Positions 1 through 64,000 of a DNA stretch of 64,000 bases are shown here, one piece after another. Source of the DNA: Ignavibacteria bacterium. GTDB lineage: Bacteria; Bacteroidota; Ignavibacteria; UBA10030; SZUA-254. The translations under genes were made by a program, and so were the position numbers. A model generated the notes under the pieces. That model worked only from the letters and a program-made list of their open reading frames with translations. It was not told the DNA's origin and did not search any database. Position 1 is the stretch's first letter. Every line of letters starts with the position of its first letter. The stretch lies in contig JACOSY010000016.1 of the NCBI GenBank assembly GCA_016178595.1, positions 38,151-102,150 of the forward strand, in the 5' to 3' direction.

Positions 1-534
1 TTGTTTGCGCCGGATGGTGCTGTGCCTGCAGTGCGAATGAGTGTTTCGAGCAATTCGCGCACGATCGGCCGGGAAGAATACTCACGCACGGTGCGGCGAC
101 GAGAACAAAGCTCATAGAATTCTCGCGCTCGCGCGGCCTGATCGCCGGCAGAGAATGCGAGCGGATGATATGGGATGAATTGAGGCATACACTTTACTCG
201 TGTGATGATGTTGCAGCTGGCAATATAGGGTTTTTGGGATGCGATTACAACATGCTTGAAACTGCTTGGAACTGCCAAAGCGGGAAGGTGCGTGGCAGTT
301 TGGAGGAATTTGACAATAAGGAACGGAGAATATATATTGCGTTCACTGTTTTGACCCGGGAGATGACTTGCTCGCGAGGATTGCTCATGCGGATCCGGAT
401 TTCCCGGTGTTTGAAAACGATCAACAGGCAAAAGAGATGACAACGTATATATGCCGACCACTGTGGGTGGGAATGACGAAGGCGTAATTACAGACGTTAA
501 GCGCCGTTTGCCAACAGAATGAATCTAATTAAGA

Positions 535-1380
535 ATGCAACCCAATTCATTTATTGAACAAATCCTGTTCTCAACTTTACGGATAGAACTGTACGACAAC
601 CACGAAAAATCCAAAGGGATTGGGACGGGTTTTCTTGTGACGACTGAAATACCAGACGATCCGAATACTTCCCTTGTCCTTATGATAACGAATAGGCACG
701 TTCTTCAGTCGAACTCACAGTTCGTCATTAATTTCCATAAGAGGCTTTCTGGTTTAAATCAACCAGACTTGGAACATACTTACACAGTAAATGCTGGCGA
801 CATTCGTGAAAGCTATTACTGCCATCCCAATCCCGATGTCGACCTTGCCTGTGTAAATCTCTCATCAGTCATAGACAATATCCGCGATCAGATTTACTTT
901 AGATACTTACCATCCAATTTGTTCGCTAGCTTCTTGGAACCAGAAATGGATGCTGGAACAAAAGTGATTTTCGTTGGGTACCCGGACAATCGATATGACG
1001 AGCGCCATAATCTGCCAATTGTCCGCAGTGGAATTGTTGCAAGTCATCCAAAGATCGACTTCAACGGATTGCCTCAGTTTATCATCGACGCTCAGGTCTT
1101 CCCTGGTTCAAGTGGCAGTCCAGTATTTCTCAATAACATCGATGCAATGTTGAACCGAGCAATTATGCCAATGCATCCTATTACTTCGTATATCTTTCTC
1201 GGGGTCGTCTCTGCTACGATGATCAGAAACAACAGAATCAATTTTATGCAAACCCAACTGAAGCCTTTCGCCGAAGAGATTATAGGTCTTGGAATCGTAT
1301 TCAAATCGACTGCCGTAAGGGAGCTCATGAGCGAGGCGGTGAAAGGGTACAAGAGTAAAAAGTTGGCAAACGGCACTTAA
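535..1380 (+). CDS. Trypsin-like (S1/chymotrypsin-fold) serine peptidase domain protein
   Basis: The N-terminal GTGFLV block is followed by TNRHV (catalytic His context) and later GSSGSPVF (the GDSGGP-like Ser motif). It lies in a lower-GC islet next to an R-M pair. Confidence 0.6.
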   Translation: MQPNSFIEQILFSTLRIELYDNHEKSKGIGTGFLVTTEIPDDPNTSLVLMITNRHVLQSNSQFVINFHKRLSGLNQPDLEHTYTVNAGDIRESYYCHPNPDVDLACVNLSSVIDNIRDQIYFRYLPSNLFASFLEPEMDAGTKVIFVGYPDNRYDERHNLPIVRSGIVASHPKIDFNGLPQFIIDAQVFPGSSGSPVFLNNIDAMLNRAIMPMHPITSYIFLGVVSATMIRNNRINFMQTQLKPFAEEIIGLGIVFKSTAVRELMSEAVKGYKSKKLANGT

Positions 1381-1490
1381 CACGCAAAACACCGACGCTG
1401 GAATGAGTAGCCACAGAAACTAAGAGCCTCAGGGCATTTCTTTGGCCCATATTATTTGCAATCGGACACAAACTCTGATTATATTGATCT

Positions 1491-2300
1491 ATGCAACGAA
1501 AAAATGATGAGAAATATCTTCAAATCTTATTGCGTGCAATTCGCGTCTGCGCAAAATACCAACCCAAACTTGGACACGGCAATAAGCAAGGTTACTCCCT
1601 TGACGATTTTCAGAAGATATACGGCCGCGATCCATTCTACAACTGGATGGGCTTGGATGATCCATTGATGTACGCAGCTCATAAGGCTGCGGGTGGAATG
1701 ACAAGTGTTTACCGGCAGATCGGAATTGGTTGTGAGGGCGTTTTCCGATCTGTCTTGCAGGATTCTCTGGGCCTTTCAGACGAAGATGTTAGCTGGTCCT
1801 ATAAGACTCGCAAAGTCGGCGGGAAGTCGGGCACTCTATATCTTGACGCTAGAATTCCGTTTTTTGCATTGGCTGATGCGAACGCAAAAAAGCGTATGGA
1901 AAAATGGTTGTCTGATGCAGCGTCCTTTCTCGACATCGATTCGAAAATCCATCGATCCCTGCAAGGGGTGGTATTCGAGGTTCGACAAGGTTATAAGAGC
2001 AAGGATTCTAAACGACAGAATGCTGACATAGCTAACGCCGCCACAGCATACACCAAGGGTTATCTTCCGTGCGTGGCAGTTCTCTCTACGCAAATAGATG
2101 AGGACATCTCCCTTCGCTATCGCTCTGAGAAATGGTTGATCCTAACAGGCATTACTCGACGCTCTTCTTCTATCGAGTCTGTATATTCTTTTATGCGTCA
2201 TGTGGTCGGTTACGACCTCGCCGACTTTTTCGAAAGGAACAAACAGCAGTTGAAGCAAGAAGTCCACAATGTACTGGTTTCACTCTTGTCTACGAAGTAG
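1491..2300 (+). CDS. Putative Type II restriction endonuclease (PD-(D/E)xK-like), partner of the downstream methyltransferase
   Basis: The gene ends 13 bp upstream of the MTase and runs in the same direction. LYLDARI...VVFEVRQGYK is compatible with a PD-(D/E)xK core. No other recognisable family was seen, so this is a context-based call. Confidence 0.35.
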   Translation: MQRKNDEKYLQILLRAIRVCAKYQPKLGHGNKQGYSLDDFQKIYGRDPFYNWMGLDDPLMYAAHKAAGGMTSVYRQIGIGCEGVFRSVLQDSLGLSDEDVSWSYKTRKVGGKSGTLYLDARIPFFALADANAKKRMEKWLSDAASFLDIDSKIHRSLQGVVFEVRQGYKSKDSKRQNADIANAATAYTKGYLPCVAVLSTQIDEDISLRYRSEKWLILTGITRRSSSIESVYSFMRHVVGYDLADFFERNKQQLKQEVHNVLVSLLSTK

Positions 2301-2312
2301 CTCTGAATCATT

Positions 2313-3548
2313 ATGCAAACCGCGATTCTCAAACAACGACCTGACTATACGTACAAGTTCAACGTAGAATCAGGAAGACACGGCTGGCTCCGTCTCACTC
2401 CTGCTTATTCTGTGAAGATCGTCGAGGAATTACTTGTTGAATCTTCCGCTCGGCAATCAGTCTTGGATCCATTCTCTGGCACGGGCACAACCGCTCTGTG
2501 TTCTACATATCATGGAAAGAACGTGGTATCTGTGGATATCAACTCATTTCTTGTATGGCTTGCGTCAACCAAATGCAGACATTATACAAGTGATACCATG
2601 GCATACACACGTGAACTCGGAAATTTAATAACAAGATCGATCCACAATGGGAATCTCGACCCGATCTCTGCCCCGCCTATCTTTGATATCCAACGTTGGT
2701 GGAACGAGGACGAGCTCCTGTTTCTTAGAACACTCAAGAGTGGTATTGACTCTTTTTGTGCTACAGAAAGTCCGGAAAGGGACATTCTCCTCATAACTTT
2801 CTGCCGCATTCTCATAAAACTCTCCAACGCGGCTTTCAATCATCAATCAATGTCTTTCAAAGATCAGCATACCAATCAATTACTGATTCTAGATCGTAGT
2901 TTGGATTTCGTGCGGCTCTTCGCAAACGAACTAGATGTCGTCCTTTCATCCGCACAACACAATCCAATCACCACCGCCAAGATTGTGCTTGGCGATGCAA
3001 GAGACCTCGAAAAGTGTACTCAAGATAAATTTGATCTTTTGATAACATCTCCGCCATACCCGAATCGAATGTCTTACATCCGCGAGTTGCGTCCTTACAT
3101 GTATTGGCTTGGCTATCTGAAGGAGGCCAGGGAAGCGGGCGACCTCGACTGGGAAACCATTGGAGGTACTTGGGGAATCGCAACTAGTAGGCTCATGCAA
3201 TGGAAACCGACCAGCGATAACTACCTCACGGATGAGCTGTCTCAATTTCTTTCCAAACTGTCTGAGTCAAATGAAAAGAACGGAGTTCTACTAGCAAACT
3301 ATGTATCGAAGTATTTTAGTGACATCTGGAACCATCTGAACAGCGTTCGACGAGTCCTCACAACGAACGCAAAGGTAAATTACATTGTCGGCAATTCCCT
3401 GTTTTATGGATTCGTACTCCCTGTAGAGATTATTTATCAGAACATGCTCAAGTCCGTGGGTTTCGACCACGTTAAGATTACTCCTATCAGGAAAAGGAAC
3501 TCGAAAAAAGCTCTGTTTGAATATAATGTTTCGGCAATAAGCCCTTAG
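2313..3548 (+). CDS. DNA methyltransferase (N6-adenine or N4-cytosine, alpha-class motif order)
   Basis: Motif I DPFSGTGTT (FxGxG AdoMet site) lies near the N-terminus. Motif IV SPPY lies about 190 aa downstream (LLITSPPYPNRMSY). The architecture is typical of amino-MTases. Confidence 0.8.
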   Translation: MQTAILKQRPDYTYKFNVESGRHGWLRLTPAYSVKIVEELLVESSARQSVLDPFSGTGTTALCSTYHGKNVVSVDINSFLVWLASTKCRHYTSDTMAYTRELGNLITRSIHNGNLDPISAPPIFDIQRWWNEDELLFLRTLKSGIDSFCATESPERDILLITFCRILIKLSNAAFNHQSMSFKDQHTNQLLILDRSLDFVRLFANELDVVLSSAQHNPITTAKIVLGDARDLEKCTQDKFDLLITSPPYPNRMSYIRELRPYMYWLGYLKEAREAGDLDWETIGGTWGIATSRLMQWKPTSDNYLTDELSQFLSKLSESNEKNGVLLANYVSKYFSDIWNHLNSVRRVLTTNAKVNYIVGNSLFYGFVLPVEIIYQNMLKSVGFDHVKITPIRKRNSKKALFEYNVSAISP

Positions 3549-3814
3549 TTAGCGAGCGTCGAAACGAATCCTCAAACCCCGACCTGGCACCTTCCTGATT
3601 CGTAGCAAGCCCACGAACGCATAACAAGCGTAACAACGTCGCCTTTATTGAAATGAATTATAGTGGCTCAATGCTTCTGCTCACAGAAAATTTGTCTCTT
3701 GATAGTTCGCTCCAGCATTGCGTTGTTACGCCGGACGTTATCCGCAAGCGTGCCCACGCCAAAAACATACGTGCCGGGATCATCTGGAATGACTCTTACA
3801 GATAAAAAGACAAT

Positions 3815-4270
3815 TTGAACGTGAACACCACACAAACAAATATGAAATTGATCACGGGTTGTCTTCTGAGCGTGATCTTGTCGCTACTTGTCGTTGGCGT
3901 CGTGAGTGCTACGCTTCTCCGCCACATTGTTCAAATCACTCCGGTCGCCTTAGCACTTATCGCGACTACACGCAGAGCTTCCTGGAGTCCGTATGCCGCT
4001 TTACCTCTCTTTGTTTTCTGGCTCGTCATCATGGCCTTTATCTGGCTTTTTCTGCTCGGTGTTGCAACTATCGTAAGCGGGCGCTTTACGCCCATTGAAA
4101 TTGCGATGACTATCATCGTTGGCATCTGCTCTTTAGTAGGAGCCAGAGCATCACCACGTATCACATCGGGCACGAAAATTTCCGTTAAAGTGTTGACGTT
4201 TCTGCTCTTCCTCGCTCTGCAGGTTTTTGCAATGTGGCTGAGCTTGAGAGAGTCTATCGCTCATGCCTAA
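3815..4270 (+). CDS. Hypothetical polytopic membrane protein
   Basis: 151 aa with at least four hydrophobic helices. The alternative start MKLITG is at 3842. Confidence 0.4.
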   Translation: MNVNTTQTNMKLITGCLLSVILSLLVVGVVSATLLRHIVQITPVALALIATTRRASWSPYAALPLFVFWLVIMAFIWLFLLGVATIVSGRFTPIEIAMTIIVGICSLVGARASPRITSGTKISVKVLTFLLFLALQVFAMWLSLRESIAHA

Positions 4271-4301
4271 GACTTCAGTGTTACGCTCAATATTTTCTCT
4301 C

Positions 4302-6362
4302 TCACCAATTCAACACGGGAAAGAGCGACGTGTAATCGTCCGTCCACACCGGCACGGTAATAGTCGTCTGCCGGTCGGGGAAAACTGCTTCTTGAACTGC
4401 TCGCTGCTGAAGCAATGTCGTGTTCAGCGTTAACACGATCCACTCGGACGGAAACCGGCGGATGTCGCGCTCCTGGTTGAAATCGGTCAATACAATCATT
4501 GGAAGCTTTAACTCCTTCGCGACCGCAGCAACCACGGCGTGAAGGTTCACCTGTTTGCTGGAGATGTTGACGAGGATTGCGCCGTCCGGCTTGATGTGCT
4601 TCAGGAAAATTTCGAACGCTTCCCTGGTCAACAAATGCACGGGAGGAGAATCGCTGTTGAATGCATCCAGCACGAGCACGTCGAAATTCTGCGGCGGCTC
4701 CTTCTCCATCGAGAGGCGCGCATCGCCGATGACGATGTCGTTCCGTGCCAGGCAATCGGCAAGATAGGTGAAATGCTTCTCCGCCAACTGCTGCACCTGC
4801 GGGTTGATTTCGTAGAAGCGAAAATAGTCTCCGGGCCTGCCATACGCTGCGAGCGTTCCCACTCCCAGCCCCACCACACCGACACGGTGCGCGCTATCTC
4901 CCGGTAAGCTTGTCAGAACTCGTCCGGCTCCGCCTTTCGCAGTGAAATACGACGTGGGCATACGATGGTACTGCGGGTTGATAAACTGATACCCATGCAG
5001 CGTTTTCCCGTGCCGCATGACAAGGAACTGTCGATCACGATCGTTCTCATTATACGACGTGATCGCGAGCGTACTGAAAAAATTTCGTGCCGTATCCACC
5101 GTGTTATGATAGATAATGCGTGTCTGCTGGTAGAAAAGAATTGCAAAGATTGCCACTCCGGCTGCAAGGCCTGCCCATGCCCAGCGAGGTTTTCCGCGAC
5201 GCAACGGACTCGTCTCATCGACAAAGAACATCAGCAGGACAACACCGCAGCATGCAAGGATCGCGCATTGAAACTCATAATATCCGCTGAACAACACCGG
5301 CGCAAGAAACGTTACGAACATTCCGCCCATAGCGCCGCCAGCTGCAATCGACAAGTAATAGGAGGTAAGATGCGATGGCGGCGGTTTCAGTCGCGCGACC
5401 TCGCCATGACAAATCATGCAGCCGATGAATACAAGGCATGAATAGATTGCAAGCTGCGGCAGAAATGTCAACGTTTCTTCATTGAACATCATCCAGCACA
5501 CGATTGAGATAGCGACAAGGTATGCAATCGCGTATGTCGGGCGCGAGTACCACCGCGGGTGATCGAATGTGAGGACGAATGTGAGAAGATAGATGGCCAG
5601 CGGCAGCACCCAGAGCAACGGCATCGGCACAACTTCCTGGCAGAGCTTATTCGTTGTTGAGAGCAGCAGCACCGATGCGATCGCCGGCAGCGTTATCCAC
5701 AACGCACGATCGAGCAACGGCACAGCGACGACTTCTTGTTTTTCATCGTCCGGCGTCCGGGGACCCGGAAGAACCGAAGCCTTGCGCCAAAGGTAGACAG
5801 CACTCGCGACACACACGACGACGAACACCATCATCCCCCACGACCATACTTCCGCTTGCGCCCGGCGCGCGATGTTCGGCTCGACCACAAAGGGATATGC
5901 GATCAGTGCAAGCAGAGAGCCGACGTTCGATAACGCATAGAGTCGGTACGGAACTGTCGCAGGGGAAAGCATACTCAGCCAGCGCTGAAGCAGCGGACCG
6001 GTGGTCGCAAGAACAAAGTACGGAATGCCGAGCGAAACAAAGAGCAGCGTCAGGATGCGAATCGTCGGGTCGACGTTCGATGTGGGTTTCCATTGATCTC
6101 CGGGAATGATCGGCAAGAGCACGAGTGCGAGAAGAAGAATCAGAACGTGCAGAATAATCTGCTGGCGTGGACGAAGATATCGTGTGATCAGATGACTGTA
6201 GGCATATCCGAACAGAAGAAACGTTTGGAAGAACACGATGCAGGTTGTCCACACCGCTGCACTGCCGCCGAACCACGGCAGGATGTATTTGCTGATGATC
6301 GGCTGAACAAGGAAGAGGAGAAACGCGCTGAGAACAATTGTTATGGAATAGAGGATACGCAT
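4302..6362 (-). CDS. Fused polytopic membrane domain / spermidine-synthase-like aminopropyltransferase
   Basis: The N-terminal half has about 10 TM helices. The C-terminus has a spermidine synthase fold with GVVGLGVGTLA and DVLVLDAFNSD...PDGILVNI motifs. The start was chosen at MRILY (6362) because the upstream ATG at 6383 lies inside a hairpin. Confidence 0.7.
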   Translation of the reverse strand: MRILYSITIVLSAFLLFLVQPIISKYILPWFGGSAAVWTTCIVFFQTFLLFGYAYSHLITRYLRPRQQIILHVLILLLALVLLPIIPGDQWKPTSNVDPTIRILTLLFVSLGIPYFVLATTGPLLQRWLSMLSPATVPYRLYALSNVGSLLALIAYPFVVEPNIARRAQAEVWSWGMMVFVVVCVASAVYLWRKASVLPGPRTPDDEKQEVVAVPLLDRALWITLPAIASVLLLSTTNKLCQEVVPMPLLWVLPLAIYLLTFVLTFDHPRWYSRPTYAIAYLVAISIVCWMMFNEETLTFLPQLAIYSCLVFIGCMICHGEVARLKPPPSHLTSYYLSIAAGGAMGGMFVTFLAPVLFSGYYEFQCAILACCGVVLLMFFVDETSPLRRGKPRWAWAGLAAGVAIFAILFYQQTRIIYHNTVDTARNFFSTLAITSYNENDRDRQFLVMRHGKTLHGYQFINPQYHRMPTSYFTAKGGAGRVLTSLPGDSAHRVGVVGLGVGTLAAYGRPGDYFRFYEINPQVQQLAEKHFTYLADCLARNDIVIGDARLSMEKEPPQNFDVLVLDAFNSDSPPVHLLTREAFEIFLKHIKPDGAILVNISSKQVNLHAVVAAVAKELKLPMIVLTDFNQERDIRRFPSEWIVLTLNTTLLQQRAVQEAVFPDRQTTITVPVWTDDYTSLFPVLNW

Positions 6363-6378
6363 ATGACAACCAAGATGT

Positions 6379-6407
6379 GCCACGCATTATGAAAGTGCGT
6401 GGCACGT
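6379..6407 (-). terminator. Hairpin immediately downstream of the MIPS stop (GTGCCACGCA-loop-TGCGTGGCAC)
   Basis: A perfect 10-bp stem is seen. No clear T-run follows on the minus strand, so terminator function is uncertain. Confidence 0.3.
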
Positions 6408-6412
6408 CAAGG

Positions 6413-7732
6413 CTAATCGTAATACTCAAGTCCCAGGTGCGTGATCAGCTCTTCGCCCTTCATGTGGCGCAACGTGTTCTTCAACTTCATGAGCTGGATG
6501 AAGAGATCGTGCTCGGGGTAGAGACCCGGCGCAAACATCGGGCTCTTGAAGTAAAACGAAAGCCATTCCTGAATTCCTTTCATGCCGGCACGTTGAGCGA
6601 GATCCATAAAGAGCACGAGATCGAGCACGATGGGTGCGGCGAGGATCGAGTCGCGGCAGAGGAAGTTGATCTTCACCTGCATCGGGTAACCCATCCATCC
6701 GAAGATATCGATATTATCCCAGCTTTCCTTGTTGTCGCCGCGCGGAGGATAATAATTGATGCGGACCTTGTGATAGTAATTCTTGTAGAGTTCGGGATAT
6801 AATTCCGGCTGGAGAATTCCTTCCAGCACGGAGAGCTTGCTTTCTTCTTTTGTTTTGAACGACTCCGGATCGTCCAGCACTTCGCCGTCGCGGTTGCCGA
6901 GAATGTTGCTCGAGAACCAGCCGCTCAGTCCGATGAGGCGCGCTTTCAGCATCGGCGCGATGACGGTCTTGACAAGCGTCTGCCCTGTCTTGAAATCTTT
7001 TCCGGCAATGGGCAAACCCGTTTGCTTTGCAAGCTCCATCAGCGCCGGCGTATCGACCGTGAGGTTCGGTGCTCCGTTGGCGAACGGCACGCCTTCTTTC
7101 AGCGCGGCGTAGGCATAGAGCATGCTCGGTGCAATATCGGGGTGATTCTTTTTCATTGCGTCTTCGAGCTTCTTGACATTCTTATGTACGTTATTCGGAC
7201 TGATGAACACTTCCGTGCTGCCGCACCAGATCAGCACACACCGATCGAGCTTGTTAGCGGTCTTAAATGTACGGATGTCTTCGCGCAACATTTCCATCAA
7301 TTCAAACTTGGTTTTCCCTTTCTTCACGTGCTTCCCGCTGAGGCGCTTCACATAGAACTGGTCGAAGACGGCTTTCATCGGATGAACGGCCTGCAACTCT
7401 TTCTTAATGCTGTCGAGGTGAGTTCTCTCGAGAACGCCGGCTTCGCAAGCAGACGCGTAGCAATCCTCGTTGCGAATATCCCATCCGCCGAACACGAGAT
7501 CATCGAGCTTTGCGAGTGGAATGAAATTTTTGATGAGGGGCGAGCGATGCTCGGTGCGTTTGCCGAGACGGATCGTTCCCATTTGTGTGAGTGACCCGAT
7601 CGGCATGGCAAGACCTTTGCGCACCGCCATAACGCCGGCAAGAAACGTCGTAGAGACGGCGCCGTTCAGTCCGACGATGAGCACTCCGAGTTTTCCTTTT
7701 GGCTTTGTAATGGTGTGAGTAGTCTTCTTCAT
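6413..7732 (-). CDS. ino1: myo-Inositol-1-phosphate synthase (MIPS)
   Basis: NAD-binding GLNGAVSTT is present. SSNILGNRDG matches the conserved SYNHLGNNDG block of MIPS. Length is about 440 aa, with the start taken at MKKTTH. Confidence 0.8.
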   Translation of the reverse strand: MKKTTHTITKPKGKLGVLIVGLNGAVSTTFLAGVMAVRKGLAMPIGSLTQMGTIRLGKRTEHRSPLIKNFIPLAKLDDLVFGGWDIRNEDCYASACEAGVLERTHLDSIKKELQAVHPMKAVFDQFYVKRLSGKHVKKGKTKFELMEMLREDIRTFKTANKLDRCVLIWCGSTEVFISPNNVHKNVKKLEDAMKKNHPDIAPSMLYAYAALKEGVPFANGAPNLTVDTPALMELAKQTGLPIAGKDFKTGQTLVKTVIAPMLKARLIGLSGWFSSNILGNRDGEVLDDPESFKTKEESKLSVLEGILQPELYPELYKNYYHKVRINYYPPRGDNKESWDNIDIFGWMGYPMQVKINFLCRDSILAAPIVLDLVLFMDLAQRAGMKGIQEWLSFYFKSPMFAPGLYPEHDLFIQLMKLKNTLRHMKGEELITHLGLEYYD

Positions 7733-7795
7733 GACAGTGTTCCTTTTGATTTTAAAACTCCTTAGTGAAGGCGACGTCACGTGACGTCGCCTGCG

Positions 7796-8476
7796 TTAGA
7801 ATAGAATTTTCCGAATCTCTTCAAAATGTTCAATGCTAAAATCCGTAGCCGGTGTTTCGGTCGGATGTGCAGTCCAGCTCTTCCCTTTCAGCCAGATCGT
7901 CGTGCAGCCGAGCTGTTTTCCCGGGACAATATCGCGCTCGTACGAATCGCCGACGACGTATGCTTCTTGTGCAGCGATAGCAAGCCGGTCAAGCGCCAAT
8001 TGGAAAATTGCCGGATCGGGCTTTCGGATGCCGACGACAACCGAATCGATCATCGTATCGAAGTATCGATCCAAACTAAACTCTTTGCAGACAATTTCCA
8101 AATTGCCATAGAAGTTCGAAACAAGTCCGAGCTTGTATGCGCCGTGAAGATCATTCAGGAGATTTCGTGCGCCGGCAATGGTCTTTCCCACGTCGGCATA
8201 GCACGCATTAATGATCCGCATGAGAACTTCATGTCGCTCACTGAACCCGAGTATTGCGAATTGCAGCGTGAACTGCTTCACGAGCGTTGCGTAGAATGTC
8301 GCACTCGAAAGCGATGAATCTTCTCCAAGCTCTTCTTCCGAGCGAACGAAGACGCGCGCGAAGTCTTTCTTTGCCACGGGAAGCTTGAAACGCTCGTAAT
8401 ATTCCCAGAATTTTTCGCTCCAATGCACGCCATCGGTGTCGATCGTTCCGCCGAAATCAAAGAGGACTGCGTTCAT
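7796..8476 (-). CDS. HAD-superfamily hydrolase (candidate inositol-phosphate / phosphatidylinositol-phosphate phosphatase)
   Basis: The N-terminal DFGGT motif (HAD motif I with the nucleophile Asp) and a C-terminal GDSxxD are present. It sits between MIPS and the dehydrogenase. Confidence 0.75.
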   Translation of the reverse strand: MNAVLFDFGGTIDTDGVHWSEKFWEYYERFKLPVAKKDFARVFVRSEEELGEDSSLSSATFYATLVKQFTLQFAILGFSERHEVLMRIINACYADVGKTIAGARNLLNDLHGAYKLGLVSNFYGNLEIVCKEFSLDRYFDTMIDSVVVGIRKPDPAIFQLALDRLAIAAQEAYVVGDSYERDIVPGKQLGCTTIWLKGKSWTAHPTETPATDFSIEHFEEIRKILF

Positions 8477-8510
8477 CGTATCATCAAGATCATGATTTGT
8501 TTCTTCGACT

Positions 8511-8646
8511 CACCTCTCCCTAACCCTCTTCCTTCGCTACGCTCAGGACAAGCTCTACGAGGAGAGGGGATGCAGGCTTTGCAATTGCCTGGCATCGCAG
8601 TCAAAACATCCTCTCCTAGTAGGAGAGGATTATAGGTGAGGTGGGT
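8511..8646. repeat. Diverged palindromic MITE-like element (CACCTCTCC ... CCTCTCCTAGTAGGAGAGG ... AGGTGAGGTGGG)
   Basis: It has terminal inverted segments and an internal perfect palindrome. It lies between HAD 5'-end copies 1 and 2. Confidence 0.45.
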
Positions 8647-8724
8647 TTGCGTCAGCATAATACTCCCGAAGTCGAATAAGACAGCTTTCATCGGTCATCG
8701 TCTGACATTGTCAGTTCTTTCCTC

Positions 8725-8794
8725 CGACCCTCTCCTCTGTCACTGCGTGACATCCCCTCTCCCAAATTGGGAGAGGGGAACGAGGGGTGAGGGT
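8725..8794. repeat. Palindromic element, family 1 (CCCTCTCC-TGTCAC-N3-GTGACA-TCCCCTCTCCC-AAAT-TGGGAGAGGGG ... GGGTGAGGGT)
   Basis: The same architecture recurs at 10820-10886 and 19092-19192. Confidence 0.6.
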
Positions 8795-8827
8795 CAACGC
8801 TACCGCCGAAGTCGAGGAGGATTGCGT

Positions 8828-9841
8828 TCATACAAGATCGAGAACTGCTTTCTCCTCCGATGACCGGTAACTCGCATCCAACAACTTCATCACCATGAAT
8901 GCTTCATCCAACAGGTCGGTGGCCATGTTCTTTTGTTCGATCCGGCAAATGAATTCCTGAAACAGCGCCGCATACCAGGCAACGTATTGACTCTTATCGG
9001 AAACATCCGGCATCGGGATTTCTCGCGTCTCCTCTCCATCAGTGTGGAGCAGGTGTACACCGTCGTAGGAAAGACTTCCTTTCTCTCCGGCAACGTACAC
9101 GCTGTTCGCGCGCTGGTTTGCCGCCCACGTGAGGTTGATCTGCATGAGTGTGTCCGGATATTCGAGCGTGACGATTGCCGTGTCTTCAACCCCATAGTCC
9201 GTATGCTTCAGCGTCCGAAGGATTGCAGAGATTTTCTGTGGGATTCCAAAGAAGTATTGCGCAAGATAGAAATAATGCGCGCCGGTATCGACAAGAATCC
9301 CGCCGCCGCTGTGACTCTTGCTCGTCCGCCACTGCGGATTCCAATTTGCCGTTCCGGTATCGGCATGAAGCCGGTACACGTTGAATTGCGCGAGCGCGAC
9401 CTTGCCGAGCTTCCCTGACGCGATAACATCCCGGATCGATTTCCAGAGCGGTGAGTACTTGTATTGATGGCACGGCACAAACACGATTCCTGCTTTCTTC
9501 ACGGCATCGGCAAGCTCTCTTGCAGTAGAATATTTTTCCACCAAGGGTTTCTCGCACACAACATGAATACCTTTCGCTGCACAGGCTTTGATGTATTCTG
9601 CATGGGTGTACGGCGGCGTGCAGATATCGACAAAATCGGGCTTCTCGTTTTCAAGGAGTGTATTGATCGACGTATAAAAAGTTGCTCCCGGAAACACTTC
9701 GTTCGCCTTCGTACGACTTTGCTCTACCACGTCCATGACGGCAACGATACGTGCTTTCGACTTCACGCCTTCGGACTGATATGCCGGAACATGACCGCGC
9801 AGCGCGATGTTGCCAAGACCGATTAACGCGCCACGCAGCAT
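8828..9841 (-). CDS. Gfo/Idh/MocA-family NAD(P) oxidoreductase (inositol 2-dehydrogenase-like)
   Basis: An N-terminal Rossmann GLGNIALRGHVPAY is followed by EKP (CEKPL) and a GGG...D C-terminal domain. The start overlaps the upstream stop (TAATG). Confidence 0.8.
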   Translation of the reverse strand: MLRGALIGLGNIALRGHVPAYQSEGVKSKARIVAVMDVVEQSRTKANEVFPGATFYTSINTLLENEKPDFVDICTPPYTHAEYIKACAAKGIHVVCEKPLVEKYSTARELADAVKKAGIVFVPCHQYKYSPLWKSIRDVIASGKLGKVALAQFNVYRLHADTGTANWNPQWRTSKSHSGGGILVDTGAHYFYLAQYFFGIPQKISAILRTLKHTDYGVEDTAIVTLEYPDTLMQINLTWAANQRANSVYVAGEKGSLSYDGVHLLHTDGEETREIPMPDVSDKSQYVAWYAALFQEFICRIEQKNMATDLLDEAFMVMKLLDASYRSSEEKAVLDLV

Positions 9842-10812
9842 TACGCAACCACCTTCTGCTCATCCACCATCTCGATCAGTCGAGCGCTCAACTGTTCCTG
9901 ATGCATCGTCACGAGAATCATGACAAGGTTAATGCCGACAATCTCCGTGACGAAATACACCGGCACGACATCCGCAAGCACGCAGATTGACATGACGATC
10001 ATTCGCGTGTTCGTTGTCAGCGCGGCATAATACTTCATGAGCGGCTTGTTCAAACGACGGTACTCGTCGGAGAACCACGAGGGAATATTTGTTCCGAACT
10101 CCTGCTCGACTCGTTTCCGCAGCGTCTGAAAAGTTTTTGAGAGCGCTTCTTGTTGAACCGTGTAGTTCAAGTAGACGCGGAGAAGAATCTTCTTCAAAGG
10201 ATTCCTCGCGAAGGATGTCGACCGGTATTCGGAGCGAACTTGATCGGATTGGTCAAGCTCGGACTTGGTCGGATCGACGACAAATTTCAAGTATGCATTC
10301 CTGTAGTAATCGGCGAGCGAGCTTTGGAGGGAATGGCTGATGCCTCCTGCAAGTGTGAGCACAAGCAGTAACGGCCAGGCTACGTTCGGATATGTTTCGA
10401 CCATGCGTGCAAAGAGGTGCAGATAGATGCTGAGGAACATGATGTTCCCGCCGAGACCGTCGAGAATGCGGCCAATCTTCGATCGGTGGTTCGTCATGCG
10501 GGCAAGCTGCCCATCGACACTGTCAAGCGTATCGGCGATGATCCAGAGTGCGATTCCCCAGACATTGGTAAGGAAGTCTCTATAATAGAGCAAATGCCCG
10601 CCGGCGACGCCGATGAAGATGCTAACGATGGTGACGACGTTCGGCGTAATGCCAAGCGACTGACACGCCCGTGCGATCCAGAACCCGAGCGGACGGTAGA
10701 AGTAGATATCGATCGTCTCTTCGACGTCGCGGGCTTTGTACGTGGATTCGATTGCGGGTGTGGTAAATGTGTTCATCTCAATGTATTTTTCTGTTGCCGT
10801 AAACTTAGCCAT
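9841..10812 (-). CDS. CDP-alcohol phosphatidyltransferase family protein (PIP synthase / DIPP synthase-like)
   Basis: DTLDSVDGQLARMTNHRSKIGRILDGLGGN matches the D-G-x2-A-R-x8-G-x3-D-x3-D signature. There are multiple TM helices. Confidence 0.75.
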   Translation of the reverse strand: MAKFTATEKYIEMNTFTTPAIESTYKARDVEETIDIYFYRPLGFWIARACQSLGITPNVVTIVSIFIGVAGGHLLYYRDFLTNVWGIALWIIADTLDSVDGQLARMTNHRSKIGRILDGLGGNIMFLSIYLHLFARMVETYPNVAWPLLLVLTLAGGISHSLQSSLADYYRNAYLKFVVDPTKSELDQSDQVRSEYRSTSFARNPLKKILLRVYLNYTVQQEALSKTFQTLRKRVEQEFGTNIPSWFSDEYRRLNKPLMKYYAALTTNTRMIVMSICVLADVVPVYFVTEIVGINLVMILVTMHQEQLSARLIEMVDEQKVVA

Positions 10813-10819
10813 TTCTCAG

Positions 10820-10886
10820 CTACCCTCTCCCTGTCACTTCGTGACATCCCTCTCCCAGATTGGGAGAGGGATCATAGGGTGAGGGT
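10820..10886. repeat. Palindromic element, family 1
   Basis: The sequence is CCCTCTCCCTGTCACTTCGTGACATCCCTCTCCCAGATTGGGAGAGGGATCATAGGGTGAGGGT. It lies between the aminotransferase stop and the transferase start. Confidence 0.6.
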
Positions 10887-12223
10887 TACATTTTCTGTGC
10901 TAATACTCCGAATGCCTGATCCATGATGTCAATCCCCTCTTCCGCAGTCGCTTCGTCGATGACGAGCGGGGGATTGATGCGGATGTCCGGACTGTAGCTC
11001 ATTGTGATGAGGCCTCGTTTCAGGCACTCGAAGAAAACCATCTTGCACGTTTCTTTGTCGAGTTTCTCCTTCGTGCCGGGCTTCACGAGCTCAACGCCGA
11101 TAAGGAGCCCTTTGCCCCGCACTTCACCGATGAACGGATATTTTTCTTTGAGCTTCATGAACTTACTCAACATGAACGCTCCAACCTTGCGAGAGTTTTC
11201 CACCAGTCCGTCTTCAACGATGGTCTTCACCGTAACGTAGGCTGCCGCTGAGGCGAGTGGATTCCCGCCGTAGCTCGAGGAGCTGCCGCTTGGGTTTGCG
11301 AACGGCTTCGAGAAAATAATTTCATCGCGCGACATGAGTCCGGTCATCGGATAACCGCCGCCAAAACTCTTACCGATCGTGATAATATCGGGAACGATAT
11401 TATCATGCTGGCAAGCGAAAAGTTTTCCGGTACGACCGAATCCTGTGATCATCTCGTCGCAGATCAAGAGCGCACCGATCTCTTTGGTCAGCTTACGAAG
11501 CTCAATCAAGTATCCTTCCGGCGGCACCACGTTGCCGTTGGTTCCCTGTATCGGCTCGACGATGATCGCCGCGAGGTTGCCGGTCGTCTCCGTCTTGATC
11601 TTTTCGCGAATGAAATCCACGCACGCCCAGTTGCACTCGGGGAAGGTGAGGTGCAGCGGACAGCGGCGGCAATTCGCGTACGGCGTATTGTAAATGCCGA
11701 ATGGCAACGGACCGAGCTGCTGCTTGAACGTATCGCCGATGAGTCCGACCACACCGAGCGTTTTTCCGTGGAAGCCGCCCCAGAAACCCATGACTTCGGT
11801 TTTCTTTGTGTAGGATTTTGCGAGCCGCAGTGCCGCTTCGACCGCTTCCGCGCCGCCACTATAATATTGCGTGCGATAAAGGTCGCCCACGGCGTTTTCG
11901 GCAAGCATCTTCGAAAGCTCGGCGCGTACTTTCGTGGTGAACGACCCGACGTGGATCTTCGCCACCTGTTCTTGCATCATCTTCACGTACTTCGGATGAT
12001 TGTAGCCGAGGCTCGAAACCGCAACGCCGGCAAAGAAGTCGATGTAACGGTTGCCATCGACATCCTCGATGATACAGCCCTCGCCTTTCTCGACAACGAT
12101 CTGCGACAGCGTGGCAATCGTCTGTGTGCCAGGAGAAATATATTTCTGTTCGAGGTCGAATATCTCCTTCGACTTCGGCCCGGGGATGGCGGTTTTGATG
12201 GAGGATTTTTTCTTGTGCGTCAT
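10886..12223 (-). CDS. Class-III (ornithine/GABA-type) PLP-dependent aminotransferase
   Basis: The DEMITGFGRTGK PLP-lysine region and a GG...HG glycine-rich block are present. The start was reassigned to MTHKKK (12223) because the upstream ORF extension overlaps the neighbouring gene. Confidence 0.8.
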   Translation of the reverse strand: MTHKKKSSIKTAIPGPKSKEIFDLEQKYISPGTQTIATLSQIVVEKGEGCIIEDVDGNRYIDFFAGVAVSSLGYNHPKYVKMMQEQVAKIHVGSFTTKVRAELSKMLAENAVGDLYRTQYYSGGAEAVEAALRLAKSYTKKTEVMGFWGGFHGKTLGVVGLIGDTFKQQLGPLPFGIYNTPYANCRRCPLHLTFPECNWACVDFIREKIKTETTGNLAAIIVEPIQGTNGNVVPPEGYLIELRKLTKEIGALLICDEMITGFGRTGKLFACQHDNIVPDIITIGKSFGGGYPMTGLMSRDEIIFSKPFANPSGSSSSYGGNPLASAAAYVTVKTIVEDGLVENSRKVGAFMLSKFMKLKEKYPFIGEVRGKGLLIGVELVKPGTKEKLDKETCKMVFFECLKRGLITMSYSPDIRINPPLVIDEATAEEGIDIMDQAFGVLAQKM

Positions 12224-12230
12224 AGTATCA

Positions 12231-13052
12231 CTAATCAACATGTGAATGTGCCTTTCTGTAAATAAGCTGTGCAATATGCTTACTTGCCTGCTCGCGCACG
12301 GGGGCAAAGCTCGGCCAGTCATTGATATCGATGATCGTGACGCTACCATCCCTTCCGATGATCGCGTCTCCACCGTACACATACAAGTTGAGCGCATCGG
12401 CGGAAGCCAGGGCAAGCTCGCGGAGCTTTTTCTCGTCGAATGGCGTGTGGTATACGCCGTTCAAGTAATACCAGTGGAAGAGATCGGTTTCACGCACTGC
12501 GTAAAATTTCACCGTGTCGCCGTCAAGATGTTCCTGCAAGATGGCTTGCTTGATGTCGCGCGCATGAAATTCCTTCAGGAGTGTCATCTCCTCATCGTCC
12601 GTGCTTGCGAGCGTTACATCTTCTTTATGAACGGCATGGACGTCTCCACGCTTGATCCAGATCTTCGATGTTGTGAAGCCGGCTTGCCGCGGGTTGATGT
12701 CGGAATCTGTCGCAACGATGACGCTTTTAGGGAACGGAATTCCTGCTTGCGGCAACATCTTTACCATGTTAATCCGGTAACAGTTCATTACCGCCCGCGG
12801 GGAGTTGATGATGGATGCGCCGCGCTGCTCGATCGTCAGAAGTGTGTTGGAACCGATCGGGCCTTGCGCCATGGAGAAAATCAGTTTCTCTTTAACATCG
12901 TCCGGCGTGACAACGCCTTCATCGTGCATCGTCACTTCAGCACCGAGCTTTTTCAATTCATCAGCCGTCTGGTTGATGATGAGAAGATCGTTCACGACAT
13001 GGTTCGGCGAAAATTCCGTCTTCCGCCGAATGCCTGCAAAATGGAGTTTCAT
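12231..13052 (-). CDS. ATP-grasp fold protein (possible ligase or inositol-phosphate-kinase-like enzyme)
   Basis: The C-terminal IIDINDWP looks like a DxN Mg-binding motif. The overall length and spacing fit an ATP-grasp fold. The family assignment is tentative. Confidence 0.4.
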   Translation of the reverse strand: MKLHFAGIRRKTEFSPNHVVNDLLIINQTADELKKLGAEVTMHDEGVVTPDDVKEKLIFSMAQGPIGSNTLLTIEQRGASIINSPRAVMNCYRINMVKMLPQAGIPFPKSVIVATDSDINPRQAGFTTSKIWIKRGDVHAVHKEDVTLASTDDEEMTLLKEFHARDIKQAILQEHLDGDTVKFYAVRETDLFHWYYLNGVYHTPFDEKKLRELALASADALNLYVYGGDAIIGRDGSVTIIDINDWPSFAPVREQASKHIAQLIYRKAHSHVD

Positions 13053-13690
13053 GAAAAGAGTTTCGACAAGAATGATGGTGGATCGTCGGGCGGCTGCGGC
13101 ATACCCAGAGCAATTTCCCGGTCACGGCGGATGATCGCCTGTGTATCGATTTCCCGTTGAAGACGGTAGTCGACAAGGATTGTTCCGACAACAAACCCGA
13201 TCAAGTTAGCAAAAAACACGACGTGCAGGGCAATGTGAAATCCCCGAACGCCGAAGAGCACCGTCGCAAGGTAGCCGAAGTAGATCATGAACCGTTTGAA
13301 GCCGGGATCGAACTTCGAGAGCGGCTCTATTATAGTCACGAGCAGAATAGCGACGAATGCCAGAACGGCCATGAAATACGTCACTTGCCCGATGTACGCA
13401 AGCGCGAGGAAGATCGCAAGCTCGCTCAGTCGGTCATAAATAACTTCGAGCATTTGCCCCTTCTCGGATTGCAAATTGTAGCGACGAGCGACACCGCCAT
13501 CGAGTCCGTCGATGACTTGCGCGATGGCAAGCAGGACCAATCCGTGAACGAGCGAGCCGGTTGCAACAACGGTGGCCGCCATCATTCCAACAATAAAGCC
13601 GATCGTTGAAATCGTATTCGGCATGAGACCGAGTGTCTCGTGCACGAAACGGATGGGAAAACTCAGTATGTTGTCACTGGTCGAAGGCAT
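13049..13690 (-). CDS. CDP-alcohol phosphatidyltransferase family protein (second copy)
   Basis: The DGLDGGVARR...G...D signature is present in a 213-aa membrane protein. It overlaps the downstream gene by ATGA. Confidence 0.7.
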   Translation of the reverse strand: MPSTSDNILSFPIRFVHETLGLMPNTISTIGFIVGMMAATVVATGSLVHGLVLLAIAQVIDGLDGGVARRYNLQSEKGQMLEVIYDRLSELAIFLALAYIGQVTYFMAVLAFVAILLVTIIEPLSKFDPGFKRFMIYFGYLATVLFGVRGFHIALHVVFFANLIGFVVGTILVDYRLQREIDTQAIIRRDREIALGMPQPPDDPPSFLSKLFS

Positions 13691-13704
13691 CTTCTTGAAA
13701 AATC

Positions 13705-13770
13705 CACGTCCCGCCTTTAGGCGGGATGGCGCTCCACGAGTCTGACGACTCTATAGAGTCGTAGACCAAA
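13705..13770. repeat. Palindrome cluster (CCCGCCTTTAGGCGGG; GTCTGACGACTCTATAGAGTCGTAGAC)
   Basis: A perfect hairpin and a 27-nt palindrome are seen. The second is related to GTCTACGACTCT...AGACTCGTAGA inside the 19092-19192 element. Confidence 0.5.
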
Positions 13771-13863
13771 GGCGCTCATACTAATTTCTTATTCCTCAAC
13801 AGGCGCTAAATTCTAAAACCCAATCGCGCTGAAGTGATTTAGATGTTAGAATTCGTTTAGAAT

Positions 13864-14325
13864 TTAGAGATGAAACTGTAACACTCGACCTTTCGCAACT
13901 GCGACCACGAGGATCAACACCACGCACACCACGCACGTCCAAATTTCTTTCGATGTATCGGAATATTTCCGTAACATTCCTTCCGTCGAGTATGTGCTGA
14001 AGGGATAGAACGGCCGCTTCTCGTAGCTCACCATGTAATCCAGCATGAAGTGAGAGATGAAAAAGAGCGCCGGCACGTACGTTCCCAGGTACACCGAGAG
14101 CGGAATAATCCACGCGAGTGCAATCGGCTCTTGCAGCGGTGTTCGCCAATGATAATGTGTCTCATTCTTTTTGCCATTCTTCTTCAAATACAATGGAAGC
14201 TTGATAGGATGATCGATAAGATCGATGCCGTAGCCGAATGCATAGGCAAGGACGATATCCTTTCCTTCAAGCCCGAGAACTTGAACTCCAAGCGTGGTCA
14301 CGAGAAGATGTGGTACGATGGTCAC
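13864..14325 (-). CDS. Hypothetical membrane protein
   Basis: 153 aa with 3-4 TM helices and conserved His residues. An alternative overlapping ORF is at 13796-14149. Confidence 0.35.
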   Translation of the reverse strand: MTIVPHLLVTTLGVQVLGLEGKDIVLAYAFGYGIDLIDHPIKLPLYLKKNGKKNETHYHWRTPLQEPIALAWIIPLSVYLGTYVPALFFISHFMLDYMVSYEKRPFYPFSTYSTEGMLRKYSDTSKEIWTCVVCVVLILVVAVAKGRVLQFHL

Positions 14326-14586
14326 AGAGAACTTCGCTCAATTGAACAGTGTGTGGTATTGCAGTTCCGGACAGATAAATGAAATGCGAGACGTGCGGAA
14401 AAGCCTCGCATTTGACAGGAAATGCCTCTCAATGTACGCAACTGTCAAGGATTTTCAAAATTGGGTGCTGTCCTTATTTATGTTAAGCGCAGAGAAGATA
14501 ATGTCTTTGCGATTCTCGGCGGCCTCTGCGACTCTGCGATAGAGAACCAAGATCAACTTAGGACAATACCCAAAATTGCGCTGAGG

Positions 14587-15603
14587 CTACAATGGAATTT
14601 GTTCTGCAGCTGTCTCCGGCTCAGGGCGTTTCCGCGTCGCGAGTGGAATAAAGAGAAGCCCGATCAGTATCCACACAAACTCCCGGATGCGCATCACCAC
14701 GCCGAGGTAAATTCCAAGGAGCGGCGTTATCGCCAGACTCCCCAATCCCAGGTAAAGCCCGCCTTCGCGCGCGCCGAGGTTCAATGGAATAAAGAACAGC
14801 AGGTTAATAACAATGGAATAGACTACGTAGAGAAATATGGCGGCAACAAGGCCGGTTTCCACTCCCACGCCGCGCAGGATCAAGTACACCTCGAATGCCA
14901 TGCACACACGGCTCATGTACTCAAGCAAAATGGCAGCAGAGAATTTTTTCCGATCCTTGTGGTAGACTTCGGTGAGGGCGGTATCCATCTCCACCAAACT
15001 CTCCGTGTATTTCCCGAGCAGGCGGGCAAGCGGCCGAAGAATCCGCAGTCTGTTGACAACGCGCTGCATCGGCGTGAAGACGCCTTGCCGGTGGCCGAGC
15101 AGCGTCAGCAGGACAACTGCACTGATAACAATTGCTGAGACGATCAACGCGCCGCTGACTGCGAGAGGAAGGGAAAGAACGAGAAGAGCGACGAGTAATC
15201 CGGTCAGAAGGAATAGCATGTGTCCCAGGAGGTGCACCATGCGATAGAGAACAACTGCCGAGAGCGAGCGCTGCGTGCCGAGTTCGCCCGAAAGCGCTTT
15301 CACTTTGTATGGCTCACCGCCGAGTGCAAGGAACGGCGTGATATAGTTGATGACAAATCCCGAGACCGTCACCATAAAGAGCTGCGCGAAGGTAATCCGC
15401 CTCCCCGATTCACCGAGGACGAGCTTCCAGGCAAGCGTATTCAAAAGATAGACGATGAGCCAGACGAGAACAATGTAGAGAAGACTCCATCCTGCCCGCT
15501 CGATGTTCTGAAGGATCCGATCGACTCCGAACCGGGACACCAGATAGGCAAATACTCCCGCTCCGAAGAGAAAAAAAGCGATGTTGAACCGGCGGCTTTT
15601 CAT
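14587..15603 (-). CDS. Lysylphosphatidylglycerol-synthase (MprF) TM-domain-like flippase family protein
   Basis: It has about 8 TM helices, and the topology and length match the UPF0104 flippase-like family. Confidence 0.6.
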   Translation of the reverse strand: MKSRRFNIAFFLFGAGVFAYLVSRFGVDRILQNIERAGWSLLYIVLVWLIVYLLNTLAWKLVLGESGRRITFAQLFMVTVSGFVINYITPFLALGGEPYKVKALSGELGTQRSLSAVVLYRMVHLLGHMLFLLTGLLVALLVLSLPLAVSGALIVSAIVISAVVLLTLLGHRQGVFTPMQRVVNRLRILRPLARLLGKYTESLVEMDTALTEVYHKDRKKFSAAILLEYMSRVCMAFEVYLILRGVGVETGLVAAIFLYVVYSIVINLLFFIPLNLGAREGGLYLGLGSLAITPLLGIYLGVVMRIREFVWILIGLLFIPLATRKRPEPETAAEQIPL

Positions 15604-15608
15604 GCTCG

Positions 15609-16571
15609 CTAAAATACCGATATCTTAACGTAGCGCTCGGGATGCTCGCGCAGATCGACGAGCAGGAGATTCAAATCCTTCATCATGCCAATGAGCTGGC
15701 GATAGAAATTGCCATCGCTGACGAGCTTCGAGACACTGCTCGTATCAGCCGACGCCTTCGCCATGAGAGAATCCGCCCGCGCAGAGAATGAGGAGAGACT
15801 CGTATAGAGCCGGTCATCCATGATCAGCTTGCCCATCGTTCCCTTGCCTTGCCGGATTTGGTCGGTGACATTCTTGAGATTGGAGGAAACATCGGAGATA
15901 TTGCGCCCGAACGATTCATCATAAATAAACTTTCCAAGAGCGCCGCGCTTCTCCTCGACGGCAGCCATGAGACCGTTCAGCGAGCGGAGGAAGCGTTCCA
16001 TCTCATTGGCAATAGTTGGCTGTTTGATTAAGCGCCCGATCGAGCCTTCTCCGCGATCCATCGTAGCTGCAATATGCTTGGCGCTCTTGAGAAGCTCGGT
16101 GAAATCCGCGAGCGCAGTTCTGAACTGCGGCCCTGCCATTTCGATATCGAACGATTCGATGATCGGGATATACGAATTCTCAACCAGCGGCGGCTCGTCC
16201 CGGCTGCCGATCGTCAAATCGATATACTTGTCGCCGAGGAGGCCGATGGTTTTGATTTGCGCAAAGGTGCTCGTCGTGATGGTCGATCTGTATTTGGTCA
16301 ATAAGTCTGCGGTAATGTCGACGCCGTTGACACTGTCGCGTGTCGCGAAGCGCATATCCCTGACGTATCCAACCTTCAACCCGCCAAGCGATATCATGGC
16401 GCCGTTCACGAGGCCATGGACGTTGGTAAGGAAGAACTTCAACTGGTACGTCGACGCGAACACATTCTGTTCGGTCCCGACAATACTCACGATGAACACG
16501 AAGACAACGAGACCGACCAGAACAACGAGACCGACTTTGAGGCTCGACCACTTCATTTGGGTTTGATTCAT
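15609..16571 (-). CDS. mlaD: MlaD/MCE-domain phospholipid ABC transporter substrate-binding protein
   Basis: An N-terminal TM anchor is followed by an MCE domain (LKVGYV...GLLGDKYIDL). Confidence 0.75.
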   Translation of the reverse strand: MNQTQMKWSSLKVGLVVLVGLVVFVFIVSIVGTEQNVFASTYQLKFFLTNVHGLVNGAMISLGGLKVGYVRDMRFATRDSVNGVDITADLLTKYRSTITTSTFAQIKTIGLLGDKYIDLTIGSRDEPPLVENSYIPIIESFDIEMAGPQFRTALADFTELLKSAKHIAATMDRGEGSIGRLIKQPTIANEMERFLRSLNGLMAAVEEKRGALGKFIYDESFGRNISDVSSNLKNVTDQIRQGKGTMGKLIMDDRLYTSLSSFSARADSLMAKASADTSSVSKLVSDGNFYRQLIGMMKDLNLLLVDLREHPERYVKISVF

Positions 16572-16583
16572 GGAGCTCCGCCG

Positions 16584-17339
16584 TTATTGGTTGGCAAAGA
16601 GTAAACTTGCTTCTTCACGAATTTCGGAGAGAAATTCTTGCACGAACGTGTCTTTCGACGCAAGGATATCGTGTGCATTCCCATCGAAAACGATGCGGCC
16701 ATCACTGACGACGGCGAGCGAGTCGCCGACGGCAAACGCATCGCGCAGAATATGTGTCACGACGATGGAAGTGACCCTGCGTTCATTCTTCAGTTTCAAC
16801 ATCAGCTCGGTCACCGTCTTGGCATTGATCGGATCGAGGCCCGTTGTCGGTTCATCGTAGAGAATGATTTCGGGATGGAAGGCGATCGCTCTCGCAATTG
16901 CGACACGTTTCTTCATCCCTCCGCTAATTTCCTCCGGCAACAGACTGCCGGCATCCGGAAGGTTGACGAACTCAAGACACTCTTGTACGCGCTTGTCGAT
17001 TTGCTCCGGCGTCATGGGGGAATGTTCTTCAAGAAAAAATCCGACGTTCTCCGCAACCGTCAATGAATCGAACAACGCGTTCCCCTGGAAGATCATCGAC
17101 ATGCGCCGGCGAACCGGCATTTGTTCGCGTTCACTCAAGCGGGTAATCTCAATATCGTCGACAAATACCTTGCCGACATCCGGCTTCCACAAACCCAGGA
17201 CAACTTTCAGGAGCGAACTCTTCCCTGCGCCGCTCGGGCCGAGCATGACCTTTGTTTCGCCATCATTCACACGGAAGGATACGTCGTCGAGGATCTTTCG
17301 TTCTTCAAATTCGACTGTTATATTTTCCAAACGAATCAT
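16584..17339 (-). CDS. mlaF: Phospholipid ABC transporter ATP-binding protein MlaF
   Basis: Walker A GPSGAGKSS, the ABC signature LSGGMKKRVAIARA and Walker B ILYDEPTTGLD are present. Confidence 0.85.
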   Translation of the reverse strand: MIRLENITVEFEERKILDDVSFRVNDGETKVMLGPSGAGKSSLLKVVLGLWKPDVGKVFVDDIEITRLSEREQMPVRRRMSMIFQGNALFDSLTVAENVGFFLEEHSPMTPEQIDKRVQECLEFVNLPDAGSLLPEEISGGMKKRVAIARAIAFHPEIILYDEPTTGLDPINAKTVTELMLKLKNERRVTSIVVTHILRDAFAVGDSLAVVSDGRIVFDGNAHDILASKDTFVQEFLSEIREEASLLFANQ

Positions 17340-17384
17340 GATGTTGACTCTTATAATCCTTGTCACGAGGCCGGTTTTTCATTG

Positions 17385-17523
17385 CCACGAGCTTCAGCTC
17401 GTGGATAGCATCTCCAAAAACCTCGAGGGGTTTCAACCTCTAATCAGCCAGCGTTTTTTTGATGGCTAAAGCCCCACTCGCCCTTGACTCTTCCGTCCAC
17501 GACCTAAAGGTCGTGGCAATCGG
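17385..17523. repeat. Family-2 multi-hairpin element (CCACGAGCTTCAGCTCGTGG ... GGGTTTCAACC ... GGCTAAAGCCCC ... CCACGACCTAAAGGTCGTGGCAATCGG)
   Basis: It is the reverse-complement copy of the element at 20903-21050. It is intercistronic between mlaF and mlaE. Confidence 0.6.
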
Positions 17524-17559
17524 ACTGTTCGCTCATCAGGGAATTCCTTCACATCCATT

Positions 17560-18345
17560 CTATAGTATCGACCAGATCACTTTCGTAAAAATGAAATCAT
17601 TGAAGAGCACAACCACCGATGAGACCACGACAGCGTTGACCGCCGCACGTCCTACGCCAATTGTCCCTCCTGTCGTCGCTAATCCGTAATAACAACTTAT
17701 GGTCGAGATGAAGAATGAGAAAACGACCGGCTTGGCAAATCCGACAATCAGGTCTTTTATCTTAAGATCGTAGATTGCCGAGTGCCAGAAAAAACCTTTG
17801 TCGACGTTCAGCCACCAATCGGAAACATACATCCCTCCGACGAGTCCAACGAGATCGGAAACCAGCGTGAGAGGCAGAAACATGACGAGCGCTGCGATAA
17901 GGCGCGGCACGGCGAGTTTCTCGATCGGATCCGTTCCGAATGCCCGCAGCGCGTCGATCTGTTCGCTTACTTGCATGGAGCCTAGCTCAGAGGCGTTCTT
18001 CGCACCGGTGCGCGCCGCAAGGAGCAAGCCGGTGATGACGGGACCGAGCTCGCGGAAGAGCGCAAGCGACGTCGTACGTCCGACAAGGAGCTTCGCGCCG
18101 AACGTCTCGAGTCTGTGCCCCGCCTCGATGGCCATGATGATTCCCATGAACAGACCCGAAAGCGACGCGATCATAAACGCCTGCGCGCCGATGATGTACA
18201 TTTGCTCGAGCGTATCGCGCCGGTAGCGCCACGCGGAGCGCAGCGATCGGACGTTCTCGTAGACGAAGATCGAGTACTCTTGCAGCCGCCAGAGCATGCG
18301 CTTGAACGTTCGGACGGGGGCGATATCGGCAGCGGGCCATGCCAT
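17560..18345 (-). CDS. mlaE: Phospholipid ABC transporter permease MlaE
   Basis: It has a MlaE-type polytopic permease topology and sits adjacent to mlaF and mlaD. Confidence 0.8.
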   Translation of the reverse strand: MAWPAADIAPVRTFKRMLWRLQEYSIFVYENVRSLRSAWRYRRDTLEQMYIIGAQAFMIASLSGLFMGIIMAIEAGHRLETFGAKLLVGRTTSLALFRELGPVITGLLLAARTGAKNASELGSMQVSEQIDALRAFGTDPIEKLAVPRLIAALVMFLPLTLVSDLVGLVGGMYVSDWWLNVDKGFFWHSAIYDLKIKDLIVGFAKPVVFSFFISTISCYYGLATTGGTIGVGRAAVNAVVVSSVVVLFNDFIFTKVIWSIL

Positions 18346-18348
18346 GCA

Positions 18349-19071
18349 CTATTTCGGATTCTCGTGAAGCCACTCTTCCGCCGTCCGGATATCCTGCACA
18401 TGATCGACATCCACGATTTTTGAGAATGGATATCCTTCCAGCGTGTAGCCGTTCTCCACGAGATGACTCAGGAAATTCCGCAGGCGCTCGATGTTACGAT
18501 TGAGGACGACATCGATTTCGTTAAAAATTCTTGGAGAGAAAACGTACATGCCGCCGGTGACCCACTCTTCCTTTTCCCCGCGCAGGGTGACATTTGTTTT
18601 TTTGGCAAAACGGAGAATCCGTTTCTGCGCGTCCATCTCTACATAGAGCGGGTTCTCATCATCGATAAAATTCGTGATTGCAAGAATTCCATCAAGCGAG
18701 GCTTTCCCTTGTGCGTACTGAAGATACCGGCAGAATTCTTCTTCATGAAATATCGAATCGACGGTTGAGAGAAGAAACTGTTCATCGCGCAGATGTGTAG
18801 CAAGAGCGAAGAGACTATGCATCGAGCTTGGCGTCGTCCTGACAACGAAGTCGATCGTGATCGGGAAATGTTTCTGTTCGATGAAGCGTTTCACCTCGAG
18901 AGAATATTCATTGACGATGCAGGCGATTTCGGTGATGCCGTTCCGGATGAACGTCGCGATCAATCGTTCGATGAGCGGAATGCCATTGACAGGGACGAGC
19001 GGCTTCGGCAGAGCGATGCCTTCCGATTTGAGCCGGCTTCCTTCCCCCGCTGCGATGATGGCTGCTTTCAT
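18349..19071 (-). CDS. Nucleotidyltransferase (NTP-transferase fold; inositol-phosphate cytidylyltransferase-like)
   Basis: The N-terminal AAGEGSRL...PKPLVPV motif is the sugar-phosphate nucleotidyltransferase G-x-G-x-R-L signature. Confidence 0.7.
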   Translation of the reverse strand: MKAAIIAAGEGSRLKSEGIALPKPLVPVNGIPLIERLIATFIRNGITEIACIVNEYSLEVKRFIEQKHFPITIDFVVRTTPSSMHSLFALATHLRDEQFLLSTVDSIFHEEEFCRYLQYAQGKASLDGILAITNFIDDENPLYVEMDAQKRILRFAKKTNVTLRGEKEEWVTGGMYVFSPRIFNEIDVVLNRNIERLRNFLSHLVENGYTLEGYPFSKIVDVDHVQDIRTAEEWLHENPK

Positions 19072-19091
19072 ATGTATTAATGTTGCGTAAG

Positions 19092-19192
19092 ACCCTCACC
19101 CCGTCCCGACTTCGTCGTGACGCCCCTCTCCCATTGGGAGAGGGGACGGTCTACGACTCTACCGAGTCGAAGACTCGTAGAAGGGTGAGGGT
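19092..19192. repeat. Palindromic element, family 1, with perfect 10-bp terminal inverted repeats (ACCCTCACCC ... GGGTGAGGGT)
   Basis: Its internal palindromes are CCCCTCTCCCATTGGGAGAGGGG and GTCTACGACTCT..AGACTCGTAGA. Confidence 0.65.
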
Positions 19193-19501
19193 CGAAAAAT
19201 GTGTGAAAAGATACCAAGAATTTGACAGATTTCCAAGAATACATACGGCAACGGTCTTGACAGACGAAAGAAATTTGAGTATGTTTCCATTGCCTCGGGG
19301 GAGTACGACGCTGAGGGCTACTGCATATCATGATCAACATGTCTTACTCCATATCTGCCGCGAGTGTTGTGTGGATTTGCAAAAGCTTTGAATTGATAGG
19401 AGGAGTTCGACGTAAAGAAATAAAGATGCAATGCGGATGTATATTGTTATACGCAACGCCGCCCGACGCATGATTGTCCTACATATTCATGACCATCGCT
19501 T

Positions 19502-20296
19502 ATGACAGAAGACGAAACGCCTGAACAGTTCTATGGTCTCAAGTACATAGAACTCAAGGATGAAGAGAGCCTTGAAAAGATTTTCTTCGTTGGAAATGTG
19601 TGGGAGGTTGAAGCTTTTTTCAAAACAGCTGACAATTCCATCGAAATCATCCGAAGCACCAATAGCGTTCGACTTGCGGTTTTAGAAACGTGGCTGCTTC
19701 TTGACTATTCTATTCGGGAAATTTTGCTCTCGGTTCTTGGTCTAAGTCGAGTTAACCATCCGGATTACGAGCTAAAGCAATTACTTCTGCCGTGGAGTTT
19801 GTGCGATTGTATTGACCTGATGGCAAAGATGCAAGAGGTGAACGCGAAATTGCCCGAGTATCCCGACACTCATTCTGTGAAATTGCCTGTTCAGTTCATC
19901 TTCTACTTGCGCAAAGAGAATCCTAACTTCTTAAATAAGTTTCTTGAAATCGAAAAGGAATATTATCTAAAATATCACCCGGCGCTTTCGAAGGAATCTG
20001 GCAATATTCTAACCGGTAGTGTGCATGCGAGAGCAAGTAAGAAGCATTTATATTCTCACGAGTACATGCGAATATTGCCTGACATGCTAGCTTTCATCTC
20101 ACGGATTGACGAGGCGTGGACAAGGAAAATAAGAAAACTCCATAGCGCTAGGAACGTCGCCGCACATTCCCATGACGAAAAATTGATCGCCGACAAAATG
20201 GGCTATTCTGGGGACAAGGTGATCAATCACATTAGGAATGAATGTCTTTCAAGCATCGAACAACTTTTAGGCATAAGATCGAAGAATACCTCCTGA
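19502..20296 (+). CDS. Hypothetical protein, possible HEPN-domain (Rx4HxH) protein
   Basis: The C-terminal RNVAAHSHD fits the Rx4-6H HEPN motif. It is encoded in a lower-GC islet. Confidence 0.35.
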   Translation: MTEDETPEQFYGLKYIELKDEESLEKIFFVGNVWEVEAFFKTADNSIEIIRSTNSVRLAVLETWLLLDYSIREILLSVLGLSRVNHPDYELKQLLLPWSLCDCIDLMAKMQEVNAKLPEYPDTHSVKLPVQFIFYLRKENPNFLNKFLEIEKEYYLKYHPALSKESGNILTGSVHARASKKHLYSHEYMRILPDMLAFISRIDEAWTRKIRKLHSARNVAAHSHDEKLIADKMGYSGDKVINHIRNECLSSIEQLLGIRSKNTS

Positions 20297-20369
20297 CGCA
20301 CCTTTGAATACAATTACATTTACCTTTTCGATTCTGTAAACTTTAATTTCCACTATTAACAAAAAGCGT

Positions 20370-20657
20370 ATGATAATTCTACAGATCGAACATAAAGTCC
20401 CAAACTTCGATGCCTGGAAAAAAGCGTTTGATAATGACCCTATCAACCGCAACAAATCCGGCGTTCGCCGTTACCGTATCTTCCGGCCAATAGATGATCC
20501 GAATTATGTTATTATCGATCTTGAATTTAATAACGTACATGATGCGGAGTCCATCCTCGCCGCGTTACGCAAGTTATGGGTTCACGTGGAGGGAAAAGTT
20601 ATAGTGAACCCGCAAAGCAGGATCCTGGAGACAGTGGAGACCATGGAATATAAATGA
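20370..20657 (+). CDS. Hypothetical small protein (95 aa)
   Basis: The ORF is in the low-GC islet, and no confident family was recognised. Confidence 0.35.
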   Translation: MIILQIEHKVPNFDAWKKAFDNDPINRNKSGVRRYRIFRPIDDPNYVIIDLEFNNVHDAESILAALRKLWVHVEGKVIVNPQSRILETVETMEYK

Positions 20658-20902
20658 AATTGAGAGTTCTGAAAAATGGTAGGACAGGCATTCTTGCCTG
20701 TCAGAAACATTATTATTCAACTTAATTTCGACAGACAGGAATGTCTGTCCCACCGAAATTGATAATAATTCAGAAGTCTCAAATTAGGAGTAAGCCTCGG
20801 CAACACGGTACATAGGTAGTGTCTCACTTTAAATCAGTGAATTCGAATTTTAGATAACTACTAAGCAGTATTCTAATAGGCTAGTGAATAACTCTCTGCG
20901 GT

Positions 20903-21050
20903 GCAAATTGCCACGACCTTCAGGTCGTGGTTATCGGTATCCCAAAAAATTCGACGGGCTTTAGCCCGCACAAACGAATCCCTTGGATGGAATGGGTTGA
21001 AACCCATCACGATTTTTCTAGGATTGTTCTCCACGAGCTGAAGCTCGTGG
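20903..21050. repeat. Family-2 multi-hairpin element (opposite orientation to the 17385-17523 copy)
   Basis: It contains CCACGACCTTCAGGTCGTGG, GGGCTTTAGCCC, GGGTTGAAACCC and CCACGAGCTGAAGCTCGTGG. Confidence 0.6.
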
Positions 21051-21096
21051 CTATGAGTTCTCTTTTTCAACAGCTTGATGGAGATAGCCAACCATC

Positions 21097-22275
21097 ATGA
21101 AAACACTTTTATTTGCCATCGGCATCATCTTCCTGTTCGCAGTCGAGGTTCTGAAGGTCTATCTTATCATGCCCTTTCCCGGCAGCCAGGAATCGAGTGC
21201 AGTGCAGCTTGCCTACTTCCTGCACACCAACGCATGGTGGCTGAGGATCGTCGGGCTGGCGCTCGTTCTTCCGTTCGTCCTGCACGTCTATCGCACGAAG
21301 CGTCTCTTCGGCAAAATAGCAATCACGCTCCCGCTGCTGCTCTATGCGCTGGTGTTCTACGCCGGCAACTTCCGGTTCCTCGCCGACAAGATTTTTATTA
21401 TACCCCGCACGAAACAAATGCTGCCCGCAGCCGCGAACAAAGTACCGCCGGAGAAACTCGTTATCGGCGTGGAGTACAAAGGCGAAGCCCGCGCGTATCC
21501 CATCGAAGTAATCGGGTATCATCACCAGGTCCTCGATACGATCGCCGGCGATCCGCTGCTCATCACCTACTGCACCGTCTGCCGGACGGGAAGAGTGTAC
21601 AGCCCCGTCGTGAACGGCACGGCAGAGCGCTTCCGGCTCGTGGGTATGGACCGGTTCAACGCGATGCTCGAAGATGCGACCACCGGAAGCTGGTGGCAGC
21701 AGGCGACCGGTGAAGCTGTCGCGGGAAAACTTGCCGGCCGGCAATTGACCGACGTTCCTTCCATGCAGATGACGCTCGGAACATGGACCGAGCATTATCC
21801 TGCAACACGCATCCTTCAGCCCGACCCGGAGTTTCGCAACCGGTACGAGCACCTGCAAGGTTTCGATGAGGGCACGATCGAAAGCAGTCTGGAGAAACGG
21901 GATTCCGCTTCGTGGCGGATGAAGTCGTGGGTCGTCGGCGTGGTGTCTCCGCAGCGAGCGGTGGCTTTCGATTGGAATATATTGGCGCAAAAAAAAATTC
22001 TCATCGATCGCGACATTATGGTAATGCTGGAAAAAGACGGCGCCTCGTTTCGCGCGTTCAGCACCGTCGTCGACGGTACACCGCAGGTCTTCGAGTGGAA
22101 CTCCGATCAATCTCTGCTCACCGAGACATCCACCGGATGTACGTGGAATGTCGCAGGAGTTTGTATCGAGGGCACGCACACCGGCAAATACTTGACGCAA
22201 CTGCAAGCCTCGCAGGAGTTCTGGCATTCCTGGCAAACGTTTCATTCCGGAACGTCGCTGTACCCGGCAGAGTAG
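21097..22275 (+). CDS. DUF3179-like membrane-anchored protein
   Basis: An N-terminal TM segment is followed by a conserved GEARAYP...YCTVC block typical of DUF3179. The full-length antisense ORF is judged spurious. Confidence 0.6.
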   Translation: MKTLLFAIGIIFLFAVEVLKVYLIMPFPGSQESSAVQLAYFLHTNAWWLRIVGLALVLPFVLHVYRTKRLFGKIAITLPLLLYALVFYAGNFRFLADKIFIIPRTKQMLPAAANKVPPEKLVIGVEYKGEARAYPIEVIGYHHQVLDTIAGDPLLITYCTVCRTGRVYSPVVNGTAERFRLVGMDRFNAMLEDATTGSWWQQATGEAVAGKLAGRQLTDVPSMQMTLGTWTEHYPATRILQPDPEFRNRYEHLQGFDEGTIESSLEKRDSASWRMKSWVVGVVSPQRAVAFDWNILAQKKILIDRDIMVMLEKDGASFRAFSTVVDGTPQVFEWNSDQSLLTETSTGCTWNVAGVCIEGTHTGKYLTQLQASQEFWHSWQTFHSGTSLYPAE

Positions 22276-22457
22276 TTGCGGGAAATGCACATAAAAAGCC
22301 GCTGCAGTTTATCGCCACAGCGGCTCTTGTCTCACCCTTCGCCTAATCCACCATCTCACTAACCATCCATAGAGGAGGATGAGTTTCAATATATCATACG
22401 CTCATACTCGCCGAAAAGTTCCATCGGCTGCATCAATCGCAAGTTGGGAACGAGGTG

Positions 22458-23615
22458 TCAGAACCAGCGCCAGAGCCAGTATTTTTCGAAGACCACTTTG
22501 CCCCAGTGATAGGTAACGCTCGGCTCGTGGAAGGTGACGGTCGGTGACGGCTTCGTATAGAAGTTACCGTTGATGTAGCCTGCGCGTCCATTCCCCGTCT
22601 CAAGGAAACAGAACCCATGCCCTTTGAACTCCTTCGATGCACCTCCGTTATGCAGCTCGCGCGCAATGTTCAGCGCGACAACTTCAGCCTGGCCCGCCGC
22701 GAACACGCCGGCTTTCGGAAGCGCGAATCCATTCGGAAGTGCGATCGTCGTCACGTCGCCAAGCGCATAGACATCCGGATAATGCGTGCGCAGCGTGTGT
22801 TCATCGACGGGGATCCAGCCGGATTCATCGACGAGGTGCGCGGCGCGTACAACTTCCGGCACGCGGTGCGGCGGGATCGCAATCAAAAGATCGAAGCGCG
22901 CGCTCGATCCATCTTCGAACATCAATTGCTTGTTCGATGCATCCACCGAGGCAATTTTCTTTTTTGTTTCCACAACAATCCCCCGCTGTTCGAGAATCTT
23001 CCGCAGCATCATTCCCGCATCCGGGCCTGCAACGGCAAGAGGAGATGGTTCGGGGGTGAAGAGTTGAATTTCCACTCCGTTCGTTCCCCTCCGCGAAAAG
23101 TACGACTCCAACAAGAGCGCGGCTTCGTACGGTGCAGGCGGACATTTGTACGGGGCGCCGGCAATGAGGATCGCTATTTTTCCTTCCGAAAACTGCGGGA
23201 TGAGGCGGCTTAACGTTTCCGCCTGTTCGAGCGTGTAGAATGAATGGCTGGTTTCCGCCAACCCCGGAACCGCCTTCGCGGTCAGCTCAGCACCGAGCGT
23301 GACGACGAGATAGTCGTAATTGAGTATTGTCCGATCTGTACGGACGACCTTGCGCTCAGGATCGATTTCGTGAACGGCTGCATGGTGGAACTCGATGCCA
23401 TGCTTTTCCAGCAGCGAGAGCGGTTTTTGAATGGCGGAAGGTTTTCGCCAGCCGAGCATCACCCAGAGGTACGATGGCGGAAAAGAGTGGATTGCCGATT
23501 TATCGACGATGATGATGCGATGTTGAGCGCCGAGGTGCCGTCGCAGCTCTCGCGCCGTTACAATCCCCCCGATACCGCCGCCGAGAATAAGTATCGTCTT
23601 GTTGGTCATCGTCAT
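22458..23615 (-). CDS. FAD-dependent pyridine-nucleotide-disulfide oxidoreductase (sulfide:quinone oxidoreductase / NDH-2-like)
   Basis: An N-terminal ILILGGGIGG FAD motif and a second dinucleotide motif are present. The start is set at MTMTNK (23615). Confidence 0.7.
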   Translation of the reverse strand: MTMTNKTILILGGGIGGIVTARELRRHLGAQHRIIIVDKSAIHSFPPSYLWVMLGWRKPSAIQKPLSLLEKHGIEFHHAAVHEIDPERKVVRTDRTILNYDYLVVTLGAELTAKAVPGLAETSHSFYTLEQAETLSRLIPQFSEGKIAILIAGAPYKCPPAPYEAALLLESYFSRRGTNGVEIQLFTPEPSPLAVAGPDAGMMLRKILEQRGIVVETKKKIASVDASNKQLMFEDGSSARFDLLIAIPPHRVPEVVRAAHLVDESGWIPVDEHTLRTHYPDVYALGDVTTIALPNGFALPKAGVFAAGQAEVVALNIARELHNGGASKEFKGHGFCFLETGNGRAGYINGNFYTKPSPTVTFHEPSVTYHWGKVVFEKYWLWRWF

Positions 23616-23724
23616 GATAGTTAGCGAAAGCCAATCTACAAAAATATTTCTCAAAAATCGACCGCGTTGCTTCTCTCCCACGCTCACAGTATATTGGATG
23701 AACTTTTCAAAGCGAACACGACAG

Positions 23725-24894
23725 ATGAGCACAACATTTTTCACGCACCTCCGGTGCAGCAGCTGCAACCGATCCTACTCTCCGCACGTGATTCAGGCCT
23801 TCTGCCCGGCGTGCAACAAGACGCTGCTTGCCGAATACGATCTCGACGCGGCACGACGCTTCCTCACGCGCGACATGATTCAGAAGCGTGAAGGAACACT
23901 ATGGCGATATCGCGAGCTTCTGCCGGTGTTCGATGACTCCAATATCGTTTCGCTCGGTGAAGGCTGGACGCCCATCATTCACACAGAAAAATTGGGACGC
24001 GAACTCGGACTTCCATTCCTCTCTATAAAAGAGGAGGCGTACAATCCTTCCGGCTCATTCAAAGCTCGTGGACTCTGTCTGGCAGTCTCAAAAGCAAAAG
24101 AATTAGGAATCGCAGAAGTCGCCATGCCGTCGGCGGGAAATGCCGGAGGTGCGCTCGCTGCGTACGCAGCGAAGGCAGAGATGAAAGCCCACATCTTTAT
24201 GCCGAACGATACGCCGGCTGTGAACATCAAGGAAGCGTCGCTCTACGGCGCGAGCGTGTATTTGGTCGACGGCAACATCAGCGATGCTGCGAAAAAGATG
24301 AACGAGAGACGATCCGCAACGTCCTGGTTCGATATGTCGACGATGAAAGAACCCTACCGCCTCGAAGGCAAGAAAACGATGGGTTACGAGCTTGCCGAGC
24401 AGTTCGCTTGGAAGCTTCCCGACGTCATCCTCTACCCGACCGGCGGCGGAACGGGACTTATCGGAATGTGGAAAGCGTTCCGTGAAATGGAAACACTCGG
24501 ATGGATTTCGGGAAAGAAGCCGAGAATGGTGTCGGTGCAAACCACCGGCTGCGCACCGATCGTCAAAGCCTTTCGTGAACGAAGGAGAGAATCGGAGTTT
24601 TGGCAGAATGCAAAGACGAGCGCATCGGGTCTTCGCGTGCCAAAAGCCTTTGCCGACACACTTATTCTTGATGCGCTCTACGAAAGTGGCGGAACAGCAA
24701 TCGATGTTTCCGACAGCGAGCTCATAAGGGAAATGCGACATGTTGCTGCGCTCGAAGGCATTTTTCTGTGTCCGGAAGGAGCAGCGGCCGTTGGCGCATT
24801 GCGGCAATTGGTGATGCAAGGGGACGTGAAGCCGGCCGATACCGTCGTCGTGTTCAATACCGGCTCCGGGTATAAGTACGTCGAGCTCTATTAG
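23725..24894 (+). CDS. thrC: Threonine synthase-like PLP-dependent enzyme (Trp-synthase beta superfamily)
   Basis: An N-terminal Cys4 ribbon (CSSCN...CPACN) is present. The PLP lysine lies in the NPSGSFKARG motif. The start is taken at the internal MSTTFF. Confidence 0.7.
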   Translation: MSTTFFTHLRCSSCNRSYSPHVIQAFCPACNKTLLAEYDLDAARRFLTRDMIQKREGTLWRYRELLPVFDDSNIVSLGEGWTPIIHTEKLGRELGLPFLSIKEEAYNPSGSFKARGLCLAVSKAKELGIAEVAMPSAGNAGGALAAYAAKAEMKAHIFMPNDTPAVNIKEASLYGASVYLVDGNISDAAKKMNERRSATSWFDMSTMKEPYRLEGKKTMGYELAEQFAWKLPDVILYPTGGGTGLIGMWKAFREMETLGWISGKKPRMVSVQTTGCAPIVKAFRERRRESEFWQNAKTSASGLRVPKAFADTLILDALYESGGTAIDVSDSELIREMRHVAALEGIFLCPEGAAAVGALRQLVMQGDVKPADTVVVFNTGSGYKYVELY

Positions 24895-24989
24895 GGGAAT
24901 TGCTCAGTTGACTTTCTCGCCGGACTTTCGTATGATAAAACGTTGTTTCCGAAGCCGTTCATTCCATTCAACATTCATCAGGACGATCT

Positions 24990-25337
24990 ATGCAGATCAA
25001 AGAGAAAATCGAAGAGTCCGTTGCCATCCTCACCTTTAAAGGTGATCTTCTCGGAGAACCGGACACGACAAAGATTCGCGAGAAGGTCCACAGCCTCGTC
25101 AGCGACAATATCAAAAAAATTGTCATTGACCTGAGTGGCGTAAACTACATGAACAGCTCGGGACTTGGAACGCTTATTTCCGTTCTGACGACTGTAAAGA
25201 ACGGCGGCGGCCAACTCGTTCTTGCGAATGTCGGTGGGAAGGTGCAGAACCTCTTCCTTATTACCCAGCTTGTGAAAGTTTTCGACACGTACGAAACTGT
25301 TGACCGCGCTCTCGCACACTTCAAGGGAGCGAAGTAA
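24990..25337 (+). CDS. STAS-domain anti-sigma-factor antagonist (SpoIIAA-like)
   Basis: 115 aa. DLSGVNYMNSSGLGTL carries the conserved phosphorylatable-Ser region. Confidence 0.75.
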   Translation: MQIKEKIEESVAILTFKGDLLGEPDTTKIREKVHSLVSDNIKKIVIDLSGVNYMNSSGLGTLISVLTTVKNGGGQLVLANVGGKVQNLFLITQLVKVFDTYETVDRALAHFKGAK

Positions 25338-25351
25338 GTTTCGCAAGCTCG

Positions 25352-25837
25352 TTGGAGGATTCTACGGTGTTCATTTATTCACCAGCATTTCAGGATCGAA
25401 AGTCGATCCCTACACGCTATGCGTACAAAGGCGTTACGGGCGGACAAAATATTTCGATTCCACTCACGTGGAACGATCCACCTCCTGACACACATTCCTT
25501 TGCACTTTCTATCGTTGATCCCCATCCGGTTGCAAGGAACTGGGTTCATTGGCTTATGATCGACATCCCGAAGAATATCATGCGGCTTCCGGAAGGCGCT
25601 TCCGGAATACCGATGGCCGCAGGCGTCAAGGAACTCTATAACTCTTACGGCGAGCCTGGATATGGAGGACCTCAACCGCCAAAGGGATCCGGCCCTCATC
25701 CATACGAGGTGACGATCTATGCGCTGAATGTCGACCACCTTGACCTTCCTCAGAACACGACACTTCTCGCTTTCCAACAATCACTCGAAGGAAGAATCAT
25801 CGCTTCGGCGAAAACCACCGGCATGTACGAACGATAA
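25352..25837 (+). CDS. YbhB/YbcL family (PEBP/Raf-kinase-inhibitor-like) protein
   Basis: The DPDxP-like DPHP, the HW and the GP...PPKGSGPHPY PEBP signature are present. Confidence 0.75.
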   Translation: MEDSTVFIYSPAFQDRKSIPTRYAYKGVTGGQNISIPLTWNDPPPDTHSFALSIVDPHPVARNWVHWLMIDIPKNIMRLPEGASGIPMAAGVKELYNSYGEPGYGGPQPPKGSGPHPYEVTIYALNVDHLDLPQNTTLLAFQQSLEGRIIASAKTTGMYER

Positions 25838-26144
25838 CTTCCGCGAAAAAAGGAAGCTCTTACTGTTCACCGATCCTTCAACAAACCTTCCCTAAGCTCT
25901 CAATCCTCACCTGCGAGAAATCTGCGTGAGAACGTATTCCGATAGTATCTTCGAAACACTGTCTTGCTCAGTTTCTCCGATAACCACGATTTAAAGTTCA
26001 CCTCGTTTTACCTGAATAATCCCGACACGAGTCTCTCTCATGCTTTGCATCACAGATCACCGGTTTACCATTTCCTACATTACACTCGAATCATGTAGTT
26101 TCTCTCCTCCCACAAGCTGCACACATAAGCACTGTAGCACGACG

Positions 26145-26606
26145 ATGGACCTCACGATCAGACAATCAGCAGAACATTACCTGAAGCTTGCACGGCAATC
26201 CGCAAAGGCAAACAACTCCCTCGGCGCCCGCATGGCATACTTTATGAGCATTCAAGCATGGAAGAAAGCAATCGAAGAGCATCCTTCCCTCTCGACCAAC
26301 CTTGCCGCTGTCCAAAGAGAATATCTCCACTTCATCCGCTCAGATGCACGGTACAGAGAAGTCCTGTCACAGATTCGGGAGATCATCGCCCGGAAGCCTG
26401 GCATTCAGGAAGCAGAGTTGTTTGCGAAGTTGTCCAAACATCCTGAAACCGATCTGAAGTATACGCTTTACTTCGCCGTCAGGGACGGTCAAATTTGGAG
26501 TGTGAAGAAAGAGGGAGGATGTGAACTGCACCTTCCATCGGGCCAGCAGAAATTTACTTTCAAATCCCTGATCAAGCTTCTCCGCGGAAAGATCAGCACG
26601 AACTGA
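26145..26606 (+). CDS. Hypothetical protein
   Basis: The ORF starts at MDLTIRQ, and no family was recognised. Confidence 0.3.
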   Translation: MDLTIRQSAEHYLKLARQSAKANNSLGARMAYFMSIQAWKKAIEEHPSLSTNLAAVQREYLHFIRSDARYREVLSQIREIIARKPGIQEAELFAKLSKHPETDLKYTLYFAVRDGQIWSVKKEGGCELHLPSGQQKFTFKSLIKLLRGKISTN

Positions 26607-26635
26607 GCGTTACGCCTTTCCCCTTCGTTGACACA

Positions 26636-29398
26636 TCAGGGATGCCACCAATACGCCAGTTTGATAAGAAAAACGTCATCGTGATCTGGTGCGGTGAGCA
26701 TGTCACGAAAATCCCGACTGAAGCTAAAATCACCCGGATGATCACCGCTTGTGCTACCCCGTGTCCACACAAAGTAGGCTGTCGAGCCGGGTAAATATTC
26801 CCACCGTACGACGGCGTTCACACGGAGAGATTTGAAGTTGAAATCGGGATTGGAAATCTTAAACGGAACTGCCGATCCTTCTGTATTTCCATCGGGATCG
26901 ACAACGTAATCGCCCTGATAGACCTGAGTAGTATCAGTCGGATAATTCGGGTCGAAGACGACTTGAAAATCGTGATCTGCTCGATCGATTGTCGAACCAT
27001 TGTCCTTGCCGTAACGATTAAAACTGTACATCCCGGGCTGTTTCAGCTCCTTGAATTCATTATATCGCCCTACTGAAATCAGCGGCTGGAGAAACAACTG
27101 GAGCGTCAGCTTCGGAGTGAATGTCCAATCGAGACGGATACTTGCAGATACTTCCTGCAAATCAAGCTTGCCGAAGACATAGCGCGCGCCATATGTTCGG
27201 GTCGCCGCAGGGTCATCCTGATTCATCACCCACTGCGCAATCGTCACGTCGTGGTTGATTTCCGGAAAGAGACTGAGGCTCACACCGGACGCCGGTTTCC
27301 ACCCGATGCCGGGATCGAGCGTAACACGATAGCCGCCCGACTCGCTCCGCGCAGCGGAAATTCCCAAATTATAGATCAGGGAATTGCGCGAATCGGTCGA
27401 CCCGTAGATTCCGCTGTTGTAAAGATTCGTCGTCTTCATGATAGGACCGCCGCGCGTATTACGAGGATCAAGGATGGCAGGACTGAAATTGAAGTTCCCA
27501 TTCACATTCCAATAGTTCATAAATTGTGCGTTGTAAAAAAGGAAATATCCTTCACCGGTCTTCTCGCCGGCGTAATCGAAATTCCGAAACGTCGCAAGAT
27601 TGAATCCCTTCCTGCGGAAGATGCCATCCGGATCGTACCATGAGTATCCGAGAACGAGATGCGCATTGATAACGTTTGTGCGGAACAAATAGCCGAGGTC
27701 GTTTGAATCAAATCCGGGCGAGATGGTTCCCACTGCCGCATTCAAGTACGTATTCCCTTTCTGCTTGTTGAGAGCGACGCGGCCGGCATACCCTGAGAGC
27801 GATGTTGCGCTGGAATCCAGGTGGACTTCCGTTGCATCCGGGCGTTGAAAGTAATGAAGAGGATTCTCTTGCAGGGCAAGAATGCGATCGGACGTCCCCT
27901 GTACTCGCGATGTTGAAAACCAACTGGTAACCACAAACTCACCCTTACTATCGAGGTTCGTCCACCCGTCCATGCCCAGCGCAAACGACTGGTGGTTGAA
28001 GTTATCGACAAGATAGGGTTGATCGAAATCTCTGAGCGTTGCCGTGCCGATGAAGCCGATGGCCTGCTTTCCTTCATTAAACTCACGCAGACTGCGAATA
28101 ACATTGTAGGAAGCGAGCGGCTCGACAATATCGGAATAGCGATGACCCGCGGTATCCTCTACGGTAGCGTGTTCACGGACGGTAACAGCGTGCATACTGC
28201 CGAGCGACCACCCCTCGGCAATTTTTCCAGTGATCTTTGCTGCGCCCAGGATTCGCGTTGCATCAGGGTAATCAACGAATCCATCATGCTGGACATCACC
28301 GCGGGGTGGCCTACCTATGCGTCGGCTATAAAAATACTCGGGATTCCCGAAGTTGAAACCCCAATTGTTGTTCGCTCCGCCGTAACCAAAATCGAAAAAG
28401 TTCGAGCCTTCGATAAAGAATGGCCGCTTCTCCTGAAAGAACGTCTCGAACTGTGTAAGATTCACGACGGCGGGATCGACCTCGACCTGACCGAAGTCCG
28501 GATTGATCGTCGCATTGAGTGTGAGATTGCTTCCAAGACCATACTTGATGTCGACACCTGTATTGCTTGAAAGGATACTGCCATCATTGAAGGGATTGCC
28601 ATCGGTGAATTGATTGGTGAAGTGTTGTTTCGCGACGACGTACGGCAAGACTTCGAGCTTCGTCGGTGGATTGATGTTCTTCAGTCCTACAAGATCGGCA
28701 AACCGTGAAACCCAGCCGCTTTCTTTCTTCGGCACCATCACAAAGTCGTCCCGCTCCTTGTTGCGTTCAATGCTGCGAATAAAGTTGACTCCCCACACAT
28801 ATTCGTCTTGTTTGGGAAACCGAAGCTGTGAGTAAGGAATCTTCATTTCCACGGTCCAGCCTTTGTCGTCAATCTTCGATGCGGCATCCCACACTCCATC
28901 CCACGTGTTATCATCCCACGAGTCGTTGAAGAGAATGCCATCGGAGATAGCGCCGCCTGCATACACACCAAAGTAGAAACCCGTTCGGCGATCATGGTAG
29001 GAATCGATGCCCACGTAGAACCAATCCGAGCTGAGGTCGGCATCACGCCGGCCGATCCGCGTGACGATGGAATCAGGGTGGGTATCGTACATCCGTGCGG
29101 CAACGTAGATCGCTTCGTCATCGTATGCTATCCACACCTCGGTCTTCTGACTCGGCTGCGACCCTTCGATCGGATCGCGCTGAGTAAAATTGGCAGCACC
29201 GGGCCGCTGCCACTCACCCTCCGAAAGAACTCCATCAACCTTGATTGGATTCGTGACACGTACGGCCTCGATAATTGGACGTGCCTTGGCAGTATCGGCA
29301 ACACCGTCGGCACTTTCGGTCCGGCTATATCCGTATCTATTGAAGGAGATGCCTATGCTCAGGAATATAACGAAGGGTAGGAGAACGTTATGTTTCAT
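26636..29398 (-). CDS. DUF5916 / CBM9-like domain outer-membrane-associated protein
   Basis: A signal peptide from MKHNVLLPF is present. The N-terminal VDG...EW...D..A carbohydrate-binding-like domain is followed by a large beta-rich region, and the protein is 920 aa. Confidence 0.5.
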   Translation of the reverse strand: MKHNVLLPFVIFLSIGISFNRYGYSRTESADGVADTAKARPIIEAVRVTNPIKVDGVLSEGEWQRPGAANFTQRDPIEGSQPSQKTEVWIAYDDEAIYVAARMYDTHPDSIVTRIGRRDADLSSDWFYVGIDSYHDRRTGFYFGVYAGGAISDGILFNDSWDDNTWDGVWDAASKIDDKGWTVEMKIPYSQLRFPKQDEYVWGVNFIRSIERNKERDDFVMVPKKESGWVSRFADLVGLKNINPPTKLEVLPYVVAKQHFTNQFTDGNPFNDGSILSSNTGVDIKYGLGSNLTLNATINPDFGQVEVDPAVVNLTQFETFFQEKRPFFIEGSNFFDFGYGGANNNWGFNFGNPEYFYSRRIGRPPRGDVQHDGFVDYPDATRILGAAKITGKIAEGWSLGSMHAVTVREHATVEDTAGHRYSDIVEPLASYNVIRSLREFNEGKQAIGFIGTATLRDFDQPYLVDNFNHQSFALGMDGWTNLDSKGEFVVTSWFSTSRVQGTSDRILALQENPLHYFQRPDATEVHLDSSATSLSGYAGRVALNKQKGNTYLNAAVGTISPGFDSNDLGYLFRTNVINAHLVLGYSWYDPDGIFRRKGFNLATFRNFDYAGEKTGEGYFLFYNAQFMNYWNVNGNFNFSPAILDPRNTRGGPIMKTTNLYNSGIYGSTDSRNSLIYNLGISAARSESGGYRVTLDPGIGWKPASGVSLSLFPEINHDVTIAQWVMNQDDPAATRTYGARYVFGKLDLQEVSASIRLDWTFTPKLTLQLFLQPLISVGRYNEFKELKQPGMYSFNRYGKDNGSTIDRADHDFQVVFDPNYPTDTTQVYQGDYVVDPDGNTEGSAVPFKISNPDFNFKSLRVNAVVRWEYLPGSTAYFVWTRGSTSGDHPGDFSFSRDFRDMLTAPDHDDVFLIKLAYWWHP

Positions 29399-29598
29399 AT
29401 GAAGCAGCTCGTTACTTAGTGGCGGTTGGAAACATTGTATTAGACGGCAAGCGATGGAAAAGGTTGCTCTGTTGCTTCGTCTACAATCGGTAGGACATGC
29501 GAGTCGAACGTTCGGTTGACGTACTTGCATCTTTCTGAAAAAATCCTCATATTTTGCCTTCAAATGCAATAATCTTGTTTATTTTTTACTGTTAAACA

Positions 29599-30552
29599 AT
29601 GTCCGTTCTCGTCAGCAACCTTTCCAAGTACTACGGTGACGCCAAAGCAGTCGATGATATTTCTTTTGAGGTTCATTCGGGAGAGATTCTCGGCTTCTTA
29701 GGTCCAAACGGTGCCGGTAAGACCACGACGATGCGAATCATCACCAGTTATCATTCTCCGAGTTCTGGGACGATCAAAGTGGAGGGGCGCGATGTCCTTA
29801 CGGAGTCTCTCGAAGTTCGCAAACTGGTTGGTTACCTGCCCGAACAGAATCCGCTGTACCTCGACATGAATGTACTGGAGTACCTCGAGTATGCTGCACA
29901 ACTCCAGGGCGTCACCAAGACAATGATTCCCCAACGCATGAGGGAGATGGTCGGTGTCTGCGGACTTGGCGACATGAAACACAAGGACATCGGGCAGCTC
30001 TCGAAGGGTTACCGGCAACGCGTCGGGCTTGCTGCAGCGATGATCCATGATCCGAGAGTGCTCATCCTTGATGAGCCAACGAGCGGTCTCGATCCGAATC
30101 AAATTGTCGAGATTCGAAGTTTAATTCAGGATCTCGGCAAGCAGAAAACTGTCGTTCTCTCGACGCACATTTTGCCGGAAGTTCAGGCAACGTGCGATCG
30201 CGTCGTCATCATCAACCGCGGTAAGATTGTTGCCGATGGTCCCATTGCCGACTTGCAGCGAAATCTCCATGGTGGTGAAAAGATTGTGCTCGAAATTGAA
30301 GTCCCGGACGGCCAGTCCTTTGATATGGTCTCCGTCCAGGTGAAAAACATTCCTGCTATTGCCACTGTTTCCCTTATCGACGAGCGAAACGGCGTGAAGA
30401 GATTCAGTGTCGAGACCACCCAAGCCATCGATATCCGCCGCGATCTCTTCCAGCTCTGCGTGCAGAAAGGATGGGGCTTACTGGAGCTCCATCGCGAGCA
30501 GACGAGCTTGGAAGACATCTTCCGTCAACTTACATCCAATTCAGCACGATGA
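29599..30552 (+). CDS. gldA: ABC transporter ATP-binding protein (GldA-like)
   Basis: Walker A GPNGAGKTT, signature LSKGYRQRVGLA and Walker B LILDEPTSGLD are present. It is followed by GldF- and GldG-like genes. Confidence 0.75.
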   Translation: MSVLVSNLSKYYGDAKAVDDISFEVHSGEILGFLGPNGAGKTTTMRIITSYHSPSSGTIKVEGRDVLTESLEVRKLVGYLPEQNPLYLDMNVLEYLEYAAQLQGVTKTMIPQRMREMVGVCGLGDMKHKDIGQLSKGYRQRVGLAAAMIHDPRVLILDEPTSGLDPNQIVEIRSLIQDLGKQKTVVLSTHILPEVQATCDRVVIINRGKIVADGPIADLQRNLHGGEKIVLEIEVPDGQSFDMVSVQVKNIPAIATVSLIDERNGVKRFSVETTQAIDIRRDLFQLCVQKGWGLLELHREQTSLEDIFRQLTSNSAR

Positions 30553-31265
30553 ATCTTAACAACATCAAGTCGATCCTCCGGAAGGAATTGAGATCGTTCT
30601 TCAATTCCCCGGTCGCATACATTGTCATCATTGTCTATCTCATTCTCCTGGGGTGGTTTTTTACGAGCAATCTCTTCGTCTACAACCTTGCGACGCTGCG
30701 CACGGTGTTCGAAATGACGCCGTTTCTCCTTCTCTTTTTCGCGCCGGCAATGACGATGCGCTTGATTTCCGAGGAGAAGAAGTCCGGAACCCTTGAGCTT
30801 CTCATAACAAAGCCGATCACAGAATCGGAAATCATCACGGGAAAATTCCTTGCGGCCTGGACGCTGTACTTCTTTACCCTCCTGCCGACACTGAGTTATT
30901 ATATAACCCTGACAATTCTCGGGAGTCTGGATACCGGTTCAGTCATCGGCGGATACCTCGGGCTCCTCCTTGTCGGTGCGGTATTTCTCGCGGTCAGTGT
31001 TTTCGGCTCCTCGGTCACCGAAAACCAGGTGGTTGCCTTCATCATCAGTCTCTTCATTGTGTTTATCTTGTTCATGCTGGACAAAGTTCTTTTCTATCTT
31101 CCGACATCGGTTGCGACAATTCTCGAGTACATCAGTATCGATTATCACTTCTCGAACATCGCGCGCGGCGTTATCGATTCGCGCGACATTATTTACTACG
31201 CCTCTGCTGTTGGACTGTCGCTCTATTTTGCGACGGCCGTCCTACAGAAACGACGGTGGGCGTGA
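30549..31265 (+). CDS. gldF: ABC-2 type permease (GldF-like)
   Basis: The start at MNLNNIKS overlaps the ATPase stop (ATGA). It has six TM helices. Confidence 0.7.
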   Translation: MNLNNIKSILRKELRSFFNSPVAYIVIIVYLILLGWFFTSNLFVYNLATLRTVFEMTPFLLLFFAPAMTMRLISEEKKSGTLELLITKPITESEIITGKFLAAWTLYFFTLLPTLSYYITLTILGSLDTGSVIGGYLGLLLVGAVFLAVSVFGSSVTENQVVAFIISLFIVFILFMLDKVLFYLPTSVATILEYISIDYHFSNIARGVIDSRDIIYYASAVGLSLYFATAVLQKRRWA

Positions 31266-31273
31266 AGGAGAGC

Positions 31274-32857
31274 ATGATGAAGAAACAACAGCTCGTTCTC
31301 CGCACACTTCTGATTATCGGCGTCATCGTTTTGGTGAACGTACTTGCACTTCGGTTTTTCACGCGCCTCGACCTCACGCAGGATAAGATTTTCACTCTTT
31401 CGGATGCCAGCAAGAACCTCGTCAAGTCGCTCGATGACAAGTTTCTTGTCAAAGCGTACTTCACATCTGATCTCCCGCCGGAGTACGCAAATAACCGCCG
31501 CTACTTGAAAGATCAACTGGACGAATACCGCGCCTACGGCGGCGGTAATTTTCAGTACGAGTTCATCGATCCGTCGAAGAAAGAAGAGCTGGAGCAGGAA
31601 GCACAGCGCTATGGTGTTCCCCCTGTCCAAGTACAAGTCTTAAAGCAGGATAAGCTGCAGGTAGAAAAAGCGTACATGGGCCTCGTCTTTCTCTACGGCG
31701 ACAAGCAAGAGCGGTTGCCGGTCATCCAATCGACCGCGAACCTGGAGTACGAGATCAGTTCTGCAGCCAAGAAACTTACTTCGAAGGAGCTGAAGAAGAT
31801 TGGATTCCTCACCGGCCATGGCGAACCGGGTCTCCAGCAGATGAGCCACTTCCAGGAAATGCTTTCCAAACAGTACATGGTGACGACAGTCGATCTATCG
31901 AGCGGCAAACCAATTCCTGACGATATAGCTGCGCTGCTCATCATCGCTCCGGACAAACCATTGAAGAGTTGGGAGAAATTTTTGATCGATCAGTACATCA
32001 TGAAAGGCGGCAAGGCAGGCTTTTGGCTCAACAAAGTAAGCGCGACATTACAGATGCAGATGGGACGCGCTCTCGATCTGCAACTCGACGATTTGCTGGA
32101 GAGTTACGGTGTTCGCATCAACACCGATCTGATACGAGATGTAAGCTGTGCGTACGTCAATGTGCAACAGCAAGCAGGTTTCATGGTTATCCAAAACCAA
32201 GTGCCCTTCTATTATCTCCCACAGGCAAGCGACTTCGATCAATCGAGTCCTATTGTCAAGGATCTTCGTTCCATCGTACTATACTTTGCAAGCTCTATCG
32301 ATACGAGCTTGGCACGATCCAAAGGTCTGAGTACCCATGTGCTTGTCAAGTCTTCGAAGCGAAGTGGACGACAAGAGAATGTCTTTCTCATCAGTGCGGG
32401 CATGCAGCCGGCTGCCGACCAGTTCAAGGAATCCGGCATTCCGCTGTGCGTCACTGTTGAAGGCGCTTTCCCGAGTGCGTTCGGCAATAAGCCTGTCGGC
32501 GCCGATTCTTCCGTTCGGGCTTCAATCGACACGACGAATAAACTGCCGACCGGGAAACTCTCCAAGATTGTTGTCATCGGGGATGGCGATTTCATTCAGG
32601 ATCAGCTCGCGGGAAACAAAGACAACTTCCTCCTCGCGAGTAATCTTGTCGACTGGCTCGCCGATGATATTGGCCTTGCCTCGATCCGGGCTCGCGATTC
32701 AGGCAGCAAGCCTCTTGATGAAATCTCCGAGGGCGCGAAAAATTGGGTCAAGGGAATTAATCTTGCTGTTCCACCACTTCTCGTTGTCCTTGTCGGCATG
32801 GTGCGCTGGCGATGGCGGATCGCAATGCGGAAGCGACTCGAAACGAAGGGATTGTAG
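31274..32857 (+). CDS. gldG: GldG-like ABC-transporter-associated protein
   Basis: N- and C-terminal TM anchors flank a large periplasmic domain. The start is taken at MMKKQQ, after a GGAGA Shine-Dalgarno-like sequence. Confidence 0.65.
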   Translation: MMKKQQLVLRTLLIIGVIVLVNVLALRFFTRLDLTQDKIFTLSDASKNLVKSLDDKFLVKAYFTSDLPPEYANNRRYLKDQLDEYRAYGGGNFQYEFIDPSKKEELEQEAQRYGVPPVQVQVLKQDKLQVEKAYMGLVFLYGDKQERLPVIQSTANLEYEISSAAKKLTSKELKKIGFLTGHGEPGLQQMSHFQEMLSKQYMVTTVDLSSGKPIPDDIAALLIIAPDKPLKSWEKFLIDQYIMKGGKAGFWLNKVSATLQMQMGRALDLQLDDLLESYGVRINTDLIRDVSCAYVNVQQQAGFMVIQNQVPFYYLPQASDFDQSSPIVKDLRSIVLYFASSIDTSLARSKGLSTHVLVKSSKRSGRQENVFLISAGMQPAADQFKESGIPLCVTVEGAFPSAFGNKPVGADSSVRASIDTTNKLPTGKLSKIVVIGDGDFIQDQLAGNKDNFLLASNLVDWLADDIGLASIRARDSGSKPLDEISEGAKNWVKGINLAVPPLLVVLVGMVRWRWRIAMRKRLETKGL

Positions 32858-32874
32858 ATTTTCGAAAGAGGCGT

Positions 32875-34290
32875 ATGATGAATCGATCAACGGTGTTCCT
32901 TGTCGGCTTACTGCTCGTCCTTGGCGTCATTGTTTTCTTCCTTCTTCCCGGAGAAGGAGAGCGAGAATCAAGCTACAAGCCGGGAGAAATTCACTTCACG
33001 GTCGATTCCTCGTCCACTCTCAAGATCGAGATCCAGCGACCTGGGAAATCGGTAACGCTGGAAAATGTTGGCGGCAAGTGGACGATCACGTCGCCCATTC
33101 TCTATGCTGCAGATCAGAATACCGTGCACCAACTTCTTAGTGGATTATCCAAGTTCAAGGCAGGCAGCCTCATCTCCTCCAACCCCGAAAAGCAGAGTCT
33201 CTTCCAAGTCGACAGCAGCGGCACGAAACTGACCGTCACCGATCGATCCGGTACGATCACGAGCTTTATTATCGGCAAGATGGGCCCGTCCTTCTCCGAA
33301 GTTTACTTCCGTCTACCAAACTCGAAAGATGTCTATCTCGGTCAAGGCGCCGATACGTGGACATTCAGCAAGGAGGTGAAGGACTGGCGCGACAAGTCGA
33401 TCGTCTCCACGCCATCGGAGGTAATTCAAGGTTTGACGTATACCGTTGGTTCGAAGCAGTACGCATTCCACAAAGACAGCATGGGGTGGAAGTCGGGCGA
33501 AAAGACGCTTGATGCGAACACCATGAATCCGGTGCTCAATACTCTTGCCAGCCTTCGCGCTGATGACTTTGTGGACACGGCGATGAGAATCGACTCTCAC
33601 CCAATTTCACTCCGCATTAACGGCAGTGAGGATGTCACGTTAAACTTTTATCCTTCGCTCCCCGACTCGGCGCGCTACTACGTTCAGCGTGGAAAAGCAA
33701 ACCAATTCTTTGTTATCAACAAATTTACCGCTCAGCAGCTTCTCAAGCCGATCGAACAGCCTAGCGTTGCGTCGCACATCGCCGCAACAAGTCCGGCAAA
33801 GGAACCACCATCATCCAAACCGATTCCAATGCCTGCTCCGCCTCCGATCGTACAAAAGAAGGAGACTCCGAAACAGGCTCCTCCGGCAACAACGACCACC
33901 ATTGCAAAAAAGGAACCGCCGAAGAAAGAGACACCGAAAATAGTTTCCGAAGCCGTGCAGAAGAACCAGGAATCGCCCGCAGCGAATACATCGAGAACGC
34001 CGCCAAAGAAACAGCCTGCACGAGTAAAGCCGGACGAGAGAACCCAACCGACGGCGACGAACACAGCATCTCCAAAGCAAGAACAGCCCAAGCGAACTCC
34101 CACAGGCAAAGCGTCGCCGGGCACAGAGGATGAAGGCGATCTCACCGTCTATTCAGTCAAGAGCGGTGAGACGATGACGACGATTGCAAGGAAGTTTAAC
34201 GTCTCCGTTGAACAGATTCTCAAATGGAATCTTCTGAAATCGATTGCCGTTAAACCGGGACAGGAACTCTACATTTACGTGAAAAAGTAG
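32875..34290 (+). CDS. DUF4340-like protein with Pro/Lys-rich linker and C-terminal LysM domain
   Basis: An N-terminal TM segment is followed by a DUF4340-like region and about 110 aa of low-complexity P/K/T-rich sequence. The last 45 aa form a LysM domain (YSVKSGETMTTIARKFNVSVEQILKWN). Confidence 0.6.
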   Translation: MMNRSTVFLVGLLLVLGVIVFFLLPGEGERESSYKPGEIHFTVDSSSTLKIEIQRPGKSVTLENVGGKWTITSPILYAADQNTVHQLLSGLSKFKAGSLISSNPEKQSLFQVDSSGTKLTVTDRSGTITSFIIGKMGPSFSEVYFRLPNSKDVYLGQGADTWTFSKEVKDWRDKSIVSTPSEVIQGLTYTVGSKQYAFHKDSMGWKSGEKTLDANTMNPVLNTLASLRADDFVDTAMRIDSHPISLRINGSEDVTLNFYPSLPDSARYYVQRGKANQFFVINKFTAQQLLKPIEQPSVASHIAATSPAKEPPSSKPIPMPAPPPIVQKKETPKQAPPATTTTIAKKEPPKKETPKIVSEAVQKNQESPAANTSRTPPKKQPARVKPDERTQPTATNTASPKQEQPKRTPTGKASPGTEDEGDLTVYSVKSGETMTTIARKFNVSVEQILKWNLLKSIAVKPGQELYIYVKK

Positions 34291-34381
34291 CAACATCCAC
34301 TCGACCAGTTTTCTCGTATACGTTCTGAGGTCGGTTGGTCTCTCGAATTACCAAACAATAATTATAGGAAGGAGTATCTCC

Positions 34382-34798
34382 ATGCGAAATATCATTGGTG
34401 TTCTTGTCGCACTCTTGGTCGTTTCTTATACGACGATCGCCCTCGCAGCCGACAAAAAGGGTGAGAAAAAGGAAAAGGAAACAACAGTTCGGGGTGAAGT
34501 TGTTGACGTTTCCTGTTATCTCGCCCACGGGAAGAATGGCATGGGCGATGAACACAAGTCGTGCGCTGAAGCATGTGCAAAAGCCGGCGGCCCGCTTGGC
34601 ATTCTTACGAAGGATGGAAAACTGTATGTCTCCGTCATGCCAGACGATCACCAGGCCGGACCGAATGCAAAGCTCGTCGATCATATTGCGCATGAGGTTG
34701 AAGCGACCGGCAAAGTTCGCTCCAAGAACGGCGTCAACGGCATGATGATTATGGATGTGAAGATGGTTGAAGGAGAAAGCAAAGACGCGCACAAGTAG
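34382..34798 (+). CDS. Hypothetical secreted Cys/His-rich small protein
   Basis: A signal peptide is followed by a C-x9-H-x2-C-x3-C-like CYLAHG...HKSCAEAC motif. Confidence 0.4.
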   Translation: MRNIIGVLVALLVVSYTTIALAADKKGEKKEKETTVRGEVVDVSCYLAHGKNGMGDEHKSCAEACAKAGGPLGILTKDGKLYVSVMPDDHQAGPNAKLVDHIAHEVEATGKVRSKNGVNGMMIMDVKMVEGESKDAHK

Positions 34799-34824
34799 TT
34801 GCCGAATGCTCTTCGGCGAAATGC

Positions 34825-34857
34825 AAAACCCCGCTCGTTATGAAGCGGGGGTTTTTG
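34825..34857. terminator. Bidirectional rho-independent terminator (CCCCGCT-loop-AGCGGGG flanked by A-run and T-run)
   Basis: The stem-loop is followed by GTTTTT and lies between convergent genes. Confidence 0.6.
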
Positions 34858-34879
34858 TGCCAGTCTCGGGTTGCGGTCG

Positions 34880-35770
34880 TCAATCGGTGACGATCACAAG
34901 GTACGAATCCTGCCAAAAGTTTTTGGGCTCTACAATTTTCAGGATCGACTGACTTCCATCGTACTTCGTCGCCGTATAGAACCGTTCATTTCTTTGGGGA
35001 ATGATCTCGCTGATCGGCGCATTCACTTCGATCGTCGCACTTTCGGTCTTGTTGATCGGCTTGAAGGACGAAGCATCGAAACCGTTCTTCAGCACCGTTG
35101 TTGATCCGAGCCAGCCCCAGAGGAACCCGCCCTCTCTCGCGATAATCCCCTTCTGCTCAAGTTCATCCCGCCTGCCGATGATGTAGTAGGCGGTGATGAG
35201 GTGGTAATGCTGGTTGTCGATGAGATTGTTTTGATTCCCGATGACCGAGTCACGCTGCGCGACCAGTTTGGTCTTCTCGGTGAGCTGTGTTTCGAGACCG
35301 CGCACTTTTGTTTCAAGCTCTGCAATCGCCTGTTCACGCTCTTCGACGGCTTGCTTGAGGTTTGCGACCATGCGTTGCAGACCGGCAAAACGTGAGCGAT
35401 AGGAACTGACTTTCTTTTCCAATCCGGCGATTTGTTCCTCGTTACTCTTGAGGGTCGAATCAATGAGCGATATCTCTTTCAGGAGACGCTCCCGCACATC
35501 CCGACTGGTAAGTTTCTTTGCACCCTCCAGACCGGTCGTCTCGCGGAGGATTTTCTTCTCCTTGGAGTGAACCCCTTCGATAGTGTTATACACATCATTA
35601 ATCGCCGTCATTACGCTTTCAACATATGCATCCCGCGACACCATTTCTTGATTGAGCTCATCGGCTTTCTTTTGCAATTCGGCGTTTCGCTTTTCGAGTT
35701 CCTCCGATTGGTAATTACAGCCTCCGACGATCAAAGACAGAACAACGGCAAAACCGCATACGACTCTCAT
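34880..35770 (-). CDS. Coiled-coil lipoprotein
   Basis: A lipobox LIVGGC follows MRVV. It has a long heptad-rich region and a C-terminal globular domain. Confidence 0.45.
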   Translation of the reverse strand: MRVVCGFAVVLSLIVGGCNYQSEELEKRNAELQKKADELNQEMVSRDAYVESVMTAINDVYNTIEGVHSKEKKILRETTGLEGAKKLTSRDVRERLLKEISLIDSTLKSNEEQIAGLEKKVSSYRSRFAGLQRMVANLKQAVEEREQAIAELETKVRGLETQLTEKTKLVAQRDSVIGNQNNLIDNQHYHLITAYYIIGRRDELEQKGIIAREGGFLWGWLGSTTVLKNGFDASSFKPINKTESATIEVNAPISEIIPQRNERFYTATKYDGSQSILKIVEPKNFWQDSYLVIVTD

Positions 35771-36115
35771 TGATACGCTCCAGAAAAAATGATACATACT
35801 CACGAGTAATTGTAGCGCTACGATGCTTCATCACTGCCATTCCTGCGAGAAGACCTTCAACGCCACCTAAATTACACTGCCAATATACAAGAATTTTTGG
35901 CAGATGTGGAGGTCTGCGACAACCGACACCTCGACATAGAAAGTAACACATCTCGTCTCTCTCCTGCAATTCTCTCTTGCTATAGAACACACAATAAGAT
36001 CCAATCTCGTCAGAAATTAGCGAGAACCATGGATTTTCCCTCATTGCTTCTCAGGCATTTTTCACGTATATTTAATACAGTTTATACCACCATTTTACAA
36101 AAGGTTACCGTCACC

Positions 36116-38224
36116 ATGCCACTCATGACCAAAATCCGCGAGAGCCTTTCCACGTTTTTTTCTATTTTTGCCGGGGTTTTCGTGGTGTATATCGTTCTCG
36201 ACTGGGGAATGGACATTACCGGTCGTAAGCATCGTTCACTCACGTCGGAATCCCAACAAATCGGAAAAATCAATGGCGAAGTGGTAAACTACCGGGAGTT
36301 CGAAGACCTCGTTCGCCAAGCCGTCGAGAATCAGAAGAATCAAACCGGAACGGATCCCGATGAAAACCAGTTGAGCATCATCCGGGATCAAGTCTGGAAC
36401 CAATATGTCCAGGAGAAACTCTACGCGGAGGAAGCTAAGAAGCTGAATGTAAGCGTTACCGATCAGGAGATTGTCGACTGGGTGCGTGGTGATGCGCCGC
36501 CAGATTTTCTGCGTCAACAGTTTATCGATTCGACCGGCACATTTAACCGAGCTCGTTACGAAGCAACAATTCTTGATCCTCGAAACAAAAAAATCATGGT
36601 AACGGTGGAAGATTTCCTTCGCAAGCAGCGTCTACAGGAAAAACTGCAGAGTATTATCTACGCGAGCGTTCGGGTATCGGAAGAAGAAATGCTCCTACGT
36701 TTCAAGGACCAGAATATCAACTACGAAGCAGACTATATCCTCATCGATCCCAACATCCTTGTGCCCGATACTCTTATCAAGGTAGCTGATGACGATTTAC
36801 GGCGATACTATAACGACCATGCAGAGGAATTCAAGGTTGAAGCAACGCGAAAGCTGAAATATGTTCTCTTCAAAGAAGAGCCCTCGAAAAGCGATACAGA
36901 CGACGTAGCAAAAGAATTCCAGGATATCAAGAGCCGTGCACAGGCTGGCGCCGATTTTAGAGATCTCGCCAAGACATACAGCGAAGTACCGCCCGATACC
37001 ACTGGCAGATATTACAAACACGGCGAGTTGAGTCCCGCCAGGGAGAAGGCCGTCTTCAACGCATCAGCCGGTGAGATGCTTGGGCCGATTCTTGAATCCG
37101 ATGGCTATCACTTGACGAAAGTCGAAGACTTCCGACCAGGAACAGACGAATACCTCCACGCCAGCCATATCCTTATCCGCATCGATAACAATGACAGCGT
37201 CGCTGCGCTCCGGAAGGCGAAAGACGTTACCGCACGTGCACGGGGCGGTGAAGACTTTGCATCGCTCGCACGTCAGTTCTCAACCGACGGCAGCGCATCG
37301 AACGGTGGCGACCTCGGGTGGTTTGGAAAAGGAAAAATGGTAAAGCCATTTGAGGAGGCAGCGTTCAAGGCGAAGCCGGGTCAGATTGTCGGTCCGGTGC
37401 ACACGCAGTTCGGATATCATGTTATTAAGGTTCTCGCAAAAGATAACCGCGAGGTAAAAGCAACCGATATCAAGATGTCTATCCGCATTGGGCCGCAGAC
37501 AAAGAGCGACATTTCCCAGCGTGCAAAAGATTTCGCTTACCTGGCAAAGGAAGATGACTTCGCACGTGAAGCCGAACAGAGCAAGTACAATGTGCAGGAA
37601 ACACAGCCGTTCCAGAAGAATGTACTTATCCCCGGAATTGGGATGAACAATGCCGTCAACAAATTTGCCTTCAACAACAAGGTCGGAACCGTCGGTGATG
37701 CAATTTCGTTGCAGAACGGGTACGGCGTCTTTATCGTCTCGGAAAGGAAGGATGCAGGGATCCGGCCCTTTGATGAGCTGAAAGCGTCGATTGAAACCCG
37801 TGTAAAGCATGATGTGAAAATGGAAAAAGCAAAGGTTATAGCTGCCGAGCTTCGACAATCACTTTCCCCAACCGACTCGCTGCAGAAAATCTCAGCCCAG
37901 CGTCAGAATCTTCCGGTTCAGCATCTTGCACCCTTCACACTGTCTCGATTCATTCCTGGTATCGGGCAAGATCTCAGCTTTATCGGTGCAATTTCCTCTT
38001 TGAAAGTAGGCGAAATATCGAAACCGATCGAGGGACAACGCGGCGTGTACCTGGTAAAGCTTACAAGCAAGGCACCCTTCGATTCAACAGGCTATGCCGC
38101 GCAGAAGGATGTGCTGCGAGGACAACTCTTAAGTGAGAAGCGCAGCAAGTATTTCAGTGAATGGTCGGATCAGTTGAAGAAGGCGGCTGAGATTGTCGAC
38201 AACCGCGATTTATTCTACCGATAA
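36116..38224 (+). CDS. ppiD: Periplasmic chaperone / peptidyl-prolyl isomerase PpiD-like (two parvulin domains)
   Basis: An N-terminal TM anchor is present. There are two PpiC-type rotamase blocks (HILI..., GDLGWFGKG...FGYHVIKV). The start is taken at MPLMTK. Confidence 0.7.
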   Translation: MPLMTKIRESLSTFFSIFAGVFVVYIVLDWGMDITGRKHRSLTSESQQIGKINGEVVNYREFEDLVRQAVENQKNQTGTDPDENQLSIIRDQVWNQYVQEKLYAEEAKKLNVSVTDQEIVDWVRGDAPPDFLRQQFIDSTGTFNRARYEATILDPRNKKIMVTVEDFLRKQRLQEKLQSIIYASVRVSEEEMLLRFKDQNINYEADYILIDPNILVPDTLIKVADDDLRRYYNDHAEEFKVEATRKLKYVLFKEEPSKSDTDDVAKEFQDIKSRAQAGADFRDLAKTYSEVPPDTTGRYYKHGELSPAREKAVFNASAGEMLGPILESDGYHLTKVEDFRPGTDEYLHASHILIRIDNNDSVAALRKAKDVTARARGGEDFASLARQFSTDGSASNGGDLGWFGKGKMVKPFEEAAFKAKPGQIVGPVHTQFGYHVIKVLAKDNREVKATDIKMSIRIGPQTKSDISQRAKDFAYLAKEDDFAREAEQSKYNVQETQPFQKNVLIPGIGMNNAVNKFAFNNKVGTVGDAISLQNGYGVFIVSERKDAGIRPFDELKASIETRVKHDVKMEKAKVIAAELRQSLSPTDSLQKISAQRQNLPVQHLAPFTLSRFIPGIGQDLSFIGAISSLKVGEISKPIEGQRGVYLVKLTSKAPFDSTGYAAQKDVLRGQLLSEKRSKYFSEWSDQLKKAAEIVDNRDLFYR

Positions 38225-38263
38225 AATTCTCGTTCCGAGGACATCGAATCGAGGCGTTTTTTT

Positions 38264-38971
38264 GTGTTGCGGTTCTGGTGCTATATATGGATACTCTGTA
38301 TCATTAGTTCAAAAGAACTTCGGGCACAAGATCGTCCCTACGCGGTCGCCTTTTTCGGATCGATCAACACCTCCTCGAAGCTCTTTTATAATCCAAACGA
38401 TCAAGACGAGTTCATCCGCAATCAATTCCTCCCGCTCGATAATGCCTTCAGCGAAGGTGTTGACGTGCGTCGCACGATTGAGCCGCTGCGCATTTCTGTC
38501 GGTTTCAGTATAGAATACCTTTCGAAGACTCAATCATTCATTCATCCACTCTCCCAGTCGACGCTCGTCCCTGTGAAGGATGGCTTCGTTGTTTATCCGA
38601 TCGAGTTCTCGGCATATTTCCCCATTCCTATTGGCGGCGACCTCTTCCAGCTATACATGGGCGGTGGCGCGGGTGCATATCTCGGTGCACGACGATACGA
38701 GTATGCGGGCATTCAAGCATCGGCAGTCGACCGCAAGACCGGCTACGGCATTCATATCGTAAGCGGTCTGCAGTACTTCCTGCGCCCATCATTCTCGCTC
38801 CGGAGTGAGCTGAAGTTCAGGAACGTTCAGTTTGAGACCATCAATCAGTTTTCACAATCCACTGCCGTTTCCTCTTCCGGCACTATCATCCCTCTCGATC
38901 AAGAGCCGTTCGCATCGCGAGTGAACATCGATGGGATGACCGTCTCGCTTCAGCTCGTTTATCATTTTTAG
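38264..38971 (+). CDS. Putative outer-membrane beta-barrel protein
   Basis: A signal peptide is present. The sequence has alternating hydrophobic residues and a C-terminal aromatic (…VYHF). Confidence 0.4.
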   Translation: MLRFWCYIWILCIISSKELRAQDRPYAVAFFGSINTSSKLFYNPNDQDEFIRNQFLPLDNAFSEGVDVRRTIEPLRISVGFSIEYLSKTQSFIHPLSQSTLVPVKDGFVVYPIEFSAYFPIPIGGDLFQLYMGGGAGAYLGARRYEYAGIQASAVDRKTGYGIHIVSGLQYFLRPSFSLRSELKFRNVQFETINQFSQSTAVSSSGTIIPLDQEPFASRVNIDGMTVSLQLVYHF

Positions 38972-38975
38972 CCGA

Positions 38976-39533
38976 ATGGCTGCGCACAACAAGAAACTCA
39001 TTTACCTCACGGGCTTCATGGGGAGCGGCAAGAGTACGATCGCTCCGATACTCGCCAACACTCTCGGGTACTTTTTTGTAGATATTGACGACGAGATCCA
39101 GAAAGCCACGGGAAAAAGAATCACCGACCTCTTCTCAGAGCTTGGTGAAAGCCGCTTTCGAGAAATCGAGCACCAGTTGCTGAGCAAAGCAAGTCAATCG
39201 GATGCATGCGTCGTCTCGCTTGGCGGAGGAACAATCGCGGATCAATCGAATCTCTTACTCGTGAAATCATCCGGCATCCTTGTTTATCTCAAGACAGGCG
39301 TCGATCATATCCTGCATCGATTGCGAAATAAGACGGACCGTCCCCTTCTGAAATCACTCAATGGGGAAAAGATGAATGAAGATGAATTACGCCGCCGCAT
39401 TGTCGCCCTCCTTGCCATCCGCGAGCCATATTACAACCAGGCAGATATTACAATCCCAACGGATGAACGCACCATCGGTCGTACGGTTGACGAGATCGTT
39501 CGCTTGATTCGATCTGTTTCGAATGCGAAGTGA
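38976..39533 (+). CDS. aroK: Shikimate kinase
   Basis: Walker A GFMGSGKST is present, and the 185-aa length matches AroK. Confidence 0.85.
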   Translation: MAAHNKKLIYLTGFMGSGKSTIAPILANTLGYFFVDIDDEIQKATGKRITDLFSELGESRFREIEHQLLSKASQSDACVVSLGGGTIADQSNLLLVKSSGILVYLKTGVDHILHRLRNKTDRPLLKSLNGEKMNEDELRRRIVALLAIREPYYNQADITIPTDERTIGRTVDEIVRLIRSVSNAK

Positions 39534-40624
39534 CTCCACCAACGATGCGCACTTTTTCCGTTGAGCTTGACGAACGACGTTACCCTATTTACCTTGGGCA
39601 TGGCATTCTCTCCATGTTCGCGGATGTGTACCGATCGCACGGGCTTTCGGACACAGTCGCAATCGTCTCAGACCAATCTGTTGCAAAACTCTATCTCCGG
39701 CACTTCTCAAATCTTCTCACACATCACGGACTCTCAGTTCACCATGTTTTGATGCCCCCTGGTGAGCGACAGAAATCGATTGTGCGAACGAATGCAATCA
39801 TCACAAAATTTATTGAAGAGGGGCTTACGCGCTCGTCAACTGTCATCGCACTCGGAGGCGGTGTCGTCGGAGATGTTGCAGGGTTCGCAGCAGCGATTTA
39901 CCGTCGAGGCATCCCGATCGTTCACGTACCAACGACACTCCTCGCACAAGTGGAAAGTGCAATTGGCGGAAAAGTGGGAGTCAATCATCCGGAAAGCAAA
40001 AATGCTTTTGGCGTTTTTCATCAGCCCGCTTTCGTTTTCTCAGACGTTGAACTCTTGAGAACACTTCCAGATCGGGAAATCACGTGCGGCCTGGGTGAGA
40101 TGCTGAAGTATGCCTTGTTCGACGAGCAGCTGTTTTCATTCTTCGAGACTCATCTTGATGCTGTCCAATCGCGAGACATCGATATGATCGAAGAAAGCAT
40201 CTATCACTGCAATGCCGTGAAGGTCCAATTAGTCGCAGAGGACGAGCGCGAGCTGAAACCTGATGGCGGGCGGGTGATCTTGAATCTTGGGCATACGATC
40301 GGGCATGCATTGGAAACATGCTCACACTATGAGCTTCACCATGGTGAGGCGGTGCTTGTCGGTCTCCGATGGGAACTTGCACTTGCATTGAAAATAGGTC
40401 TCCTCGGTCGCGAGGACTTTCAACGGATCAATGAGTTGTTCGATCGTGTAAACTATCGGCCTTCCCTCGAGACTATCACGGTCGAATCGATCATGCATGC
40501 AATGTACCATCGTAGCACGCGAGTACGTTTCATACTTCCAAAAACAATCGGTGATATTATTGCCGTTCATACCATACTCCCTGAAGAGGTACGTGCCGTT
40601 CTCGGGGATCAAAAATCGCGATGA
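39530..40624 (+). CDS. aroB: 3-Dehydroquinate synthase
   Basis: GGGVVGDVAGFAAA and the HG/H metal-site motifs are present. The GTG start overlaps the aroK stop, and the first ATG is at 39545. Confidence 0.85.
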   Translation: MTPPTMRTFSVELDERRYPIYLGHGILSMFADVYRSHGLSDTVAIVSDQSVAKLYLRHFSNLLTHHGLSVHHVLMPPGERQKSIVRTNAIITKFIEEGLTRSSTVIALGGGVVGDVAGFAAAIYRRGIPIVHVPTTLLAQVESAIGGKVGVNHPESKNAFGVFHQPAFVFSDVELLRTLPDREITCGLGEMLKYALFDEQLFSFFETHLDAVQSRDIDMIEESIYHCNAVKVQLVAEDERELKPDGGRVILNLGHTIGHALETCSHYELHHGEAVLVGLRWELALALKIGLLGREDFQRINELFDRVNYRPSLETITVESIMHAMYHRSTRVRFILPKTIGDIIAVHTILPEEVRAVLGDQKSR

Positions 40625-40777
40625 GCGGATAATCTGTCCACCGTGTACCGAGGAATGTTACTGAGTCCGTTGGTGAACTCGCAGTCGAAGCGGATCTGAT
40701 AAAGAAGAGAGAAAATAGGCGGTTTTGCCGGGCGCCATCGATCTGCGCTCAAATTTTTTCGCCGTGCACGCGATGAG

Positions 40778-41377
40778 TTAAACGATCCCGCGCAGGCGCT
40801 CGATCTCCTGAGCAAGCGCTGTTTGTCCGGCAACAGTTCCGACATCGGTATTGAACACGCTGTTGAGCTTCTGTACTTCAGTCAAACTCGCCGCATAGTC
40901 CGCAATTGCAAAATAATTCTCTGCGAGAAGAAGATGAAGATCCGAAGCACTGACTGTTAGATCACGGCTGAATGACCAGCTTGGACGTGATGCAACAACC
41001 TGGCTCGCGTATGATATCGACTGCGCGTAATTCCTCTGGGCGTTGTACACGATTGAAAGCCCCGCTTTGATTTCGAGATTCGCCGTGTCCTTCCCAAGTC
41101 CCGTAGTGAACTTGCTCACCGCATTCGCAAGCTGATTCAGTTTAGCGGATGCCCATCCGGCGCCATTGTACGCATCGACAAGATTGCCATCCATGCTGAG
41201 AGCCTGATTAAATTTGTCAATCGCTCCTTGATAATTCCCGGTGGTATAGTCCTGCCATCCTTTTGCAATGAGATCTTGTGGGTTTGGCGGGGCTTCATCA
41301 TTCTTGCACGAGAAGAAGACAAGAGTAGACAAAAGCATCAGAAACAATATCACTGTCCGGGTCATAGGCATTTTCAT
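40778..41377 (-). CDS. TPR-repeat lipoprotein
   Basis: A signal/lipobox (FFSC) and TPR helices are present. The start overlaps the stop of the upstream giant gene (ATGA). Confidence 0.55.
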   Translation of the reverse strand: MKMPMTRTVILFLMLLSTLVFFSCKNDEAPPNPQDLIAKGWQDYTTGNYQGAIDKFNQALSMDGNLVDAYNGAGWASAKLNQLANAVSKFTTGLGKDTANLEIKAGLSIVYNAQRNYAQSISYASQVVASRPSWSFSRDLTVSASDLHLLLAENYFAIADYAASLTEVQKLNSVFNTDVGTVAGQTALAQEIERLRGIV

Positions 41378-44300
41378 CTCACAATAAGCATTTTTTTCGC
41401 TGCAATGTATTGTACTCCAGGTTCTCCCTTCGCAATCAATCGGTAGAAGTATACGCCGCTGGCAACCGCAGCACCGTTTTGATCTTTACTATCCCACGAG
41501 ACGCTGTGCTCTCCAATATCCTGTATTTCATCCACGAGCGTTTTAACAAGCTGACCGGTGATACTGTAGATCGCCAGCATGATTCGGCCCTGGTCGCGCA
41601 CATCGTACCTGATCGAGGTCGATGGATTGAAAGGATTCGGATAATTTTGTCCCAGTGTGAACGATGCCGGAGCGAGCTGTGAATGGATATCCTCACGATA
41701 GGCAAGGGCGAACGTTCCGAGTGACGGTGTTCGTGTTGTGACGGTCTGGCTGATATTATCGATGCGGCTCTTAACCACTTCCCACGATGATCCATTCCAT
41801 CGAACGATCGACAAATGTTCCTCGCTTCCAGGCTCTACATCCGAACTCTTAAAGTGGAATGCGATCGTCAGCTCTCGTGCAAATTCCCGTTCCGGACCGA
41901 AGGTATAGGCCTGACTGATGAGCCTGAGGTTTCCATCATTCTTACCATCCGGGATAATCGTAACATAAAGGTCTTCCGAAACAGCTTCTGCGTCGAGATC
42001 GACCGATGTAATACCATCGTTACTTCTCACTGTTTGCGGGATTCCTTGTTTCAGGAATTGTACCTGGAAGGAACGCTGGGTGAACATTGGACTTCCACCA
42101 ACATCGTCGACCGTGAAGGTGAGAGTGGCTGAACCGCTTGCCGTAAACTCATAACTTCCTTTATAAACTTGCGGGGATGACAACACCATCGGGAGAGAAT
42201 CGTTGACACTATTGCCAATCCGGATTCGGGCGGACGGCAGGGTTGACGAGATGGCCGTATCGGAAATCAGATATACATCGACGTAGCGCGTGAGGACTGG
42301 ATTCTGATGGATTGAAACCTGCAGGTGCGACGAGAGCGCGCTGCTGATGGGTGCCGTTGTCTTGAACATCCCGCGTCCGTGCGTCGAGGCAAAAAGGTAC
42401 CCATCGGCGCGGAGGTCGAGATCGATGACACAGACATTGGCAAGGCCGCCATTTTGCTGCGCCCAGCTTGTACCTCCATCAAACGATTCAAAAATACCGA
42501 TGTCGGTTCCGATGATCAAATGGCTCGTGTTGAGTGGATCGATCACCATCGTATTGACGGGAATATCAGGCAAATTCGAACTGACATCTGCCCACGACCC
42601 GCCGCGGTTTGTTGTGCGGAAGACATGCCCGGTTGCGTAACCGGAGTAACAGACGAACGCACGACTCGGGTTTGCCGGATCGACTGCTGTTGCTCGTACG
42701 TACCGATTGGGAAGCGTCCCGCTCGTAATGTTCGTCCACGATCCGCCGGTATTTGTTGTCACCCACACTCTCGATGAAGTTGGTCCGAATGCGCTCCCGA
42801 AAGCGCTGTTAGCATATCCTGTTCCAACGTAGATTGTTGATGACGCTGATTTGGCAATGGACATGGAGGTCACAACTGAGCCATCGGAACCCTGGCTTCC
42901 GGATCCATCTCCCGTCAGATCACTGCTGATCGCTGTCCACGAAGCTCCACCGTTGGTAGTACGATAGACTCGATACGTTCCAGCAAGAAGCACCTGTGAA
43001 TTGGATGGATCCATCGCAAGAGGTGCGATGAAATCACACCGATCTGATGTACCGTCCGAGGTCCCTGTGCCCAGTTGTGGAATTCCATTCATCACTTTTA
43101 TCCACGAGCCTTGCGCACCTGCATTCGTCGATTTAAGGATCGTCAGGAAGACGTACTCCGAGTACACGGTTGACGGCGTCGTGAAGTCGACAAGAGTCAC
43201 CCCTCCATCGCCGGTAAATGGCACAGTCCACGCAGGTACAGTTGTGCTCTTCATGATGCCGATATCTTGCGATCCACCGTAGTATACTTCATCGGTTGGG
43301 TGAACGGCGCCGCTATAGAATTGCGTGATAGCCAGATTGTTGTTGATGTTAGTAACCGTATTCCCACCGTCAGTCGTCGTGTACATCCCGCCATCATTTC
43401 CGAAGTACATGATGGATGGATTGGTTGGGTGAAATGCCATTGCGTGCTGATCCACGTGCATGAAGGGTCGGGACGAGCCCGTGTAGCCAAAAGTCATCAT
43501 CGACCATGACGCGCCGCCATCAGTCGACCTGAAGGTGTTGATGCCTCCTGCGTACAGGAGATTGGGGTCCGTTGGATGAACCGCGATGACGTTGTTGTAC
43601 CATCCCTGTATTCCGAGATGCGTGGCGTGAAGCAGCGAATCGTACGGGGCGCGGCTTGCAACAGTGAACCACGATGTACCGCCATTGGTCGTCTTCTGGA
43701 TACTGTGCGTTCCATCGTTTGAATCCGATACCGCGGCATAGAGAATCGACGAATTGCTTCGAGAGATCGTAAGACTGATGCGATGGTATTTTTCAGTCGC
43801 GGAAGGGAACCCATTCGTGAGTTTCGTCCAATTTGTTCCGCTGTTGGTCGTCTTGTACACACCATCAGTCAGCCGGAGACCGAACGAAGCGTAGAGAATG
43901 TTGGAATTCGAAGGATCCATGACCAGGTCGGTACAGCCGATCGACGTGGTCGCGATGGCGAGTTTCGTCCAACTGGTTCCGCTGTTGGTCGTTTTCCAGA
44001 TTCCTCCAATCATGCTTGCGAAGAGCGTTGAAGGATTATCCGGACGAATGGCAAGCTTTGTAATATACAAACCATTTGCCGGTGGAGTTGAAAAATTGTT
44101 CTGGACAGTCCAGGTCACGCCACCATCGGTTGTCTTGAGCACACCGACTCCCCGCAACGCATCAATGTTTTGATATCCCTCACCCGTACCGGCGTAGATC
44201 GTGTTGGTGTCGGTCGGATCCATCACCATACATCCGATGACAAGGCTTGGTGCTATATCCGAGATTGGAAACCAGACAGCGCCGGCATTGGTGCTTTTCC

Positions 44301-44688
44301 ATACTCCGCCACTGACGGATCCACAGTAGACCGTATTGGGATTGCTCGGATTGATGAGAATGGATCGGACGCGACCGCCGAGATTGTTCGGACCGACGGA
44401 GACCCATCCGAGTGCATTTACCGCAGATGATTTCTGAAAGTTATTTCGCTCAACATGCCGAAGCGCCTTTTCTCTCCAATCCTGTGGAATAATGCCGGTC
44501 GGGTAGGCACGCTGGTTATTAAACCAGCGCATCGCGTCCTGGGCATGGGTTGCTTCTGCATCATCCCGTCGAATGGAAACATTGTTACTCGATTCACAAA
44601 GTATTTTTCCGCTCTGCTCATGCAATGCAAAATACCATGAGGTTATAAAGGCCGCAAGGCAGAGAGCTATCCCAAGTGTATTTCTCAT
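41374..44688 (-). CDS. BNR/Asp-box (sortilin/Ycf48-like) repeat protein with T9SS C-terminal sorting domain
   Basis: It has many T(D/N)GG(x)(S/T)W repeats. The C-terminus [16 protein letters not shown]...GVYFYRLIA matches the Por-secretion-tail consensus. Confidence 0.65.
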   Translation of the reverse strand: MRNTLGIALCLAAFITSWYFALHEQSGKILCESSNNVSIRRDDAEATHAQDAMRWFNNQRAYPTGIIPQDWREKALRHVERNNFQKSSAVNALGWVSVGPNNLGGRVRSILINPSNPNTVYCGSVSGGVWKSTNAGAVWFPISDIAPSLVIGCMVMDPTDTNTIYAGTGEGYQNIDALRGVGVLKTTDGGVTWTVQNNFSTPPANGLYITKLAIRPDNPSTLFASMIGGIWKTTNSGTSWTKLAIATTSIGCTDLVMDPSNSNILYASFGLRLTDGVYKTTNSGTNWTKLTNGFPSATEKYHRISLTISRSNSSILYAAVSDSNDGTHSIQKTTNGGTSWFTVASRAPYDSLLHATHLGIQGWYNNVIAVHPTDPNLLYAGGINTFRSTDGGASWSMMTFGYTGSSRPFMHVDQHAMAFHPTNPSIMYFGNDGGMYTTTDGGNTVTNINNNLAITQFYSGAVHPTDEVYYGGSQDIGIMKSTTVPAWTVPFTGDGGVTLVDFTTPSTVYSEYVFLTILKSTNAGAQGSWIKVMNGIPQLGTGTSDGTSDRCDFIAPLAMDPSNSQVLLAGTYRVYRTTNGGASWTAISSDLTGDGSGSQGSDGSVVTSMSIAKSASSTIYVGTGYANSAFGSAFGPTSSRVWVTTNTGGSWTNITSGTLPNRYVRATAVDPANPSRAFVCYSGYATGHVFRTTNRGGSWADVSSNLPDIPVNTMVIDPLNTSHLIIGTDIGIFESFDGGTSWAQQNGGLANVCVIDLDLRADGYLFASTHGRGMFKTTAPISSALSSHLQVSIHQNPVLTRYVDVYLISDTAISSTLPSARIRIGNSVNDSLPMVLSSPQVYKGSYEFTASGSATLTFTVDDVGGSPMFTQRSFQVQFLKQGIPQTVRSNDGITSVDLDAEAVSEDLYVTIIPDGKNDGNLRLISQAYTFGPEREFARELTIAFHFKSSDVEPGSEEHLSIVRWNGSSWEVVKSRIDNISQTVTTRTPSLGTFALAYREDIHSQLAPASFTLGQNYPNPFNPSTSIRYDVRDQGRIMLAIYSITGQLVKTLVDEIQDIGEHSVSWDSKDQNGAAVASGVYFYRLIAKGEPGVQYIAAKKMLIVR

Positions 44689-44719
44689 AATTCTTCCATA
44701 ACGTTGATCAATTCTACTG

Positions 44720-45175
44720 TCAATCCACTTCGATCAAGAGCCACTGCCTTTGTGGATTCAACGCAATCGTTCCAGAGAAAGTATCACCCGGCTGTGCGCG
44801 GCGAAGCGAGAGGAGTCTCTTGTTCCGTGCGTGTGTTGCATCAATGGAGGAGTCGGCAGCACGAATAAACTGGGGCGTGAGCTCAAGCCGTTGATCTGAC
44901 GCGGGAGCTTCCATCCCTTCATTGGATGTTGCGGACTTAAGGTGTACAATGAGACGGTAGCGTACGCTGTCAATAACAACGACGGATTCAACCGATGCAG
45001 TGATGGCAATGAAGTTTGGCTTCATCACGGTGAGTCGGTCGCCTTCCTCCTTCGCCGAGGAGAGCGTTTGTGATCTATCGGTTGAAGTCCCTTTTTGCAC
45101 ATGGTCGGTTGAATAACAACCAATAAAACGCACGGTTAAGAGAAACAGAAAGAGAACCATTGCCGGTAGTTTCAT
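44720..45175 (-). CDS. Hypothetical lipoprotein
   Basis: A signal peptide with GC lipobox is present, and no family was recognised. Confidence 0.3.
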   Translation of the reverse strand: MKLPAMVLFLFLLTVRFIGCYSTDHVQKGTSTDRSQTLSSAKEEGDRLTVMKPNFIAITASVESVVVIDSVRYRLIVHLKSATSNEGMEAPASDQRLELTPQFIRAADSSIDATHARNKRLLSLRRAQPGDTFSGTIALNPQRQWLLIEVD

Positions 45176-45894
45176 ACGATTTGAACCAATATGCGGAGTA
45201 TTCAGGTGAGAATCAAGGAAAATTCGAGTGGAAGAATCACCACGACTATTATTCTCTTTTCAACAAAAAGAGAAGTAGGGACATACGCGGTTGCACCATC
45301 CACAGCAGTGATTGTACCAAATTGTTCGCCGTAAGAATTGTCGTTTTTTCAAAGAAGTTCTTGACACTGATAGCGAGCTTTAGTACATTGTCACGTGTAG
45401 TCGGAGGAGAGGCCGCGGACGATACCGTGCCCGTCGATGCTGAATCAATGTTCTTAATCGACAAGGGGAGTTGGTATGAAATCGGTAAACAGTACGCTCA
45501 GTCTTTTCGGTGAGACAGGCTATCCAAGACCTTTCCCTCGCTTATCATTGCCTATCTGCTTTCGCTTACCAAAGATGTACCCCGGGTTATTTTTTGACTA
45601 CAGAGAAGAATATTTTTCTGTATCGTCTTGTCCGGGCCGGAACAAAGATTCCATCATCATCGTTATAGAATACACTGGAGGTGGAAGGAGGAAAAAAACG
45701 GCACAACCTGACAATTGATCAGCGCAGGAAAACACGACAAGTTGTTGAAGTAAAAAACGTGAGAGGCGGTGAGCTACCACCGCCCCTCGGTGCAAGGGAA
45801 ATGGATATGTCCGTCGCCGACCGGTTCAGAGTAGACGCCATGGCATGTCCGTCCCTGCACCTTTATTGTAGCAATAATCCGAAGCAATTTCAAT

Positions 45895-48800
45895 ATGCTG
45901 CTATATGAAAGGAATTACAAAATGAAAACTCTGCTAATTTTCGCAGTGTGCCTGCTCATGCTGATGCCGAGCATTATGAGCGGGCAGACGTGGACATTCC
46001 AAAAGGGTCCGTACTATGCAAACGACCCGAGGGACATTTCCATTGTTCATGATACAATCTACACAATCGGTGGTTCGAACCGTGAGGTTCTCCGATCGGT
46101 AGATCATGGCGCTACGTGGACAGCGCTCGGGGTCACCAGCGTTTATTGTGTCGGTGCAAAACCCGACAACGCAACCATTCTGCTTGTCGGCTTCGATGAT
46201 GCAGGAGGGAAAGGAATCAAGCGAAGTACGAATGCAGGCAGTTCCTGGACGACGATCTTCAGTTCTGGCCTCGCGAATCGACCAAACCGCATCACGTGGT
46301 CTCCTGTTCATACGAGTACCGTCTATGTTGGAACAACGGAGGCTTCCACTGGTGAACATCTTGCCCGGAGCGACAACTCGGGGGCAGGCTTCAACCTTAT
46401 GACAAACTTCAACTTCCAGACCACGATCACCGACATCGTGTTCGATTTTCAGAACGATGATACCATGTATATCACAGGAATAAAGCTGACAACGGCTACA
46501 GGGATTGACAGCGGGATGTGGCGGACGACTACTGGTATCAGCAATAGCAATCCCTCGTGGTCGACTCGGTCATTCGGCACAGGCAATAACAAAGCAATCG
46601 GGGCAGTTGTAGTTGATCCTTCAAACCATCTGATACTCTATGCTGCTACGTACAAGAACATGCTGATGTTTTACAAGTCCACCAATGCCGGCGGAACATG
46701 GACCAACACATCTCCGGTTGGGGGCGGCACACTGGGCATACGCGACATGAAGATCTTTAGTACGACGATCCTTGTTGCGACGGATTCCGGGATCTGGTAT
46801 TCCAATAACGCCGGCGGACAGTACCAGGCCCTCGTGACCACCGGCTTGTACGACAAGTACTGCCAATCGCTCGCGCTGTCGTCCGCGGGTGGCGTCGATT
46901 ATGTTTTTTGCGGATCATACGCGTCATTCTACCGAAGCACCAACGTCGGTACCGATTGGGTAGAAAGAGATTCGGGGATGGCGAAAGCTGGAATTTCCGC
47001 GTTGAGTCGCTCGGGGAGTTATATTTACACCGTATCAAGCCCTGGATCCGGTATCAACGCCTCACTCGCGAACCGGAGTACGGACGGAGGACTGACCTGG
47101 CAGGTTCTCTTCTCGACCAGCATTGCTGAGGCCTTAGGCGGTGGTTATCAGGTATCGAACGATGTTGCCGTCGATCCAGATGCAACTAATCACGCAGGCA
47201 GAGTACTCATTGCCGGCAAGATTTTGGGATCAGGCATCGGATACGTGATCTTGCGTAGTACCGATTATGGCGTCACGTGGAGACGAACGCTCTCACCTGC
47301 AGGTACGTCCGGAAGCGCTAACCAAATAGCATATAACATTTCGCCCCGCTCCGATACAGTCTACGTTGGCGGAGCTACGAATTCAGCCCCCGTCGGCAGG
47401 ATCTTCTTCTCGACGGACAATGGATCCACATGGTCACTAAAGAGCACCAGCACAGTCGAGGTGCTTTGTGTTGCTGTAGATCCCGTGGCCACCAAGACCC
47501 TGTATGTGGGCACTGCTGGAGATGGTGTGAAGAAAAGTACCGACGCGGCTAGCTCGTTCTCTACGACAGGACTGACCACTGGAACTGTCAACCGGCTTCT
47601 TATCAATCCCAGTAGCACATCCACCGTCATTGCAGCAAAGGCAGATGGTCTCACAAAGACCGTCAACGGCGGTACTAACTGGACAAACATGACGAACCCG
47701 CCGGCAACCAATATCAAGCGTATTATCACTGACAGGCGGTTTCCACCGACTGCAACTGCGATTGATACGCTTCTCGTGGTTGCCTCTGGTACAGCCGATA
47801 CGGTCTATCGCACGGAGACTGGCGGCACATCCTGGACGAATGTCAAGGGTAACCTTGGCTCCCCAATTAACGATCTGCGCAACGACCCAACCGATGTCAA
47901 TCTCCTCTGGACAGGCATGCCCGACGGCGCCTGGGGCATTTCGACGGTGAATGAGCCGGCGCTGAATTCTCCAACCGACGGTCAGGGGGGGTATACGTGG
48001 TGTCCGCTAAGCGCAACATTTTCTTGGTACGCCCCCACGAAGGGAACGGCAACAGGTTACCGGATGCAACTCTCAGATAATTCTTCTTTCTCGTCGCTTG
48101 TGCTGGATATCAACGTAACCGGAACATCTGTCACGGTGAATCAAAACATCACTGTTACCTGCAACTCCCGCTACTGGAGAGTGTATGCAAAGGATGCATT
48201 TGGCGCAGGTCCCTGGTCTGCTGTACGCACGATTAAAACAGATCAAATATCAGTCCCGTCGCTCCTCGGGCCGTCGAACAATTCGACAAACGTCAACAAC
48301 TGTGGGCTTGGCTTCTGGTGGTGGAGCGTCTGCAATGCAACTACTTACACAATGCAACTCTCGACTAATTCAGGCTTCCCGGCAGATGCACGCACGAAAA
48401 CATATACAAACATTGCCAATTCTTACCCCGCTCTGACTGGGTTTACACCACCACAAGCGGATGTGAAGTGCGATAGCGTTTATTACTGGCGCGTACAATC
48501 GGTCAATTGTGCGGGTTCTGGTTCCTACGCAGGACCTTGGACATTCTCGACGGTTTCCTGTGCCACACCGTCTGCCCCTGTGCTCACCCATCCTGCTGAC
48601 AATGCGAATGCCGTGACAAGTTGTGCACCAATAACTTTTAACTGGAATAGCGTCCTGAACGCATCCTCGTATCGCCTGCAGGTTGCCAGCGATAACCAAT
48701 TCAATAATCTTCTGAAGGATACGACAGGAACGTTTGTTGGAGCACCATTCTTCACACCTTTGTGTATTCTGAGCCTCTCGCCCAATCCAAACACAAGCTA

Positions 48801-49518
48801 TTATTGGCGTGTGAAGGATTCTAGCTGCAATGGTGCGAGTGCTTTCTCGTCCCCCTTCACCATTACCACCATCATCGCAAGTCCGCCCACCATGGCAGGG
48901 CCGCCAGCAACACTACACTCACCGATCCACGGCGCCGTGGACATCCCCTATTGCTTGACCACGTATAGCTTCAGTCCTATTACGTATGCAACCCAATACA
49001 TGATCGAGCTAAGTAAGACGAGAACCTTCAGCGCCATTGATCATACTGTTTACCTCGGCAATTACACCAATGACACTCTCGTCACCGATGGAGGTTGTAT
49101 CACTAGCAATACTTTCTACTATTGGAGGGTCCATGCGATCAGTTGTAAACCGGAGACTACGATTGCCTCAGCAATTGATTCGTTCAAAACAATGCTTCCG
49201 ACGGCAACTTTGAGATCGTCAGATCCGATCGAGAAGGTAAACATCCAACCACCCGGAAGCTTCATACTCTACCAGAACTACCCGAATCCGTTCAACCCGA
49301 CCACGCGGTTTGACTATGCCTTGCCCACGGACGAGCATGTGACACTCAAGGTGTACAATGTGCTCGGACAGGAAGTTGCCACACTGGTTGACGATTTCCA
49401 GACAACGGGTTACAAGACCGTGGAGTTTGACGCGAGCTCGCTTCCCAGCGGTCTCTACTTCTACCGCTTGCAAGCAGGTAAGTTCTCCGACATCAAGAAG
49501 ATGATGCTCGTGAAGTAA
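45895..49518 (+). CDS. BNR-repeat / Fn3-like repeat giant protein with T9SS C-terminal sorting domain
   Basis: The N-terminal half has S(T)DGG.TW repeats. The C-terminal half has about four 100-aa repeats each containing YYWRV. The terminal [14 protein letters not shown]...[12 protein letters not shown] matches the T9SS tail. Confidence 0.65.
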
Positions 49519-49536
49519 TTCCTCCTTCCTTTTCTT

Positions 49537-49578
49537 CGGCGGCGGTCATCGTTCCCAGCGGCGACCGCCGCTTTTTTT
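49537..49578 (+). terminator. Rho-independent terminator (CGGCGGCGGTC...GACCGCCGC + T7)
   Basis: A GC-rich hairpin followed by TTTTTTT lies 20 bp after the stop of the giant gene. Confidence 0.7.
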
Positions 49579-49673
49579 ACGGTGTTTGCACAACTCGCCG
49601 ATAAATCCTATCTTTGAAGTGACTTGCAAGCCTGATAGCAGGATTTCAAACCATATTATTCTAACCGAATCTC

Positions 49674-52600
49674 TTGAACGCTTTGCGCCTCCACAGAAGC
49701 TTCGCTCTCTTTTTCTTCCTTCTTTCGCTGCTCTATGCTTCCGGCTCAATGCTGCTCTTTTCGCAGGAGAACAAAGAGAATGCCGACTTCAAGCTTGCCG
49801 TCGGGTTGTACAACGACAATATGTACGATCTCGCCATCGAACAACTGAAGAATTTCATCAACACCTACCCGGGCACAGCACAAGGTGTTGAGGCTCGCTA
49901 CTATCTCGGGCTTTCGCAGCTCAAGCTGAAGCGCTTCGATGACGCTCGCAGCACGTTCCAGAACTTCGCGCTGAGTTACTCCGATCATCCGAAAGCTCCG
50001 GAAGCGTGGATGAATGTCGGCGAAGCATTTCTCGCCTTGAAGAATGAACGGGAAGCTGCATCGGCATTCGAACGCATCCGGGTGTTCCATCCTAAAAGCC
50101 CGCTCGTACCGGAAGGATTGTTGCGCGCAGGCACGGTCTATCGCCGGCTCGGTGATCGGGAAGCGGCAAAGCGAATGTTCCGTGCAATCATACAGGAGTA
50201 TCCGTCAAGCAAGCAGCTCATCGAGGCAAGACTCGCGATGGGAGAACTCTACGCAGAGGAAGGTCAGACGACTCTTGCCGAACAGGAAATCCGCCGTGTC
50301 CGCGAGAGCGAGGCACCTCCTGCAATAAAAAACAACGCTCTCCTCGTTCTCGGGAAGATACAAGTTGAGGAATGCCTGTTCGATCAGGCTGAATCCACCT
50401 TCACGCGTCTCGTCCAAGCACATCCGAAATCTTCAAGCACTCCTCTTGCTGCCTTTGAGCTTGGAAAGATTGCGCTGAGCGCGCAGGATTACGGTGCAGC
50501 GATCAACTACTTTACAAGCGTTGCGTCGGACACTGAAGCCGCCGACAGCCTTCGCGCCGAGGCGAGCTATCAAAGCGGATTATCCCGAATGCGATATCTC
50601 TATTCGGGTCGTGGATCGCACGACCAGAATCTTCAGCTTGGCGTCAAAGCACTAAAGTCGTTTGAGGAATTCCTCAGCCGGTTCCCCAACAATCGTCTTG
50701 CACATGAGGCACACCTCATGGCACTGCGCGCAGCACGTTTTACAAGCTCGACAGATGCCGCGATACAACACGCCAATACCCTTCTTGCTTCTGCAACTTT
50801 ACCGCTGATCCGGGAGAAGGCGCTCTTCCTTGGAGCCTTGGCGTCAGAGGAAGGAAAGAAATTCGATCAAGCAATACGATATTATACTGCTTTCATAACC
50901 GAATATCCGGACGACCCCACCACGCCTTTCGTCTATAAACGTCTCGGGGAATTGTATTACTACCAGCTTAAAAACCCACGGCGCGCACTCGTCTACTTTG
51001 AAGACTACGGGCTGCAGTTTCCCAATGCACTGAAGGTTTCGCCGGTGTTCCTAATAATGGCAGAGTGCTATTCGGCCCTCGGCGAAGGCGCGGCGGCGGC
51101 GGATGCATACGAGAAGGTCCTTCAGTCTGAAGTAAATGCGTCGATACGCGCATCGTTGAGACAGGGATTGGAAAACTTGCTGGATTCTCATCGAGATCTC
51201 GCACTGGTTTTAGACAAACTTGCTCAATTGCTGCAGGGATCTGTCCTGCAACCGCACCCGTCCAAACCAGCGTTCCTGTACCGGCTTGGTAAACTTTATT
51301 TCGACGATCTCAGGGATTTCGAGGAGGCAGCCAAGGATTTCGACAGCTGCATTACCGCAGGAATCGGAGGAGACAGTCTGATCTATGCAAAGTGGTACCT
51401 TGCCCGCTCATACGACCGTCTCAGTTATAGAGATTCTACACTGACGCGTCGGGCGCTCGCGCTTTATGATGAATTGATAAATTCAGACATACACAATGGC
51501 CTCGAGTCTGCCATTATCTATGACAGCTATAAGTTACACACCCGGACAGGTGAGGCACGCATTCGTGCGTCACTTGGCAAAGAGTATCTCACCAAATATC
51601 CTCTGATGGGATATCAGGACGAAGTACTGTCCGATATTGCGAGATTTTCTTTGGAAGCAGGAGATAGTGTCAGTGCATCTGTTGCTCTCGATAAACTGAT
51701 CGCCCGATTTCCCCATACCCCGGGATGGTACGATGCAATTCGGCTGCGTGGTGAGATGCTGTTGAAAAGCTCTTCTTCCGACTCCGCAATCGTTTGCTGG
51801 AAACGCGCTTTATCCACTCAAACTCCATCCTCGCTCTTACCGACGTTATGGATGCACATTGCCGACACGTACCATGAGAGGAAGGAGTTTTCAAAAGCGG
51901 CGGAGTTTTTCGAGATGCTCACCGACACGTTTCCCGATTTTCCCCTCGCTTCACTCGCCAGGATGAAGCTCGCAGAAGACTACATGCAGATCGGAAAATA
52001 TCGCCGAGCCATCGCACTCTACGAGGACGACATTGACCGACCGCGAGTGAATGCCGAGGAGTTGGAACCAAGCACGTCCCTTTATGCGAAATTAGGAACC
52101 GCATACGAAAAAATGGGCAACTACCCGGAGGCGGTACGCCATTATTGCGAGTATCTTGCCCTTGAGCGAACCGGTCCGCTTGCCAGCAGCATCTTCTACG
52201 CGCTTGGCGGAATAGCGCGGATGCAGGGCAACACTTCCCTTGCTGCATCCTATCTTCGCCAGGCTGCGGCAGTGGGTGAACGATCGACGGTTTCCCGAGA
52301 CATCGCAGACCTTCTCTTTCAGAGCGAACAATACACCGGAGCATTGAATCAGTACGAGCAACTCTCACACCTCTCAAGCAATCCCGATAGTATGCGATAT
52401 TTTCAGGCGCGCGCAATCGTTGCGACACTCCGGATGGATAAACTTCCCGAAGCACAGAAGCGTATCGGCGAGTTCGAGGCGTCATTCAAGGACGCAAAAC
52501 CGGAACGCGCTGAGATTGAATACGAAAAGGGATTATATTACTACCGCATGCAGGAGTACGCGAGCGCCAAGAAAACATTCGAAAAAATCTCGAACGATTA

Positions 52601-53357
52601 CTCCGATACACGTTTTGCCCCGTGGAGTCGATACTATAATGGGAAGATCGCGGAGGTGACGAACAAGCTCGACGACGCGGCAAAAATTTATGAAGAGATA
52701 ATCTCGAAGTCACCGGAATCGGATGTTCTGCCGCATGTTTTCCTCTCGCTCGGCAACATGCACTTCAACGCCGAGCGCTTCGAGCAAGCCATCAAGTATT
52801 ATCAAGAGATTACAAAAGATCCGGAGCGTGCCGGCGACATTCTTCCCTATGCAATGAATAATCTCATCGAAGCATTCGAATCACTGAAGCTCTACGATGC
52901 GGCATTGAAGACCACGTGCGATTTCATCGAACATTATCCGAATGATGAGAGCATCATCGACAAAAAAATCAAGATCGGCGCACTGTATACGCATATCGGC
53001 TACTATGACCAGGCAGTGCAGCAATTCCAGATAGTGTTGAACGATGTGGGAAGCTCGATGGAAGCGGAACTCCGATATAATATCGGCGAAGCGTACTATT
53101 ATAAAGGTGATTATCAGCAGGCAATTCTGGAATTCCTGAAAGTGCCGTACCTTGTCGCACAGCAAGGCAAAGTGAATTGGACCGCCACATCGCTCTACAT
53201 GGCAGGCCAGGCGTACGAGAAGATGTCGAAGTTCGACGAAGCTATCGGGATGTACCGGCAGATCATCGAGCGATCGGAGATCGATGCAACATTCAAATCC
53301 GCAGCACGGAAAGAAATCGATCGCGTGAAGGGGCTGACGAAGAAAGGTTCGAAGTAA
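49674..53357 (+). CDS. Tetratricopeptide-repeat (TPR) protein, 1227 aa
   Basis: A signal peptide is present. There are dozens of A-x-Y..G-like TPR helices throughout. Confidence 0.7.
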   Translation: MNALRLHRSFALFFFLLSLLYASGSMLLFSQENKENADFKLAVGLYNDNMYDLAIEQLKNFINTYPGTAQGVEARYYLGLSQLKLKRFDDARSTFQNFALSYSDHPKAPEAWMNVGEAFLALKNEREAASAFERIRVFHPKSPLVPEGLLRAGTVYRRLGDREAAKRMFRAIIQEYPSSKQLIEARLAMGELYAEEGQTTLAEQEIRRVRESEAPPAIKNNALLVLGKIQVEECLFDQAESTFTRLVQAHPKSSSTPLAAFELGKIALSAQDYGAAINYFTSVASDTEAADSLRAEASYQSGLSRMRYLYSGRGSHDQNLQLGVKALKSFEEFLSRFPNNRLAHEAHLMALRAARFTSSTDAAIQHANTLLASATLPLIREKALFLGALASEEGKKFDQAIRYYTAFITEYPDDPTTPFVYKRLGELYYYQLKNPRRALVYFEDYGLQFPNALKVSPVFLIMAECYSALGEGAAAADAYEKVLQSEVNASIRASLRQGLENLLDSHRDLALVLDKLAQLLQGSVLQPHPSKPAFLYRLGKLYFDDLRDFEEAAKDFDSCITAGIGGDSLIYAKWYLARSYDRLSYRDSTLTRRALALYDELINSDIHNGLESAIIYDSYKLHTRTGEARIRASLGKEYLTKYPLMGYQDEVLSDIARFSLEAGDSVSASVALDKLIARFPHTPGWYDAIRLRGEMLLKSSSSDSAIVCWKRALSTQTPSSLLPTLWMHIADTYHERKEFSKAAEFFEMLTDTFPDFPLASLARMKLAEDYMQIGKYRRAIALYEDDIDRPRVNAEELEPSTSLYAKLGTAYEKMGNYPEAVRHYCEYLALERTGPLASSIFYALGGIARMQGNTSLAASYLRQAAAVGERSTVSRDIADLLFQSEQYTGALNQYEQLSHLSSNPDSMRYFQARAIVATLRMDKLPEAQKRIGEFEASFKDAKPERAEIEYEKGLYYYRMQEYASAKKTFEKISNDYSDTRFAPWSRYYNGKIAEVTNKLDDAAKIYEEIISKSPESDVLPHVFLSLGNMHFNAERFEQAIKYYQEITKDPERAGDILPYAMNNLIEAFESLKLYDAALKTTCDFIEHYPNDESIIDKKIKIGALYTHIGYYDQAVQQFQIVLNDVGSSMEAELRYNIGEAYYYKGDYQQAILEFLKVPYLVAQQGKVNWTATSLYMAGQAYEKMSKFDEAIGMYRQIIERSEIDATFKSAARKEIDRVKGLTKKGSK

Positions 53358-53359
53358 AC

Positions 53360-54511
53360 ATGTTCGAACAAGAAACCGAACATATCCTTGAGATCGCCCG
53401 CCAGCGGACGATCGGCAATGCAGAAGCAATTACGGTGAAAGACATCCTCGCAGCAGATGTGCCTTCGCCGGTCAAAACTTTTTTCCGGGCCGATATCGAA
53501 GCATTGCTGCTCGATGAATTTCAGCAGCACAGGAAGAAAAGCCGGTTCAATTTCCGGCATCCTGAGGTACAAAGCCTTCAAAACCAAATCAATTCCATCC
53601 TCGTTCTTAACTTTACATTCGAGCGGGTGGAATTCCTCAACCGCCTGAACGACACGGTGCACCTCGTGATCAATTACCTTGTGCGTCCGCAGTGGACATT
53701 AACGAGCGTTCTCTTCGAACACGAGCCTTCGACTTCTCCTCTCTCGCTCCTGAGACTGCTGCGCTATTTCGGGCCGTACGAGTATGTGAAGGATCTTCTC
53801 GTGCGCTACGTCCAAGAAAAAACGGCGGCTGAGTTTACGAAAGAGGAGTTCGCTTTCCTCCTGTGGCGCCTGGATGCTGAATACCTCCGCCGCAAATCGG
53901 GCGACGAGCTGGCCCGTATTCTCTTTCCTCTCTATGAGTTCTTTGACTATCCGAAGAGGAGTGGAAACAAGAGTCTTCCTATCAAGGCATTGGTACGATA
54001 CTTTGAGGATAAAGGGCTGGCGTCTGTTCTCTCCATGCTCGAAGGAGCAACCGTGCAAGGGAAGGAAGAAATTTCTCACCGTGAGTTAGGGGAATTGTTG
54101 GAAAATGTTCGCCGGACGAATGGCGCCTTTGAAGCCGTGAAGCTTGATGTTGTGCCTCAACCTGACAACGCGGTGGAGGCTGTCGCATCGACGGTAAACC
54201 CCAATCCTCTTCCACCATCACCAGCGGAGTTTGCGCAACAGGTCCCGCGAGCGCCGGTCGCAGTGCAGGTACCTTCCACACGTGTCCTTGAAATCAACGA
54301 CGGCGATCGGAAGCGATTCACTCGAAGAATCTTCAGGCAGGATGAAGCCGCATTCGCTTCCGCTATTGGTGCACTTGAACATACGCCATCATGGAAAGAA
54401 GCCTCGAAGGTCATCGATGAAATCTTCATCCAGAACGTCATTGATCCATATTCGTCTGATGCGCTGCGCTTTATCGAAACTCTCTTCAAACAATTTCAGA
54501 AAACACGGTGA
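53360..54511 (+). CDS. Hypothetical protein (coupled to the TPR gene)
   Basis: It starts 3 nt after the TPR stop at MFEQETE. No family was recognised. Confidence 0.4.
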   Translation: MFEQETEHILEIARQRTIGNAEAITVKDILAADVPSPVKTFFRADIEALLLDEFQQHRKKSRFNFRHPEVQSLQNQINSILVLNFTFERVEFLNRLNDTVHLVINYLVRPQWTLTSVLFEHEPSTSPLSLLRLLRYFGPYEYVKDLLVRYVQEKTAAEFTKEEFAFLLWRLDAEYLRRKSGDELARILFPLYEFFDYPKRSGNKSLPIKALVRYFEDKGLASVLSMLEGATVQGKEEISHRELGELLENVRRTNGAFEAVKLDVVPQPDNAVEAVASTVNPNPLPPSPAEFAQQVPRAPVAVQVPSTRVLEINDGDRKRFTRRIFRQDEAAFASAIGALEHTPSWKEASKVIDEIFIQNVIDPYSSDALRFIETLFKQFQKTR

Positions 54512-54569
54512 CTGATGATCGACAATGAATCGCAGGTGCTTTTCAGCATGAGAAATCCGGTGTAATGAC

Positions 54570-55577
54570 ATGTTCATCGATCAAGCGGCAATCTATGTGA
54601 AGGCCGGTAAGGGAGGCGACGGGGTTGTCAGTTTCCGCCGGGAGAAGTTCATTCCGAAAGGCGGCCCCGACGGCGGGAATGGCGGGAACGGCGGCAGCGT
54701 CATCATCCATGCCGACCGGCAGCTCGCGACGCTGCTCGACTTCCGATACAAGCGCAACTACATTGCTCCGAACGGCCAGCACGGAATGGGAGCCAGGAAG
54801 ACCGGCAAATCGGGAGACGACCTTGTCATCCGCGTGCCAGCAGGCACAGTCATCAAGGATGCAGAATCAGGCAACGTGATTGCAGACCTGGTGGAACATA
54901 CTGACGAGATTGTCATTACTCGCGGTGGTCGTGGCGGCAAAGGCAATTCCATGTTCGCTACGTCGACAAATCAGGCCCCGCGCAAGGCAACAAAAGGAAA
55001 GCTTGGCAAAGGGAAGACCATTCAACTCGAGCTGAAGCTTCTCGCCGATGTCGGGCTTGTCGGATTTCCGAACGCCGGCAAATCCACGCTGATCTCACGC
55101 ATCTCGGCGGCAAAACCGAAGATCGCCGATTATCCGTTCACGACGCTTATCCCAAATCTCGGCATCGTACAGTATGGAGATTATCAGAGCTTTGTCGTTG
55201 CCGATATGCCGGGACTCATCGAAGGTGCGCACACAGGAAAAGGACTCGGCATCCAATTCCTCCGGCACATCGAGCGAACCAGCGTTCTTGTCTTCATGAT
55301 CGAATCGACCGGCGGCAATTTGAAAGAACAATACGAGACACTTGCAGACGAGTTAGCGTCGTTCAATGAAACAATGTTGAAGAAGCCGCAGATCATCACC
55401 ATCACGAAGATGGATCTTGCGGATGAAAAGCGCCGGAAGGAATTAGACAAATTAAAGTTCAAGCGAGGCATGACGGTCATCCGCATCTCTTCAGCGACTG
55501 GAGAGGGGTTGAAGGAGCTATTGGATGTGGTGTGGAAGAAACTTCGGTTCAAGAAACCACACAAAGCAAACAATTAA
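54570..55577 (+). CDS. obg: GTPase Obg/CgtA
   Basis: An N-terminal Gly-rich Obg fold (GGDGGNGGNGG) is followed by G1 GFPNAGKST and G3 DMPG. Confidence 0.9.
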   Translation: MFIDQAAIYVKAGKGGDGVVSFRREKFIPKGGPDGGNGGNGGSVIIHADRQLATLLDFRYKRNYIAPNGQHGMGARKTGKSGDDLVIRVPAGTVIKDAESGNVIADLVEHTDEIVITRGGRGGKGNSMFATSTNQAPRKATKGKLGKGKTIQLELKLLADVGLVGFPNAGKSTLISRISAAKPKIADYPFTTLIPNLGIVQYGDYQSFVVADMPGLIEGAHTGKGLGIQFLRHIERTSVLVFMIESTGGNLKEQYETLADELASFNETMLKKPQIITITKMDLADEKRRKELDKLKFKRGMTVIRISSATGEGLKELLDVVWKKLRFKKPHKANN

Positions 55578-55605
55578 CAAATAACCAATAACCATTAACG
55601 TTCTC

Positions 55606-56310
55606 ATGGGCAGAGCATTTGAATTCAGACGTGCGCGGAAGGAAAAGCGATGGGGCAAGATGGCCGTTGCGTTCACGAAACTCAGCAAGGAAATCACTCT
55701 TGCCGTGAAGAAAGGCGGACCGGAACCGGATACGAATCTCCGACTTCGCGTGGCAATTGAAGCCTCAAGGGCCGTGAACATGCCGAAAGACAAGATCGAA
55801 GCCGCCATCAAGCGTGCGACGTCGAAGGAAGCGCAGCTCGAGGAAGTTGTGTACGAAGGCTACGGTCCTCACGGCATTGCCATCGTCGTCGAAACCGCGA
55901 CCGACAATCCAACCCGAACGGTCGGCAATATCCGGAGTTGCTTCACACATGCGGGCGGGTCGCTTGGCACCAGCGGATCGCTCGATTTCCTCTTCGAGCG
56001 CAAAGGGGTGTTCCAATTCCCAGCATCGAACCGAAACCTCGAAGAACTCGAGCTGGAATTGATCGACTACGGCGCCGAGGAATTCGTTGTCGATGACGGT
56101 GAAGTGTTCGTCTACACTGGCTTCGGCGATTTCGTCACAATGCAGAAAGCATTTGAACAGAAGGGAATCCAGCCCACCAGTGCTGAGATTCAGCGCATCC
56201 CTACTTCCGTCGCCGAGCTTCCGGAAAACAAAGCTCAGGAAGTCAATGCACTGATCGAGAGACTTGAAGAGGATGAAGACGTGCAGACGGTGTATCACAC
56301 CATGAAGTGA
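55606..56310 (+). CDS. yebC: YebC/PmpR family DNA-binding transcriptional regulator
   Basis: The N-terminal AHSKW-like GRAFEFRRARKEKRWGK and the overall length are diagnostic. Confidence 0.9.
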   Translation: MGRAFEFRRARKEKRWGKMAVAFTKLSKEITLAVKKGGPEPDTNLRLRVAIEASRAVNMPKDKIEAAIKRATSKEAQLEEVVYEGYGPHGIAIVVETATDNPTRTVGNIRSCFTHAGGSLGTSGSLDFLFERKGVFQFPASNRNLEELELELIDYGAEEFVVDDGEVFVYTGFGDFVTMQKAFEQKGIQPTSAEIQRIPTSVAELPENKAQEVNALIERLEEDEDVQTVYHTMK

Positions 56311-56445
56311 TCGAAGTGATCTATTGAAGAAGCTTGATGATGTTTTCGGTAGGAGAGATTCCTTCCTTGCCTTCCAATCAGCTTTTGCGTACATTTCAAG
56401 TGTTTTTGTCCACGGCATCCACTACAGACTTCACCGTCGAGAATC

Positions 56446-57564
56446 ATGGATATCTTCAAGGAAATAGAACGGCGAGAGCACGAACAGGTCGTGTTCTGTT
56501 CCGATAAGCAATCGAAATTCCGTGCAATCATTGCGATTCACAACACGACTCTTGGCCCCGCGCTCGGCGGCGCTCGCATGTGGATGTATGCTTCCGACCA
56601 GGATGCCTTGACCGATGCGCTCCGACTTTCGCGCGGCATGACCTACAAAGCTGCCGTTGCCGGATTAAATCTTGGCGGCGGAAAAGCAGTCATCATCGGC
56701 GATCCGAATAACGATAAGAACGAAGCGCTCTTCCGCACGTACGGACGTTTCGTTGAAGGGCTCGCCGGACGCTACATCACCGCTGAGGACGTCGGGACGA
56801 GCGTGCAGGACATGGAATGGGTCCGCATGGAGACGAAGTACGTCACGGGCATCGATCGTGCACTCGGGGGAAGCGGCGATCCTTCTCCCGTTACGGCATT
56901 CGGCGTCTACCAGGGAATGAAGGCATGTATGAAAGAGCTTACAGGGAGCGAATCGTTGAAAGCCAAGAAGATCGCAGTCCAGGGAGCCGGACATGTTGCC
57001 AGTTACCTCTGTGAACATCTTGCAAAAGAGGGAGCAAAACTTTTCATCACCGATATTTACGAAGAGAAGGCAAGCGCACTCGCCGCCCGGACGAAAGCCA
57101 AGTATATTCATCCCGATAAAATTTACGACGTCGATGCGGATGTTTTTTGTCCCTGCGCGCTCGGAGCCATCGTGAATGATGATACGCTCCCACGACTGAA
57201 AGCGCAGATCATCGCCGGCGGGGCAAACAACCAGCTCAAAGATGAAAAGAAGCATGGCCAGATGTTGATGAAGAAAAAAATCCTCTACGCGCCTGACTAT
57301 GCCATCAATGCCGGCGGACTGATCAGCGTTGCGAATGAGCTCGAGGGGTATCCTCACGAGCGCGCACTCAAACAGGCCGAAGGCATCTACGATACAATCC
57401 GGAGGATCTTCGCAACAGCAAAGCAGGAGAACATTCCGACCTACGAAGCGTCAGACCGATTGGCAGAGCAGCGCATCGAAAGCATCGGCCACATCCGAAA
57501 CCTCTACGCTGGAAAATCAGAGTTTGTAGGACGGCTCGGCGAACTCGACCATATGAAAGGATAA
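56446..57564 (+). CDS. Leucine/valine (Glu/Leu/Phe/Val family) dehydrogenase
   Basis: The catalytic-Lys region GGGKAVI and the NAD-binding GAGHVA motif are present. Confidence 0.85.
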   Translation: MDIFKEIERREHEQVVFCSDKQSKFRAIIAIHNTTLGPALGGARMWMYASDQDALTDALRLSRGMTYKAAVAGLNLGGGKAVIIGDPNNDKNEALFRTYGRFVEGLAGRYITAEDVGTSVQDMEWVRMETKYVTGIDRALGGSGDPSPVTAFGVYQGMKACMKELTGSESLKAKKIAVQGAGHVASYLCEHLAKEGAKLFITDIYEEKASALAARTKAKYIHPDKIYDVDADVFCPCALGAIVNDDTLPRLKAQIIAGGANNQLKDEKKHGQMLMKKKILYAPDYAINAGGLISVANELEGYPHERALKQAEGIYDTIRRIFATAKQENIPTYEASDRLAEQRIESIGHIRNLYAGKSEFVGRLGELDHMKG

Positions 57565-57608
57565 GGACATTGGTGAACGATCCAATAAGCGTATTGTTGT
57601 AGGAAAAT

Positions 57609-58118
57609 ATGGCCACCTATAAACGACGACTGGCACGGGAGAAAGTATTGCAAACGCTTTACGCTTATGAGATTTCGCGCGAGCCAATCATCGGCGTCAT
57701 GGATCAGCTCCTCGCTGAATTGAAAGATGATAAAGAGAGCTTCGACTTTGCGAAGAAACTTATCCATGAAGTCATCCAACATCAAGACGAGATCGAGGGG
57801 CGTATTCGGCAGCGCGTCTCCCATTGGGAATTCGATCGCATTGCCGTTATCGACAGAATCCTGCTGCGCATGGGCATTTGCGAGCTGGAGTACTTTCCCG
57901 ATATTCCACCCAAAGTGACGATCAACGAATTGATCGAAGTCGCGAAAACGTTCAGCACGGAAAACAGCGGCCGCTTCGTCAATGGCGTGCTTGATGCCAT
58001 CCTGGAAGACTTGCGGAAGAGCAACACACTGAAGAAAACCGGTCGTGGTCTTATCGATCAAAATTTGACCACGGAAGAAAAGCGAACAGGCCGAGTAAAG
58101 CCCCCGAAAACTACTTGA
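57609..58118 (+). CDS. nusB: Transcription antitermination factor NusB
   Basis: REKVLQTLYAYE...EWEFDRIAVIDRILLRMGICEL is a NusB signature. Confidence 0.85.
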   Translation: MATYKRRLAREKVLQTLYAYEISREPIIGVMDQLLAELKDDKESFDFAKKLIHEVIQHQDEIEGRIRQRVSHWEFDRIAVIDRILLRMGICELEYFPDIPPKVTINELIEVAKTFSTENSGRFVNGVLDAILEDLRKSNTLKKTGRGLIDQNLTTEEKRTGRVKPPKTT

Positions 58119-59392
58119 TGGTACAATCGTTACCCCTCGCACAGCGATCCCGGATTTTCGCCTGGACGCTTTTCGATTTTGCAAACACTGCATTCTCCGT
58201 TATCATTGTCACCGTCATTTACTCACGGTACTTTACCAACCATGTTGCCGGAGGACAACGCTGGTTGTGGGGCCTTGCGGTGAGTCTCTCGATGATTTGC
58301 GCTGCTCTCCTTTCGCCGCCGCTTGGCGCGGCTGCGGATTTCTCCAATCATAAAAAACTTTTTCTTTTCCTCTTCACCATCGTTTCGGTGATCTGCACGG
58401 GACTTCTGTTCTTCGTGCAGCAAGGAATGATCGCAGCAGGCATGTTCATATTTATCCTGGCAAACATCGGCTTTGAAGGCGGTCTCGTATTCTACGACGC
58501 ATTTTTGCCGAGCCTTACCTCGGCACGCTCGTACGGACGTGTATCGGGATACGGATTCGCAATGGGCTATCTTGGCGCACTCGTGGTGTTGCTCATCGTC
58601 AACGTTCTTCTGCCGGAATCAACAAACCCCGATTACTTCTTCTTCATCCGACTGTCGTTCGTTGTTGCGGCAGGATTCTTTCTGGTCTTTTCCATTCCGA
58701 TGTTCATTGCAGTACCTGAACCAATTTCCACTCCCGTTTCGGGACGCATCCCGTATGTTCGTGAAGGGATAAAACGGGCGAGAGCGACATTCCGCGCTTT
58801 GTTTATCAAGAAGGAATATCCGAACATCGCTCGTTTTCTCATTGCCTTCTTCATCTACAATGATGGTATTCTCACGGTCATTGCCTTCGCTGCAATTTTT
58901 GCCGATAACATTCTCCATATGAACGACAAGGATATTATTATTTTCTTTGCCATTGTCCAGACCAGCGCGGTTCTGGGATCCATCGTTTTTGGCATCATCA
59001 CGGATAAAATCGGTCCGAAGAAAACGATTACAATCACGCTCGTCCTCTGGATATGTATTGCCATAGCAGCGTATTTCGTAACGACCGTAACTATCTTCTA
59101 CGTTGTTGCCTGTGCAGCCGGCGCTGCTATCGGCTCGTCACAGTCGGCAAGCCGAAGCATGATGGCGCTGCTGACGCCTCGCGATCGTGAAGCGGAATTC
59201 TTCGGCTTCTACGACGGTCTGTGCGGAAAGGCATCTGCCGTGATCGGACCACTTATCTACGGTCTTACGGCGGATCTTACGAACGAGCGTGTTGCAGCAC
59301 TCACAATCACGGTTTTTTTTGCCGTGGGACTTTTTGTTTTGCAAGGAATCCCGGAACCCGATCGAAAACTTACCGTCTCACCGTCCGGATAA
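58115..59392 (+). CDS. MFS transporter
   Basis: It has 12 predicted TM helices and overlaps the nusB stop. Confidence 0.7.
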   Translation: MMVQSLPLAQRSRIFAWTLFDFANTAFSVIIVTVIYSRYFTNHVAGGQRWLWGLAVSLSMICAALLSPPLGAAADFSNHKKLFLFLFTIVSVICTGLLFFVQQGMIAAGMFIFILANIGFEGGLVFYDAFLPSLTSARSYGRVSGYGFAMGYLGALVVLLIVNVLLPESTNPDYFFFIRLSFVVAAGFFLVFSIPMFIAVPEPISTPVSGRIPYVREGIKRARATFRALFIKKEYPNIARFLIAFFIYNDGILTVIAFAAIFADNILHMNDKDIIIFFAIVQTSAVLGSIVFGIITDKIGPKKTITITLVLWICIAIAAYFVTTVTIFYVVACAAGAAIGSSQSASRSMMALLTPRDREAEFFGFYDGLCGKASAVIGPLIYGLTADLTNERVAALTITVFFAVGLFVLQGIPEPDRKLTVSPSG

Positions 59393-59404
59393 ACCACGGT
59401 CTCG

Positions 59405-59917
59405 ATGAATTATTTCATCCTTTTCACTATATTGAAGAGAGGTTACTGTATGATCTCCGTCGTTCGTTCTGTGGTTCTTTCGCTCCTCGTGCTTCGCTTG
59501 GCGGTGTTCGCAAGTGGGAACGGGTCATCACTTCCGGCAGCCAACAAATACGTACAGTATAGCGCGAAGGTTCAACAGACTCCATGGAAGCCGGGAACCA
59601 CCGGCACTCTTCTCCTCAAACTCACGCCGCAACAAGGCATTCACATCAACACTCAGCCGCCAATTGTAGTTATACTCGATGACTCTTCAAGCATTACGCT
59701 CGTTGGAAAACCCAAGTTTGGAACTGTGAAAGCCGATACAAGTGTCTACCTTGACGCGTCTAAGGCAATCAGGCAATCCTTTACGGTGGCACGATCGGCG
59801 GCACCGGGACCATTACTTCTCAAGGGCACGCTGACGTATTTTTACTGCTCGGATGCCGAAGGATGGTGCAGCAGATTCAAGCAGCCGATCTCGGTAACGG
59901 TTACTGTGGTGAAGTAA
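59405..59917 (+). CDS. Secreted protein, DsbD-N-terminal-domain-like
   Basis: A signal peptide is present (the likely start is at MISVVRS, 59450). C-terminal Cys pairs (FYCSDAEGWC) are seen. Confidence 0.35.
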   Translation: MNYFILFTILKRGYCMISVVRSVVLSLLVLRLAVFASGNGSSLPAANKYVQYSAKVQQTPWKPGTTGTLLLKLTPQQGIHINTQPPIVVILDDSSSITLVGKPKFGTVKADTSVYLDASKAIRQSFTVARSAAPGPLLLKGTLTYFYCSDAEGWCSRFKQPISVTVTVVK

Positions 59918-59926
59918 ACCTCGCCG

Positions 59927-60652
59927 ATGGCGAAAACGTATTTCATATCGGATGCTCACCTTGGGCTGGGAACAAAAGAGGAAGAGCGCGCGAAAGAGCG
60001 GCGGCTGATCGGATTTCTCGACCACATCTGTCTGGATGCCGAACAGCTCTTCATCGTCGGCGATCTGTTCGATGCGTGGTTCGAATACCGAACCGTTATA
60101 CCAAAGGGTTTCCACCGTTTCTTCGCGAAGGTAAGTGATCTCACTGATCGTGGCATGACCATTCATTATCTCGCCGGTAATCATGATTATTGGATGCGGG
60201 ACTTCTTTCGCGATGAGTTAGGAATGAAGACACACTACGAACCGTTCGAGGTACAGATCGATGGAAAGAAGGTTTATATTCACCATGGCGATGGATTGGC
60301 GGCAAACGACACGGGCTACAGAATTCTCAAAAAAGTGTTGCGGGGCAGGCTGAACGTCTGGCTCTATTCATGGCTTCATCCTGATATCGGTCTAACCCTC
60401 GCCAAATCGACATCGAAGCGTAGCCGACGTCACACCGGCGGCAAGAATTATGGCGAGAGTGATACCATGCAGGAATTTGCACGACAAAAGATGAACGAAG
60501 GGTACGATGTCATCGTGATGGGACACCGGCATAAACCGGTATTCCAACAGATTGGCCAGGGCATTTATATTAACCTCGGCGATTGGATCGAGCATAACAC
60601 GTTCGCCGAAATGGACCGCGGCCGCATAGCACTGAAAACGTGGACACCGTAA
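59927..60652 (+). CDS. lpxH: UDP-2,3-diacylglucosamine diphosphatase LpxH-family metallophosphoesterase
   Basis: DAHLG, GDLFD, GNHD and GHRH metallophosphatase motifs are present in LpxH order. Confidence 0.8.
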   Translation: MAKTYFISDAHLGLGTKEEERAKERRLIGFLDHICLDAEQLFIVGDLFDAWFEYRTVIPKGFHRFFAKVSDLTDRGMTIHYLAGNHDYWMRDFFRDELGMKTHYEPFEVQIDGKKVYIHHGDGLAANDTGYRILKKVLRGRLNVWLYSWLHPDIGLTLAKSTSKRSRRHTGGKNYGESDTMQEFARQKMNEGYDVIVMGHRHKPVFQQIGQGIYINLGDWIEHNTFAEMDRGRIALKTWTP

Positions 60653-60667
60653 CACAATACATGACGT

Positions 60668-62887
60668 ATGCCGAAGAATTTTTTGAAGGATAAAAAGAAC
60701 CGTCGATTGCTTGGCTGGAGTGTATTCGCCAGCGTGATGTTCGTCTACATCTGGTATCTGATGTCGGGTCTGCCATCCCTCGAGCAGCTTGAAAATCCGA
60801 AACCGGAATTGGCAACGAAAGTCTATTCGATCGACGGTGAAGTACTCGACCAGTTCTATATCAAGAACCGAACGCGCGTTGGTTTGAACCAACTTCCGAA
60901 AGAGCTTGTCGATGCACTGATTGCAACTGAGGACAAGAATTTTTACGAGCACTGGGGAGTCGACATGCCTCGGTTCATTCGTGCCATGACAAAAAATATC
61001 CTGACGTTCCGGCTGCGAGAAGGCGCATCGACCATCACCCAGCAACTTGCGCGCAATTTATACGATCTCAAAGGAGCGAACGAGAATATCTTCGGAAAAA
61101 TGACGCGCAAGATCCGGGAGTTCATCACGGCAGTGCAGATCGAGCGAAATTACACGAAGAAGGAAATTCTTGAAATGTACTTGAGTATTGCTTACTTCGG
61201 TCGGAGCGCGTACGGCATTGCATCAGCCTCACAAATTTACTTTGGCAAGAACCCATCGGATCTTACGCTCTCCGAAAGCGCATTGTTAATCGGGCTTTTG
61301 AAAGGACCTGGAACATACGATCCATTCCGGCATGCCCAGCGCTCTATCAATCGTCGCAACACCGTTCTCGACCAGATGGTAAAGTACGACTATATTTCGG
61401 AGGCGGTGAGCAAAGAAACGAAAGAAGACCAGCTGAAATTCCGTCCGGCCGATGAATCAACCACAGGAATTGCTCCACACTTCGTTGAGTGGATCCGGCA
61501 GCAACTAATCGCGAAGGCAGAAAAATACGGTTTTGATATTTACCGCGACGGGCTTTCAGTCTACACTTCACTTGACAGCCGGATGCAGCGGTATGCCAAC
61601 CGCGCCGTTGAAGAACATCTCGCCGAAATACAGCCGGTTTTCAACAAACAATGGAACTGGAAGAATCAGAGTGATGAGTTGAGGCAAATGTTGATGGCAG
61701 CAATCCGCAACACGGATTCCTACCGTGAAGCAACGACCTCGCATCAGCGCGACAGCGTCACTCGTGCGTTCAAGAAAAATCATTTCTTTGTCGATTCGGT
61801 GAAGAAAGACGCGCAGCGGATCGAGGTGGGGTTCATTGCAATCGATCATCATAACGGCAATATCCTTGCAATGGTGGGAGGATCAAACTACAAGAGTTTC
61901 AAGTATGGACTCAATCACGTCACACAAATCAAACGCCAGCCGGGTTCAGCCTTCAAGCCATTCGTCTATACGGTTGCGATTGACAATGGATATCCGCCGT
62001 GCTTCGAGCTTCTCAACCAGCCAATCACACTTGTGATGGGAGACGGGAAGCGTTGGGCGCCCGAGAACTTCGATCACGAATTTGGCGGTAAGAAGACGCT
62101 TCGTGAAGGGATCAAGTGGTCAATCAACCTGGTGGCAATCCGCGCTATCATGGAGATTGCACCGGTGAAGCAGGTCATCACTTATGCACATAAGATGGGC
62201 ATCAAATCAGATCTGCCTCCTTACGAGTCGCTCGCTATTGGAACCGGTGAAGTACAACCGTTGGAGATCACCGCCGCATACGGTATTTTCCCGAATGAAG
62301 GTGTGTATGTCGAGCCTATTTCCATTCTAAAAATCGAAGACAAAGACGGAAATGTCATTGAAGATAATCAACCAACGCGACGCGAAGTCTTGAGTCCGGA
62401 AACCGCATACATCATGACAGATATGTTGGAGGGCAACGTCAACGGTGGTACCGGTGGACGCGTACGGAGCTACTTCTGGGGACCTGCTGCCGGCAAGACG
62501 GGAACAACGCAGGATTACGGTGATGCGTGGTTCATCGGCTATACGCCCCATATTACTGCAGGTGTCTGGGTTGGGTTCGACAGCAAATTAATCCACTTTA
62601 CTACCGCAGACGGCCAAGGAGGAAGAGCGGCTGCACCGATCTGGGGCCGCTTCATGAAATACGTTTACGATGACAAGAGCATCGGTTTGCCGCCCGGATA
62701 CTTCGTGCAACCGGGTGGTGTAGAACGTGATACTATTTGCAATGAGACCAAAAAGATTGCCACTCAGTACTGCCCTGACCGAGTTGAGGAAGTCTTCAAC
62801 AAGAAATATCTGCCGGGCACATGCCAGAAGCATACGAGCTGGCACTGGAAAGAAGCAGATGACCCGAAGAATACGATTAACTTCTAG
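60668..62887 (+). CDS. mrcA: Penicillin-binding protein 1A (bifunctional transglycosylase/transpeptidase)
   Basis: GT51 motifs EDKNFYEHWGVD and RQ...TITQQLA are present. The transpeptidase has SAFKP, SxN and KTGT motifs. Confidence 0.9.
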   Translation: MPKNFLKDKKNRRLLGWSVFASVMFVYIWYLMSGLPSLEQLENPKPELATKVYSIDGEVLDQFYIKNRTRVGLNQLPKELVDALIATEDKNFYEHWGVDMPRFIRAMTKNILTFRLREGASTITQQLARNLYDLKGANENIFGKMTRKIREFITAVQIERNYTKKEILEMYLSIAYFGRSAYGIASASQIYFGKNPSDLTLSESALLIGLLKGPGTYDPFRHAQRSINRRNTVLDQMVKYDYISEAVSKETKEDQLKFRPADESTTGIAPHFVEWIRQQLIAKAEKYGFDIYRDGLSVYTSLDSRMQRYANRAVEEHLAEIQPVFNKQWNWKNQSDELRQMLMAAIRNTDSYREATTSHQRDSVTRAFKKNHFFVDSVKKDAQRIEVGFIAIDHHNGNILAMVGGSNYKSFKYGLNHVTQIKRQPGSAFKPFVYTVAIDNGYPPCFELLNQPITLVMGDGKRWAPENFDHEFGGKKTLREGIKWSINLVAIRAIMEIAPVKQVITYAHKMGIKSDLPPYESLAIGTGEVQPLEITAAYGIFPNEGVYVEPISILKIEDKDGNVIEDNQPTRREVLSPETAYIMTDMLEGNVNGGTGGRVRSYFWGPAAGKTGTTQDYGDAWFIGYTPHITAGVWVGFDSKLIHFTTADGQGGRAAAPIWGRFMKYVYDDKSIGLPPGYFVQPGGVERDTICNETKKIATQYCPDRVEEVFNKKYLPGTCQKHTSWHWKEADDPKNTINF

Positions 62888-62932
62888 GAGGAATCAATAG
62901 CAGCGTTGAACCGGGAATAGACGTGTAGTTTA

Positions 62933-63094
62933 CTCTTCTAATTCTGATGCAAAGATGTTTGAGTCTTCGTCAGGAAAAGAGTTACTTGAGGTTTCAGGCT
63001 TGCGCTTTTTGAAGAAGATTGCGAGGGGAAGTGCGACGAGCGCAACAATTCCCACCCATTTGAGAAATTTGAGTACCCCCTTATTCTTGTCCAT
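62933..63094 (-). CDS. Possible small membrane protein (53 aa)
   Basis: The sequence is MDKNKGVLKFLKWVGIVALVALPLAIFFKKRKPE..., with a single TM helix. It is below the ORF-track length cut-off and is my own translation. Confidence 0.25.
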
Positions 63095-63242
63095 AAAGCC
63101 ATTTTTCCCCTATGAGAGACATAATTGATTTCTGCAAAGAAAAGATAAGAGAATGTTTGGGTGTGTTGGTGACGAATATCACTCAACCCGCGTATCGTTG
63201 GCATGGGTAGAACTCAGAGACTTCCCAGGCAAATGCTCTACA

Positions 63243-63653
63243 TTACGGAACAATCAAGCTGCGGACTCTTGCAATCAAGTACTCAAAGTCGAAGGGCTTC
63301 GTAATGTATTCTTTAACCCCCAACTTCTTCGCGTGCATCATCGCCTGTACGTTGTTGAAGGCGGTTAAAAATATCACCGGGATATCCTTCCATTCGTTTT
63401 TTGCCAGCACTTGAGTGAAAAAATCGAATCCATCGATGCCGGGAAGTTTGATGTCGGCGAGAATCAAGTCGGGGTGGTGGTCGATCATTTGATTAAGCGC
63501 ATCTTCGGCACGGGGAACACTGATGACATGATAACCCTGGTCTCGAAATAGTTGAGAGATGGAATGGAGGAGCTCCTCTTCGTCTTCGATGAAAAGTATC
63601 GTCTTACTCTGCGTCACCGCTAAAGTCACCTGGAAAGGTTCGCTATCAGCCAC
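63243..63653 (-). CDS. Response-regulator receiver (CheY-like) domain protein
   Basis: The acidic pocket FIEDEEE, the phospho-acceptor LILADIKLPGIDG and the conserved K (ITKPF) are present. Confidence 0.7.
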   Translation of the reverse strand: MADSEPFQVTLAVTQSKTILFIEDEEELLHSISQLFRDQGYHVISVPRAEDALNQMIDHHPDLILADIKLPGIDGFDFFTQVLAKNEWKDIPVIFLTAFNNVQAMMHAKKLGVKEYITKPFDFEYLIARVRSLIVP

Positions 63654-63755
63654 ATGAATTCAGTGGCTCTAATATAGTTTTTCATCAAGCGAAAGTCAAT
63701 AATTGAAACTGCGTGCGGAATTTCGTATATTGATTTACTTTTCCGATAGTTCATT

Positions 63756-63839
63756 GCCCGGATGGCGGAATTGGCAGACGCGCTAGCTTCAGGAGCTAGT
63801 GGCCGCAAGGTCGTACAGGTTCAAGTCCTGCTCCGGGCA
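63756..63839 (+). tRNA. tRNA-Leu (anticodon CAG)
   Basis: The acceptor stem GCCCGGA pairs with TCCGGGC. The anticodon stem CTAGC/GCTAG carries the loop TTCAGGA. A long variable arm and a TTCAAGT T-loop are present. CCA is not encoded. Confidence 0.75.
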
Positions 63840-64000
63840 CTTTCGTATTGCTAAATACTCTTCCTCTTGACTTACCGGTTTCTTCAAATTGATTATAATA
63901 TCGTTCGATCTGGCTGTTTATGACCGGGAGCTTTCGCACATAAACTTGCACTTTCCTCGTTTCGGGATCAACTTCAATCTGACTGATACATCGTTGAACA

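Follow-up and report, generated by a model that had tools for sequence, protein, structure and literature searches.

The AT-rich islet near the start of the 64-kb window (the whole 64,000-nucleotide stretch analysed here, from an Ignavibacteriae MAG) probably consists of two adjoining integron cassettes, one holding a protease gene and the other a Type II restriction-modification (R-M) pair, in an integrase-less remnant of a cassette array. We place still greater confidence in the cassette architecture taken together with the independence of the two modules. The cassettes would have been captured independently. The first (about 496-1435) would contain the protease gene alone, with its stop codon built into the inverse core of its attC, and the second (about 1436-3743) would contain the R-M pair, closed by an intact attC. 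Such an origin would explain both the adjacency of the protease to the R-M genes and their low GC content, and the two cassettes would now be physically welded through decay of the attC between them.

The GC content of the islet (496-3743) is 44.7%, compared to 51.1% for the rest of the window, and falls below that of every other stretch of the same size (mean 51.1%, sd 1.4%, minimum 46.5%). The AT-richness seen in a first-pass annotation of the sequence is thus borne out, and the islet stands, with its borders better placed at 496 (cassette start) and 3743 (attC end) than at the 170 and 3600 originally given. Its cassette nature was absent from that annotation. All three islet ORFs (281, 269 and 411 amino acids) lie on the + strand; a 91-residue ORF at 165-440 was without support, and the gene upstream of the islet is a divergent nitroreductase. 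Scanning positions 1-5000 against Rfam gave zero matches, and the promoter-like matches returned by terminator and promoter scans around the islet were at chance level. Neither a tRNA target nor flanking direct repeats were found in scans of the islet surroundings, which leaves little to suggest an island targeted to a tRNA or the insertion of a transposon. Six assemblies carry the islet, all in one orientation, and the trio of genes was found in one population only. Every assembly stops approximately 1 kb upstream of the protease, placing any larger integron beyond that point out of reach. Features are collected in Table 1.

Table 1. Features of the islet and its predicted cassettes (positions in the window).
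Feature	Position	Strand	Basis
Remnant 3' end of upstream attC: L' GGCGTAATTAC and spacer AGAC; 5' half unrecognisable	481..495	+	alignment
Protease cassette start: core site R' GTTAAGC (496-502) and 5' arm of 20-nt inverted repeat	496..515	+	inverted repeat I2
Predicted stand-alone cytoplasmic S1 serine protease, HtrA-like, no PDZ, PADLOC PDC-S45	535..1380	+	HMM, fold, triad
3' arm of inverted repeat, ending in inverse core R'' ACTTAAC (1375-1381)	1362..1381	+	repeat pairing
Decayed or truncated attC of protease cassette	1382..1435	+	alignment to relatives
R-M cassette leader	1436..1490	+	homologous to leader of 90%-identical relative L193
Predicted Type II restriction endonuclease, PD-(D/E)xK fold	1491..2300	+	fold comparison, conserved blocks
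Predicted amino (N6-adenine or N4-cytosine) DNA methyltransferase	2313..3548	+	motifs, PADLOC MTase_II, context
Intact attC closing R-M cassette	3619..3743	+	covariance model, fold
Boxes of the intact attC: R'' GCATAAC 3619-3625, L'' 3628-3638, L' 3721-3731, R' GTTATCC 3737-3743	3619..3743		

The attC that closes the R-M cassette was assessed with a leave-one-out covariance model, which gave it 50.3 bits (E=2.3e-10) as the sole match in 64 kb. The site is strand-specific (50 bits on the + strand versus 4.9 bits) and its single-stranded DNA fold yields z values of -2.8 and -3.3. It is the one intact attC in the window, the others being remnants. Upstream of the protease, the model gave no significant match to a full attC (404-517, 0.8 bits); positions 481-495 align to the L'-spacer portion of family sites lying upstream of the protease in the related loci L070 and L004. 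Crossover of the protease cassette is expected between 496 and 497. The inverted repeat bracketing the protease ORF (19 of its 20 nt complementary) scored 17, against a maximum of 11 over 200 shuffles, and the repeat is kept, through compensatory changes, in both L070 and L004. The TAA stop codon of the protease sits inside the inverse core R'', the core being placed at -5 relative to the last base of that codon, and the same geometry is present in L070, L038 and L041. In the window the cassette start is complementary to its own inverse core at 6 of 7 positions. Between the two cassettes, L'' followed by GACGCT (1382-1399) is common to the window, L070 and L004, the L'/R' half is absent from the window, and an R' relic, CTCAGGGC, is placed at about 1428-1435. 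No folding was detected in this inter-cassette stretch (1382-1435; z = 0.1-0.25), nor was it significant alone as an attC (7.9-8.8 bits, E about 0.1-1).

The protease has the cytoplasmic look attributed to it at first pass: neither signal peptide nor transmembrane segment was found. Its fold is the double β-barrel of chymotrypsin, HtrA-like, with a predicted triad in the order His-Asp-Ser (H55 in NRHV, D103 in VDLA, S193 in GSSGSP) that is invariant across 25 homologues, at identities down to 39%. The C-terminus is a single helix (258-278), no match to a PDZ domain was obtained, and family members are stand-alone proteins of approximately 265-290 residues with a single Trypsin_2 domain. The protease therefore differs from HtrA, DegP and DegS (S1C) in having no PDZ, signal peptide or membrane anchor and in its size of about 280 residues, and its family differs from theirs in residing on mobile elements with a patchy distribution. 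A PADLOC check, proposed at the outset, made it a PDC-S45 candidate: HMM PDLC05022 matches the protein full length (E=1.3e-63, 212.7 bits), residues 1-270 of 281 corresponding to profile positions 11-285 of 293. As described for PDC-S45 (Payne et al., bioRxiv 10.1101/2024.01.29.577857), one gene suffices, a conserved partner is lacking, and the gene is encountered near modification-based and other defence systems; that family is predicted by 'guilt-by-embedding', and the window gene is an integron cassette.

Elsewhere the protease family occurs on plasmids, in prophages and in integrons, beside many different defence systems, its neighbours including Type I, II and III R-M, ThsB-TIR, SduA, AriA, Old, PglX, HEPN and SAVED genes as well as resolvases. 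No recurrent neighbour family emerged from 154 pooled neighbours of 51 protease loci (at most 3/79), and no operon partner is shared by the homologues except in one distant Dehalococcoidia subclade. The protease thus behaves as a single gene without obligate partner, as PDC-S45 expects. Its proposed standing as an independent defence gene holds up, as a candidate and as far as sequence can show, through the PDC-S45 match, the lack of a recurrent partner and the varied defence neighbours. The likeliest role, though we put it forward tentatively, is that of an anti-phage effector acting alone: a phage protein would activate the protease or be its target, and cleavage of phage or essential host proteins would lead to abortive infection. 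The abortive-infection role is suggested by analogy to retron type XI, Lamassu and Avs, in which protease domains serve as effectors.

It is possible, if rather doubtful, that the protease cassette instead carries accessory cargo of another kind, for example a counter-defence protease of phages or mobile elements, a weapon between elements or a niche-specific protease. PDC candidates are predictions, defined by their location inside BREX, DISARM or Type I R-M loci (bioRxiv 10.1101/2024.01.29.577857), as is the defence role of PDC-S45; no experimental report of phage defence by any member was found in the literature, where the sole mention of the family encountered was a PADLOC match in a Sinorhizobium prophage (PMC12429752). 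The protease family also matches phrog_7688, a phage family without assigned function (E=6e-46), one member has a moron-like position in Shigella phage SfII, others are lone accessory genes on small plasmids, and the functions of most integron cassettes are unassigned (bioRxiv 10.1101/2024.07.02.601686). However, prophage morons and plasmids commonly carry defence genes themselves, the neighbours of the protease elsewhere are rich in diverse defence systems, and there is a weak but specific similarity to the protease domains that act as effectors in retron type XI and in Lamassu LmuA (E=1e-5 to 6e-7), all of which favour the protease as an anti-phage effector.

Sequence searches of the PDB with all three islet proteins gave nothing useful, so that fold comparison was needed. 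For the 269-residue product this confirmed the nuclease fold, and with it the initial suggestion of a PD-(D/E)xK endonuclease (REase): the structural neighbours are PspGI, EcoO109I, NgoMIV, BsaWI, AgeI and EcoRII, and the candidate catalytic residues D119, E163 and K169 lie inside invariant blocks. The neighbouring protein was likewise correctly called as an amino-methyltransferase (MTase). Its motifs are FSGTG (residue 54), GDA (227) and SPPY (246), motif I preceding motif IV (SPPY), and it matches PADLOC MTase_II with E=1.7e-25 and the Pfam families N6_N4_Mtase and D12 weakly. Its ATG lies 12 nt after the REase stop codon. An MTase adjoins the REase in 7 of 8 non-self REase contexts, with gaps of about 0-30 nt, and REase and MTase identities fall together across contexts, from 90/85% down to 47/41%. 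As in orthodox PD-(D/E)xK Type II systems, therefore, the core fold is present and REase and amino-MTase are adjacent, co-oriented, co-inherited and co-evolving, and the Type II call of the first-pass annotation was right in that a nuclease fold and a cognate-type MTase are inherited together. Unlike in those systems, the REase has no sequence similarity to solved REases detectable by PDB sequence search and no Pfam family. A tblastn search of plasmids with the REase gave zero matches, hence no annotated name or specificity, and no characterised homologue was found. Judged from its genes, this is an ordinary Type II R-M pair, inherited as a unit, which we infer to be active and Type IIP-like: the REase would cut unmodified DNA and the co-transcribed MTase would protect that of the host.

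Nothing suggests that the protease and R-M cassettes work together. The window REase and MTase were not found by tblastn in any of 59 non-self protease loci, this R-M is missing from protease relatives of 79%, 57% and 53% identity, and the protease was found in none of the 8 non-self REase contexts. Close relatives of the protease and of the R-M pair are separate cassettes in attC arrays. The suggestion that the protease is a third component of the R-M unit is consequently not supported, and the proposed check for co-inheritance of the trio in other genomes came out negative, the R-M pair occurring without the protease in 8/8 cases and the protease without this R-M in approximately 60/60. That the three genes nevertheless form one system, in which the protease would activate the nuclease by proteolysis or guard R-M against phage inhibition, is very improbable. 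The genes are adjacent and co-oriented; with the inter-cassette attC decayed they would now travel as one, perhaps with joint transcription; embedding in systems based on modification is how PDC families were defined; and an embedded guard has a precedent in PrrC, which guards EcoprrI and fires on phage inhibition. Protease-nuclease pairs, moreover, are a documented defence module. In the trypsin-MBL pro-nuclease modules of Hachiman, Avs, Lamassu and DRT (Tuck et al., Science 2025, PMC12799240) a trypsin-fold protease sits beside a nuclease, as here, but the nuclease there is of MBL fold, gated and upstream, and the protease paired with it carries a fused sensor (HamA, Avs, LmuA or RT), whereas the window has a stand-alone protease upstream of a PD-(D/E)xK REase that has its own MTase and is never co-inherited with the protease elsewhere. 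The MBL motif HxHxDH was absent from all 258 ORFs neighbouring protease homologues. Since the R-M pair is also complete and conserved without the protease, and the trio known from a single population, the adjacency is better attributed to cassette capture than to a three-component mechanism.

Seventeen sites from the window and related loci make up one attC family in which the conserved boxes YTAAC...GTTA are invariant, several departing from the consensus (RYYYAAC / GTTRRRY) at one R/Y position. Paired cells amount to 92.3%, compared with 75.1% in shuffles and 35-53% when the partners were slid; the covariation score is 0.458 versus 0.150, a value reached in 0 of 500 shuffles, and the main L stem shows double compensatory changes in 9 of 10 pairs. 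The two sides of the spacer are unequal, at 2 and 7 nt. These sites differ from the textbook in their length of about 125-150 nt and in some inverse cores outside RYYYAAC. L072 has 13 sites in 20.8 kb with 27 co-oriented genes, the R-M pair being one cassette, and L070 has 3 in 2.5 kb. In 8 of 12 L072 cassettes and in both L070 cassettes, the 7-mer at the start of the cassette pairs perfectly with the cassette's inverse core as its reverse complement, where pairs that do not belong together average 5.3 of 7; a perfect match is also present in the protease cassettes of L070, L038 and L041. Leave-one-out models gave 61 and 42 bits for the sites flanking protease P0007, and 458 kb of control DNA produced no match. 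Of 48 protease loci, 4 showed a strict start/stop signature, for which the control rate was 0.1%. Searching metagenomes for GACGCTC-N(15-40)-TCGCTTCAT gave 80 loci, all due to chance with a pattern too loose, and 0 model matches, so that these loci count as a negative control. None of 50 distant protease homologues has a significant bracket of the 20-nt type, which confines the bracket to the cassette-borne protease lineage. Neither the family model nor a generic hairpin finder, which also fails on long sites, those of L004 included, detected intact attC sites in L193, L195 or L196; decayed relics were visible by eye in L193 and L196.

Homologues of IntI are missing from the 64-kb window and L001-L003, and none was found on the contigs with window-type sites (L072, L070 and L004). 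The regular expression for tyrosine-recombinase box II matched nothing in the window or array loci, and no attI is visible beside the first cassette in the window or the upstream sequence at hand. The window is thus without a complete integron (IntI, attI, Pc and cassettes) and holds at most a CALIN/SALIN-like remnant. In tblastn searches with IntI1, IntI appeared in L038 only, with fragments in L010. L038, from an Opitutus genome, encodes a true integron integrase (TIGR02249, 382 bits versus a cutoff of 265), and there the protease homologue is the first cassette, adjacent to and divergent from IntI. PDC-S45 genes are integron cassettes in the window and at least four other contexts, for which we found no earlier description.

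The defence cassettes of sedentary chromosomal integrons, CALINs and SALINs (Darracq et al., bioRxiv 10.1101/2024.07.02.601686) are likewise compact, with one or two genes, attC hairpins with RYYYAAC/GTTRRRY-type boxes and Type II R-M as typical cargo, and their arrays of co-oriented small genes resemble those of the window's relatives. They differ in their hosts, Vibrio or Xanthomonas, in that the window retains a single intact attC besides remnants and lacks an integrase, and in that complementarity in the present family runs about 13 nt past the R boxes. The weakest reading, that hairpins and bracket are REP/MITE-like elements, terminators or an invertible segment and that the islet came otherwise, draws on the lack of an integrase adjoining the window sites, on the long sites with some non-canonical inverse cores and on the possibility in principle that gene-flanking inverted repeats signal an inverton, but is highly improbable given a match of cassette start to own inverse core that is specific to recombination at G|TT, the strand asymmetry, the position of the sites behind co-oriented ORFs, the stem covariation, the genuine IntI adjoining a protease cassette of the same stop-in-R'' geometry in L038 and the one orientation in 6/6 assemblies. 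The inverton reading of the bracket was rejected outright, the bracket being a split attC with a single orientation in all assemblies.

Among the cargo of integron cassettes, R-M and other defence systems are enriched, small Type II and IV systems predominating (bioRxiv 10.1101/2024.07.02.601686). The present cassettes overturn no current view; they supply examples from outside the Proteobacteria for the storage of defence genes in integrons, itself a recent finding. The strongest version of the story, which we regard as unlikely, is that PDC-S45 would be a genuine one-protein anti-phage (abortive-infection) protease, shuttled by integrons as a cassette with its stop hard-wired in the attC inverse core between four or more phyla (Ignavibacteriota, Verrucomicrobiota, Thermodesulfobacteriota and an FCB-type metagenomic lineage), and that a new composite three-gene defence cassette would have arisen here when the attC between the cassettes decayed. 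Integron cassettes in any event give a mechanistic route for the spread of this candidate defence protease, as a single-gene cassette of about 1 kb that has its stop codon within the inverse core of the attC and recurs in integron contexts of several phyla. PDC-S45 is accordingly a compact and easily cloned candidate for asking whether a bare cytoplasmic S1 protease defends against phage.

The three ORFs of the islet lie where the first-pass annotation had placed them, all on the + strand, and the restriction endonuclease (REase) and methyltransferase (MTase) genes are separated by 12 nt. The islet had also been described as AT-richer than its flanks, and measurement bears this out: positions 496-3749 have a GC content of 44.7% compared to 51.1% for the remaining window, and equal-size stretches elsewhere in the window never fall below 46.5% (sd 1.4%). 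The Ignavibacteriae MAG GCA_016195625.1 encodes a protein with exactly the sequence of the window protease (100% identity), and the trio of protease, REase and MTase was seen in one population only. The left neighbour of the islet is a nitroreductase gene in divergent orientation. Since every available assembly of this organism (L001-L003) breaks off some 50-650 nt past that gene, upstream of window position 1, a repeat just upstream of the nitroreductase is suggested; it might consist of further attC sites or belong to an IS element or integron platform.

Features of the islet and its right flank (window positions)
Feature	Position	Strand	Product
Inverted repeat, first arm	496-515		
Protease ORF	535-1380	+	281 aa
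Inverted repeat, second arm	1362-1381		
Conserved R'' and L'' boxes	1375-1399		
REase ORF	1491-2300	+	269 aa
MTase ORF	2313-3548	+	411 aa
attC model hit	3604-3758	+	
attC boxes	3619-3625, 3737-3743		
Membrane protein ORF	3815-4270	+	149-151 aa

A repeat scan revealed that the protease ORF is bracketed by a 20-nt inverted repeat, the second arm of which runs across the stop codon. The arms are complementary at 19 of 20 positions, and they score 17, whereas the highest score among 200 shuffled sequences was 11. Their ends, GTTAAGC and ACTTAAC, fit the consensus of an integron attC site, the former that of the core (GTTRRRY) and the latter that of the inverse core (RYYYAAC). At the locus of a 79%-identical protease (L070) both arms are kept, one A-T pair having become G-C by compensatory substitution, and three regularly spaced hairpins of around 145 nt follow downstream of the protease. 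At the locus of a 73%-identical REase (L072), a 20.8-kb stretch holds 13 such structures, one per gap among 27 co-oriented genes that are mostly small and without domain hits; there, the REase-MTase pair sits between two hairpins as a single cassette.

The 17 sites form one attC family, in which 92.3% of cells are paired, versus 75.1% after shuffling and 35-53% with slid partners. Double changes occur at nine of the ten pairs of the main L stem, and the covariation score of 0.458, against 0.150, was matched by none of 500 shuffles. A diagnostic consequence of recombination at G|TT, namely complementarity of the cassette-opening 7-mer to the cassette's own inverse core, is present in perfect form in 8 of 12 cassettes of L072 and in both of those assessed in L070, non-own pairs matching at a mean of 5.3 of 7 positions. 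In this family the start of the cassette is also complementary to its own 3' end over some 20 nt, reaching 13 nt past the R boxes, with a mismatch that is usually single and at position 11. This longer complementarity is found in 6/12 cassettes of L072, 3/3 of L070 and the window protease cassette; in protease cassettes the 3' arm is coding, being made up of the last six codons.

The site following the MTase was scored with a covariance model from which the window sequence had been left out; the model recognised it with 50.3 bits (E=2.3e-10). This is the sole hit in the 64-kb window, on the + strand only; the model also hits both sides of a 53%-identical protease (61 and 42 bits), and no hits were obtained in 458 kb of unrelated metagenomic DNA. 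The other window sites are degraded. Upstream of position 496 the attC is reduced to its L'-spacer end. After the protease stop codon the R'' and L'' boxes are conserved with L070 and a further locus bearing this attC family (L004), whereas nothing is left of the L'/R' half; the stretch does not fold and the model score is only around 8 bits. Homology to the leader of a 90%-identical R-M cassette (L193) begins at about 1432, beside a relic R'. Neither the 64-kb window nor the short upstream sequence at hand contains an integron integrase, which, together with the degraded attC sites, makes the element at most a CALIN/SALIN-like remnant in which two cassettes are now welded together. Such decay is evidently common, since L193 carries its post-MTase attC as a decayed copy. 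Between the attC and a convergent gene for a 693-aa membrane protein lies an ORF for a multi-pass membrane protein with no family match; its GC content being intermediate (48.7%), it could be either a last cassette lacking an attC or native flank.

The complete start of an integron is present in an Opitutus MAG (L038:8534-10973; CAZDGC010000079.1). A tblastn search with IntI1 turned up a full-length integron integrase there, scoring 382 bits with TIGR02249 (cutoff 265), and its gene lies next to that of a protease homolog in divergent orientation. The homolog starts 8 nt past GTTAGGC, its stop codon lies within GCCTAAC, and GTTGGGC occurs around 141 nt further on, giving a 141-nt attC. This is the classic intI-attI-first-cassette layout, with a protease of the PADLOC candidate family PDC-S45 in first place. 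The reading frame of this protease is apparently broken near 10620, through either a frameshift or faulty assembly. Of 48 protease loci, 4 show the strict start/stop signature, compared with a positional control rate of 0.1%, and these four agree in the position of the inverse core relative to the stop. In a Desulfatiglandales MAG (L010:7734-8058), a protease homolog has, some 2 kb upstream, two inverted fragments that share around 64% identity with the last 50 residues of IntI1; their sequence suggests a degraded integrase.

For the 269-aa REase, previously put forward as a putative PD-(D/E)xK endonuclease, sequence searches yielded no Pfam family and no solved relative, but a PADLOC model of Type II REases aligns with it from end to end (E=2.8e-77). 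The structure predicted for it (pLDDT 84, pTM 0.86) has hardly any matches outside the PD-(D/E)xK nucleases, and many of its matches are Type II enzymes (PspGI, EcoO109I, BstEII, NgoMIV, BsaWI, PfoI, AgeI, EcoRII), so that the modelled fold favours a nuclease. The family is large (4436 hits) and unusually conserved, with invariant blocks around D119 and E163-x-R-x-x-x-K169. The assignment of its neighbour as an amino-methyltransferase (m6A or m4C) holds, FSGTG (residue 54) preceding GDA (227) and SPPY (246), and Type II MTase models match. The MTase directly follows the REase in seven of eight distinct non-self REase contexts, its identity tracking that of the REase (REase/MTase 90/85% down to 47/41%). 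From fold, motifs and co-inheritance, the pair would be expected to function as a conventional Type II system. Groundwater contigs (L066-L069:5158-5886) carry a 242-aa RE_XamI-family gene 115 nt upstream of the pair, its own methyltransferase not in view; it may encode a further endonuclease that relies on the same MTase, or may have nothing to do with the pair, and could provide a lead to the R-M recognition site. Directly before the 90%-identical pair, and co-oriented with it, are dCTP-deaminase-like (PF22769) and cold-shock-domain genes (L193:720-1259), which may be another defence-type cassette neighbour.

The protease consists of one Trypsin_2 domain, and no PDZ domain was found. As originally described, it appears cytoplasmic, both signal peptide and hydrophobic segment being absent. 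Residues H55, D103 and S193 (GSSGSP) are invariant in homologs down to 39% identity. It matches the PADLOC single-gene defence candidate PDC-S45 over its whole length (E=1.3e-63); its similarity to the protease domains of Lamassu LmuA and retron type XI is weak. The PDC families were proposed on the grounds that their genes lie within BREX, DISARM or Type I R-M loci, the 145 PDC candidates being predictions (bioRxiv 10.1101/2024.01.29.577857); the sole other literature mention found of PDC-S45 concerns a Sinorhizobium prophage in which PADLOC gave a hit (PMC12429752). A further match of the family is to phrog_7688 (function unknown). It is found on 37 plasmids, among them Acinetobacter plasmids of 12-13 kb with the protease as lone accessory gene, and a partial copy occupies a moron-like position in Shigella phage SfII.

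The suggestion that the protease is a third component of the R-M unit finds no support from either direction. Among 56 loci with protease relatives, from many phyla and taken at one genome per species, none has a homolog of this REase or MTase within 8-10 kb, and neither do the contigs of the 79%, 57% and 53% relatives; conversely, the protease is absent from all eight non-self REase contexts. Among 154 pooled proteins, encoded by the two genes nearest to the protease on either side, there was no recurrent neighbour family, the most frequent reaching 3/79, and no shared operon partner or MBL-type neighbour was found at the protease loci, with the exception of a gene in one distant subclade (33-36% identity). 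There, in Dehalococcoidia (L046:10749-12191 and L054:10759-12102), homologous genes of 447-480 aa overlap the protease stop by around 40 nt, the only hint of a two-gene variant in the family. The pooled neighbours include Type I/II/III R-M, Eco57I-like, ThsB-TIR, SduA, AriA, Old, PglX, HEPN and SAVED proteins, and resolvases. At the locus of the 57% relative, where the cassette arms are relics only, an OLD-family gene (AAA_15 + TOPRIM; L196:2772-4559) follows the protease.

The best-supported reading, if a tentative one, is that the protease is an autonomous anti-phage effector. It is favoured by the intact active site, cytoplasmic location, lack of a partner and carriage on mobile elements, as well as by the defence-rich neighbourhoods and kinship with abortive-infection protease effector domains. 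Such an effector would be switched on by, or act directly on, a phage component, and the proteins it cleaves would be those of the phage or essential ones of the host. A role outside defence, or in counter-defence, is a real alternative, though a less likely one. The strongest form of a three-component system, in which the protease activates a pro-nuclease as in trypsin-MBL modules (PMC12799240), fails, both defining features of those modules being missing here and co-inheritance being lacking.

Defence systems, R-M among them, are known to be over-represented in integron cassettes, which favour small Type II/IV systems (bioRxiv 10.1101/2024.07.02.601686), and PDC-S45 is already listed by PADLOC as a candidate defence family. 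Modestly new are the occurrence of this candidate protease as an integron cassette in several phyla, the presence of protease and R-M cassettes in an Ignavibacteriae genome and, as a candidate novelty, an attC family whose complementarity extends around 13 nt past the R boxes.

Follow-up and report, generated by a model that had tools for sequence, protein, structure and literature searches.

A putative Ignavibacteriota version of the Bacteroidales 'alternative' inositol-lipid operon with a possible amino-inositol head group

[quoted passage not shown] To address this, we analyzed the locus within a 64,000-nucleotide stretch of contig JACOSY010000016.1 (hereafter, the window). Based on sequence comparisons, the operon may be the Ignavibacteriota counterpart of the 'alternative' (CDP-inositol, Kennedy-type) operon of Bacteroidales, with a head group that is probably amino-inositol (inosamine), a reading to which we give about an even chance.

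Layout and conservation of the cluster

The genes are listed here in the order of transcription.

18349..19071, minus strand: NTP (probably cytidylyl) transferase, 240 aa, first gene of the operon (PF00483, E 7e-17)
17560..18345, minus strand: MlaE permease of an optional transport module (PF02405, 240 bits)
16584..17339, minus strand: MlaF-type ABC ATPase (PF00005, E 1e-32); start ATG at 17339, ORF running to GTG at 17366, NCBI gene call of 251 aa
15609..16571, minus strand: MlaD-domain protein of 320 aa, extended at its C-terminus by a long helical region (PF02470, E 1.4e-12)
14587..15603, minus strand: MprF-type flippase-like membrane protein (PF03706, 109 bits; TIGR00374 above cut-off)
13864..14325, minus strand: YdjM/DUF457-like putative metal-dependent membrane hydrolase, 153 aa (PF04307, E 1.7e-4, below cut-off)
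13049..13690, minus strand: small CDP-alcohol phosphotransferase, 213 aa (PF01066), with the complete acidic signature D..DG..AR-x8-G...E...D
12231..13052, minus strand: ATP-grasp enzyme, 273 aa, of an unnamed family; candidate cyclitol kinase and core partner of the NTP transferase
10886..12241, minus strand: class-III (omega-type) PLP aminotransferase, Ignavibacteriota-specific insertion (PF00202, 324 bits)
9841..10812, minus strand: CDP-alcohol phosphotransferase, 323 aa, orthologue of the Bacteroidales alternative-cluster transferase, lacking the last acidic signature residue
8828..9841, minus strand: Gfo/Idh/MocA NAD(P) dehydrogenase, Ignavibacteriota-specific insertion (PF01408, PF22725, PF02894)
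7796..8476, minus strand: HAD-IA phosphatase (PF00702 and PF13419; 35-38% identity to the Bacteroidales cluster HAD)
6413..7732, minus strand: MIPS (PF07994, 364 bits, and PF01658); start ATG at 7732, ORF running on to 7780
4302..6362, minus strand: fused membrane/spermidine-synthase-like protein, 693 aa, a neighbor outside the conserved unit

Based on the window's open reading frames and Pfam, 13 co-directional genes run on the minus strand from 19071 to 6413. The first-pass annotation had placed all 14 open reading frames correctly in position and strand, and the families that it named were borne out by Pfam (NTP_transferase, MlaE, ABC ATPase for MlaF, MlaD, LPG_synthase_TM, two CDP-OH_P_transf proteins, Aminotran_3, GFO_IDH_MocA, HAD, and MIPS). 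The start/stop overlaps that it described are also present, namely ATGA at 13052-13049 and TAATG at 9843-9839, the latter joining the stop of the 323-aa transferase to the start of the dehydrogenase. When synteny was examined, the order from NTP transferase to MIPS was identical in 33 loci, each from another GTDB species (Ignavibacteriota/Bacteroidota), whereas no flanking gene was conserved in more than 12 of the 33. The arrangement of the cluster is thus not a product of chance. All hosts of the extended cluster are uncultured MAGs from soil and groundwater. The fourteenth gene, which had been counted as a member, does not belong to the conserved unit: its product passes the NCBIfam model for fused MFS/spermidine synthase (MFS_SpdSyn; 60.8 bits, cut-off 40), and a homologue adjoining the cluster is found in the source genome only and in none of the other loci.

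MlaE, MlaF, and MlaD of the embedded transporter were likewise borne out by Pfam, but they are an optional insert rather than fixed members. In three species neither MlaFED nor the flippase-like gene is present in the cluster (for MlaE, the loci are L018, L026, and L031), and MlaB, MlaC, and MlaA have no gene within the cluster. The flippase-like protein is not a full MprF, since its 338 residues comprise the LPG_synthase_TM/flippase-like domain only, without the C-terminal aminoacyl-PG synthase domain. A minimal set occurs in two species (L028 and L036), which carry the NTP transferase, Mla, ATP-grasp, aminotransferase, one transferase, dehydrogenase, flippase-like, HAD, and MIPS genes and miss both the 213-aa transferase and the YdjM-like gene.

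The core shared with Bacteroidales

As reported, a B. vulgatus/Prevotella-type 'alternative' inositol-lipid cluster has been associated with the ability of B. vulgatus and P. veroralis to make inositol lipids, although its pathway is unconfirmed (Heaver et al. 2022, PMC9246714). Six genes of the window are one-to-one homologues of this cluster in the same relative order, with 30-62% identity: those for the NTP transferase, the ATP-grasp, the 323-aa CDP-alcohol transferase, the MprF-type flippase-like protein, the HAD phosphatase, and MIPS. Compared with the Bacteroides sedimenti cluster, identities are 41% for the NTP transferase (over residues 1-231 of an NTP-transferase/ATP-grasp fusion), 42% for the CDP-alcohol transferase, 38% for HAD, and 62% for MIPS, and the flippase-like protein shares 30-32% with the equivalent Bacteroidales gene product. 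MIPS is clustered on one strand with an NTP-transferase-domain protein, a CDP-alcohol phosphatidyltransferase, and a HAD hydrolase, and an LPG-synthase-TM (BT_1521-like) gene lies near it. In contrast, the ATP-grasp and the NTP transferase are two separate genes in the window, whereas in Bacteroidales the 'NTP transferase' protein has the ATP-grasp as its C-terminal half, and the CarboxypepD_reg/DUF5686 neighbor of the Bacteroidales cluster does not occur in the window. Judged by the same comparison, the dehydrogenase and class-III aminotransferase, the second small transferase with the YdjM-like hydrolase, and MlaFED are Ignavibacteriota-specific additions. The dehydrogenase and aminotransferase are absent from five sampled Bacteroidales clusters, and we found no published description of an inositol-lipid cluster that carries them. 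The earlier view that the gene combination is not a described pathway therefore applies to this addition but not to the core, which was already published.

The NTP transferase lies at about the same distance from archaeal GlmU, RmlA, and IPCT/DIPPS in NCBIfam, all far below cut-offs, and is not separable from RmlA/GlmU by HMM and PDB sequence scores alone. The CDP-inositol route proposed in the first-pass annotation is favored by homology to the Bacteroidales cluster and left undecided by these scores; what ties the NTP transferase to CDP-alcohol chemistry is a series of gene fusions. The forms found are NTPt-ATPgrasp, NTPt-ATPgrasp-CDP-OH PT, HAD-NTPt-ATPgrasp, and ATPgrasp-CDP-OH PT; Bacteroidales proteins join the ATP-grasp to the NTP transferase and sometimes also to the CDP-alcohol transferase, and an Elusimicrobia MAG protein holds HAD, NTP transferase, and ATP-grasp in one chain. 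These fusions associate the ATP-grasp with nucleotide activation and transfer, and fusions of kinases with nucleotidyltransferases occur in other pathways. Since the ATP-grasp is among the six shared homologues, it is part of that core, as the partner of the NTP transferase, and not of the "amination module" to which it had been assigned. The published cluster description mentions neither an ATP-grasp nor a kinase (PMC9246714).

Profile comparisons place the ATP-grasp near both kinases and ligases. It matches ITPK4 and ITPK1 at 1e-6 to 1e-4, hhalign aligns the family profile with human ITPK1 across 221 columns at a probability of 88%, and the window protein shares a DxN..PSF motif with AtITPK4. 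PF05770 (ITPK1) falls below the Pfam threshold for the window protein, reaches E 0.04 in 3 of 15 orthologues, and is precomputed, marked as faint, for several Bacteroidales homologues; ITPK1-family kinases are also longer, at about 320 aa. In fold searches, ligases score as well as ITPK kinases or better, the best PDB profile match being the ligase PsnB, and NCBIfam yields weak matches to RimK, LysX, and MptN. However, the metal site reads D-I-N where PsnB and RimK have E-x-N, and the score of 28.9 bits against a TIGR00768 cut-off of 143 does not identify a RimK/LysX-type ligase. RimK-type ligases have a glycine-rich loop, unlike the central loop of this protein, KRGDVHAVHKEDV. The ATP-grasp is therefore put forward as a candidate overlooked kinase-like enzyme with an ITPK-like D-x-N site in the core of the inositol-lipid pathway.

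The two transferases differ in their signatures. The CDP-alcohol phosphotransferase signature, D1xxD2GxxAR...GxxxD3xxxD4, has eight absolutely conserved residues, of which D4 acts as catalytic base (Clarke 2015). The 323-aa protein departs from this superfamily pattern, reading DSVDGQLAR-x8-GRILDGLGGN with an acid at neither +8 nor +9, and among 29 loci covering the region upstream of its gene, 24 lack the acid; the signature ends in N in the window, in contrast to D/E at +9 in Bacteroidales homologues and D at +8 in the L025 group. Its closest fold is that of IPCT/DIPPS, which uses CDP-inositol, as the top structural match and a likeness at the fold level only. The 213-aa protein keeps D1, D2, and D4, with E in place of D3; K132-R133 is invariant and R176 conserved, possible counterparts of the two inositol-phosphate-binding arginines of phosphatidylinositol-phosphate and archaetidylinositol-phosphate synthases. 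The YdjM-like gene, previously annotated as a membrane protein, which holds, and more exactly a YdjM/DUF457-like one, always occurs together with this transferase; its H6, D35xxD38-H39, H57xH59, and H91xxxD95 are conserved, and its orthologues are 72-92% identical. Since the presumed catalytic acid is gone from the 323-aa transferase of this genome, transfer may be performed or completed by the 213-aa transferase and its YdjM-like partner. Neither transferase is identified as a phosphatidylinositol-phosphate or archaetidylinositol-phosphate synthase, as scores against these NCBIfam equivalogs (cut-offs 170 and 180 bits, respectively) are 47 and 65 bits for the 213-aa protein, for which they are the best models, and 36 and 44 bits for the 323-aa protein.

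The inserted dehydrogenase and aminotransferase

The additions are interleaved with core genes, in the order ATP-grasp, aminotransferase, transferase, dehydrogenase, and both are kept in all 28-34 spanning loci, with identities of 71-86% for the aminotransferase and 31-72% for the dehydrogenase. The dehydrogenase, with its catalytic EKP and D...H motifs conserved, has inositol 2-dehydrogenase IolG as its best NCBIfam model (E 1e-27, below cut-off), while the nearest solved structures of the aminotransferase are GABA- and ornithine-type enzymes. In the scyllo-inosamine branch of aminocyclitol antibiotics and rhizopine, an inositol dehydrogenase is followed by an aminotransferase and then a kinase. 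This is the same order of chemistry on free inositol as proposed here, namely Gfo/Idh/MocA-type oxidation, transamination, and phosphorylation; in contrast, that branch employs non-ATP-grasp kinases and leads to secondary metabolites rather than lipid head groups, and the known inosose aminotransferases are of the DegT/StsC family, not class III. From families and gene order, the dehydrogenase and aminotransferase probably turn the inositol head group into amino-inositol.

Proposed route and competing explanations

In the proposed route, MIPS, whose family assignment is firm, would convert glucose-6-P to inositol phosphate, from which the HAD phosphatase may free inositol. The dehydrogenase would then oxidize a ring hydroxyl to a ketone and the aminotransferase convert it to an amine, as suggested by the enzyme families and by the position of both insertions in the operon. 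That the ITPK-like ATP-grasp phosphorylates the cyclitol is suggested by its fusions to other pathway enzymes and by its D-x-N site for metal; the NTP transferase would yield CDP-cyclitol, a CDP-alcohol phosphotransferase would place phospho-cyclitol on a lipid alcohol, and the flippase-like protein with MlaFED may move the lipid across or between membranes. To remove a phosphate and then add one again seems uneconomical, unless it ends up at another position or the route has to pass through free inositol.

The same pathway could run with the ATP-grasp as an amide ligase that joins a carboxylate or amino acid to the new amine, giving an N-acylated or aminoacylated inosamine lipid with MprF-type export. 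The ligase matches described above (PsnB, MptN, RimK, LysX) agree with this, the family of the flippase-like protein flips an aminoacylated lipid, and the product would be analogous to lysyl-phosphatidylglycerol; however, the D-x-N site and the loop depart from those of such ligases, and Bacteroidales clusters that fuse the ATP-grasp to the NTP transferase have no aminotransferase and therefore no amine to acylate, so that we consider this variant unlikely.

Ordinary inositol lipids, with the dehydrogenase and aminotransferase converting myo- to scyllo-inositol via inosose or serving co-transcribed amine metabolism, would suit the core, whose Bacteroidales homologue is a cluster tied to plain inositol lipids, a weakly IolG-like dehydrogenase, and an aminotransferase closest to GABA- and ornithine-type enzymes. 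The interleaving of both genes with the core, down to the TAATG overlap, and their retention in every spanning locus make this quite improbable. That the genes yield no membrane lipid but a soluble compatible solute like di-myo-inositol-phosphate, perhaps in aminated form, through an IPCT/DIPPS-like route and a phosphatase is in our view very improbable. The genes for di-myo-inositol-phosphate are indeed those for MIPS, a phosphatase, an NTP transferase, and a CDP-alcohol transferase, and DIPPS, whose bifunctional form tops the structural matches noted above, is a membrane protein with a soluble product. However, the flippase-like protein is conserved in the cluster, with MlaFED in most species, the homologous Bacteroidales cluster is linked to inositol lipids, and the hosts are not hyperthermophiles. 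The IPCT/DIPPS of hyperthermophiles (PDB 4mnd, 2xme) is a fused enzyme for a soluble osmolyte without amination or transport genes, whereas the window has unfused genes, with scores of 61, 42, and 32 bits against an NF041135 cut-off of 580.

For the preferred reading, a conversion of inositol into an amino-inositol lipid head group, two known systems offer comparison. The MIPS-IPCT-BEPIS operon of Rhodothermus marinus (Jorge, Borges and Santos 2015, as cited in PMC4587543 and PMC10667739) combines, as does the window, MIPS with a cytidylyltransferase and a CDP-alcohol transferase, and CDP-inositol donates the head group to a lipid alcohol; as described in those citing papers, it is without the ATP-grasp, phosphatase, dehydrogenase, aminotransferase, flippase, and Mla genes. 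The eukaryotic Kennedy pathway shares the logic of a kinase, CTP activation, and transfer to a lipid alcohol, three steps that lie on one polypeptide in the NTPt-ATPgrasp-CDP-OH PT fusion. In contrast, its choline/ethanolamine kinase has a protein-kinase-like fold, whereas the candidate here is an ATP-grasp, and the head-group precursor in the window is made de novo by MIPS.

We tentatively propose, as a possibility well short of an even chance, that the ATP-grasp is the missing bacterial cyclitol kinase, that with the HAD phosphatase, the NTP transferase, and the transferase of about 300 aa it forms a complete Kennedy-type pathway, and that the Ignavibacteriota pair directs this pathway to an inosamine phospholipid. 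If so, some Bacteroidales would have a complete Kennedy-type inositol-lipid pathway fused into one polypeptide, Ignavibacteriota would have added oxidation and transamination at the point where inositol is free, and the resulting phospholipid with an aminocyclitol (inosamine) head group would represent a lipid class not yet described.

Gene content and conserved extent of the operon

Fourteen consecutive open reading frames occupy positions 19071-4302 of the minus strand, and Pfam, NCBIfam and the ORF coordinates bear out the co-directional arrangement and the gene identities proposed in the first-pass annotation.

The 14 co-directional genes of the window (family assignment by Pfam and NCBIfam; the ATP-grasp protein is without a Pfam match)
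18349-19071, minus: NTP transferase
17560-18345, minus: MlaE
16584-17339, minus: MlaF-type ATPase
15609-16571, minus: MlaD
14587-15603, minus: LPG_synthase_TM flippase-like protein
13864-14325, minus: YdjM/DUF457-like membrane protein, 153 aa
13049-13690, minus: CDP-alcohol phosphotransferase, 213 aa
12231-13052, minus: ATP-grasp protein, 273 aa
10886-12241, minus: class-III aminotransferase
9841-10812, minus: CDP-alcohol phosphotransferase, 323 aa
8828-9841, minus: Gfo/Idh/MocA dehydrogenase
7796-8476, minus: HAD-IA phosphatase
6413-7732, minus: MIPS
4302-6362, minus: fused membrane/spermidine-synthase-like protein

Anchored on the ATP-grasp protein, a single scan of 185,579 species genomes yielded 33 loci, every one of them belonging to uncultured Ignavibacteriota or Bacteroidota. 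Based on tblastn with the 14 window proteins, gene order between NTP transferase and MIPS is preserved throughout the 33 loci, so that the cluster is syntenic in relatives. When all locus ORFs were clustered, no flanking gene was common to more than 12 loci, and the conserved unit therefore comprises 13 genes (19071-6413). The spermidine-synthase-like gene, previously counted as a member, adjoins the operon in the source genome only and is not syntenic in relatives by tblastn across the loci; it was thus removed from the operon.

Within this order, several modules vary. MlaFED and the flippase-like gene are absent from the operon in L018, L026 and L031, so that the NTP transferase directly precedes the YdjM-like gene; the embedded Mla transporter is thus present in most species but optional. 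In L025, L028, L029 and L036, the flippase-like gene is placed between the dehydrogenase and HAD genes. Moreover, the 213-aa transferase is missing from L028 and L036, as is the YdjM-like gene, and their tightly packed operon reads NTP transferase, MlaE, MlaF, MlaD, ATP-grasp, aminotransferase, transferase, dehydrogenase, flippase-like protein, HAD and MIPS. A NUDIX/NrtR-type regulator gene precedes this minimal operon in L028 (1900-2589), and a LytTR-type two-component pair follows it (13331-15141); neither was seen beside the cluster of the window, and both are possible operon regulators. L004 has a small, apparently unrelated ORF in the interval separating dehydrogenase from HAD (12255-12755), and a transposase-like gene lies downstream (16321-17463). 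Judging from this locus, the operon appears tolerant of insertions between genes.

The operon of the window also carries extra spacers. The MlaE-MlaF spacer of approximately 200 bp, which orthologous loci lack, holds two copies of the REP-like palindrome CCACGA(G/C)CTnnAG(G/C)TCGTGG, and further extra spacers lie at 8477-8827 and 14326-14586. REP-like hairpins, and no genes, occupy these spacers. The palindrome occurs four times in the window, where 0.02 copies are expected by chance.

Copies of the REP-like palindrome in the window
17385-17404
17497-17516
20911-20930
21031-21050

A sigma-70 promoter and terminator scan gave no excess over shuffled sequence, with a sigma-70 model ill-suited to this phylum. 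An Rfam scan of the whole window detected no riboswitch; its sole match, a tRNA-Leu (CAG) at 63756-63840, is the only RNA gene detected. Elsewhere in the window, a small defence island of lower GC (535-3548, plus strand) encodes a type II DNA methyltransferase together with a type II restriction enzyme (E 3e-77) and a protease of trypsin-like type that matches PDC-S45, a candidate system in PADLOC (E 1e-63). Very large BNR/Sortilin-repeat proteins are encoded at 41374-44688 (minus) and 45895-49518 (plus), and one of the two bears a C-terminal sorting domain for type IX secretion; the first gene contains a 53-nt direct repeat (79% identity) at 43819-43871 and 43960-44012.

A backbone shared with Bacteroidales and the probable role of its ATP-grasp protein

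Five Bacteroidales contexts share the order (CarbopepD_reg/DUF5686), NTP transferase-ATP-grasp(-transferase), CDP-OH transferase, LPG_synthase_TM, HAD and MIPS, with the LPG_synthase_TM gene lacking in one of the five (L043/L044). This order identifies the contexts as the alternative inositol-lipid cluster (B. vulgatus/Prevotella type) described by Heaver et al. 2022 (PMC9246714), who noted LPG-synthase and carboxypeptidase-regulatory-like genes nearby, proposed a CDP-inositol Kennedy-like route that is unconfirmed, and mention neither an ATP-grasp protein nor an inositol kinase. Identities between the window proteins and the Bacteroides sedimenti cluster are 41% for the NTP transferase, 36% for ATP-grasp (residues 237-512 of the fused protein), 42% for the 323-aa transferase, 30% for the flippase-like protein, 38% for HAD and 62% for MIPS. 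The gene order of L028 equals the Bacteroidales order with three insertions: Mla between NTP transferase and ATP-grasp, the aminotransferase between ATP-grasp and transferase, and the dehydrogenase between transferase and flippase-like gene. Neither the dehydrogenase nor the aminotransferase occurs in the five Bacteroidales contexts. The first-pass annotation had proposed an inositol-based head group reached through CDP activation by an undescribed gene combination. This reading is supported in part: the cluster probably serves such a head group and its amination genes are new, whereas the backbone has already been described, albeit as an unproven cluster. Our literature search on phospholipids with inosamine or aminocyclitol, on the lipids of Ignavibacteria and on the present set of genes found nothing relevant.

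The 'NTP transferase' of the alternative cluster has two domains, with ATP-grasp forming its C-terminal half (loci L037, L040, L042, L043 and L045; proteins P0399, P0468 and P0471), and in some genomes the CDP-alcohol transferase is a third fused domain. The ATP-grasp family is large and unnamed: when 1.84 billion representative proteins were searched with a profile, 351 clusters matched at E<=1e-30 and 774 matched at E<=1e-10. A Pfam scan of its members revealed the following fusions.

Fusion architectures of the ATP-grasp family
NTP_transferase-ATP-grasp: approximately 510-565 aa, many examples
NTP_transferase-ATP-grasp-CDP-OH_P_transf: 814-824 aa, Bacteroidales (e.g. MBO7226818.1)
HAD-NTP_transferase-ATP-grasp: 802 aa, Elusimicrobia MAG (MBI4055633.1)
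ATP-grasp-CDP-OH_P_transf: 700 aa

The triple fusion, used as a query, matched hundreds of Bacteroidales proteins, including those of Bacteroides sedimenti and Alloprevotella, whose annotation goes no further than 'NTP transferase domain-containing protein' or 'NDP-sugar synthase'; some of their 90%-identity clusters reach 769 members. ATP-grasp thus belongs to the backbone of the alternative cluster. Its earlier placement in an amination module, with LysX/LysJ-like logic, was dropped, as the Bacteroidales fusions and their gene contexts contradict it.

Two activities were weighed for this protein, and a cyclitol kinase is somewhat more likely than a carboxylate-amine ligase. Against a kinase, the weak NCBIfam matches are to RimK, LysX and MptN. 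A 90-sequence family profile matches PsnB (8e-8) and a RimK-like ligase (7e-5) as well as the inositol phosphate kinases AtITPK4 (1.4e-6), human ITPK1 (1.7e-4) and an Entamoeba ITPK (1.3e-3). At the second metal site, the family has D-x-N (IIDINDWPSF), with which AtITPK4 and human ITPK1 agree, while PsnB and RimK align with E-x-N; AtITPK4, with DLN..PSF, also shares the longer motif DxN..PSF with the family. Additionally, hhalign against human ITPK1 (ITPK1 sequence verified for its C-terminal part) gave 88% probability over 221 columns, and several Bacteroidales homologues have faint precomputed matches to PF05770. The fusions couple ATP-grasp to nucleotide-activation and transfer steps, and the Bacteroidales clusters offer no obvious substrate for carboxylate-amine ligation, which argues against a ligase. 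A histidine pair (KRGDVHAVHK) considered as a mirror of the ITPK1 loop was discarded, being kept neither in Bacteroidales and Elusimicrobia homologues nor in the 90-sequence alignment. HMM and PDB sequence scores were uninformative on NTP transferase specificity.

A kinase would complete a Kennedy-type series of kinase, cytidylyltransferase and phosphotransferase. It would also explain the soluble phosphatase in the core, by which the MIPS product would yield free inositol for re-phosphorylation, possibly at another ring position. An inositol kinase was sought in earlier work on Tannerella and mycobacteria and was not identified (PMC4587543); the ATP-grasp protein is a candidate for this missing enzyme.

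Putative amination genes and the two CDP-alcohol transferases

The dehydrogenase retains the EKP and D...H catalytic motifs; it matches the models for inositol 2-dehydrogenase and for pyranose/glycoside 3-dehydrogenases best, in each case with a score under the cut-off. The aminotransferase is of the class-III omega type, and its closest structures are of GABA and ornithine type. The standard route to amino-sugars and aminocyclitols oxidises a ring hydroxyl and then transaminates the product, and IolG-type enzymes act on free inositol, the intermediate implied by the phosphatase-plus-kinase core. Therefore, the most economical reading is that inositol would be converted to inosose and then inosamine ahead of phosphorylation and CDP activation, although amination may instead occur at the inositol-phosphate, CDP-inositol or lipid stage.

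The 323-aa transferase departs from the family signature. Bacteroidales homologues have GR(I/C)LDGxxG(D/E), with the final acid one position after the canonical GxxxDxxxD, and the L025/26/28/29/36 group has GR(I/V)LDGxGDN. In the window and 24 other loci, the motif is GR(I/V)LDGx(G/A)(G/T/S)N, and both positions lack an acid (near residues 97-123 of the gene at 9841-10812; also L004-L024 and L030-L034). According to Clarke et al. 2015, all eight residues of the signature are absolutely conserved, D4 serves as the catalytic base, and D93N almost abolishes MtPIPS activity. The acid-less protein is nonetheless strongly constrained (65-80% identity, more than 100 invariant columns), and it may be a non-catalytic partner, use another base or act on a different substrate. 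The 213-aa transferase has the full signature (E or D at D3, D4 kept) and accompanies it in 24 of the 24 loci reaching far enough upstream, and both loci without the 213-aa transferase keep the acid in the 323-aa protein, so each genome has at least one complete transferase. The nearest NCBIfam models of the 213-aa protein are archaetidylinositol-P and PIP synthases, and its acceptor region has invariant basic residues. It is invariably accompanied by the putative YdjM-like hydrolase; speculatively, this protein could be its phosphatase partner.

Predicted product and significance

We favour a membrane lipid as the product over a soluble osmolyte resembling DIP. The flippase-like protein belongs to the conserved core, in Bacteroidales too; MlaFED is embedded in most species; the carriers are of soil and groundwater origin; and inositol lipids have been linked to the homologous cluster of Bacteroidales (PMC9246714). 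These observations point to a lipid, but none amounts to proof.

Collectively, the operon predicts an amino-inositol phospholipid, and so offers microbiology and lipid geochemistry a defined head group and mass to seek in Ignavibacteriota, which are widespread in soils, sediments and groundwater and barely cultured. Moreover, the alternative pathway of abundant gut Bacteroidales (Phocaeicola and Prevotella) gains a likely phosphorylation step through an unrecognised ATP-grasp domain; Bacteroides is genetically tractable, and the inositol-kinase candidate is directly testable there. Two testable by-products thus emerge: a bacterial protein that is a candidate cyclitol kinase, and a naturally occurring transferase without the presumed catalytic acid. 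The loss of this acid, coinciding with a second, canonical transferase, constitutes a natural experiment on the mechanism of CDP-alcohol transferases.

Follow-up and report, generated by a model that had tools for sequence, protein, structure and literature searches.

Two palindromic elements and duplicated gene ends at a GFO–HAD operon junction of an Ignavibacteria lineage

In one Ignavibacteria lineage, the junction between a GFO/Idh/MocA oxidoreductase gene (GFO) and a HAD-family hydrolase gene (HAD) holds two mini-ORFs that open like the HAD gene itself, read through palindromic elements, and end on the start codon of the next frame. How did such a junction arise, and could its mini-ORFs still bring ribosomes from GFO to HAD? 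We analyzed a 64-kb stretch of DNA (64,000 nt, the window), in which the junction is made up of the following features.

8828–9841, minus strand: GFO/Idh/MocA oxidoreductase gene (Pfam PF01408, PF22725, PF02894)
8832–8860, minus strand: uA, the final 29 nt of the GFO gene and upstream half of the duplicated junction
8688–8831, minus strand: mini-ORF A, 47 codons, beginning MNAILLDFGGSVD; ATG at 8831–8829, reads through E_A
8796–8831, minus strand: head A, a copy of HAD codons 1–12
8726–8795: element E_A, 70 nt, GACCCTCACCCC...GGAGAGGGTC, very similar in sequence to element E2 (below)
8692–8725, minus strand: uB, the spacer from E_A to the ATG at 8691
8473–8691, minus strand: mini-ORF B, 72 codons, beginning MKAVLFDFGSI; ATG at 8691–8689, reads through E_B
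8659–8691, minus strand: head B, a copy of HAD codons 1–9 plus a degenerate tail
8509–8646: element E_B, composite, 138 nt
8477–8508, minus strand: uC, a GFO 3'-end relic just ahead of head C, AGAAACAAATCATGATCTTG (in GFO itself, AGAAAGCAGTTCTCGATCTTG)
8438–8476, minus strand: head C, the real HAD start
7796–8476, minus strand: HAD-family hydrolase gene (Pfam Hydrolase/HAD_2)

The TGA stop codon of GFO (8828–8830) overlaps the ATG of mini-ORF A (8829–8831), the TGA of mini-ORF A overlaps the next ATG (8691–8689), and the TGA of mini-ORF B overlaps the HAD ATG (8476–8474); on the plus strand, TCAT at 8828–8831, 8688–8691, and 8473–8476 corresponds to ATGA at all three joints. A preliminary description of this DNA had reported two HAD-like starts upstream of the real one, chained by ATGA via palindromes, and our analysis confirmed every one of these features in its place. 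Successive ATGs lie 140 and 215 nt apart, and each distance is 2 mod 3. The frame used by mini-ORF B has no stop codon, the remaining two frames having 8 and 5, and across both units the nonused frames contain 2, 4, 5, and 8 stops. Frame B is open in only ~3% of shuffles, even given the in-frame length, although the open frames are less improbable than such composition shuffles suggest because the G/C-rich blocks of the elements hold few stop codons. Purines predominate in the spacer uB (GGAGGAAAG), which includes a small hairpin (CTGACAATGTCAG) and closes with GATGACCG ahead of the ATGA. No Pfam family was found in mini-ORFs A and B or in the two plus-strand ORFs across the region. A homologue search with the HAD protein returned a 100% match to a MAG protein and 2596 homologues.

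Because the HAD start peptide is short and highly conserved, and because assemblies do break at palindromes, chance similarity or a metagenome assembly artefact had to be considered. The motif M[NK]A[VI]L[FL]DFG matches exactly three times when all six frames of the 64-kb window are translated, once at each of the three ATGs, which argues against chance. The NCBI MAG contig (L001) is identical over the compared region (the 681-nt HAD gene plus 524 nt upstream), and six Logan contigs, from five sequencing runs, are identical over their entire overlap (L134 from 10851 to 8758; L002–L006 from 8755/8766 downstream). The Logan contigs break only at palindrome centers, the GFO protein is identical in the MAG and Logan contigs, and the divergence among the copies is too great for collapsed strain variants. 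These data effectively refute both chance and artefact.

Two further elements of this kind lie elsewhere in the window.

10822–10886: E2, of the E_A subfamily, in the same operon, with the aminotransferase stop on one side and the CDP-alcohol transferase start on the other
19091–19193: E3, a related intergenic copy with perfect 11-nt terminal inverted repeats (GACCCTCACCC/GGGTGAGGGTC)

With these, the window contains four element copies, and a database search recovered the core motif in at least 120 stretches from many phyla, in agreement with the earlier proposal that the palindromes are dispersed repeats. One correction to it is that E_A and E_B are different members of one repeat class. Each mini-ORF indeed reads through such an element, and both elements fold strongly (−63 and −64 kcal/mol, z −4.0 and −5.8). 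The plus strand of E_A reads CCCCTCTCCC-AAATT-GGGAGAGGGG-AACGA-GGGGTGAGGG, an arrangement of the BoxC/triplex-motif type, followed by a GTCAC/GTGAC hairpin; its terminal inverted repeat is GACCCTC/GAGGGTC. E_B carries one triplex-type motif on the plus strand, CCTCTCC-TAGTA-GGAGAGG-ATTATA-GGTGAGG, and a second motif that is oppositely oriented, CCCCTCTCC...GGAAGAGGG-TTA-GGGAGAGG, besides a central hairpin; CCTCACC/GGTGAG closes the element. The sequence TATAAT, a candidate promoter element, lies at 8631–8636 inside E_B. The E_B module GTCCTGAGCG..GAAGG, sought as a separate dispersed repeat, occurred at this locus only among the fetched loci.

We compared these structures with the BoxC, PIT, and TM_ECO elements described previously (Bachellier et al. 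1999; Hoyne et al. 2000; Holder et al. 2015, PMC4666352). Under the published ITxF criteria (stems of 6–15 nt, loops of 1–6 nt, and a third block mirroring the purine block; PMC4666352), the general layout of an intrastrand purine-motif triplex was found at 8610–8641, 8756–8792, and 10849–10884, with 0 expected. Worked by hand, E_A has 10 perfect or allowed purine-motif triads (blocks GGGAGAGGGG/GGGGTGAGGG) and E2 has 9. The elements have the three-block layout of TM_ECO, CCCTCNCCC - loop - GGGNGAGGG - loop - GGGNGAGGG, but they differ in a second loop of 5–6 nt instead of 3 and in their extra hairpin modules and closing inverted repeats. The longer second loop explains why the strict TM_ECO pattern (CCCTCNCCC - N3-6 - GGGNGAGGG - N3 - GGGNGAGGG) has 0 matches in the window. 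Like the BoxC/PIT/triplex-motif elements, those studied here include an inverted pair (within E_B), are dispersed in many copies, and have no associated transposase; the class as a whole is associated with locally rearranged DNA. The host is an Ignavibacteria MAG and not a proteobacterium; furthermore, published copies are intergenic, whereas two of ours lie inside predicted short ORFs, at a former gene overlap, and are flanked by duplicated gene ends. Judged by their layout, the palindromes belong to the BoxC/PIT/intrastrand-triplex-motif class, in a relaxed form with a longer second loop.

What did the junction look like before? A direct 4-nt overlap of GFO and HAD (ATGA or GTGA) is found in L007, L010, L011, L012, and most of the closer metagenome relatives recovered, and none of about 75 related loci has extra HAD heads. 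Because the relatives overlap directly and lack extra HAD starts, the 352-nt insert is a derived state restricted to this lineage, and the insertion at a gene junction proposed in the preliminary description is thereby upheld. The databases, with 80 metagenome loci examined, yielded no intermediate alleles or closer relatives, the next HAD homologue being 72% identical.

The added heads are clearly related to the real one, their 29 nt being 86% and 72% identical to the real HAD head. Heads A and C are identical at 23 of 27 nt and have the derived AAC codon (Asn2) in common. The changes private to head A are nonsynonymous (V4I, F6L, T11S, and I12V), a pattern expected of a pseudo-copy, and those private to head C are synonymous, which is what a working copy should show. 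Head B behaves differently. Its distance from A and C is that of heads from other lineages, its peptide equals the orthologue consensus, and all six of its nucleotide differences from the consensus are synonymous (6/6), so neutral decay of a local duplicate does not fit (P < 5e-5) and a more complex history is called for. The differences between copies are not adenine-specific, and by eye a diversity-generating retroelement was rejected. In local alignments tested against shuffles, uC is similar to the GFO 3' end (p = 0.006), the homology of uB to that end is not significant (p = 0.29), and neither is the similarity of uA to uB or of uB to uC. From their sequences, heads A and C thus resemble a pair produced by local duplication of the native junction. 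The preliminary description was right that the copies have diverged and that this is no recent simple tandem duplication; its three HAD start copies are real, but they are not equivalent, B being the outlier to an A/C pair, and the duplicated unit takes in the GFO 3'-end relic in addition to the HAD start.

The duplicated junction directly adjoins both elements, E3 has perfect 11-nt terminal inverted repeats, and the relatives show an empty site. Such features would fit MITE-like insertions with widely staggered cuts, in which two successive target-site duplications of ~70 bp were followed by neutral decay. Terminal inverted repeats are present as in MITEs (11 nt in E3; GACCCTC/GAGGGTC in E_A), but E2, E3, and ~150 related elements do not share a direct repeat of fixed length at every copy. 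E2 and E3, in the same window, have no long flanking duplication, and a closer look at E2, a site where the genes overlap by 26 nt in relatives L010 and L012, revealed none either. We applied flank tests to related elements in other genomes, covering 156 matches at the DNA level and 151 at the peptide level. The DNA test is insensitive to old duplicates (the window's own cases score 11–13 against a control 99th percentile of 13), whereas the peptide test recovers these cases (56 and 49, where no control exceeds 46). In both tests, long flanking direct repeats were confined to tandem arrays (L031, L078, L050, and L080); of three remaining high scorers inspected, L020 is another repeat family, and L130 and L026 are low-complexity GC-rich matches. 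At the E. coli adk-hemH locus, the one such site compared, presence/absence polymorphism of the triplex motif is a block replacement without duplication.

Because ~150 elements elsewhere have no comparable flank duplication, these elements do not in general leave a long target duplication behind, and its absence at E2, E3, and the E. coli site as well means that the duplication cannot be credited to their insertion chemistry. The preliminary description had raised element insertion with long target duplications as one possibility, which these results do not support; the purely synonymous divergence of head B contradicts simple decay of such a local duplication. Nested duplications would also make B and C or A and B the closest pair, and not A and C as seen, and the class has no known transposase (PMC4666352). 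We therefore regard a transposition footprint of this kind as quite unlikely.

A different reading takes head B as its starting point. The operon or parts of it may have been replaced from a diverged relative by homology-facilitated illegitimate recombination, so that B would be what remains of the working junction of one lineage, A and uC plus C would be the overshooting ends of the other, and the elements would mark or mediate the joints. The orthologue-like, wholly synonymous divergence of head B and the derived states common to A and C would fit this, as would the exchange of E. coli triplex-motif intergenic blocks as whole cassettes (adk-hemH comparison; PMC4666352). L007 is, however, the closest relative for all five operon genes, and the relatives' rank order is the same on both sides, which argues that the operon gene bodies are not mosaic. 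No donor allele turned up, and two joints would both have to preserve the frame and the ATGA overlaps by chance. Illegitimate joints are not known to carry palindromic elements as a rule. Taken together, replacement from a diverged relative appears improbable.

The explanation that accounts best for the data overall, and one that we consider reasonably probable, is that a junction-duplicating rearrangement involving two elements left relay mini-ORFs between GFO and HAD. It builds on the observed anatomy, the empty site in relatives, the repeat class, the relationship of A and C versus B, and the frame statistics. Ancestrally, GFO and HAD of this inositol-related operon would have overlapped by 4 nt (ATGA), permitting termination-reinitiation coupling. 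About 350 nt, comprising E_A, E_B, and extra junction copies, would then have been added in the Ignavibacteria lineage. Because the ancestral junction has no intergenic space, only junction-duplicating rearrangements would leave both genes intact. The duplicated stretch would run from ~28 nt of the GFO end through the ATGA to ~36–39 nt of the HAD start, with heads A and C as two copies of the native junction and head B, between the elements, as a third HAD start. We infer that this rearrangement accompanied the acquisition of the elements, possibly by replication stalling and template switching at their structures or by illegitimate recombination. Head B was apparently under peptide-level constraint for most of its divergence and would therefore have been a working start until a later rearrangement or an import from a diverged relative.

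The leftover starts would open two short ORFs through the structured elements. As the stop codon of each ORF falls right on the following ATG, ribosomes that have completed GFO could reinitiate three times running, and in doing so they would melt the hairpins en route and bring translation to HAD. Most genes in the window have no Shine-Dalgarno-like sequence, and overlaps of 1 or 4 nt occur at several of them, which makes coupling and unstructured starts plausible requirements. A stop/start overlap, as in translationally coupled gene pairs, is present at all three joints, the relatives having ATGA or GTGA. The spacings of 2 mod 3 and the open frames of the ATGA relay suggest selection for translational coupling, and the earlier proposal that the ATGA chain preserves coupling is compatible with them. 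We infer from these sequence features that the relay is probably translated and held by selection.

Coupling through overlapping stop and start codons (ATGA) is familiar from, for example, the junctions of the E. coli trp operon. The same overlap is seen here, and the ancestral GFO–HAD state would have been exactly such a junction, but the putative coupling must now cross two intermediate short ORFs. A limited literature search on relays via intermediate short ORFs, and on MITE insertion combined with translational coupling, returned nothing relevant. In-frame insertion into coding sequence is familiar from Rickettsia palindromic elements (RPEs) and from other MITEs, and RPEs become part of functional proteins. 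Our elements resemble RPEs as palindromic repeats in an open frame that is predicted to be read by ribosomes; unlike RPEs, they lie in leftover mini-ORFs between two intact genes, and a short target duplication of the TA type is not seen.

Short, abundant palindromes in operons are also typical of REP/BIME and REPIN elements. In L012, a Y1_Tnp gene adjoins the same operon, and the perfect REP hairpins flanking it share the 12-mer pattern GGTGAGTCGRAG with the E_B boundary. We found no Y1 homologue within the 64-kb window, and no conserved GTAG-type cleavage motif is established for our elements. REP insertion is not known to be accompanied by duplication of tens of target bases. REP/BIME and REPIN elements are mobilized by RAYT (Y1/HUH) transposases (Ton-Hoang et al. 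2012, PMC3333891).

Could the mini-ORFs and hairpins instead form an attenuator, in which a signal would act through translation of the mini-ORFs on transcription termination or on HAD/MIPS expression? The mini-ORFs do span strong structures, and a weak terminator-like hairpin with a short U tract lies on the operon strand inside E_B (8630→8608). A promoter/terminator scan, however, gave no excess over shuffles (6 terminator-like sites versus 6.9 expected), an Rfam scan of 7600–11200 had no match at E ≤ 1, and regulatory codon runs are missing from both peptides. The hairpins are generic dispersed repeats, and the structure is missing in all relatives that have the same operon, so the insert is not a conserved regulatory device. 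Attenuation is accordingly very unlikely, and these scans yielded no evidence for the leader-peptide regulation suggested earlier.

Members of the BoxC/PIT/triplex-motif class are widespread, have no known mobility mechanism, and are linked to local rearrangement (Holder et al. 2015, PMC4666352), and triplex-motif loci are more rearranged among E. coli strains (PMC4666352). A more specific form of the preferred history would make this locus a rare footprint of BoxC/triplex-motif entry, in which a replication stall with template switching, or recombination, copied tens of flanking bases, and the debris was kept as relay mini-ORFs since the ATGA hand-over is needed to reach HAD across a −64 kcal/mol structure. 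In this full form, we consider the proposal unlikely.

This locus is a real and tidy evolutionary curiosity rather than a new kind of system. The structure was seen in one lineage only, and as a single-lineage case its general importance is limited. It indicates that an operon with no intergenic space can tolerate structured repeats, with the junction duplicated, the leftovers in frame, and the putative stop/start coupling unbroken. It extends the BoxC/triplex-motif class, best characterized in Proteobacteria and reported in Cyanobacteria too, to Ignavibacteria and many other phyla, and it adds one concrete case to the "genomic instability" reported around triplex motifs. If the relay holds true, annotation pipelines that discard such mini-ORFs would miss functional translation units, and repeats inside operons would impose a selectable constraint on the reading frame.

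We analyzed the minus strand between a GFO/Idh/MocA oxidoreductase (GFO) gene and a HAD-family hydrolase (HAD) gene, where two mini-ORFs lie in the window.

8828-9841, minus: GFO gene, whose terminal TGA overlaps the ATG at 8831
8688-8831, minus: mini-ORF A, 47 codons, beginning MNAILLDFGGSVD
8473-8691, minus: mini-ORF B, 72 codons, beginning MKAVLFDFGSI
7796-8476, minus: HAD gene (Pfam Hydrolase/HAD_2), starting MNAVLFDFGGTID at ATG 8476

The minus-strand reading and the ORF listing, in which the TGA of each mini-ORF overlaps the next ATG, bear out the three HAD-like starts and the mini-ORFs of the preliminary description, and the three ATGA joints lie exactly where it had placed them. The 29-nt heads of the mini-ORFs (head A, ATG 8831; head B, ATG 8691) show 86% and 72% identity to that of the real HAD gene (head C, ATG 8476). 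Chance similarity was rejected, because the pattern M[NK]A[VI]L[FL]DFG occurs at only three sites in the six-frame translation of the window, namely these three ATGs.

Each mini-ORF reads through a palindromic element, and two related elements lie elsewhere in the window.

8726-8795: E_A
8509-8646: E_B, with an inverted pair of triplex-type motifs
10822-10886: E2
19091-19193: E3

The same sequence was recovered from independent assemblies, which excludes an assembly artefact. The MAG contig JACPZI010000068.1 is identical to the window across the region compared, as are Logan contigs from several sequencing runs along their entire overlap (L134, 10851 to 8758; L002-L006, from 8755/8766 downstream), with breaks at palindrome centres only. 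The Logan contigs terminate at the centres of E_A and E2 or a few bases from them, indicating that the elements fragment short-read assemblies.

The junction belongs to a five-gene operon that is conserved in relatives (L007, L010, and L012) and resembles a route to a lipid with a modified (possibly amino-) inositol head group.

6413-12415, minus: aminotransferase III, CDP-alcohol phosphatidyltransferase, GFO, HAD, and myo-inositol-1-phosphate synthase (MIPS)

Motif I of the HAD protein, which is phosphatase-like, is FDFGGT, not the usual DxDxT. In the comparison with related genomes that the preliminary description had proposed, all five genes had their nearest counterparts in L007 (94, 79, 75, 71, and 91% amino acid identity); its GFO and HAD genes overlap directly by ATGA, as do those of L010, L011, and L012. 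A scan of JGI metagenomes yielded 80 related loci, about 75 of them with upstream sequence. Among relatives with at least 50% identity, a 4-nt ATGA/GTGA overlap prevails; none of the roughly 75 loci carries an extra HAD head, and one has a triplex-type motif at the junction. One type of relative carries instead an inserted 158-codon ORF (L009, 1083-1559; L008, 954-1430), whose only match, to NigD_C, is weak (E = 0.026), indicating that the junction was interrupted there independently and in a different way. Given the direct overlap in relatives and the lack of extra heads, the 352-nt spacer of the window is derived and lineage-specific.

All four elements fold far better than shuffled sequences (z = -4.0 with the E_A unit taken whole; -5.8 to -8.9 in E_B, E2, and E3). 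Judged by a relaxed triplex layout, with 3 matches in the window against 0 expected, they belong to the BoxC/PIT/"TM" intrastrand-triplex class; 10 perfect purine-motif triads were counted by hand from the matched sequences in E_A. None of them matches the strict TM pattern, CCCTCNCCC-N3-6-GGGNGAGGG-N3-GGGNGAGGG (Holder et al. 2015, PMC4666352), since their second loop measures 5-6 nt. The TM motif has 3610 copies in 262 proteobacterial genomes, is intergenic in every case in E. coli K-12, shows no link to known mobile elements, and accompanies locally rearranged DNA by an unknown mechanism (PMC4666352). The inverted motif pair of E_B has the same arrangement as described for E. coli. Scanning a genome collection with the core CCTCACC(C)-N2-6-(C)CCTCTCC-loop-GGAGAGG(G) returned at least 120 stretches (L013-L132), and the matches listed include Planctomycetes, Proteobacteria, Cyanobacteria, Chloroflexi, Acidobacteria, Bacteroidota, and others; the core thus reaches many phyla, well past the emphasis on Proteobacteria and Cyanobacteria of the 2015 paper (PMC4666352).

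The window elements also resemble REP/REPIN sequences. In L012, a RAYT-like Y1_Tnp gene (4554-5244; 199 aa, HUH motif) directly follows MIPS in the same operon, with a perfect REP hairpin, CTCCGACTCACCT-N3-AGGTGAGTCGGAG, on either side. Among 217 loci compared, the 12-mer pattern GGTGAGTCGRAG was found only in these hairpins and at the boundary (window 8506-8514) between E_B and uC, the segment directly upstream of the HAD ATG. The window itself holds no Y1 gene, and the connection of its elements to the RAYT/REP of L012 is weak.

The preliminary description had suggested element insertion with long target duplications. The extra junction DNA is indeed derived, as relatives overlap directly, but the long duplication is not a general footprint of the elements. 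No long flank duplication was found at E2 or E3. E2 (within window 10812-10890) occupies the site of a 26-nt aminotransferase/CDP-alcohol transferase overlap in relatives (L010, 560-600; L012, 565-605), and comparison with these two revealed no duplicated gene end; the CDP-alcohol transferase ORF of the window has an N terminus 18 codons longer (323 vs. 305 aa). Left and right flanks compared in other genomes for 156 elements at the DNA level and 151 at the peptide level showed nothing like the window, tandem arrays, one other repeat family, and low-complexity matches aside; in the peptide-level test, the window's own two cases stood above every control. The arrays repeat whole element-plus-spacer units in Pseudomonas (L031 and L078), Bacteroidales (L050), and Xanthomonas (L080), with periods of about 151 nt in L031 (Pseudomonas crudilactis, 233-755) and 78 nt in L050 (62-251). 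The flank similarity in L020 was dismissed as a different repeat family. Of 5426 complete E. coli genomes, about 46% have an unrelated hairpin-containing stretch of ~55 nt at adk-hemH in place of the K-12 intergenic block, which is about 160 nt long and bears a BoxC/TM motif (L215, 420-600). The replaced block begins immediately behind the adk stop and ends about 75 nt short of hemH, with no flanking duplication (L215 vs. L216 and L217). Since duplication is lacking at all these sites, it is not a general insertion footprint of the elements. A rare rearrangement is the better reading, the sole viable outcome at a junction without spare bases. Its cause may be replication trouble brought on by the structures; according to the introduction of PMC4666352, some triplexes of the purine type can bring polymerases to arrest.

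The relationships of the heads bear on how this rearrangement arose. The uC segment (8477-8508) carries a relic of the GFO 3' end (AGAAACAAATCATGATCTTG vs. AGAAAGCAGTTCTCGATCTTG; shuffle p = 0.006), and the spacer before head B has no significant similarity to that end. In codons 1-9, 23/27 nt are identical between A and C and 20/27 between B and either of them, all inside the 17-25/27 range seen against orthologues of other lineages. The derived AAC (Asn2) and GCA are common to A and C, and the grouping is ((A,C),B). Head A's own changes alter amino acids (V4I, F6L, T11S, and I12V) and those of head C are synonymous; the two look like copies of the native junction that arose by local duplication, A having decayed and C still working. 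Head B encodes the exact orthologue consensus MKAVLFDFG despite 6 nucleotide differences from the consensus, 6/6 synonymous, whereas six random substitutions left the peptide unchanged in 0 of 20,000 simulations. Between B and C, 7 differences entail one amino acid change (P about 3e-4; 0.01-0.04 if an unconstrained branch received just 4-5 of the changes). These data indicate that head B was a working gene start during most of its divergence. The grouping ((A,C),B) with a constrained B is not what two nested target-site duplications and subsequent neutral decay predict. One possibility is that B served as the functional head up to a later rearrangement in which the GFO-A junction supplied head C; the other is that B recombined in from a diverged relative. 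The operon gene bodies show no sign of mosaicism, all five being closest to L007.

Finally, we considered translation. The ATG-to-ATG spacings, 140 and 215 nt, are both 2 mod 3, as an ATGA chain requires (chance of both, 1/9). The frames in use contain 0 internal stops, compared with 2, 4, 8, and 5 in the other frames of the two units, and frame B is open in about 3% of composition shuffles given the in-frame length; as the G/C blocks hold few stop codons, these figures make the open frames look somewhat more surprising than they are. Most gene starts in the window have no Shine-Dalgarno (SD)-like sequence, and overlaps of 1 or 4 nt join several neighbouring genes. Initiation at an SD-less start should be impeded by a structure of -64 kcal/mol just ahead of it, unless translating ribosomes open the structure. 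From the spacings, open frames, SD-less starts, and strong structure, we infer that the mini-ORFs may be kept as a relay that hands translation on from GFO to HAD by termination and reinitiation, working as classical ATGA translational coupling does and extended here via two intermediate ORFs. On the minus strand, E_B also contains a perfect TATAAT hexamer (8636 to 8631) followed by a weak terminator-like 10-bp hairpin with a GTTTTG tail (8630 to 8608); either could affect HAD/MIPS expression, which leaves room for attenuation or an internal promoter, but the mini-ORF/element arrangement is not conserved in relatives and gave no Rfam match.

Overall, the rearrangement at this locus is real, reproducible, and specific to its lineage, and the repeats involved are of a known class. 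Its noteworthy points are the constrained divergence of head B and the possible function of the mini-ORFs as a relay.

Follow-up and report, generated by a model that had tools for sequence, protein, structure and literature searches.

Four palindromic elements lie in the spacers of one minus-strand lipid operon within 64 kb of an Ignavibacteria MAG (hereafter, the window), raising the question of whether they are mobile repeats or control elements shared by a pathway. The first-pass annotation had left room for both, proposing either non-autonomous, MITE-like elements or shared operators or RNA elements that co-regulate the lipid genes. We consider it highly probable that the elements are solo non-coding copies of the dispersed BoxC/PIT/TM repeat, inserted in this lineage only and with no pathway-specific regulatory role, and we infer that they move rather than arise in place.

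Three of the elements, A, B and C, are sharply bounded and the fourth, D, is decayed; together they are the only copies of the family in the 64 kb (Table 1). Their core has the form CCCTCTCCC-loop-GGGAGAGGG-loop-GGGTGAGGG. Counting both strands, CCCTCTCCC occurs seven times in the window, always within 8755-8777, 10823-10870 or 19124-19144, against 0.25 occurrences expected (0 of 100 shuffles reach seven), and exact matches to GGGTGAGGGT are found at 8785, 10877, 19092 (minus strand) and 19183. The inverted pair ACCCTCACCC/GGGTGAGGGT at 19092-19101 and 19183-19192 is perfect, as had been reported. A covariance model built from 28 copies (CM R1) recovers all four elements, with a next-best match in the window of just 11.9 bits (E 1.7). 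These scores and the motif counts above shuffles establish that the palindromic elements seen in the first pass are real. The palindrome TGTCAC-N3-GTGACA ascribed to A, B and C is present in A and B, whereas C has a variant hairpin, CGAC-TTC-GTCG/GTGAC, and a nested extra hairpin at 19148-19174. Element D, described earlier as a diverged copy, is a decayed composite in which only the central hairpin scores. Its outer blocks are CACCTCTCCC / GGTGAGGTGGGT, and 38 nt separate a central perfect palindrome, ATCCTCTCCTA-G-TAGGAGAGGAT (8608-8630), from a second hairpin with a long loop, CCCTCTTCC...GGAGAGGGG.

Table 1. Elements, junction units, open reading frames and neighbouring motifs in the window.
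Feature	Position	Strand	Description	Score
Element A	8727..8794		68-nt solo BoxC/TM-type unit; layout (+) ACCCTCTCC-TCT-GTCAC-TGC-GTGAC-AT-CCCCTCTCCC-AAATT-GGGAGAGGGG-AACGA-GGGGTGAGGGT	CM R1 70.2 bits, E 2e-14
Element B	10822..10886		65-nt solo unit	CM R1 84.9 bits
Element C	19092..19192		101-nt unit, perfect 10-nt termini	CM R1 27.9 bits at 19092-19150
Element D	8511..8646		decayed 136-nt composite	CM R1 18.2 bits, E 0.05, at 8608-8630
Junction unit U1	8795..8859	-	last ~28 nt of GFO and initial 13 codons of a HAD-like start (MNAILLDFGGSVD)	
Junction unit U2	8647..8726	-	second diverged copy, MKAVLFDFGSI..	
Junction unit U3	8438..8507	-	copy running on into functional HAD gene (ATG 8476)	
uORF1	8688..8831	-	47 aa, reads through element A	
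uORF2	8473..8691	-	72 aa, reads through element D	
Promoter-like motif	19205..19242	-	CTTGGAAATCT-N-TTTTGGTATCTTTT	
Hairpin	13740..13770		GTCTGACGACTC-TATA-GAGTCGTAGAC in YdjM / CDP-transferase-2 spacer	no CM match

Pfam searches verified the earlier gene calls around the elements: HAD, two CDP-alcohol phosphatidyltransferases and NTP-transferase. Element A is located between GFO/IDH/MocA and HAD, and element B between the aminotransferase stop (TAA 10886-10888, sharing the last base of the element) and the ATG of CDP-alcohol transferase 1 (10812). Element C falls within what is predicted to be the 5'UTR of NTP-transferase (ATG 19071), the gene that opens the operon, starting ~8-10 nt downstream of a promoter-like motif that is common to the window and five relatives (L176, L181, L182, L184, L201) upstream of the same gene. 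This motif, which we take to be of the Bacteroidota type (-33 TTG / -7 TAnnTTTG), places element C inside the transcript. The elements do sit at the 5' ends of genes, as had been noted, but since every gene here reads along the minus strand, each element is just as much at the 3' end of the gene before it, and the placement is uninformative. Predicted RNA folds, computed for Watson-Crick pairing, lie between -42 and -67 kcal/mol (z -5 to -7). Element A is predicted to form a three-way junction (-24.5 kcal/mol as DNA, z -6.6; -43.4 as mRNA-sense RNA, z -5.5), and the predicted RNA fold of element C reaches -66.9 kcal/mol (z -7.0). The elements would be transcribed as part of the operon and fold into very stable stem-loops with three-way junctions.

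Across the lineage the unit is 62-68 nt long, with 10-nt terminal inverted repeats (ACCCTC[A/T]CCC ... GGG[T/A]GAGGGT) enclosing a GTCAC-N3-GTGAC hairpin and a CCCTCTCCC/GGGAGAGGG hairpin. In the alignment 97.4% of cells are paired, and 0 of 500 shuffles reach the observed pairing and covariation values: the outer stem carries 12 A-U and 9 U-A pairs at its variable terminal position, A-U (21 copies) and G-C (6 copies) occur in the inner stem, and four pair types are seen at the innermost position. Symmetry extends right to the middle of the palindrome even though the bases there are variable, which favours pairing within a strand over binding of a dimeric protein to a fixed sequence.

A scan of GTDB representatives, which do not include the source MAG, found the composite pattern in 53 stretches from MAGs of several phyla, with a single Ignavibacteriota MAG contributing at least 17. 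Units elsewhere have sharp ends and unrelated flanks, and element B differs from a copy in an Ignavibacteriota MAG (L138) solely in its loop. Where both neighbours are visible, 20 of 28 copies separate genes of the same direction, often directly adjoining the stop codon of the upstream gene, and the flanking genes are unrelated in function (LacI, TyrRS, DtxR, GuaA and NuoL among them). The association with the lipid pathway does not survive these copies at unrelated loci in other MAGs, the very observation that the first-pass annotation had named as grounds for giving it up. In co-directional contexts orientation relative to transcription is 14:5, which hints at some strand-dependent constraint. 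A Logan assembly contig with these exact genes breaks inside both elements, which is indirect evidence that they are multi-copy in the source.

The empty-site search suggested earlier was productive in every syntenic relative. About 30 of these keep the gene order of the lipid operon without the elements, and a CM scan of 293 kb from them gave no match below E 0.2. The gap between GFO and HAD is mostly 0-30 nt in the relatives (in one of them, L188, it is 234 nt and contains an unrelated palindrome), and the genes around element B (AT3/CDP1) overlap in nearly all of them. Because protein identity to the relatives is just 55-74%, the insertions are old. We propose that the copies entered this conserved lipid operon of 13 genes in this lineage only, at three places: its 5'UTR and two gene junctions where the relatives have a tight or overlapping arrangement. 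Within the window, three occupied sites fall among ~14 operon sites of ~54 (hypergeometric p ~0.015). The clustering in one operon is thus nominally real and is not predicted by purely random scatter; local spread or a locally favoured target would account for it.

At the GFO / HAD junction, a unit comprising the end of GFO and the first 13 HAD codons is present in three copies around two elements, where relatives have one such junction. U1 ends exactly at element A, and U2 exactly fills the stretch between elements A and D. The local alignment of U1 with U3 scores 51 (17.4 +/- 3.4 in shuffles) and those of U2 score 32 and 41 (~17-18 +/- 3.5-3.9), with 0 of 500 shuffles reaching the observed value in either case. 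Only U3 leads into the functional gene, whose product matches Pfam Hydrolase over 1-191/191. No clear target-site duplication of short, fixed length was found at A-C: the unit repeated around A and D is ~65-80 nt, and for B the alignment score of 20 against 18.2 demonstrates no duplication.

The triplicated starts are joined by two open reading frames. The uORF1 ATG overlaps the GFO stop, the uORF1 stop overlaps the uORF2 ATG, and the uORF2 stop overlaps the HAD ATG, each through ATGA. The uORF1 frame has 0 stops (1 and 2 in the other frames) and that of uORF2 has 0 (6 and 5), and the chance of the whole GFO-uORF1-uORF2-HAD relay is ~1e-3. From its sequence, the chain looks like a preserved translational-coupling relay and is probably translated. 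The host would then have accommodated the copies, with the GFO / HAD target tripled around two elements and the pseudo-starts forming a coupled chain through them that delivers ribosomes to the true HAD start.

Earlier work on BoxC/PIT repeats is reportedly due to Bachellier in the 1990s and to Hoyne and Maher in 2000. BoxC / PIT / TMECO elements are known from E. coli and >260 other genomes; three 9-mers in our elements are identical to TMECO sequences from E. coli listed by Holder et al. 2015 (Table 1, PMC4666352), and the same motif is described as a G-quadruplex/hairpin switch by Kaplan et al. 2016 (PMC5100583). The definition of a TM (G/C-rich intrastrand triplex motif) calls for a pyrimidine block, a complementary purine block and a third purine block mirroring the second, separated by loops of 1-6 nt in ITxF or 0-10 nt in Hoyne et al., and for a single strand that adopts an intrastrand triplex or G-quadruplex in vitro. 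Element A has this arrangement (CCCCTCTCCC / GGGAGAGGGG / GGGGTGAGGG, loops of 5 and 5 nt), as does B (CCCTCTCCC / GGGAGAGGG / GGGTGAGGG, loops of 5 and 6 nt). The nested 38-nt insertion in C puts it outside the triplex definition, with distances to the third block of ~38 nt and 21 nt on the two sides. In addition to the identical blocks and short loops, the Ignavibacteria elements share with BoxC/PIT/TM repeats a strictly intergenic, multi-copy distribution with no link to gene function, seen here in the related MAGs, an occurrence inside operons (E. coli pstA-pstB) and associated local indels. The BoxC copy in the E. coli pst operon is a 92-nt presence/absence polymorphism (insertion or deletion) flanked by an 8-bp direct repeat. 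Unlike BoxC, the motif in Ignavibacteria is part of a longer unit in which a fourth block makes the 10-nt terminal inverted repeats, and it has the conserved GTCAC-N3-GTGAC hairpin, unmentioned in the BoxC literature searched.

Two further classes of repeat invite comparison. Operon-borne MITEs such as Correia/NEMIS of Neisseria and ERIC/IRU of enterobacteria are small, non-coding elements with terminal inverted repeats that lie between co-transcribed genes, form long mRNA stem-loops and vary in presence among strains; they have TA or other defined target duplications and no triplex-type mirror repeat. The elements studied here resemble them in their covarying termini, length (62-101 nt), absence of coding capacity and presence/absence at orthologous junctions, but have a mirror repeat and no linked transposase of a known family. 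The likeness to REP/BIME repeats and RAYT ('REPtrons') is one of layout only (dispersed intergenic palindromes, mosaic combinations and a bracketed small nuclease gene). Membership was rejected, as the alignment contains no GTAG-type head and the bracketed gene is a PD-(D/E)XK (Vsr-like) DUF559, not HUH/Y1.

This DUF559 gene is the candidate partner of the elements. At loci chosen by protein alone, DUF559 genes are bracketed by these or architecturally equivalent repeats in 7/7 and 17/23 cases, against 1/75 control genes, and E. coli ycjD is a further bracketed case. The same elements bracket such genes in L132, L144, L145, L158 and L251-L256. The partner gene matches Pfam DUF559 (E 1e-31 to 1e-36) and also MTES_1575 REase-like. 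To our knowledge, DUF559 is not a known transposase. The gene belongs to the Vsr-DUF559-DUF2726 clade, among whose members a table of Steczkiewicz et al. 2012 (PMC3424549) lists a homing endonuclease of a group I intron. With the Vsr-like homing endonuclease I-Bth0305I, the clade contains a proven selfish nuclease; the genes here differ in being free-standing, not intron-borne. Together with the sharp bounds, covarying termini, empty sites and dispersed copies, the bracketing of this gene by identical elements favours the mobile, MITE-like half of the first-pass proposal. The solo repeats may derive from a DUF559 cassette or be its homing sites, and this cassette would be their autonomous partner; element D is possibly the remnant of an occupied one. 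The DUF559 endonuclease gene may thus be the long-missing partner of BoxC-type repeats.

Which of the two relationships applies bears on how the elements spread. If the solo elements were recognition or insertion sites of a homing-type endonuclease gene and not deletion derivatives, their own spread would need another mechanism. In L252 the gene interrupts a single element whose central hairpin occurs twice, once on each side of the gene, and removing the gene and one hairpin copy yields element B; this arrangement and the homing endonuclease in the clade fit a homing site. Complete elements flank the gene in L145, L251 and L144, however, and the flanks in L188 form a 38-nt inverted pair that is transposon-like, so we hold the homing-site variant possible while leaning against it.

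Whatever their origin, the transcribed stem-loops could now act in cis as stabilisers (at the 5' end or between cistrons), RNase processing sites or translation insulators, setting the relative expression of the operon genes. ERIC, REP and Correia elements have such effects, and the very stable predicted structures, the position of element C at the predicted 5' end of the transcript and the orientation bias are consistent with a similar role. We nevertheless judge co-option rather unlikely, as the elements are not conserved at these sites in relatives and carry no U-tract, and hence are not intrinsic terminators. A scan of the window gave 8 terminator-like sites against 11.8 expected, none at A, B or C; nearby gene-strand calls were confined to the D hairpin (8630-8608) and a hairpin at 13726-13709, both with weak tails. 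Rfam contained no family matching the elements. PMC4666352 cites the Maher lab for an absence of promoter or terminator effects of E. coli PIT elements.

Work on the E. coli repeats speaks against mobility: Holder et al. and the Maher lab report no mobility, promoter or terminator activity for BoxC (PMC4666352). Under the 'genomic instability' model of Holder et al., triplex- or G4-prone motifs arise and decay in place through slippage and error-prone repair, with local duplications as by-products. Flank duplications do adjoin the elements in the window, in L144 and at E. coli ycjD, and 38% of E. coli genomes have a rearrangement boundary ~40 nt away from TMECO#9. This model, improbable in our view, cannot account for 62-68-nt units that recur at dozens of unrelated loci in several phyla and are nearly identical down to the GTCAC hairpin and the spacers, and it leaves the direct repeat around the E. 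coli pst copy unexplained.

The remaining half of the first-pass proposal, in which the core is a dimeric regulator's binding site co-regulating the lipid genes, draws on the perfect palindromes and the confinement of every window copy to one operon, yet it has almost nothing left to recommend it, given that the same operon lacks the elements in ~30 relatives, that unrelated genes flank them in other genomes, that three of the four sites lie inside a single transcription unit with little for an operator to act on, that the central bases vary with symmetry retained, and that neither the relatives nor the other MAGs show the orthologous-site conservation and functionally linked genes expected of a regulon.

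The palindromes at 13705-13770, which had been grouped with the elements, are not members of the family, and the hairpin at 13740..13770 was rejected as a TM element. All that they have in common with the elements is a separate 22-nt hairpin module (13745-13766), shared with the insertion in element C (19153-19174). The spacer between YdjM and CDP-transferase-2 that contains it is enlarged, at 173 nt in the window; tblastn alignments of the two genes lie 60-130 nt apart in relatives.

The first-pass annotation had placed palindromic motifs directly upstream of lipid-cluster genes, and these positions hold: CCCTCTCCC occurs seven times in the window against 0.25 expected, far above chance, and GGGTGAGGGT lies at 8785, 10877, 19092 (minus strand) and 19183. 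A covariance model trained on 28 full copies and run on the window without filters recovered four matches (table) and nothing else above 12 bits in the 64 kb. The palindromes at 13705-13770, annotated as related palindromes, turned out not to be members and have a single 22-nt hairpin in common with an insertion within the copy at 19092-19192. The hairpin module ACGACTC-N4-GAGTCG is a separate, rare module, matched by the two window sites alone and by none of 219 loci examined. At gathering thresholds, Rfam yielded one tRNA in the window and matched no family at the elements. The elements are predicted to fold as three-way junctions, at ~-24 kcal/mol as DNA and -42 to -67 kcal/mol (z -5 to -7) as mRNA-sense RNA.

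Coordinates of the repeats and associated features in the window
Feature	Position	Strand	Covariance-model match	Description
Element A	8727-8794		8727-8794, 70.2 bits	palindromic unit
Element B	10822-10886		10822-10886, 84.9 bits	palindromic unit
Element C	19092-19192		19092-19150, 27.9 bits	palindromic unit
Element D	8511-8646		8608-8630, 18.2 bits	decayed composite
GFO	8828-9841	minus		chain ORF 1
uORF1	8688-8831	minus		47 aa, through element A
uORF2	8473-8691	minus		72 aa, through element D
HAD	7796-8476	minus		chain ORF 4
CTTGGAAATCT-N-TTTTGGTATCTTTT	19205-19242	minus		predicted promoter
MlaE/ABC-ATPase spacer	17367-17559			holds second palindromic element
Its terminal inverted repeats	17381-17405 and 17496-17520			25-nt arms
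12-nt inverted pair	13806-13867			YdjM/CDP-transferase-2 spacer
G+C hairpin	13709-13726			right before CDP-transferase-2 start

The core of the elements, CCCTCTCCC-loop-GGGAGAGGG-loop-GGGTGAGGG, corresponds in every block to the E. coli repeat that was named BoxC at first, later PIT (for potential intrastrand triplex) and finally TMECO (PMC4666352). The window elements are BoxC/PIT/TM (triplex motif) repeats; what is new is the host and the longer, double-ended form. Holder et al. counted 23 copies in K-12 and found the repeat in more than 260 genomes, with TMECO strictly intergenic, unrelated to the function of neighbouring genes, devoid of promoter and terminator activity and associated with raised local variability (PMC4666352), and Kaplan et al. 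described the same sequence as a G-quadruplex/hairpin switch (PMC5100583).

The generic hairpin alone has at least 120 matches in viral contigs, and the window motif is part of a longer unit than the BoxC core. Scanning public genomes with the composite pattern GTCAC-N3-GTGAC-N1-3-CCCTCTCCC-N2-6-GGGAGAGGG returned 53 stretches, all from MAGs, including at least 17 loci in one Ignavibacteriota MAG; other hosts are Bacteroidota, Chlorobiaceae, Alphaproteobacteria, Chromatiales, Dehalococcoidia, Gastranaerophilales, Phycisphaerales and Actinomycetota. The scan covered GTDB representatives other than the source genome, and the 2093-nt distance between elements A and B recurs at none of the loci. 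Ignavibacteriota and Bacteroidota copies form a unit of 62-66 nt with sharp ends and unrelated flanks, consisting of A-CCCTC[A/T]CCC, the GTCAC hairpin, the CCCTCTCCC/GGGAGAGGG hairpin, a short spacer and GGG[T/A]GAGGGT. Our literature search did not find this GTCAC hairpin variant of the repeat. In one subfamily from Ignavibacteriota/Bacteroidota MAGs (loci L146, L147, L149, L128 and L153), a further conserved ~30-nt module, ..AACGAGTGACACAACGATCCAACGA.., follows GGGTGAGGGT in the right flank, so the 62-nt unit may belong to a larger mosaic repeat.

Base pairing in these units is upheld by compensatory change. At its variable position, the outer stem has A-U in 12 copies and U-A in nine, the inner stem extension is A-U (21) or G-C (6), and the innermost pair comes in four pair types; in all, 97.4% of cells are paired, with shuffled or slid controls nowhere near. 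Because of these covarying pairs, the palindromic symmetry reaches the centre even though the central bases vary. Intrastrand pairing fits this better than a fixed protein-recognition sequence.

Every gene between 19071 and 4302 in the window lies on the minus strand, in the order NTP-transferase, MlaE, ABC ATPase, MlaD, LPG-synthase-TM protein, YdjM-like protein, CDP-alcohol transferase 2, an unknown gene, class-III aminotransferase (AT3), CDP-alcohol transferase 1 (CDP1), GFO/IDH/MocA oxidoreductase (GFO), HAD, myo-inositol-1-phosphate synthase (MIPS) and a 693-aa ORF without a Pfam match. The order of the 13-gene cluster at 6413-19071 is kept in ~30 metagenomic relatives (among L175-L209), and its combination of MIPS, two CDP-alcohol transferases, AT3, GFO, HAD, NTP-transferase, MlaDEF-like transport and the LPG-synthase-TM protein suggests that it would make and export an (amino)inositol-type phospholipid. 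The sole conserved non-coding block upstream of the operon, CTTGGAAATCT-N-TTTTGGTATCTTTT, is common to the window and five relatives (L176, L181, L182, L184 and L201), where it precedes the NTP-transferase gene, and by resemblance we predict it to be a Bacteroidota-type -33/-7 promoter. Element C begins ~8-10 nt past the predicted transcription start and, if the block is a promoter, all window copies are co-transcribed with the operon.

The first-pass annotation had offered two readings of the elements, as non-autonomous mobile elements or as shared operator or RNA elements co-regulating the lipid pathway. The relatives provide the empty sites that it had proposed looking for. Using the GFO protein as query, a metagenome scan gave 45 loci, of which ~30 keep the gene order from NTP-transferase to inositol-phosphate synthase, and at these syntenic loci the sites are empty, with tight or overlapping junctions: HAD starts 0-30 nt past the GFO stop in most relatives (in the exception, locus L188, the gap is 234 nt long and contains an unrelated palindrome), and AT3 and CDP1 overlap in nearly all. 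The covariance model had no match at E <0.2 in 293 kb of relatives. An exact-motif scan also found none, but it missed other TM subfamilies, so the absence holds for the window's own sequence family and for the orthologous sites. Because TM-like elements of other subfamilies sit at other junctions (HAD/MIPS in L178; after HAD in L188), such repeats enter this operon repeatedly and independently. The unrelated insertion in L188 at 5815-6047, an AT-rich palindrome AATAACCAATAACCAAGC...GGTTATTGATCATTGGTTATT, occupies the same GFO/HAD junction as in the window, which seems to be a recurrent landing site.

In other MAGs, the element is scattered over unrelated intergenic sites, the pattern named at the outset as refuting a regulatory role. 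Its neighbours there encode LacI-type regulators, TyrRS, a DtxR-type repressor, fucose isomerase, a GH63-like hydrolase, an OYE reductase, an OPT transporter, GuaA, NuoL, MarC, a Ser/Thr kinase, an M20 peptidase and an amine oxidase. Of the 28 copies for which both neighbours can be seen, 20 are located between co-directional genes, and several abut the upstream stop codon. Bounded units, empty sites, unrelated flanks and identical elements on either side of a candidate partner gene support the MITE-like, non-autonomous reading. Consistent with a multi-copy repeat, a Logan contig with GFO and CDP1 genes identical to those of the window breaks inside the flanking elements at both ends. We reject pathway co-regulation, as ~30 relatives keep the operon without the element and unrelated genes are flanked elsewhere; a tempting but wrong regulatory annotation is thereby removed from the operon. 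None of elements A-C resembles an intrinsic terminator, and a terminator and promoter scan found nothing at them.

The window also records how the operon took up these insertions. The 351-nt GFO/HAD spacer contains a junction unit in three diverged copies, each joining the final ~25-28 nt of GFO to the initial ~13 HAD codons, in the layout U1 - element A - U2 - element D - U3, with U3 at HAD; their local alignments score 32-51 against ~17 +/- 3.5 when shuffled (0/500), and the limits of U2 coincide exactly with elements A and D. This layout reflects either two rounds of a long (~65-80 nt) target duplication or a single round followed by unequal crossing-over. The ancestral ATGA stop/start overlap survives in every unit, so that a chain of ORFs runs from GFO through two small ORFs (uORF1 and uORF2) to HAD, in which each stop overlaps the following ATG. 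The uORF frames contain no stops against one to six in the other frames, and the chance of such a chain, including two phase requirements, is roughly 1e-3. We infer that the chain is a translational-coupling relay under selection, which may also melt the hairpins; relay and target duplication together would be a way for a tightly coupled operon to survive repeat invasion. At element B, AT3 has a new C-terminus whose TAA overlaps the end of the element by one base. Around this element, a duplicated AT3/CDP1 overlap does not stand out from chance in DNA (score 20 against 18.2 +/- 3.2), and weak protein-level resemblance remains in the AT3 tail.

Other junctions of the operon are enlarged as well. 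A second palindromic element of ~140 nt, each terminal arm of which is a hairpin, CCACGAGC-TTCA-GCTCGTGG, occupies the MlaE/ABC-ATPase spacer. That spacer is 193 nt in the window and 3-10 nt in relatives, indicating invasion by a second repeat family. The YdjM/CDP-transferase-2 spacer has grown to 173 nt and holds the perfect inverted pair CTAAATTCTAAA...TTTAGAATTTAG, and the hairpin TCCCGCC-TAAA-GGCGGGA before CDP-transferase-2, with a weak T-tail, was called terminator-like by the scan.

Hundreds of genomes carry BoxC/PIT/TM repeats, which have been connected with genome instability and with triplex and G-quadruplex formation; to our knowledge they have been orphan elements since the 1990s, with neither origin nor mobilising function known. 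We clustered the ORFs of the 53 element-bearing loci to seek recurrent neighbours and found a single one, a 115-145-aa DUF559 protein (Vsr/REase-like; Pfam E 1e-31 to 1e-36), at six loci in five MAGs. At every locus where both of its sides can be seen (L132, L144, L145 and L158), its gene is bracketed by elements, as it is in viral contig L095. In L188, CDP1 and GFO are separated by an inserted DUF559 gene, which is flanked by a ~38-nt near-perfect inverted pair, a TM variant (aligned arm 43 nt, z 27).

We tested this association twice on loci picked by the protein alone. Among DUF559 loci from viral contigs with both flanks present, 17 of 23 are bracketed by inverted repeats of 32-66 nt (z 11-29), against one of 75 control genes in the same loci. 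The arms fall, on reading their sequences, into at least five families, all built alike from a pyrimidine/purine hairpin, a small G+C hairpin and a mirrored copy of the purine arm. On long contigs, all seven DUF559 homologues have TM-type elements beside the gene. This inverted-repeat test with controls was used in place of a count of fixed TM 8-mers in viral contigs (five in 10.9 kb near DUF559 against 39 in 137 kb far from it), which is uninformative because block sequences differ between lineages.

In L252, an Ignavibacteriales contig, the DUF559 gene lies inside one element, and removing the gene and one central-hairpin copy leaves window element B almost base for base; the contig comes from run SRR12113397, an accession near SRR12113389, the run with the window's genes. 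Many DUF559 genes are on contigs below 3 kb, a pattern suggestive of assembly breaks at their flanks. Many small "viral" contigs (L221-L240; IMG/VR, 6-9 kb) end ~60 nt or less from a DUF559 gene and its repeats, and the cassette may be a marker or a cause of predicted prophage or contig boundaries. As an independent sign of flanking inverted repeats, Milman et al. found "DUF559 domain-containing protein" 14-fold enriched among predicted inversion targets (PMC9881135); the repeat association may account for this enrichment among "programmed inversion" targets.

The physical association of DUF559 genes with these repeats is well supported; what it means, whether a mobilising nuclease, homing or something else, we can only infer. 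A serious possibility, to which we give slightly less than even credence, is that BoxC/PIT/TM repeats are the solo form, either a deletion derivative or a homing site, of a widespread and hitherto undescribed selfish cassette in which a candidate endonuclease gene (DUF559, ~115-145 aa, Vsr-like PD-(D/E)XK) lies between repeats of conserved architecture, the nuclease driving both their spread and the instability around them. Under any DUF559-partner model the window copies, which have no such gene in the window, are non-autonomous. If true, the cassette reading would attach a role to a large domain family that has no known function. A non-exhaustive literature search found no paper linking DUF559 or YcjD to BoxC/PIT/TM.

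For E. coli, the association offers a concrete, genetically testable candidate, ycjD, the DUF559 gene of K-12. A degenerate TM hairpin sits at the ycjD stop codon, followed by a ~40-nt copy of the ycjD 3′ end and then TMECO#9; this layout of gene, element, gene remnant and element recurs in L144 and L251. Within the K-12 pst operon, a BoxC lies between pstA and pstB, where exactly 92 nt, flanked by the 8-bp direct repeat AACCGTGT, are absent in about half of 5,426 complete genomes, which may reflect insertion or deletion. In ~38% of complete E. coli genomes, K-12 collinearity stops ~40 nt from TMECO#9, downstream of fabI, so that a rearrangement boundary adjoins the TM element and ycjD; at this break (L220, K-12 1,349,500-1,352,500; L250) an eefRABC-type efflux island starts.
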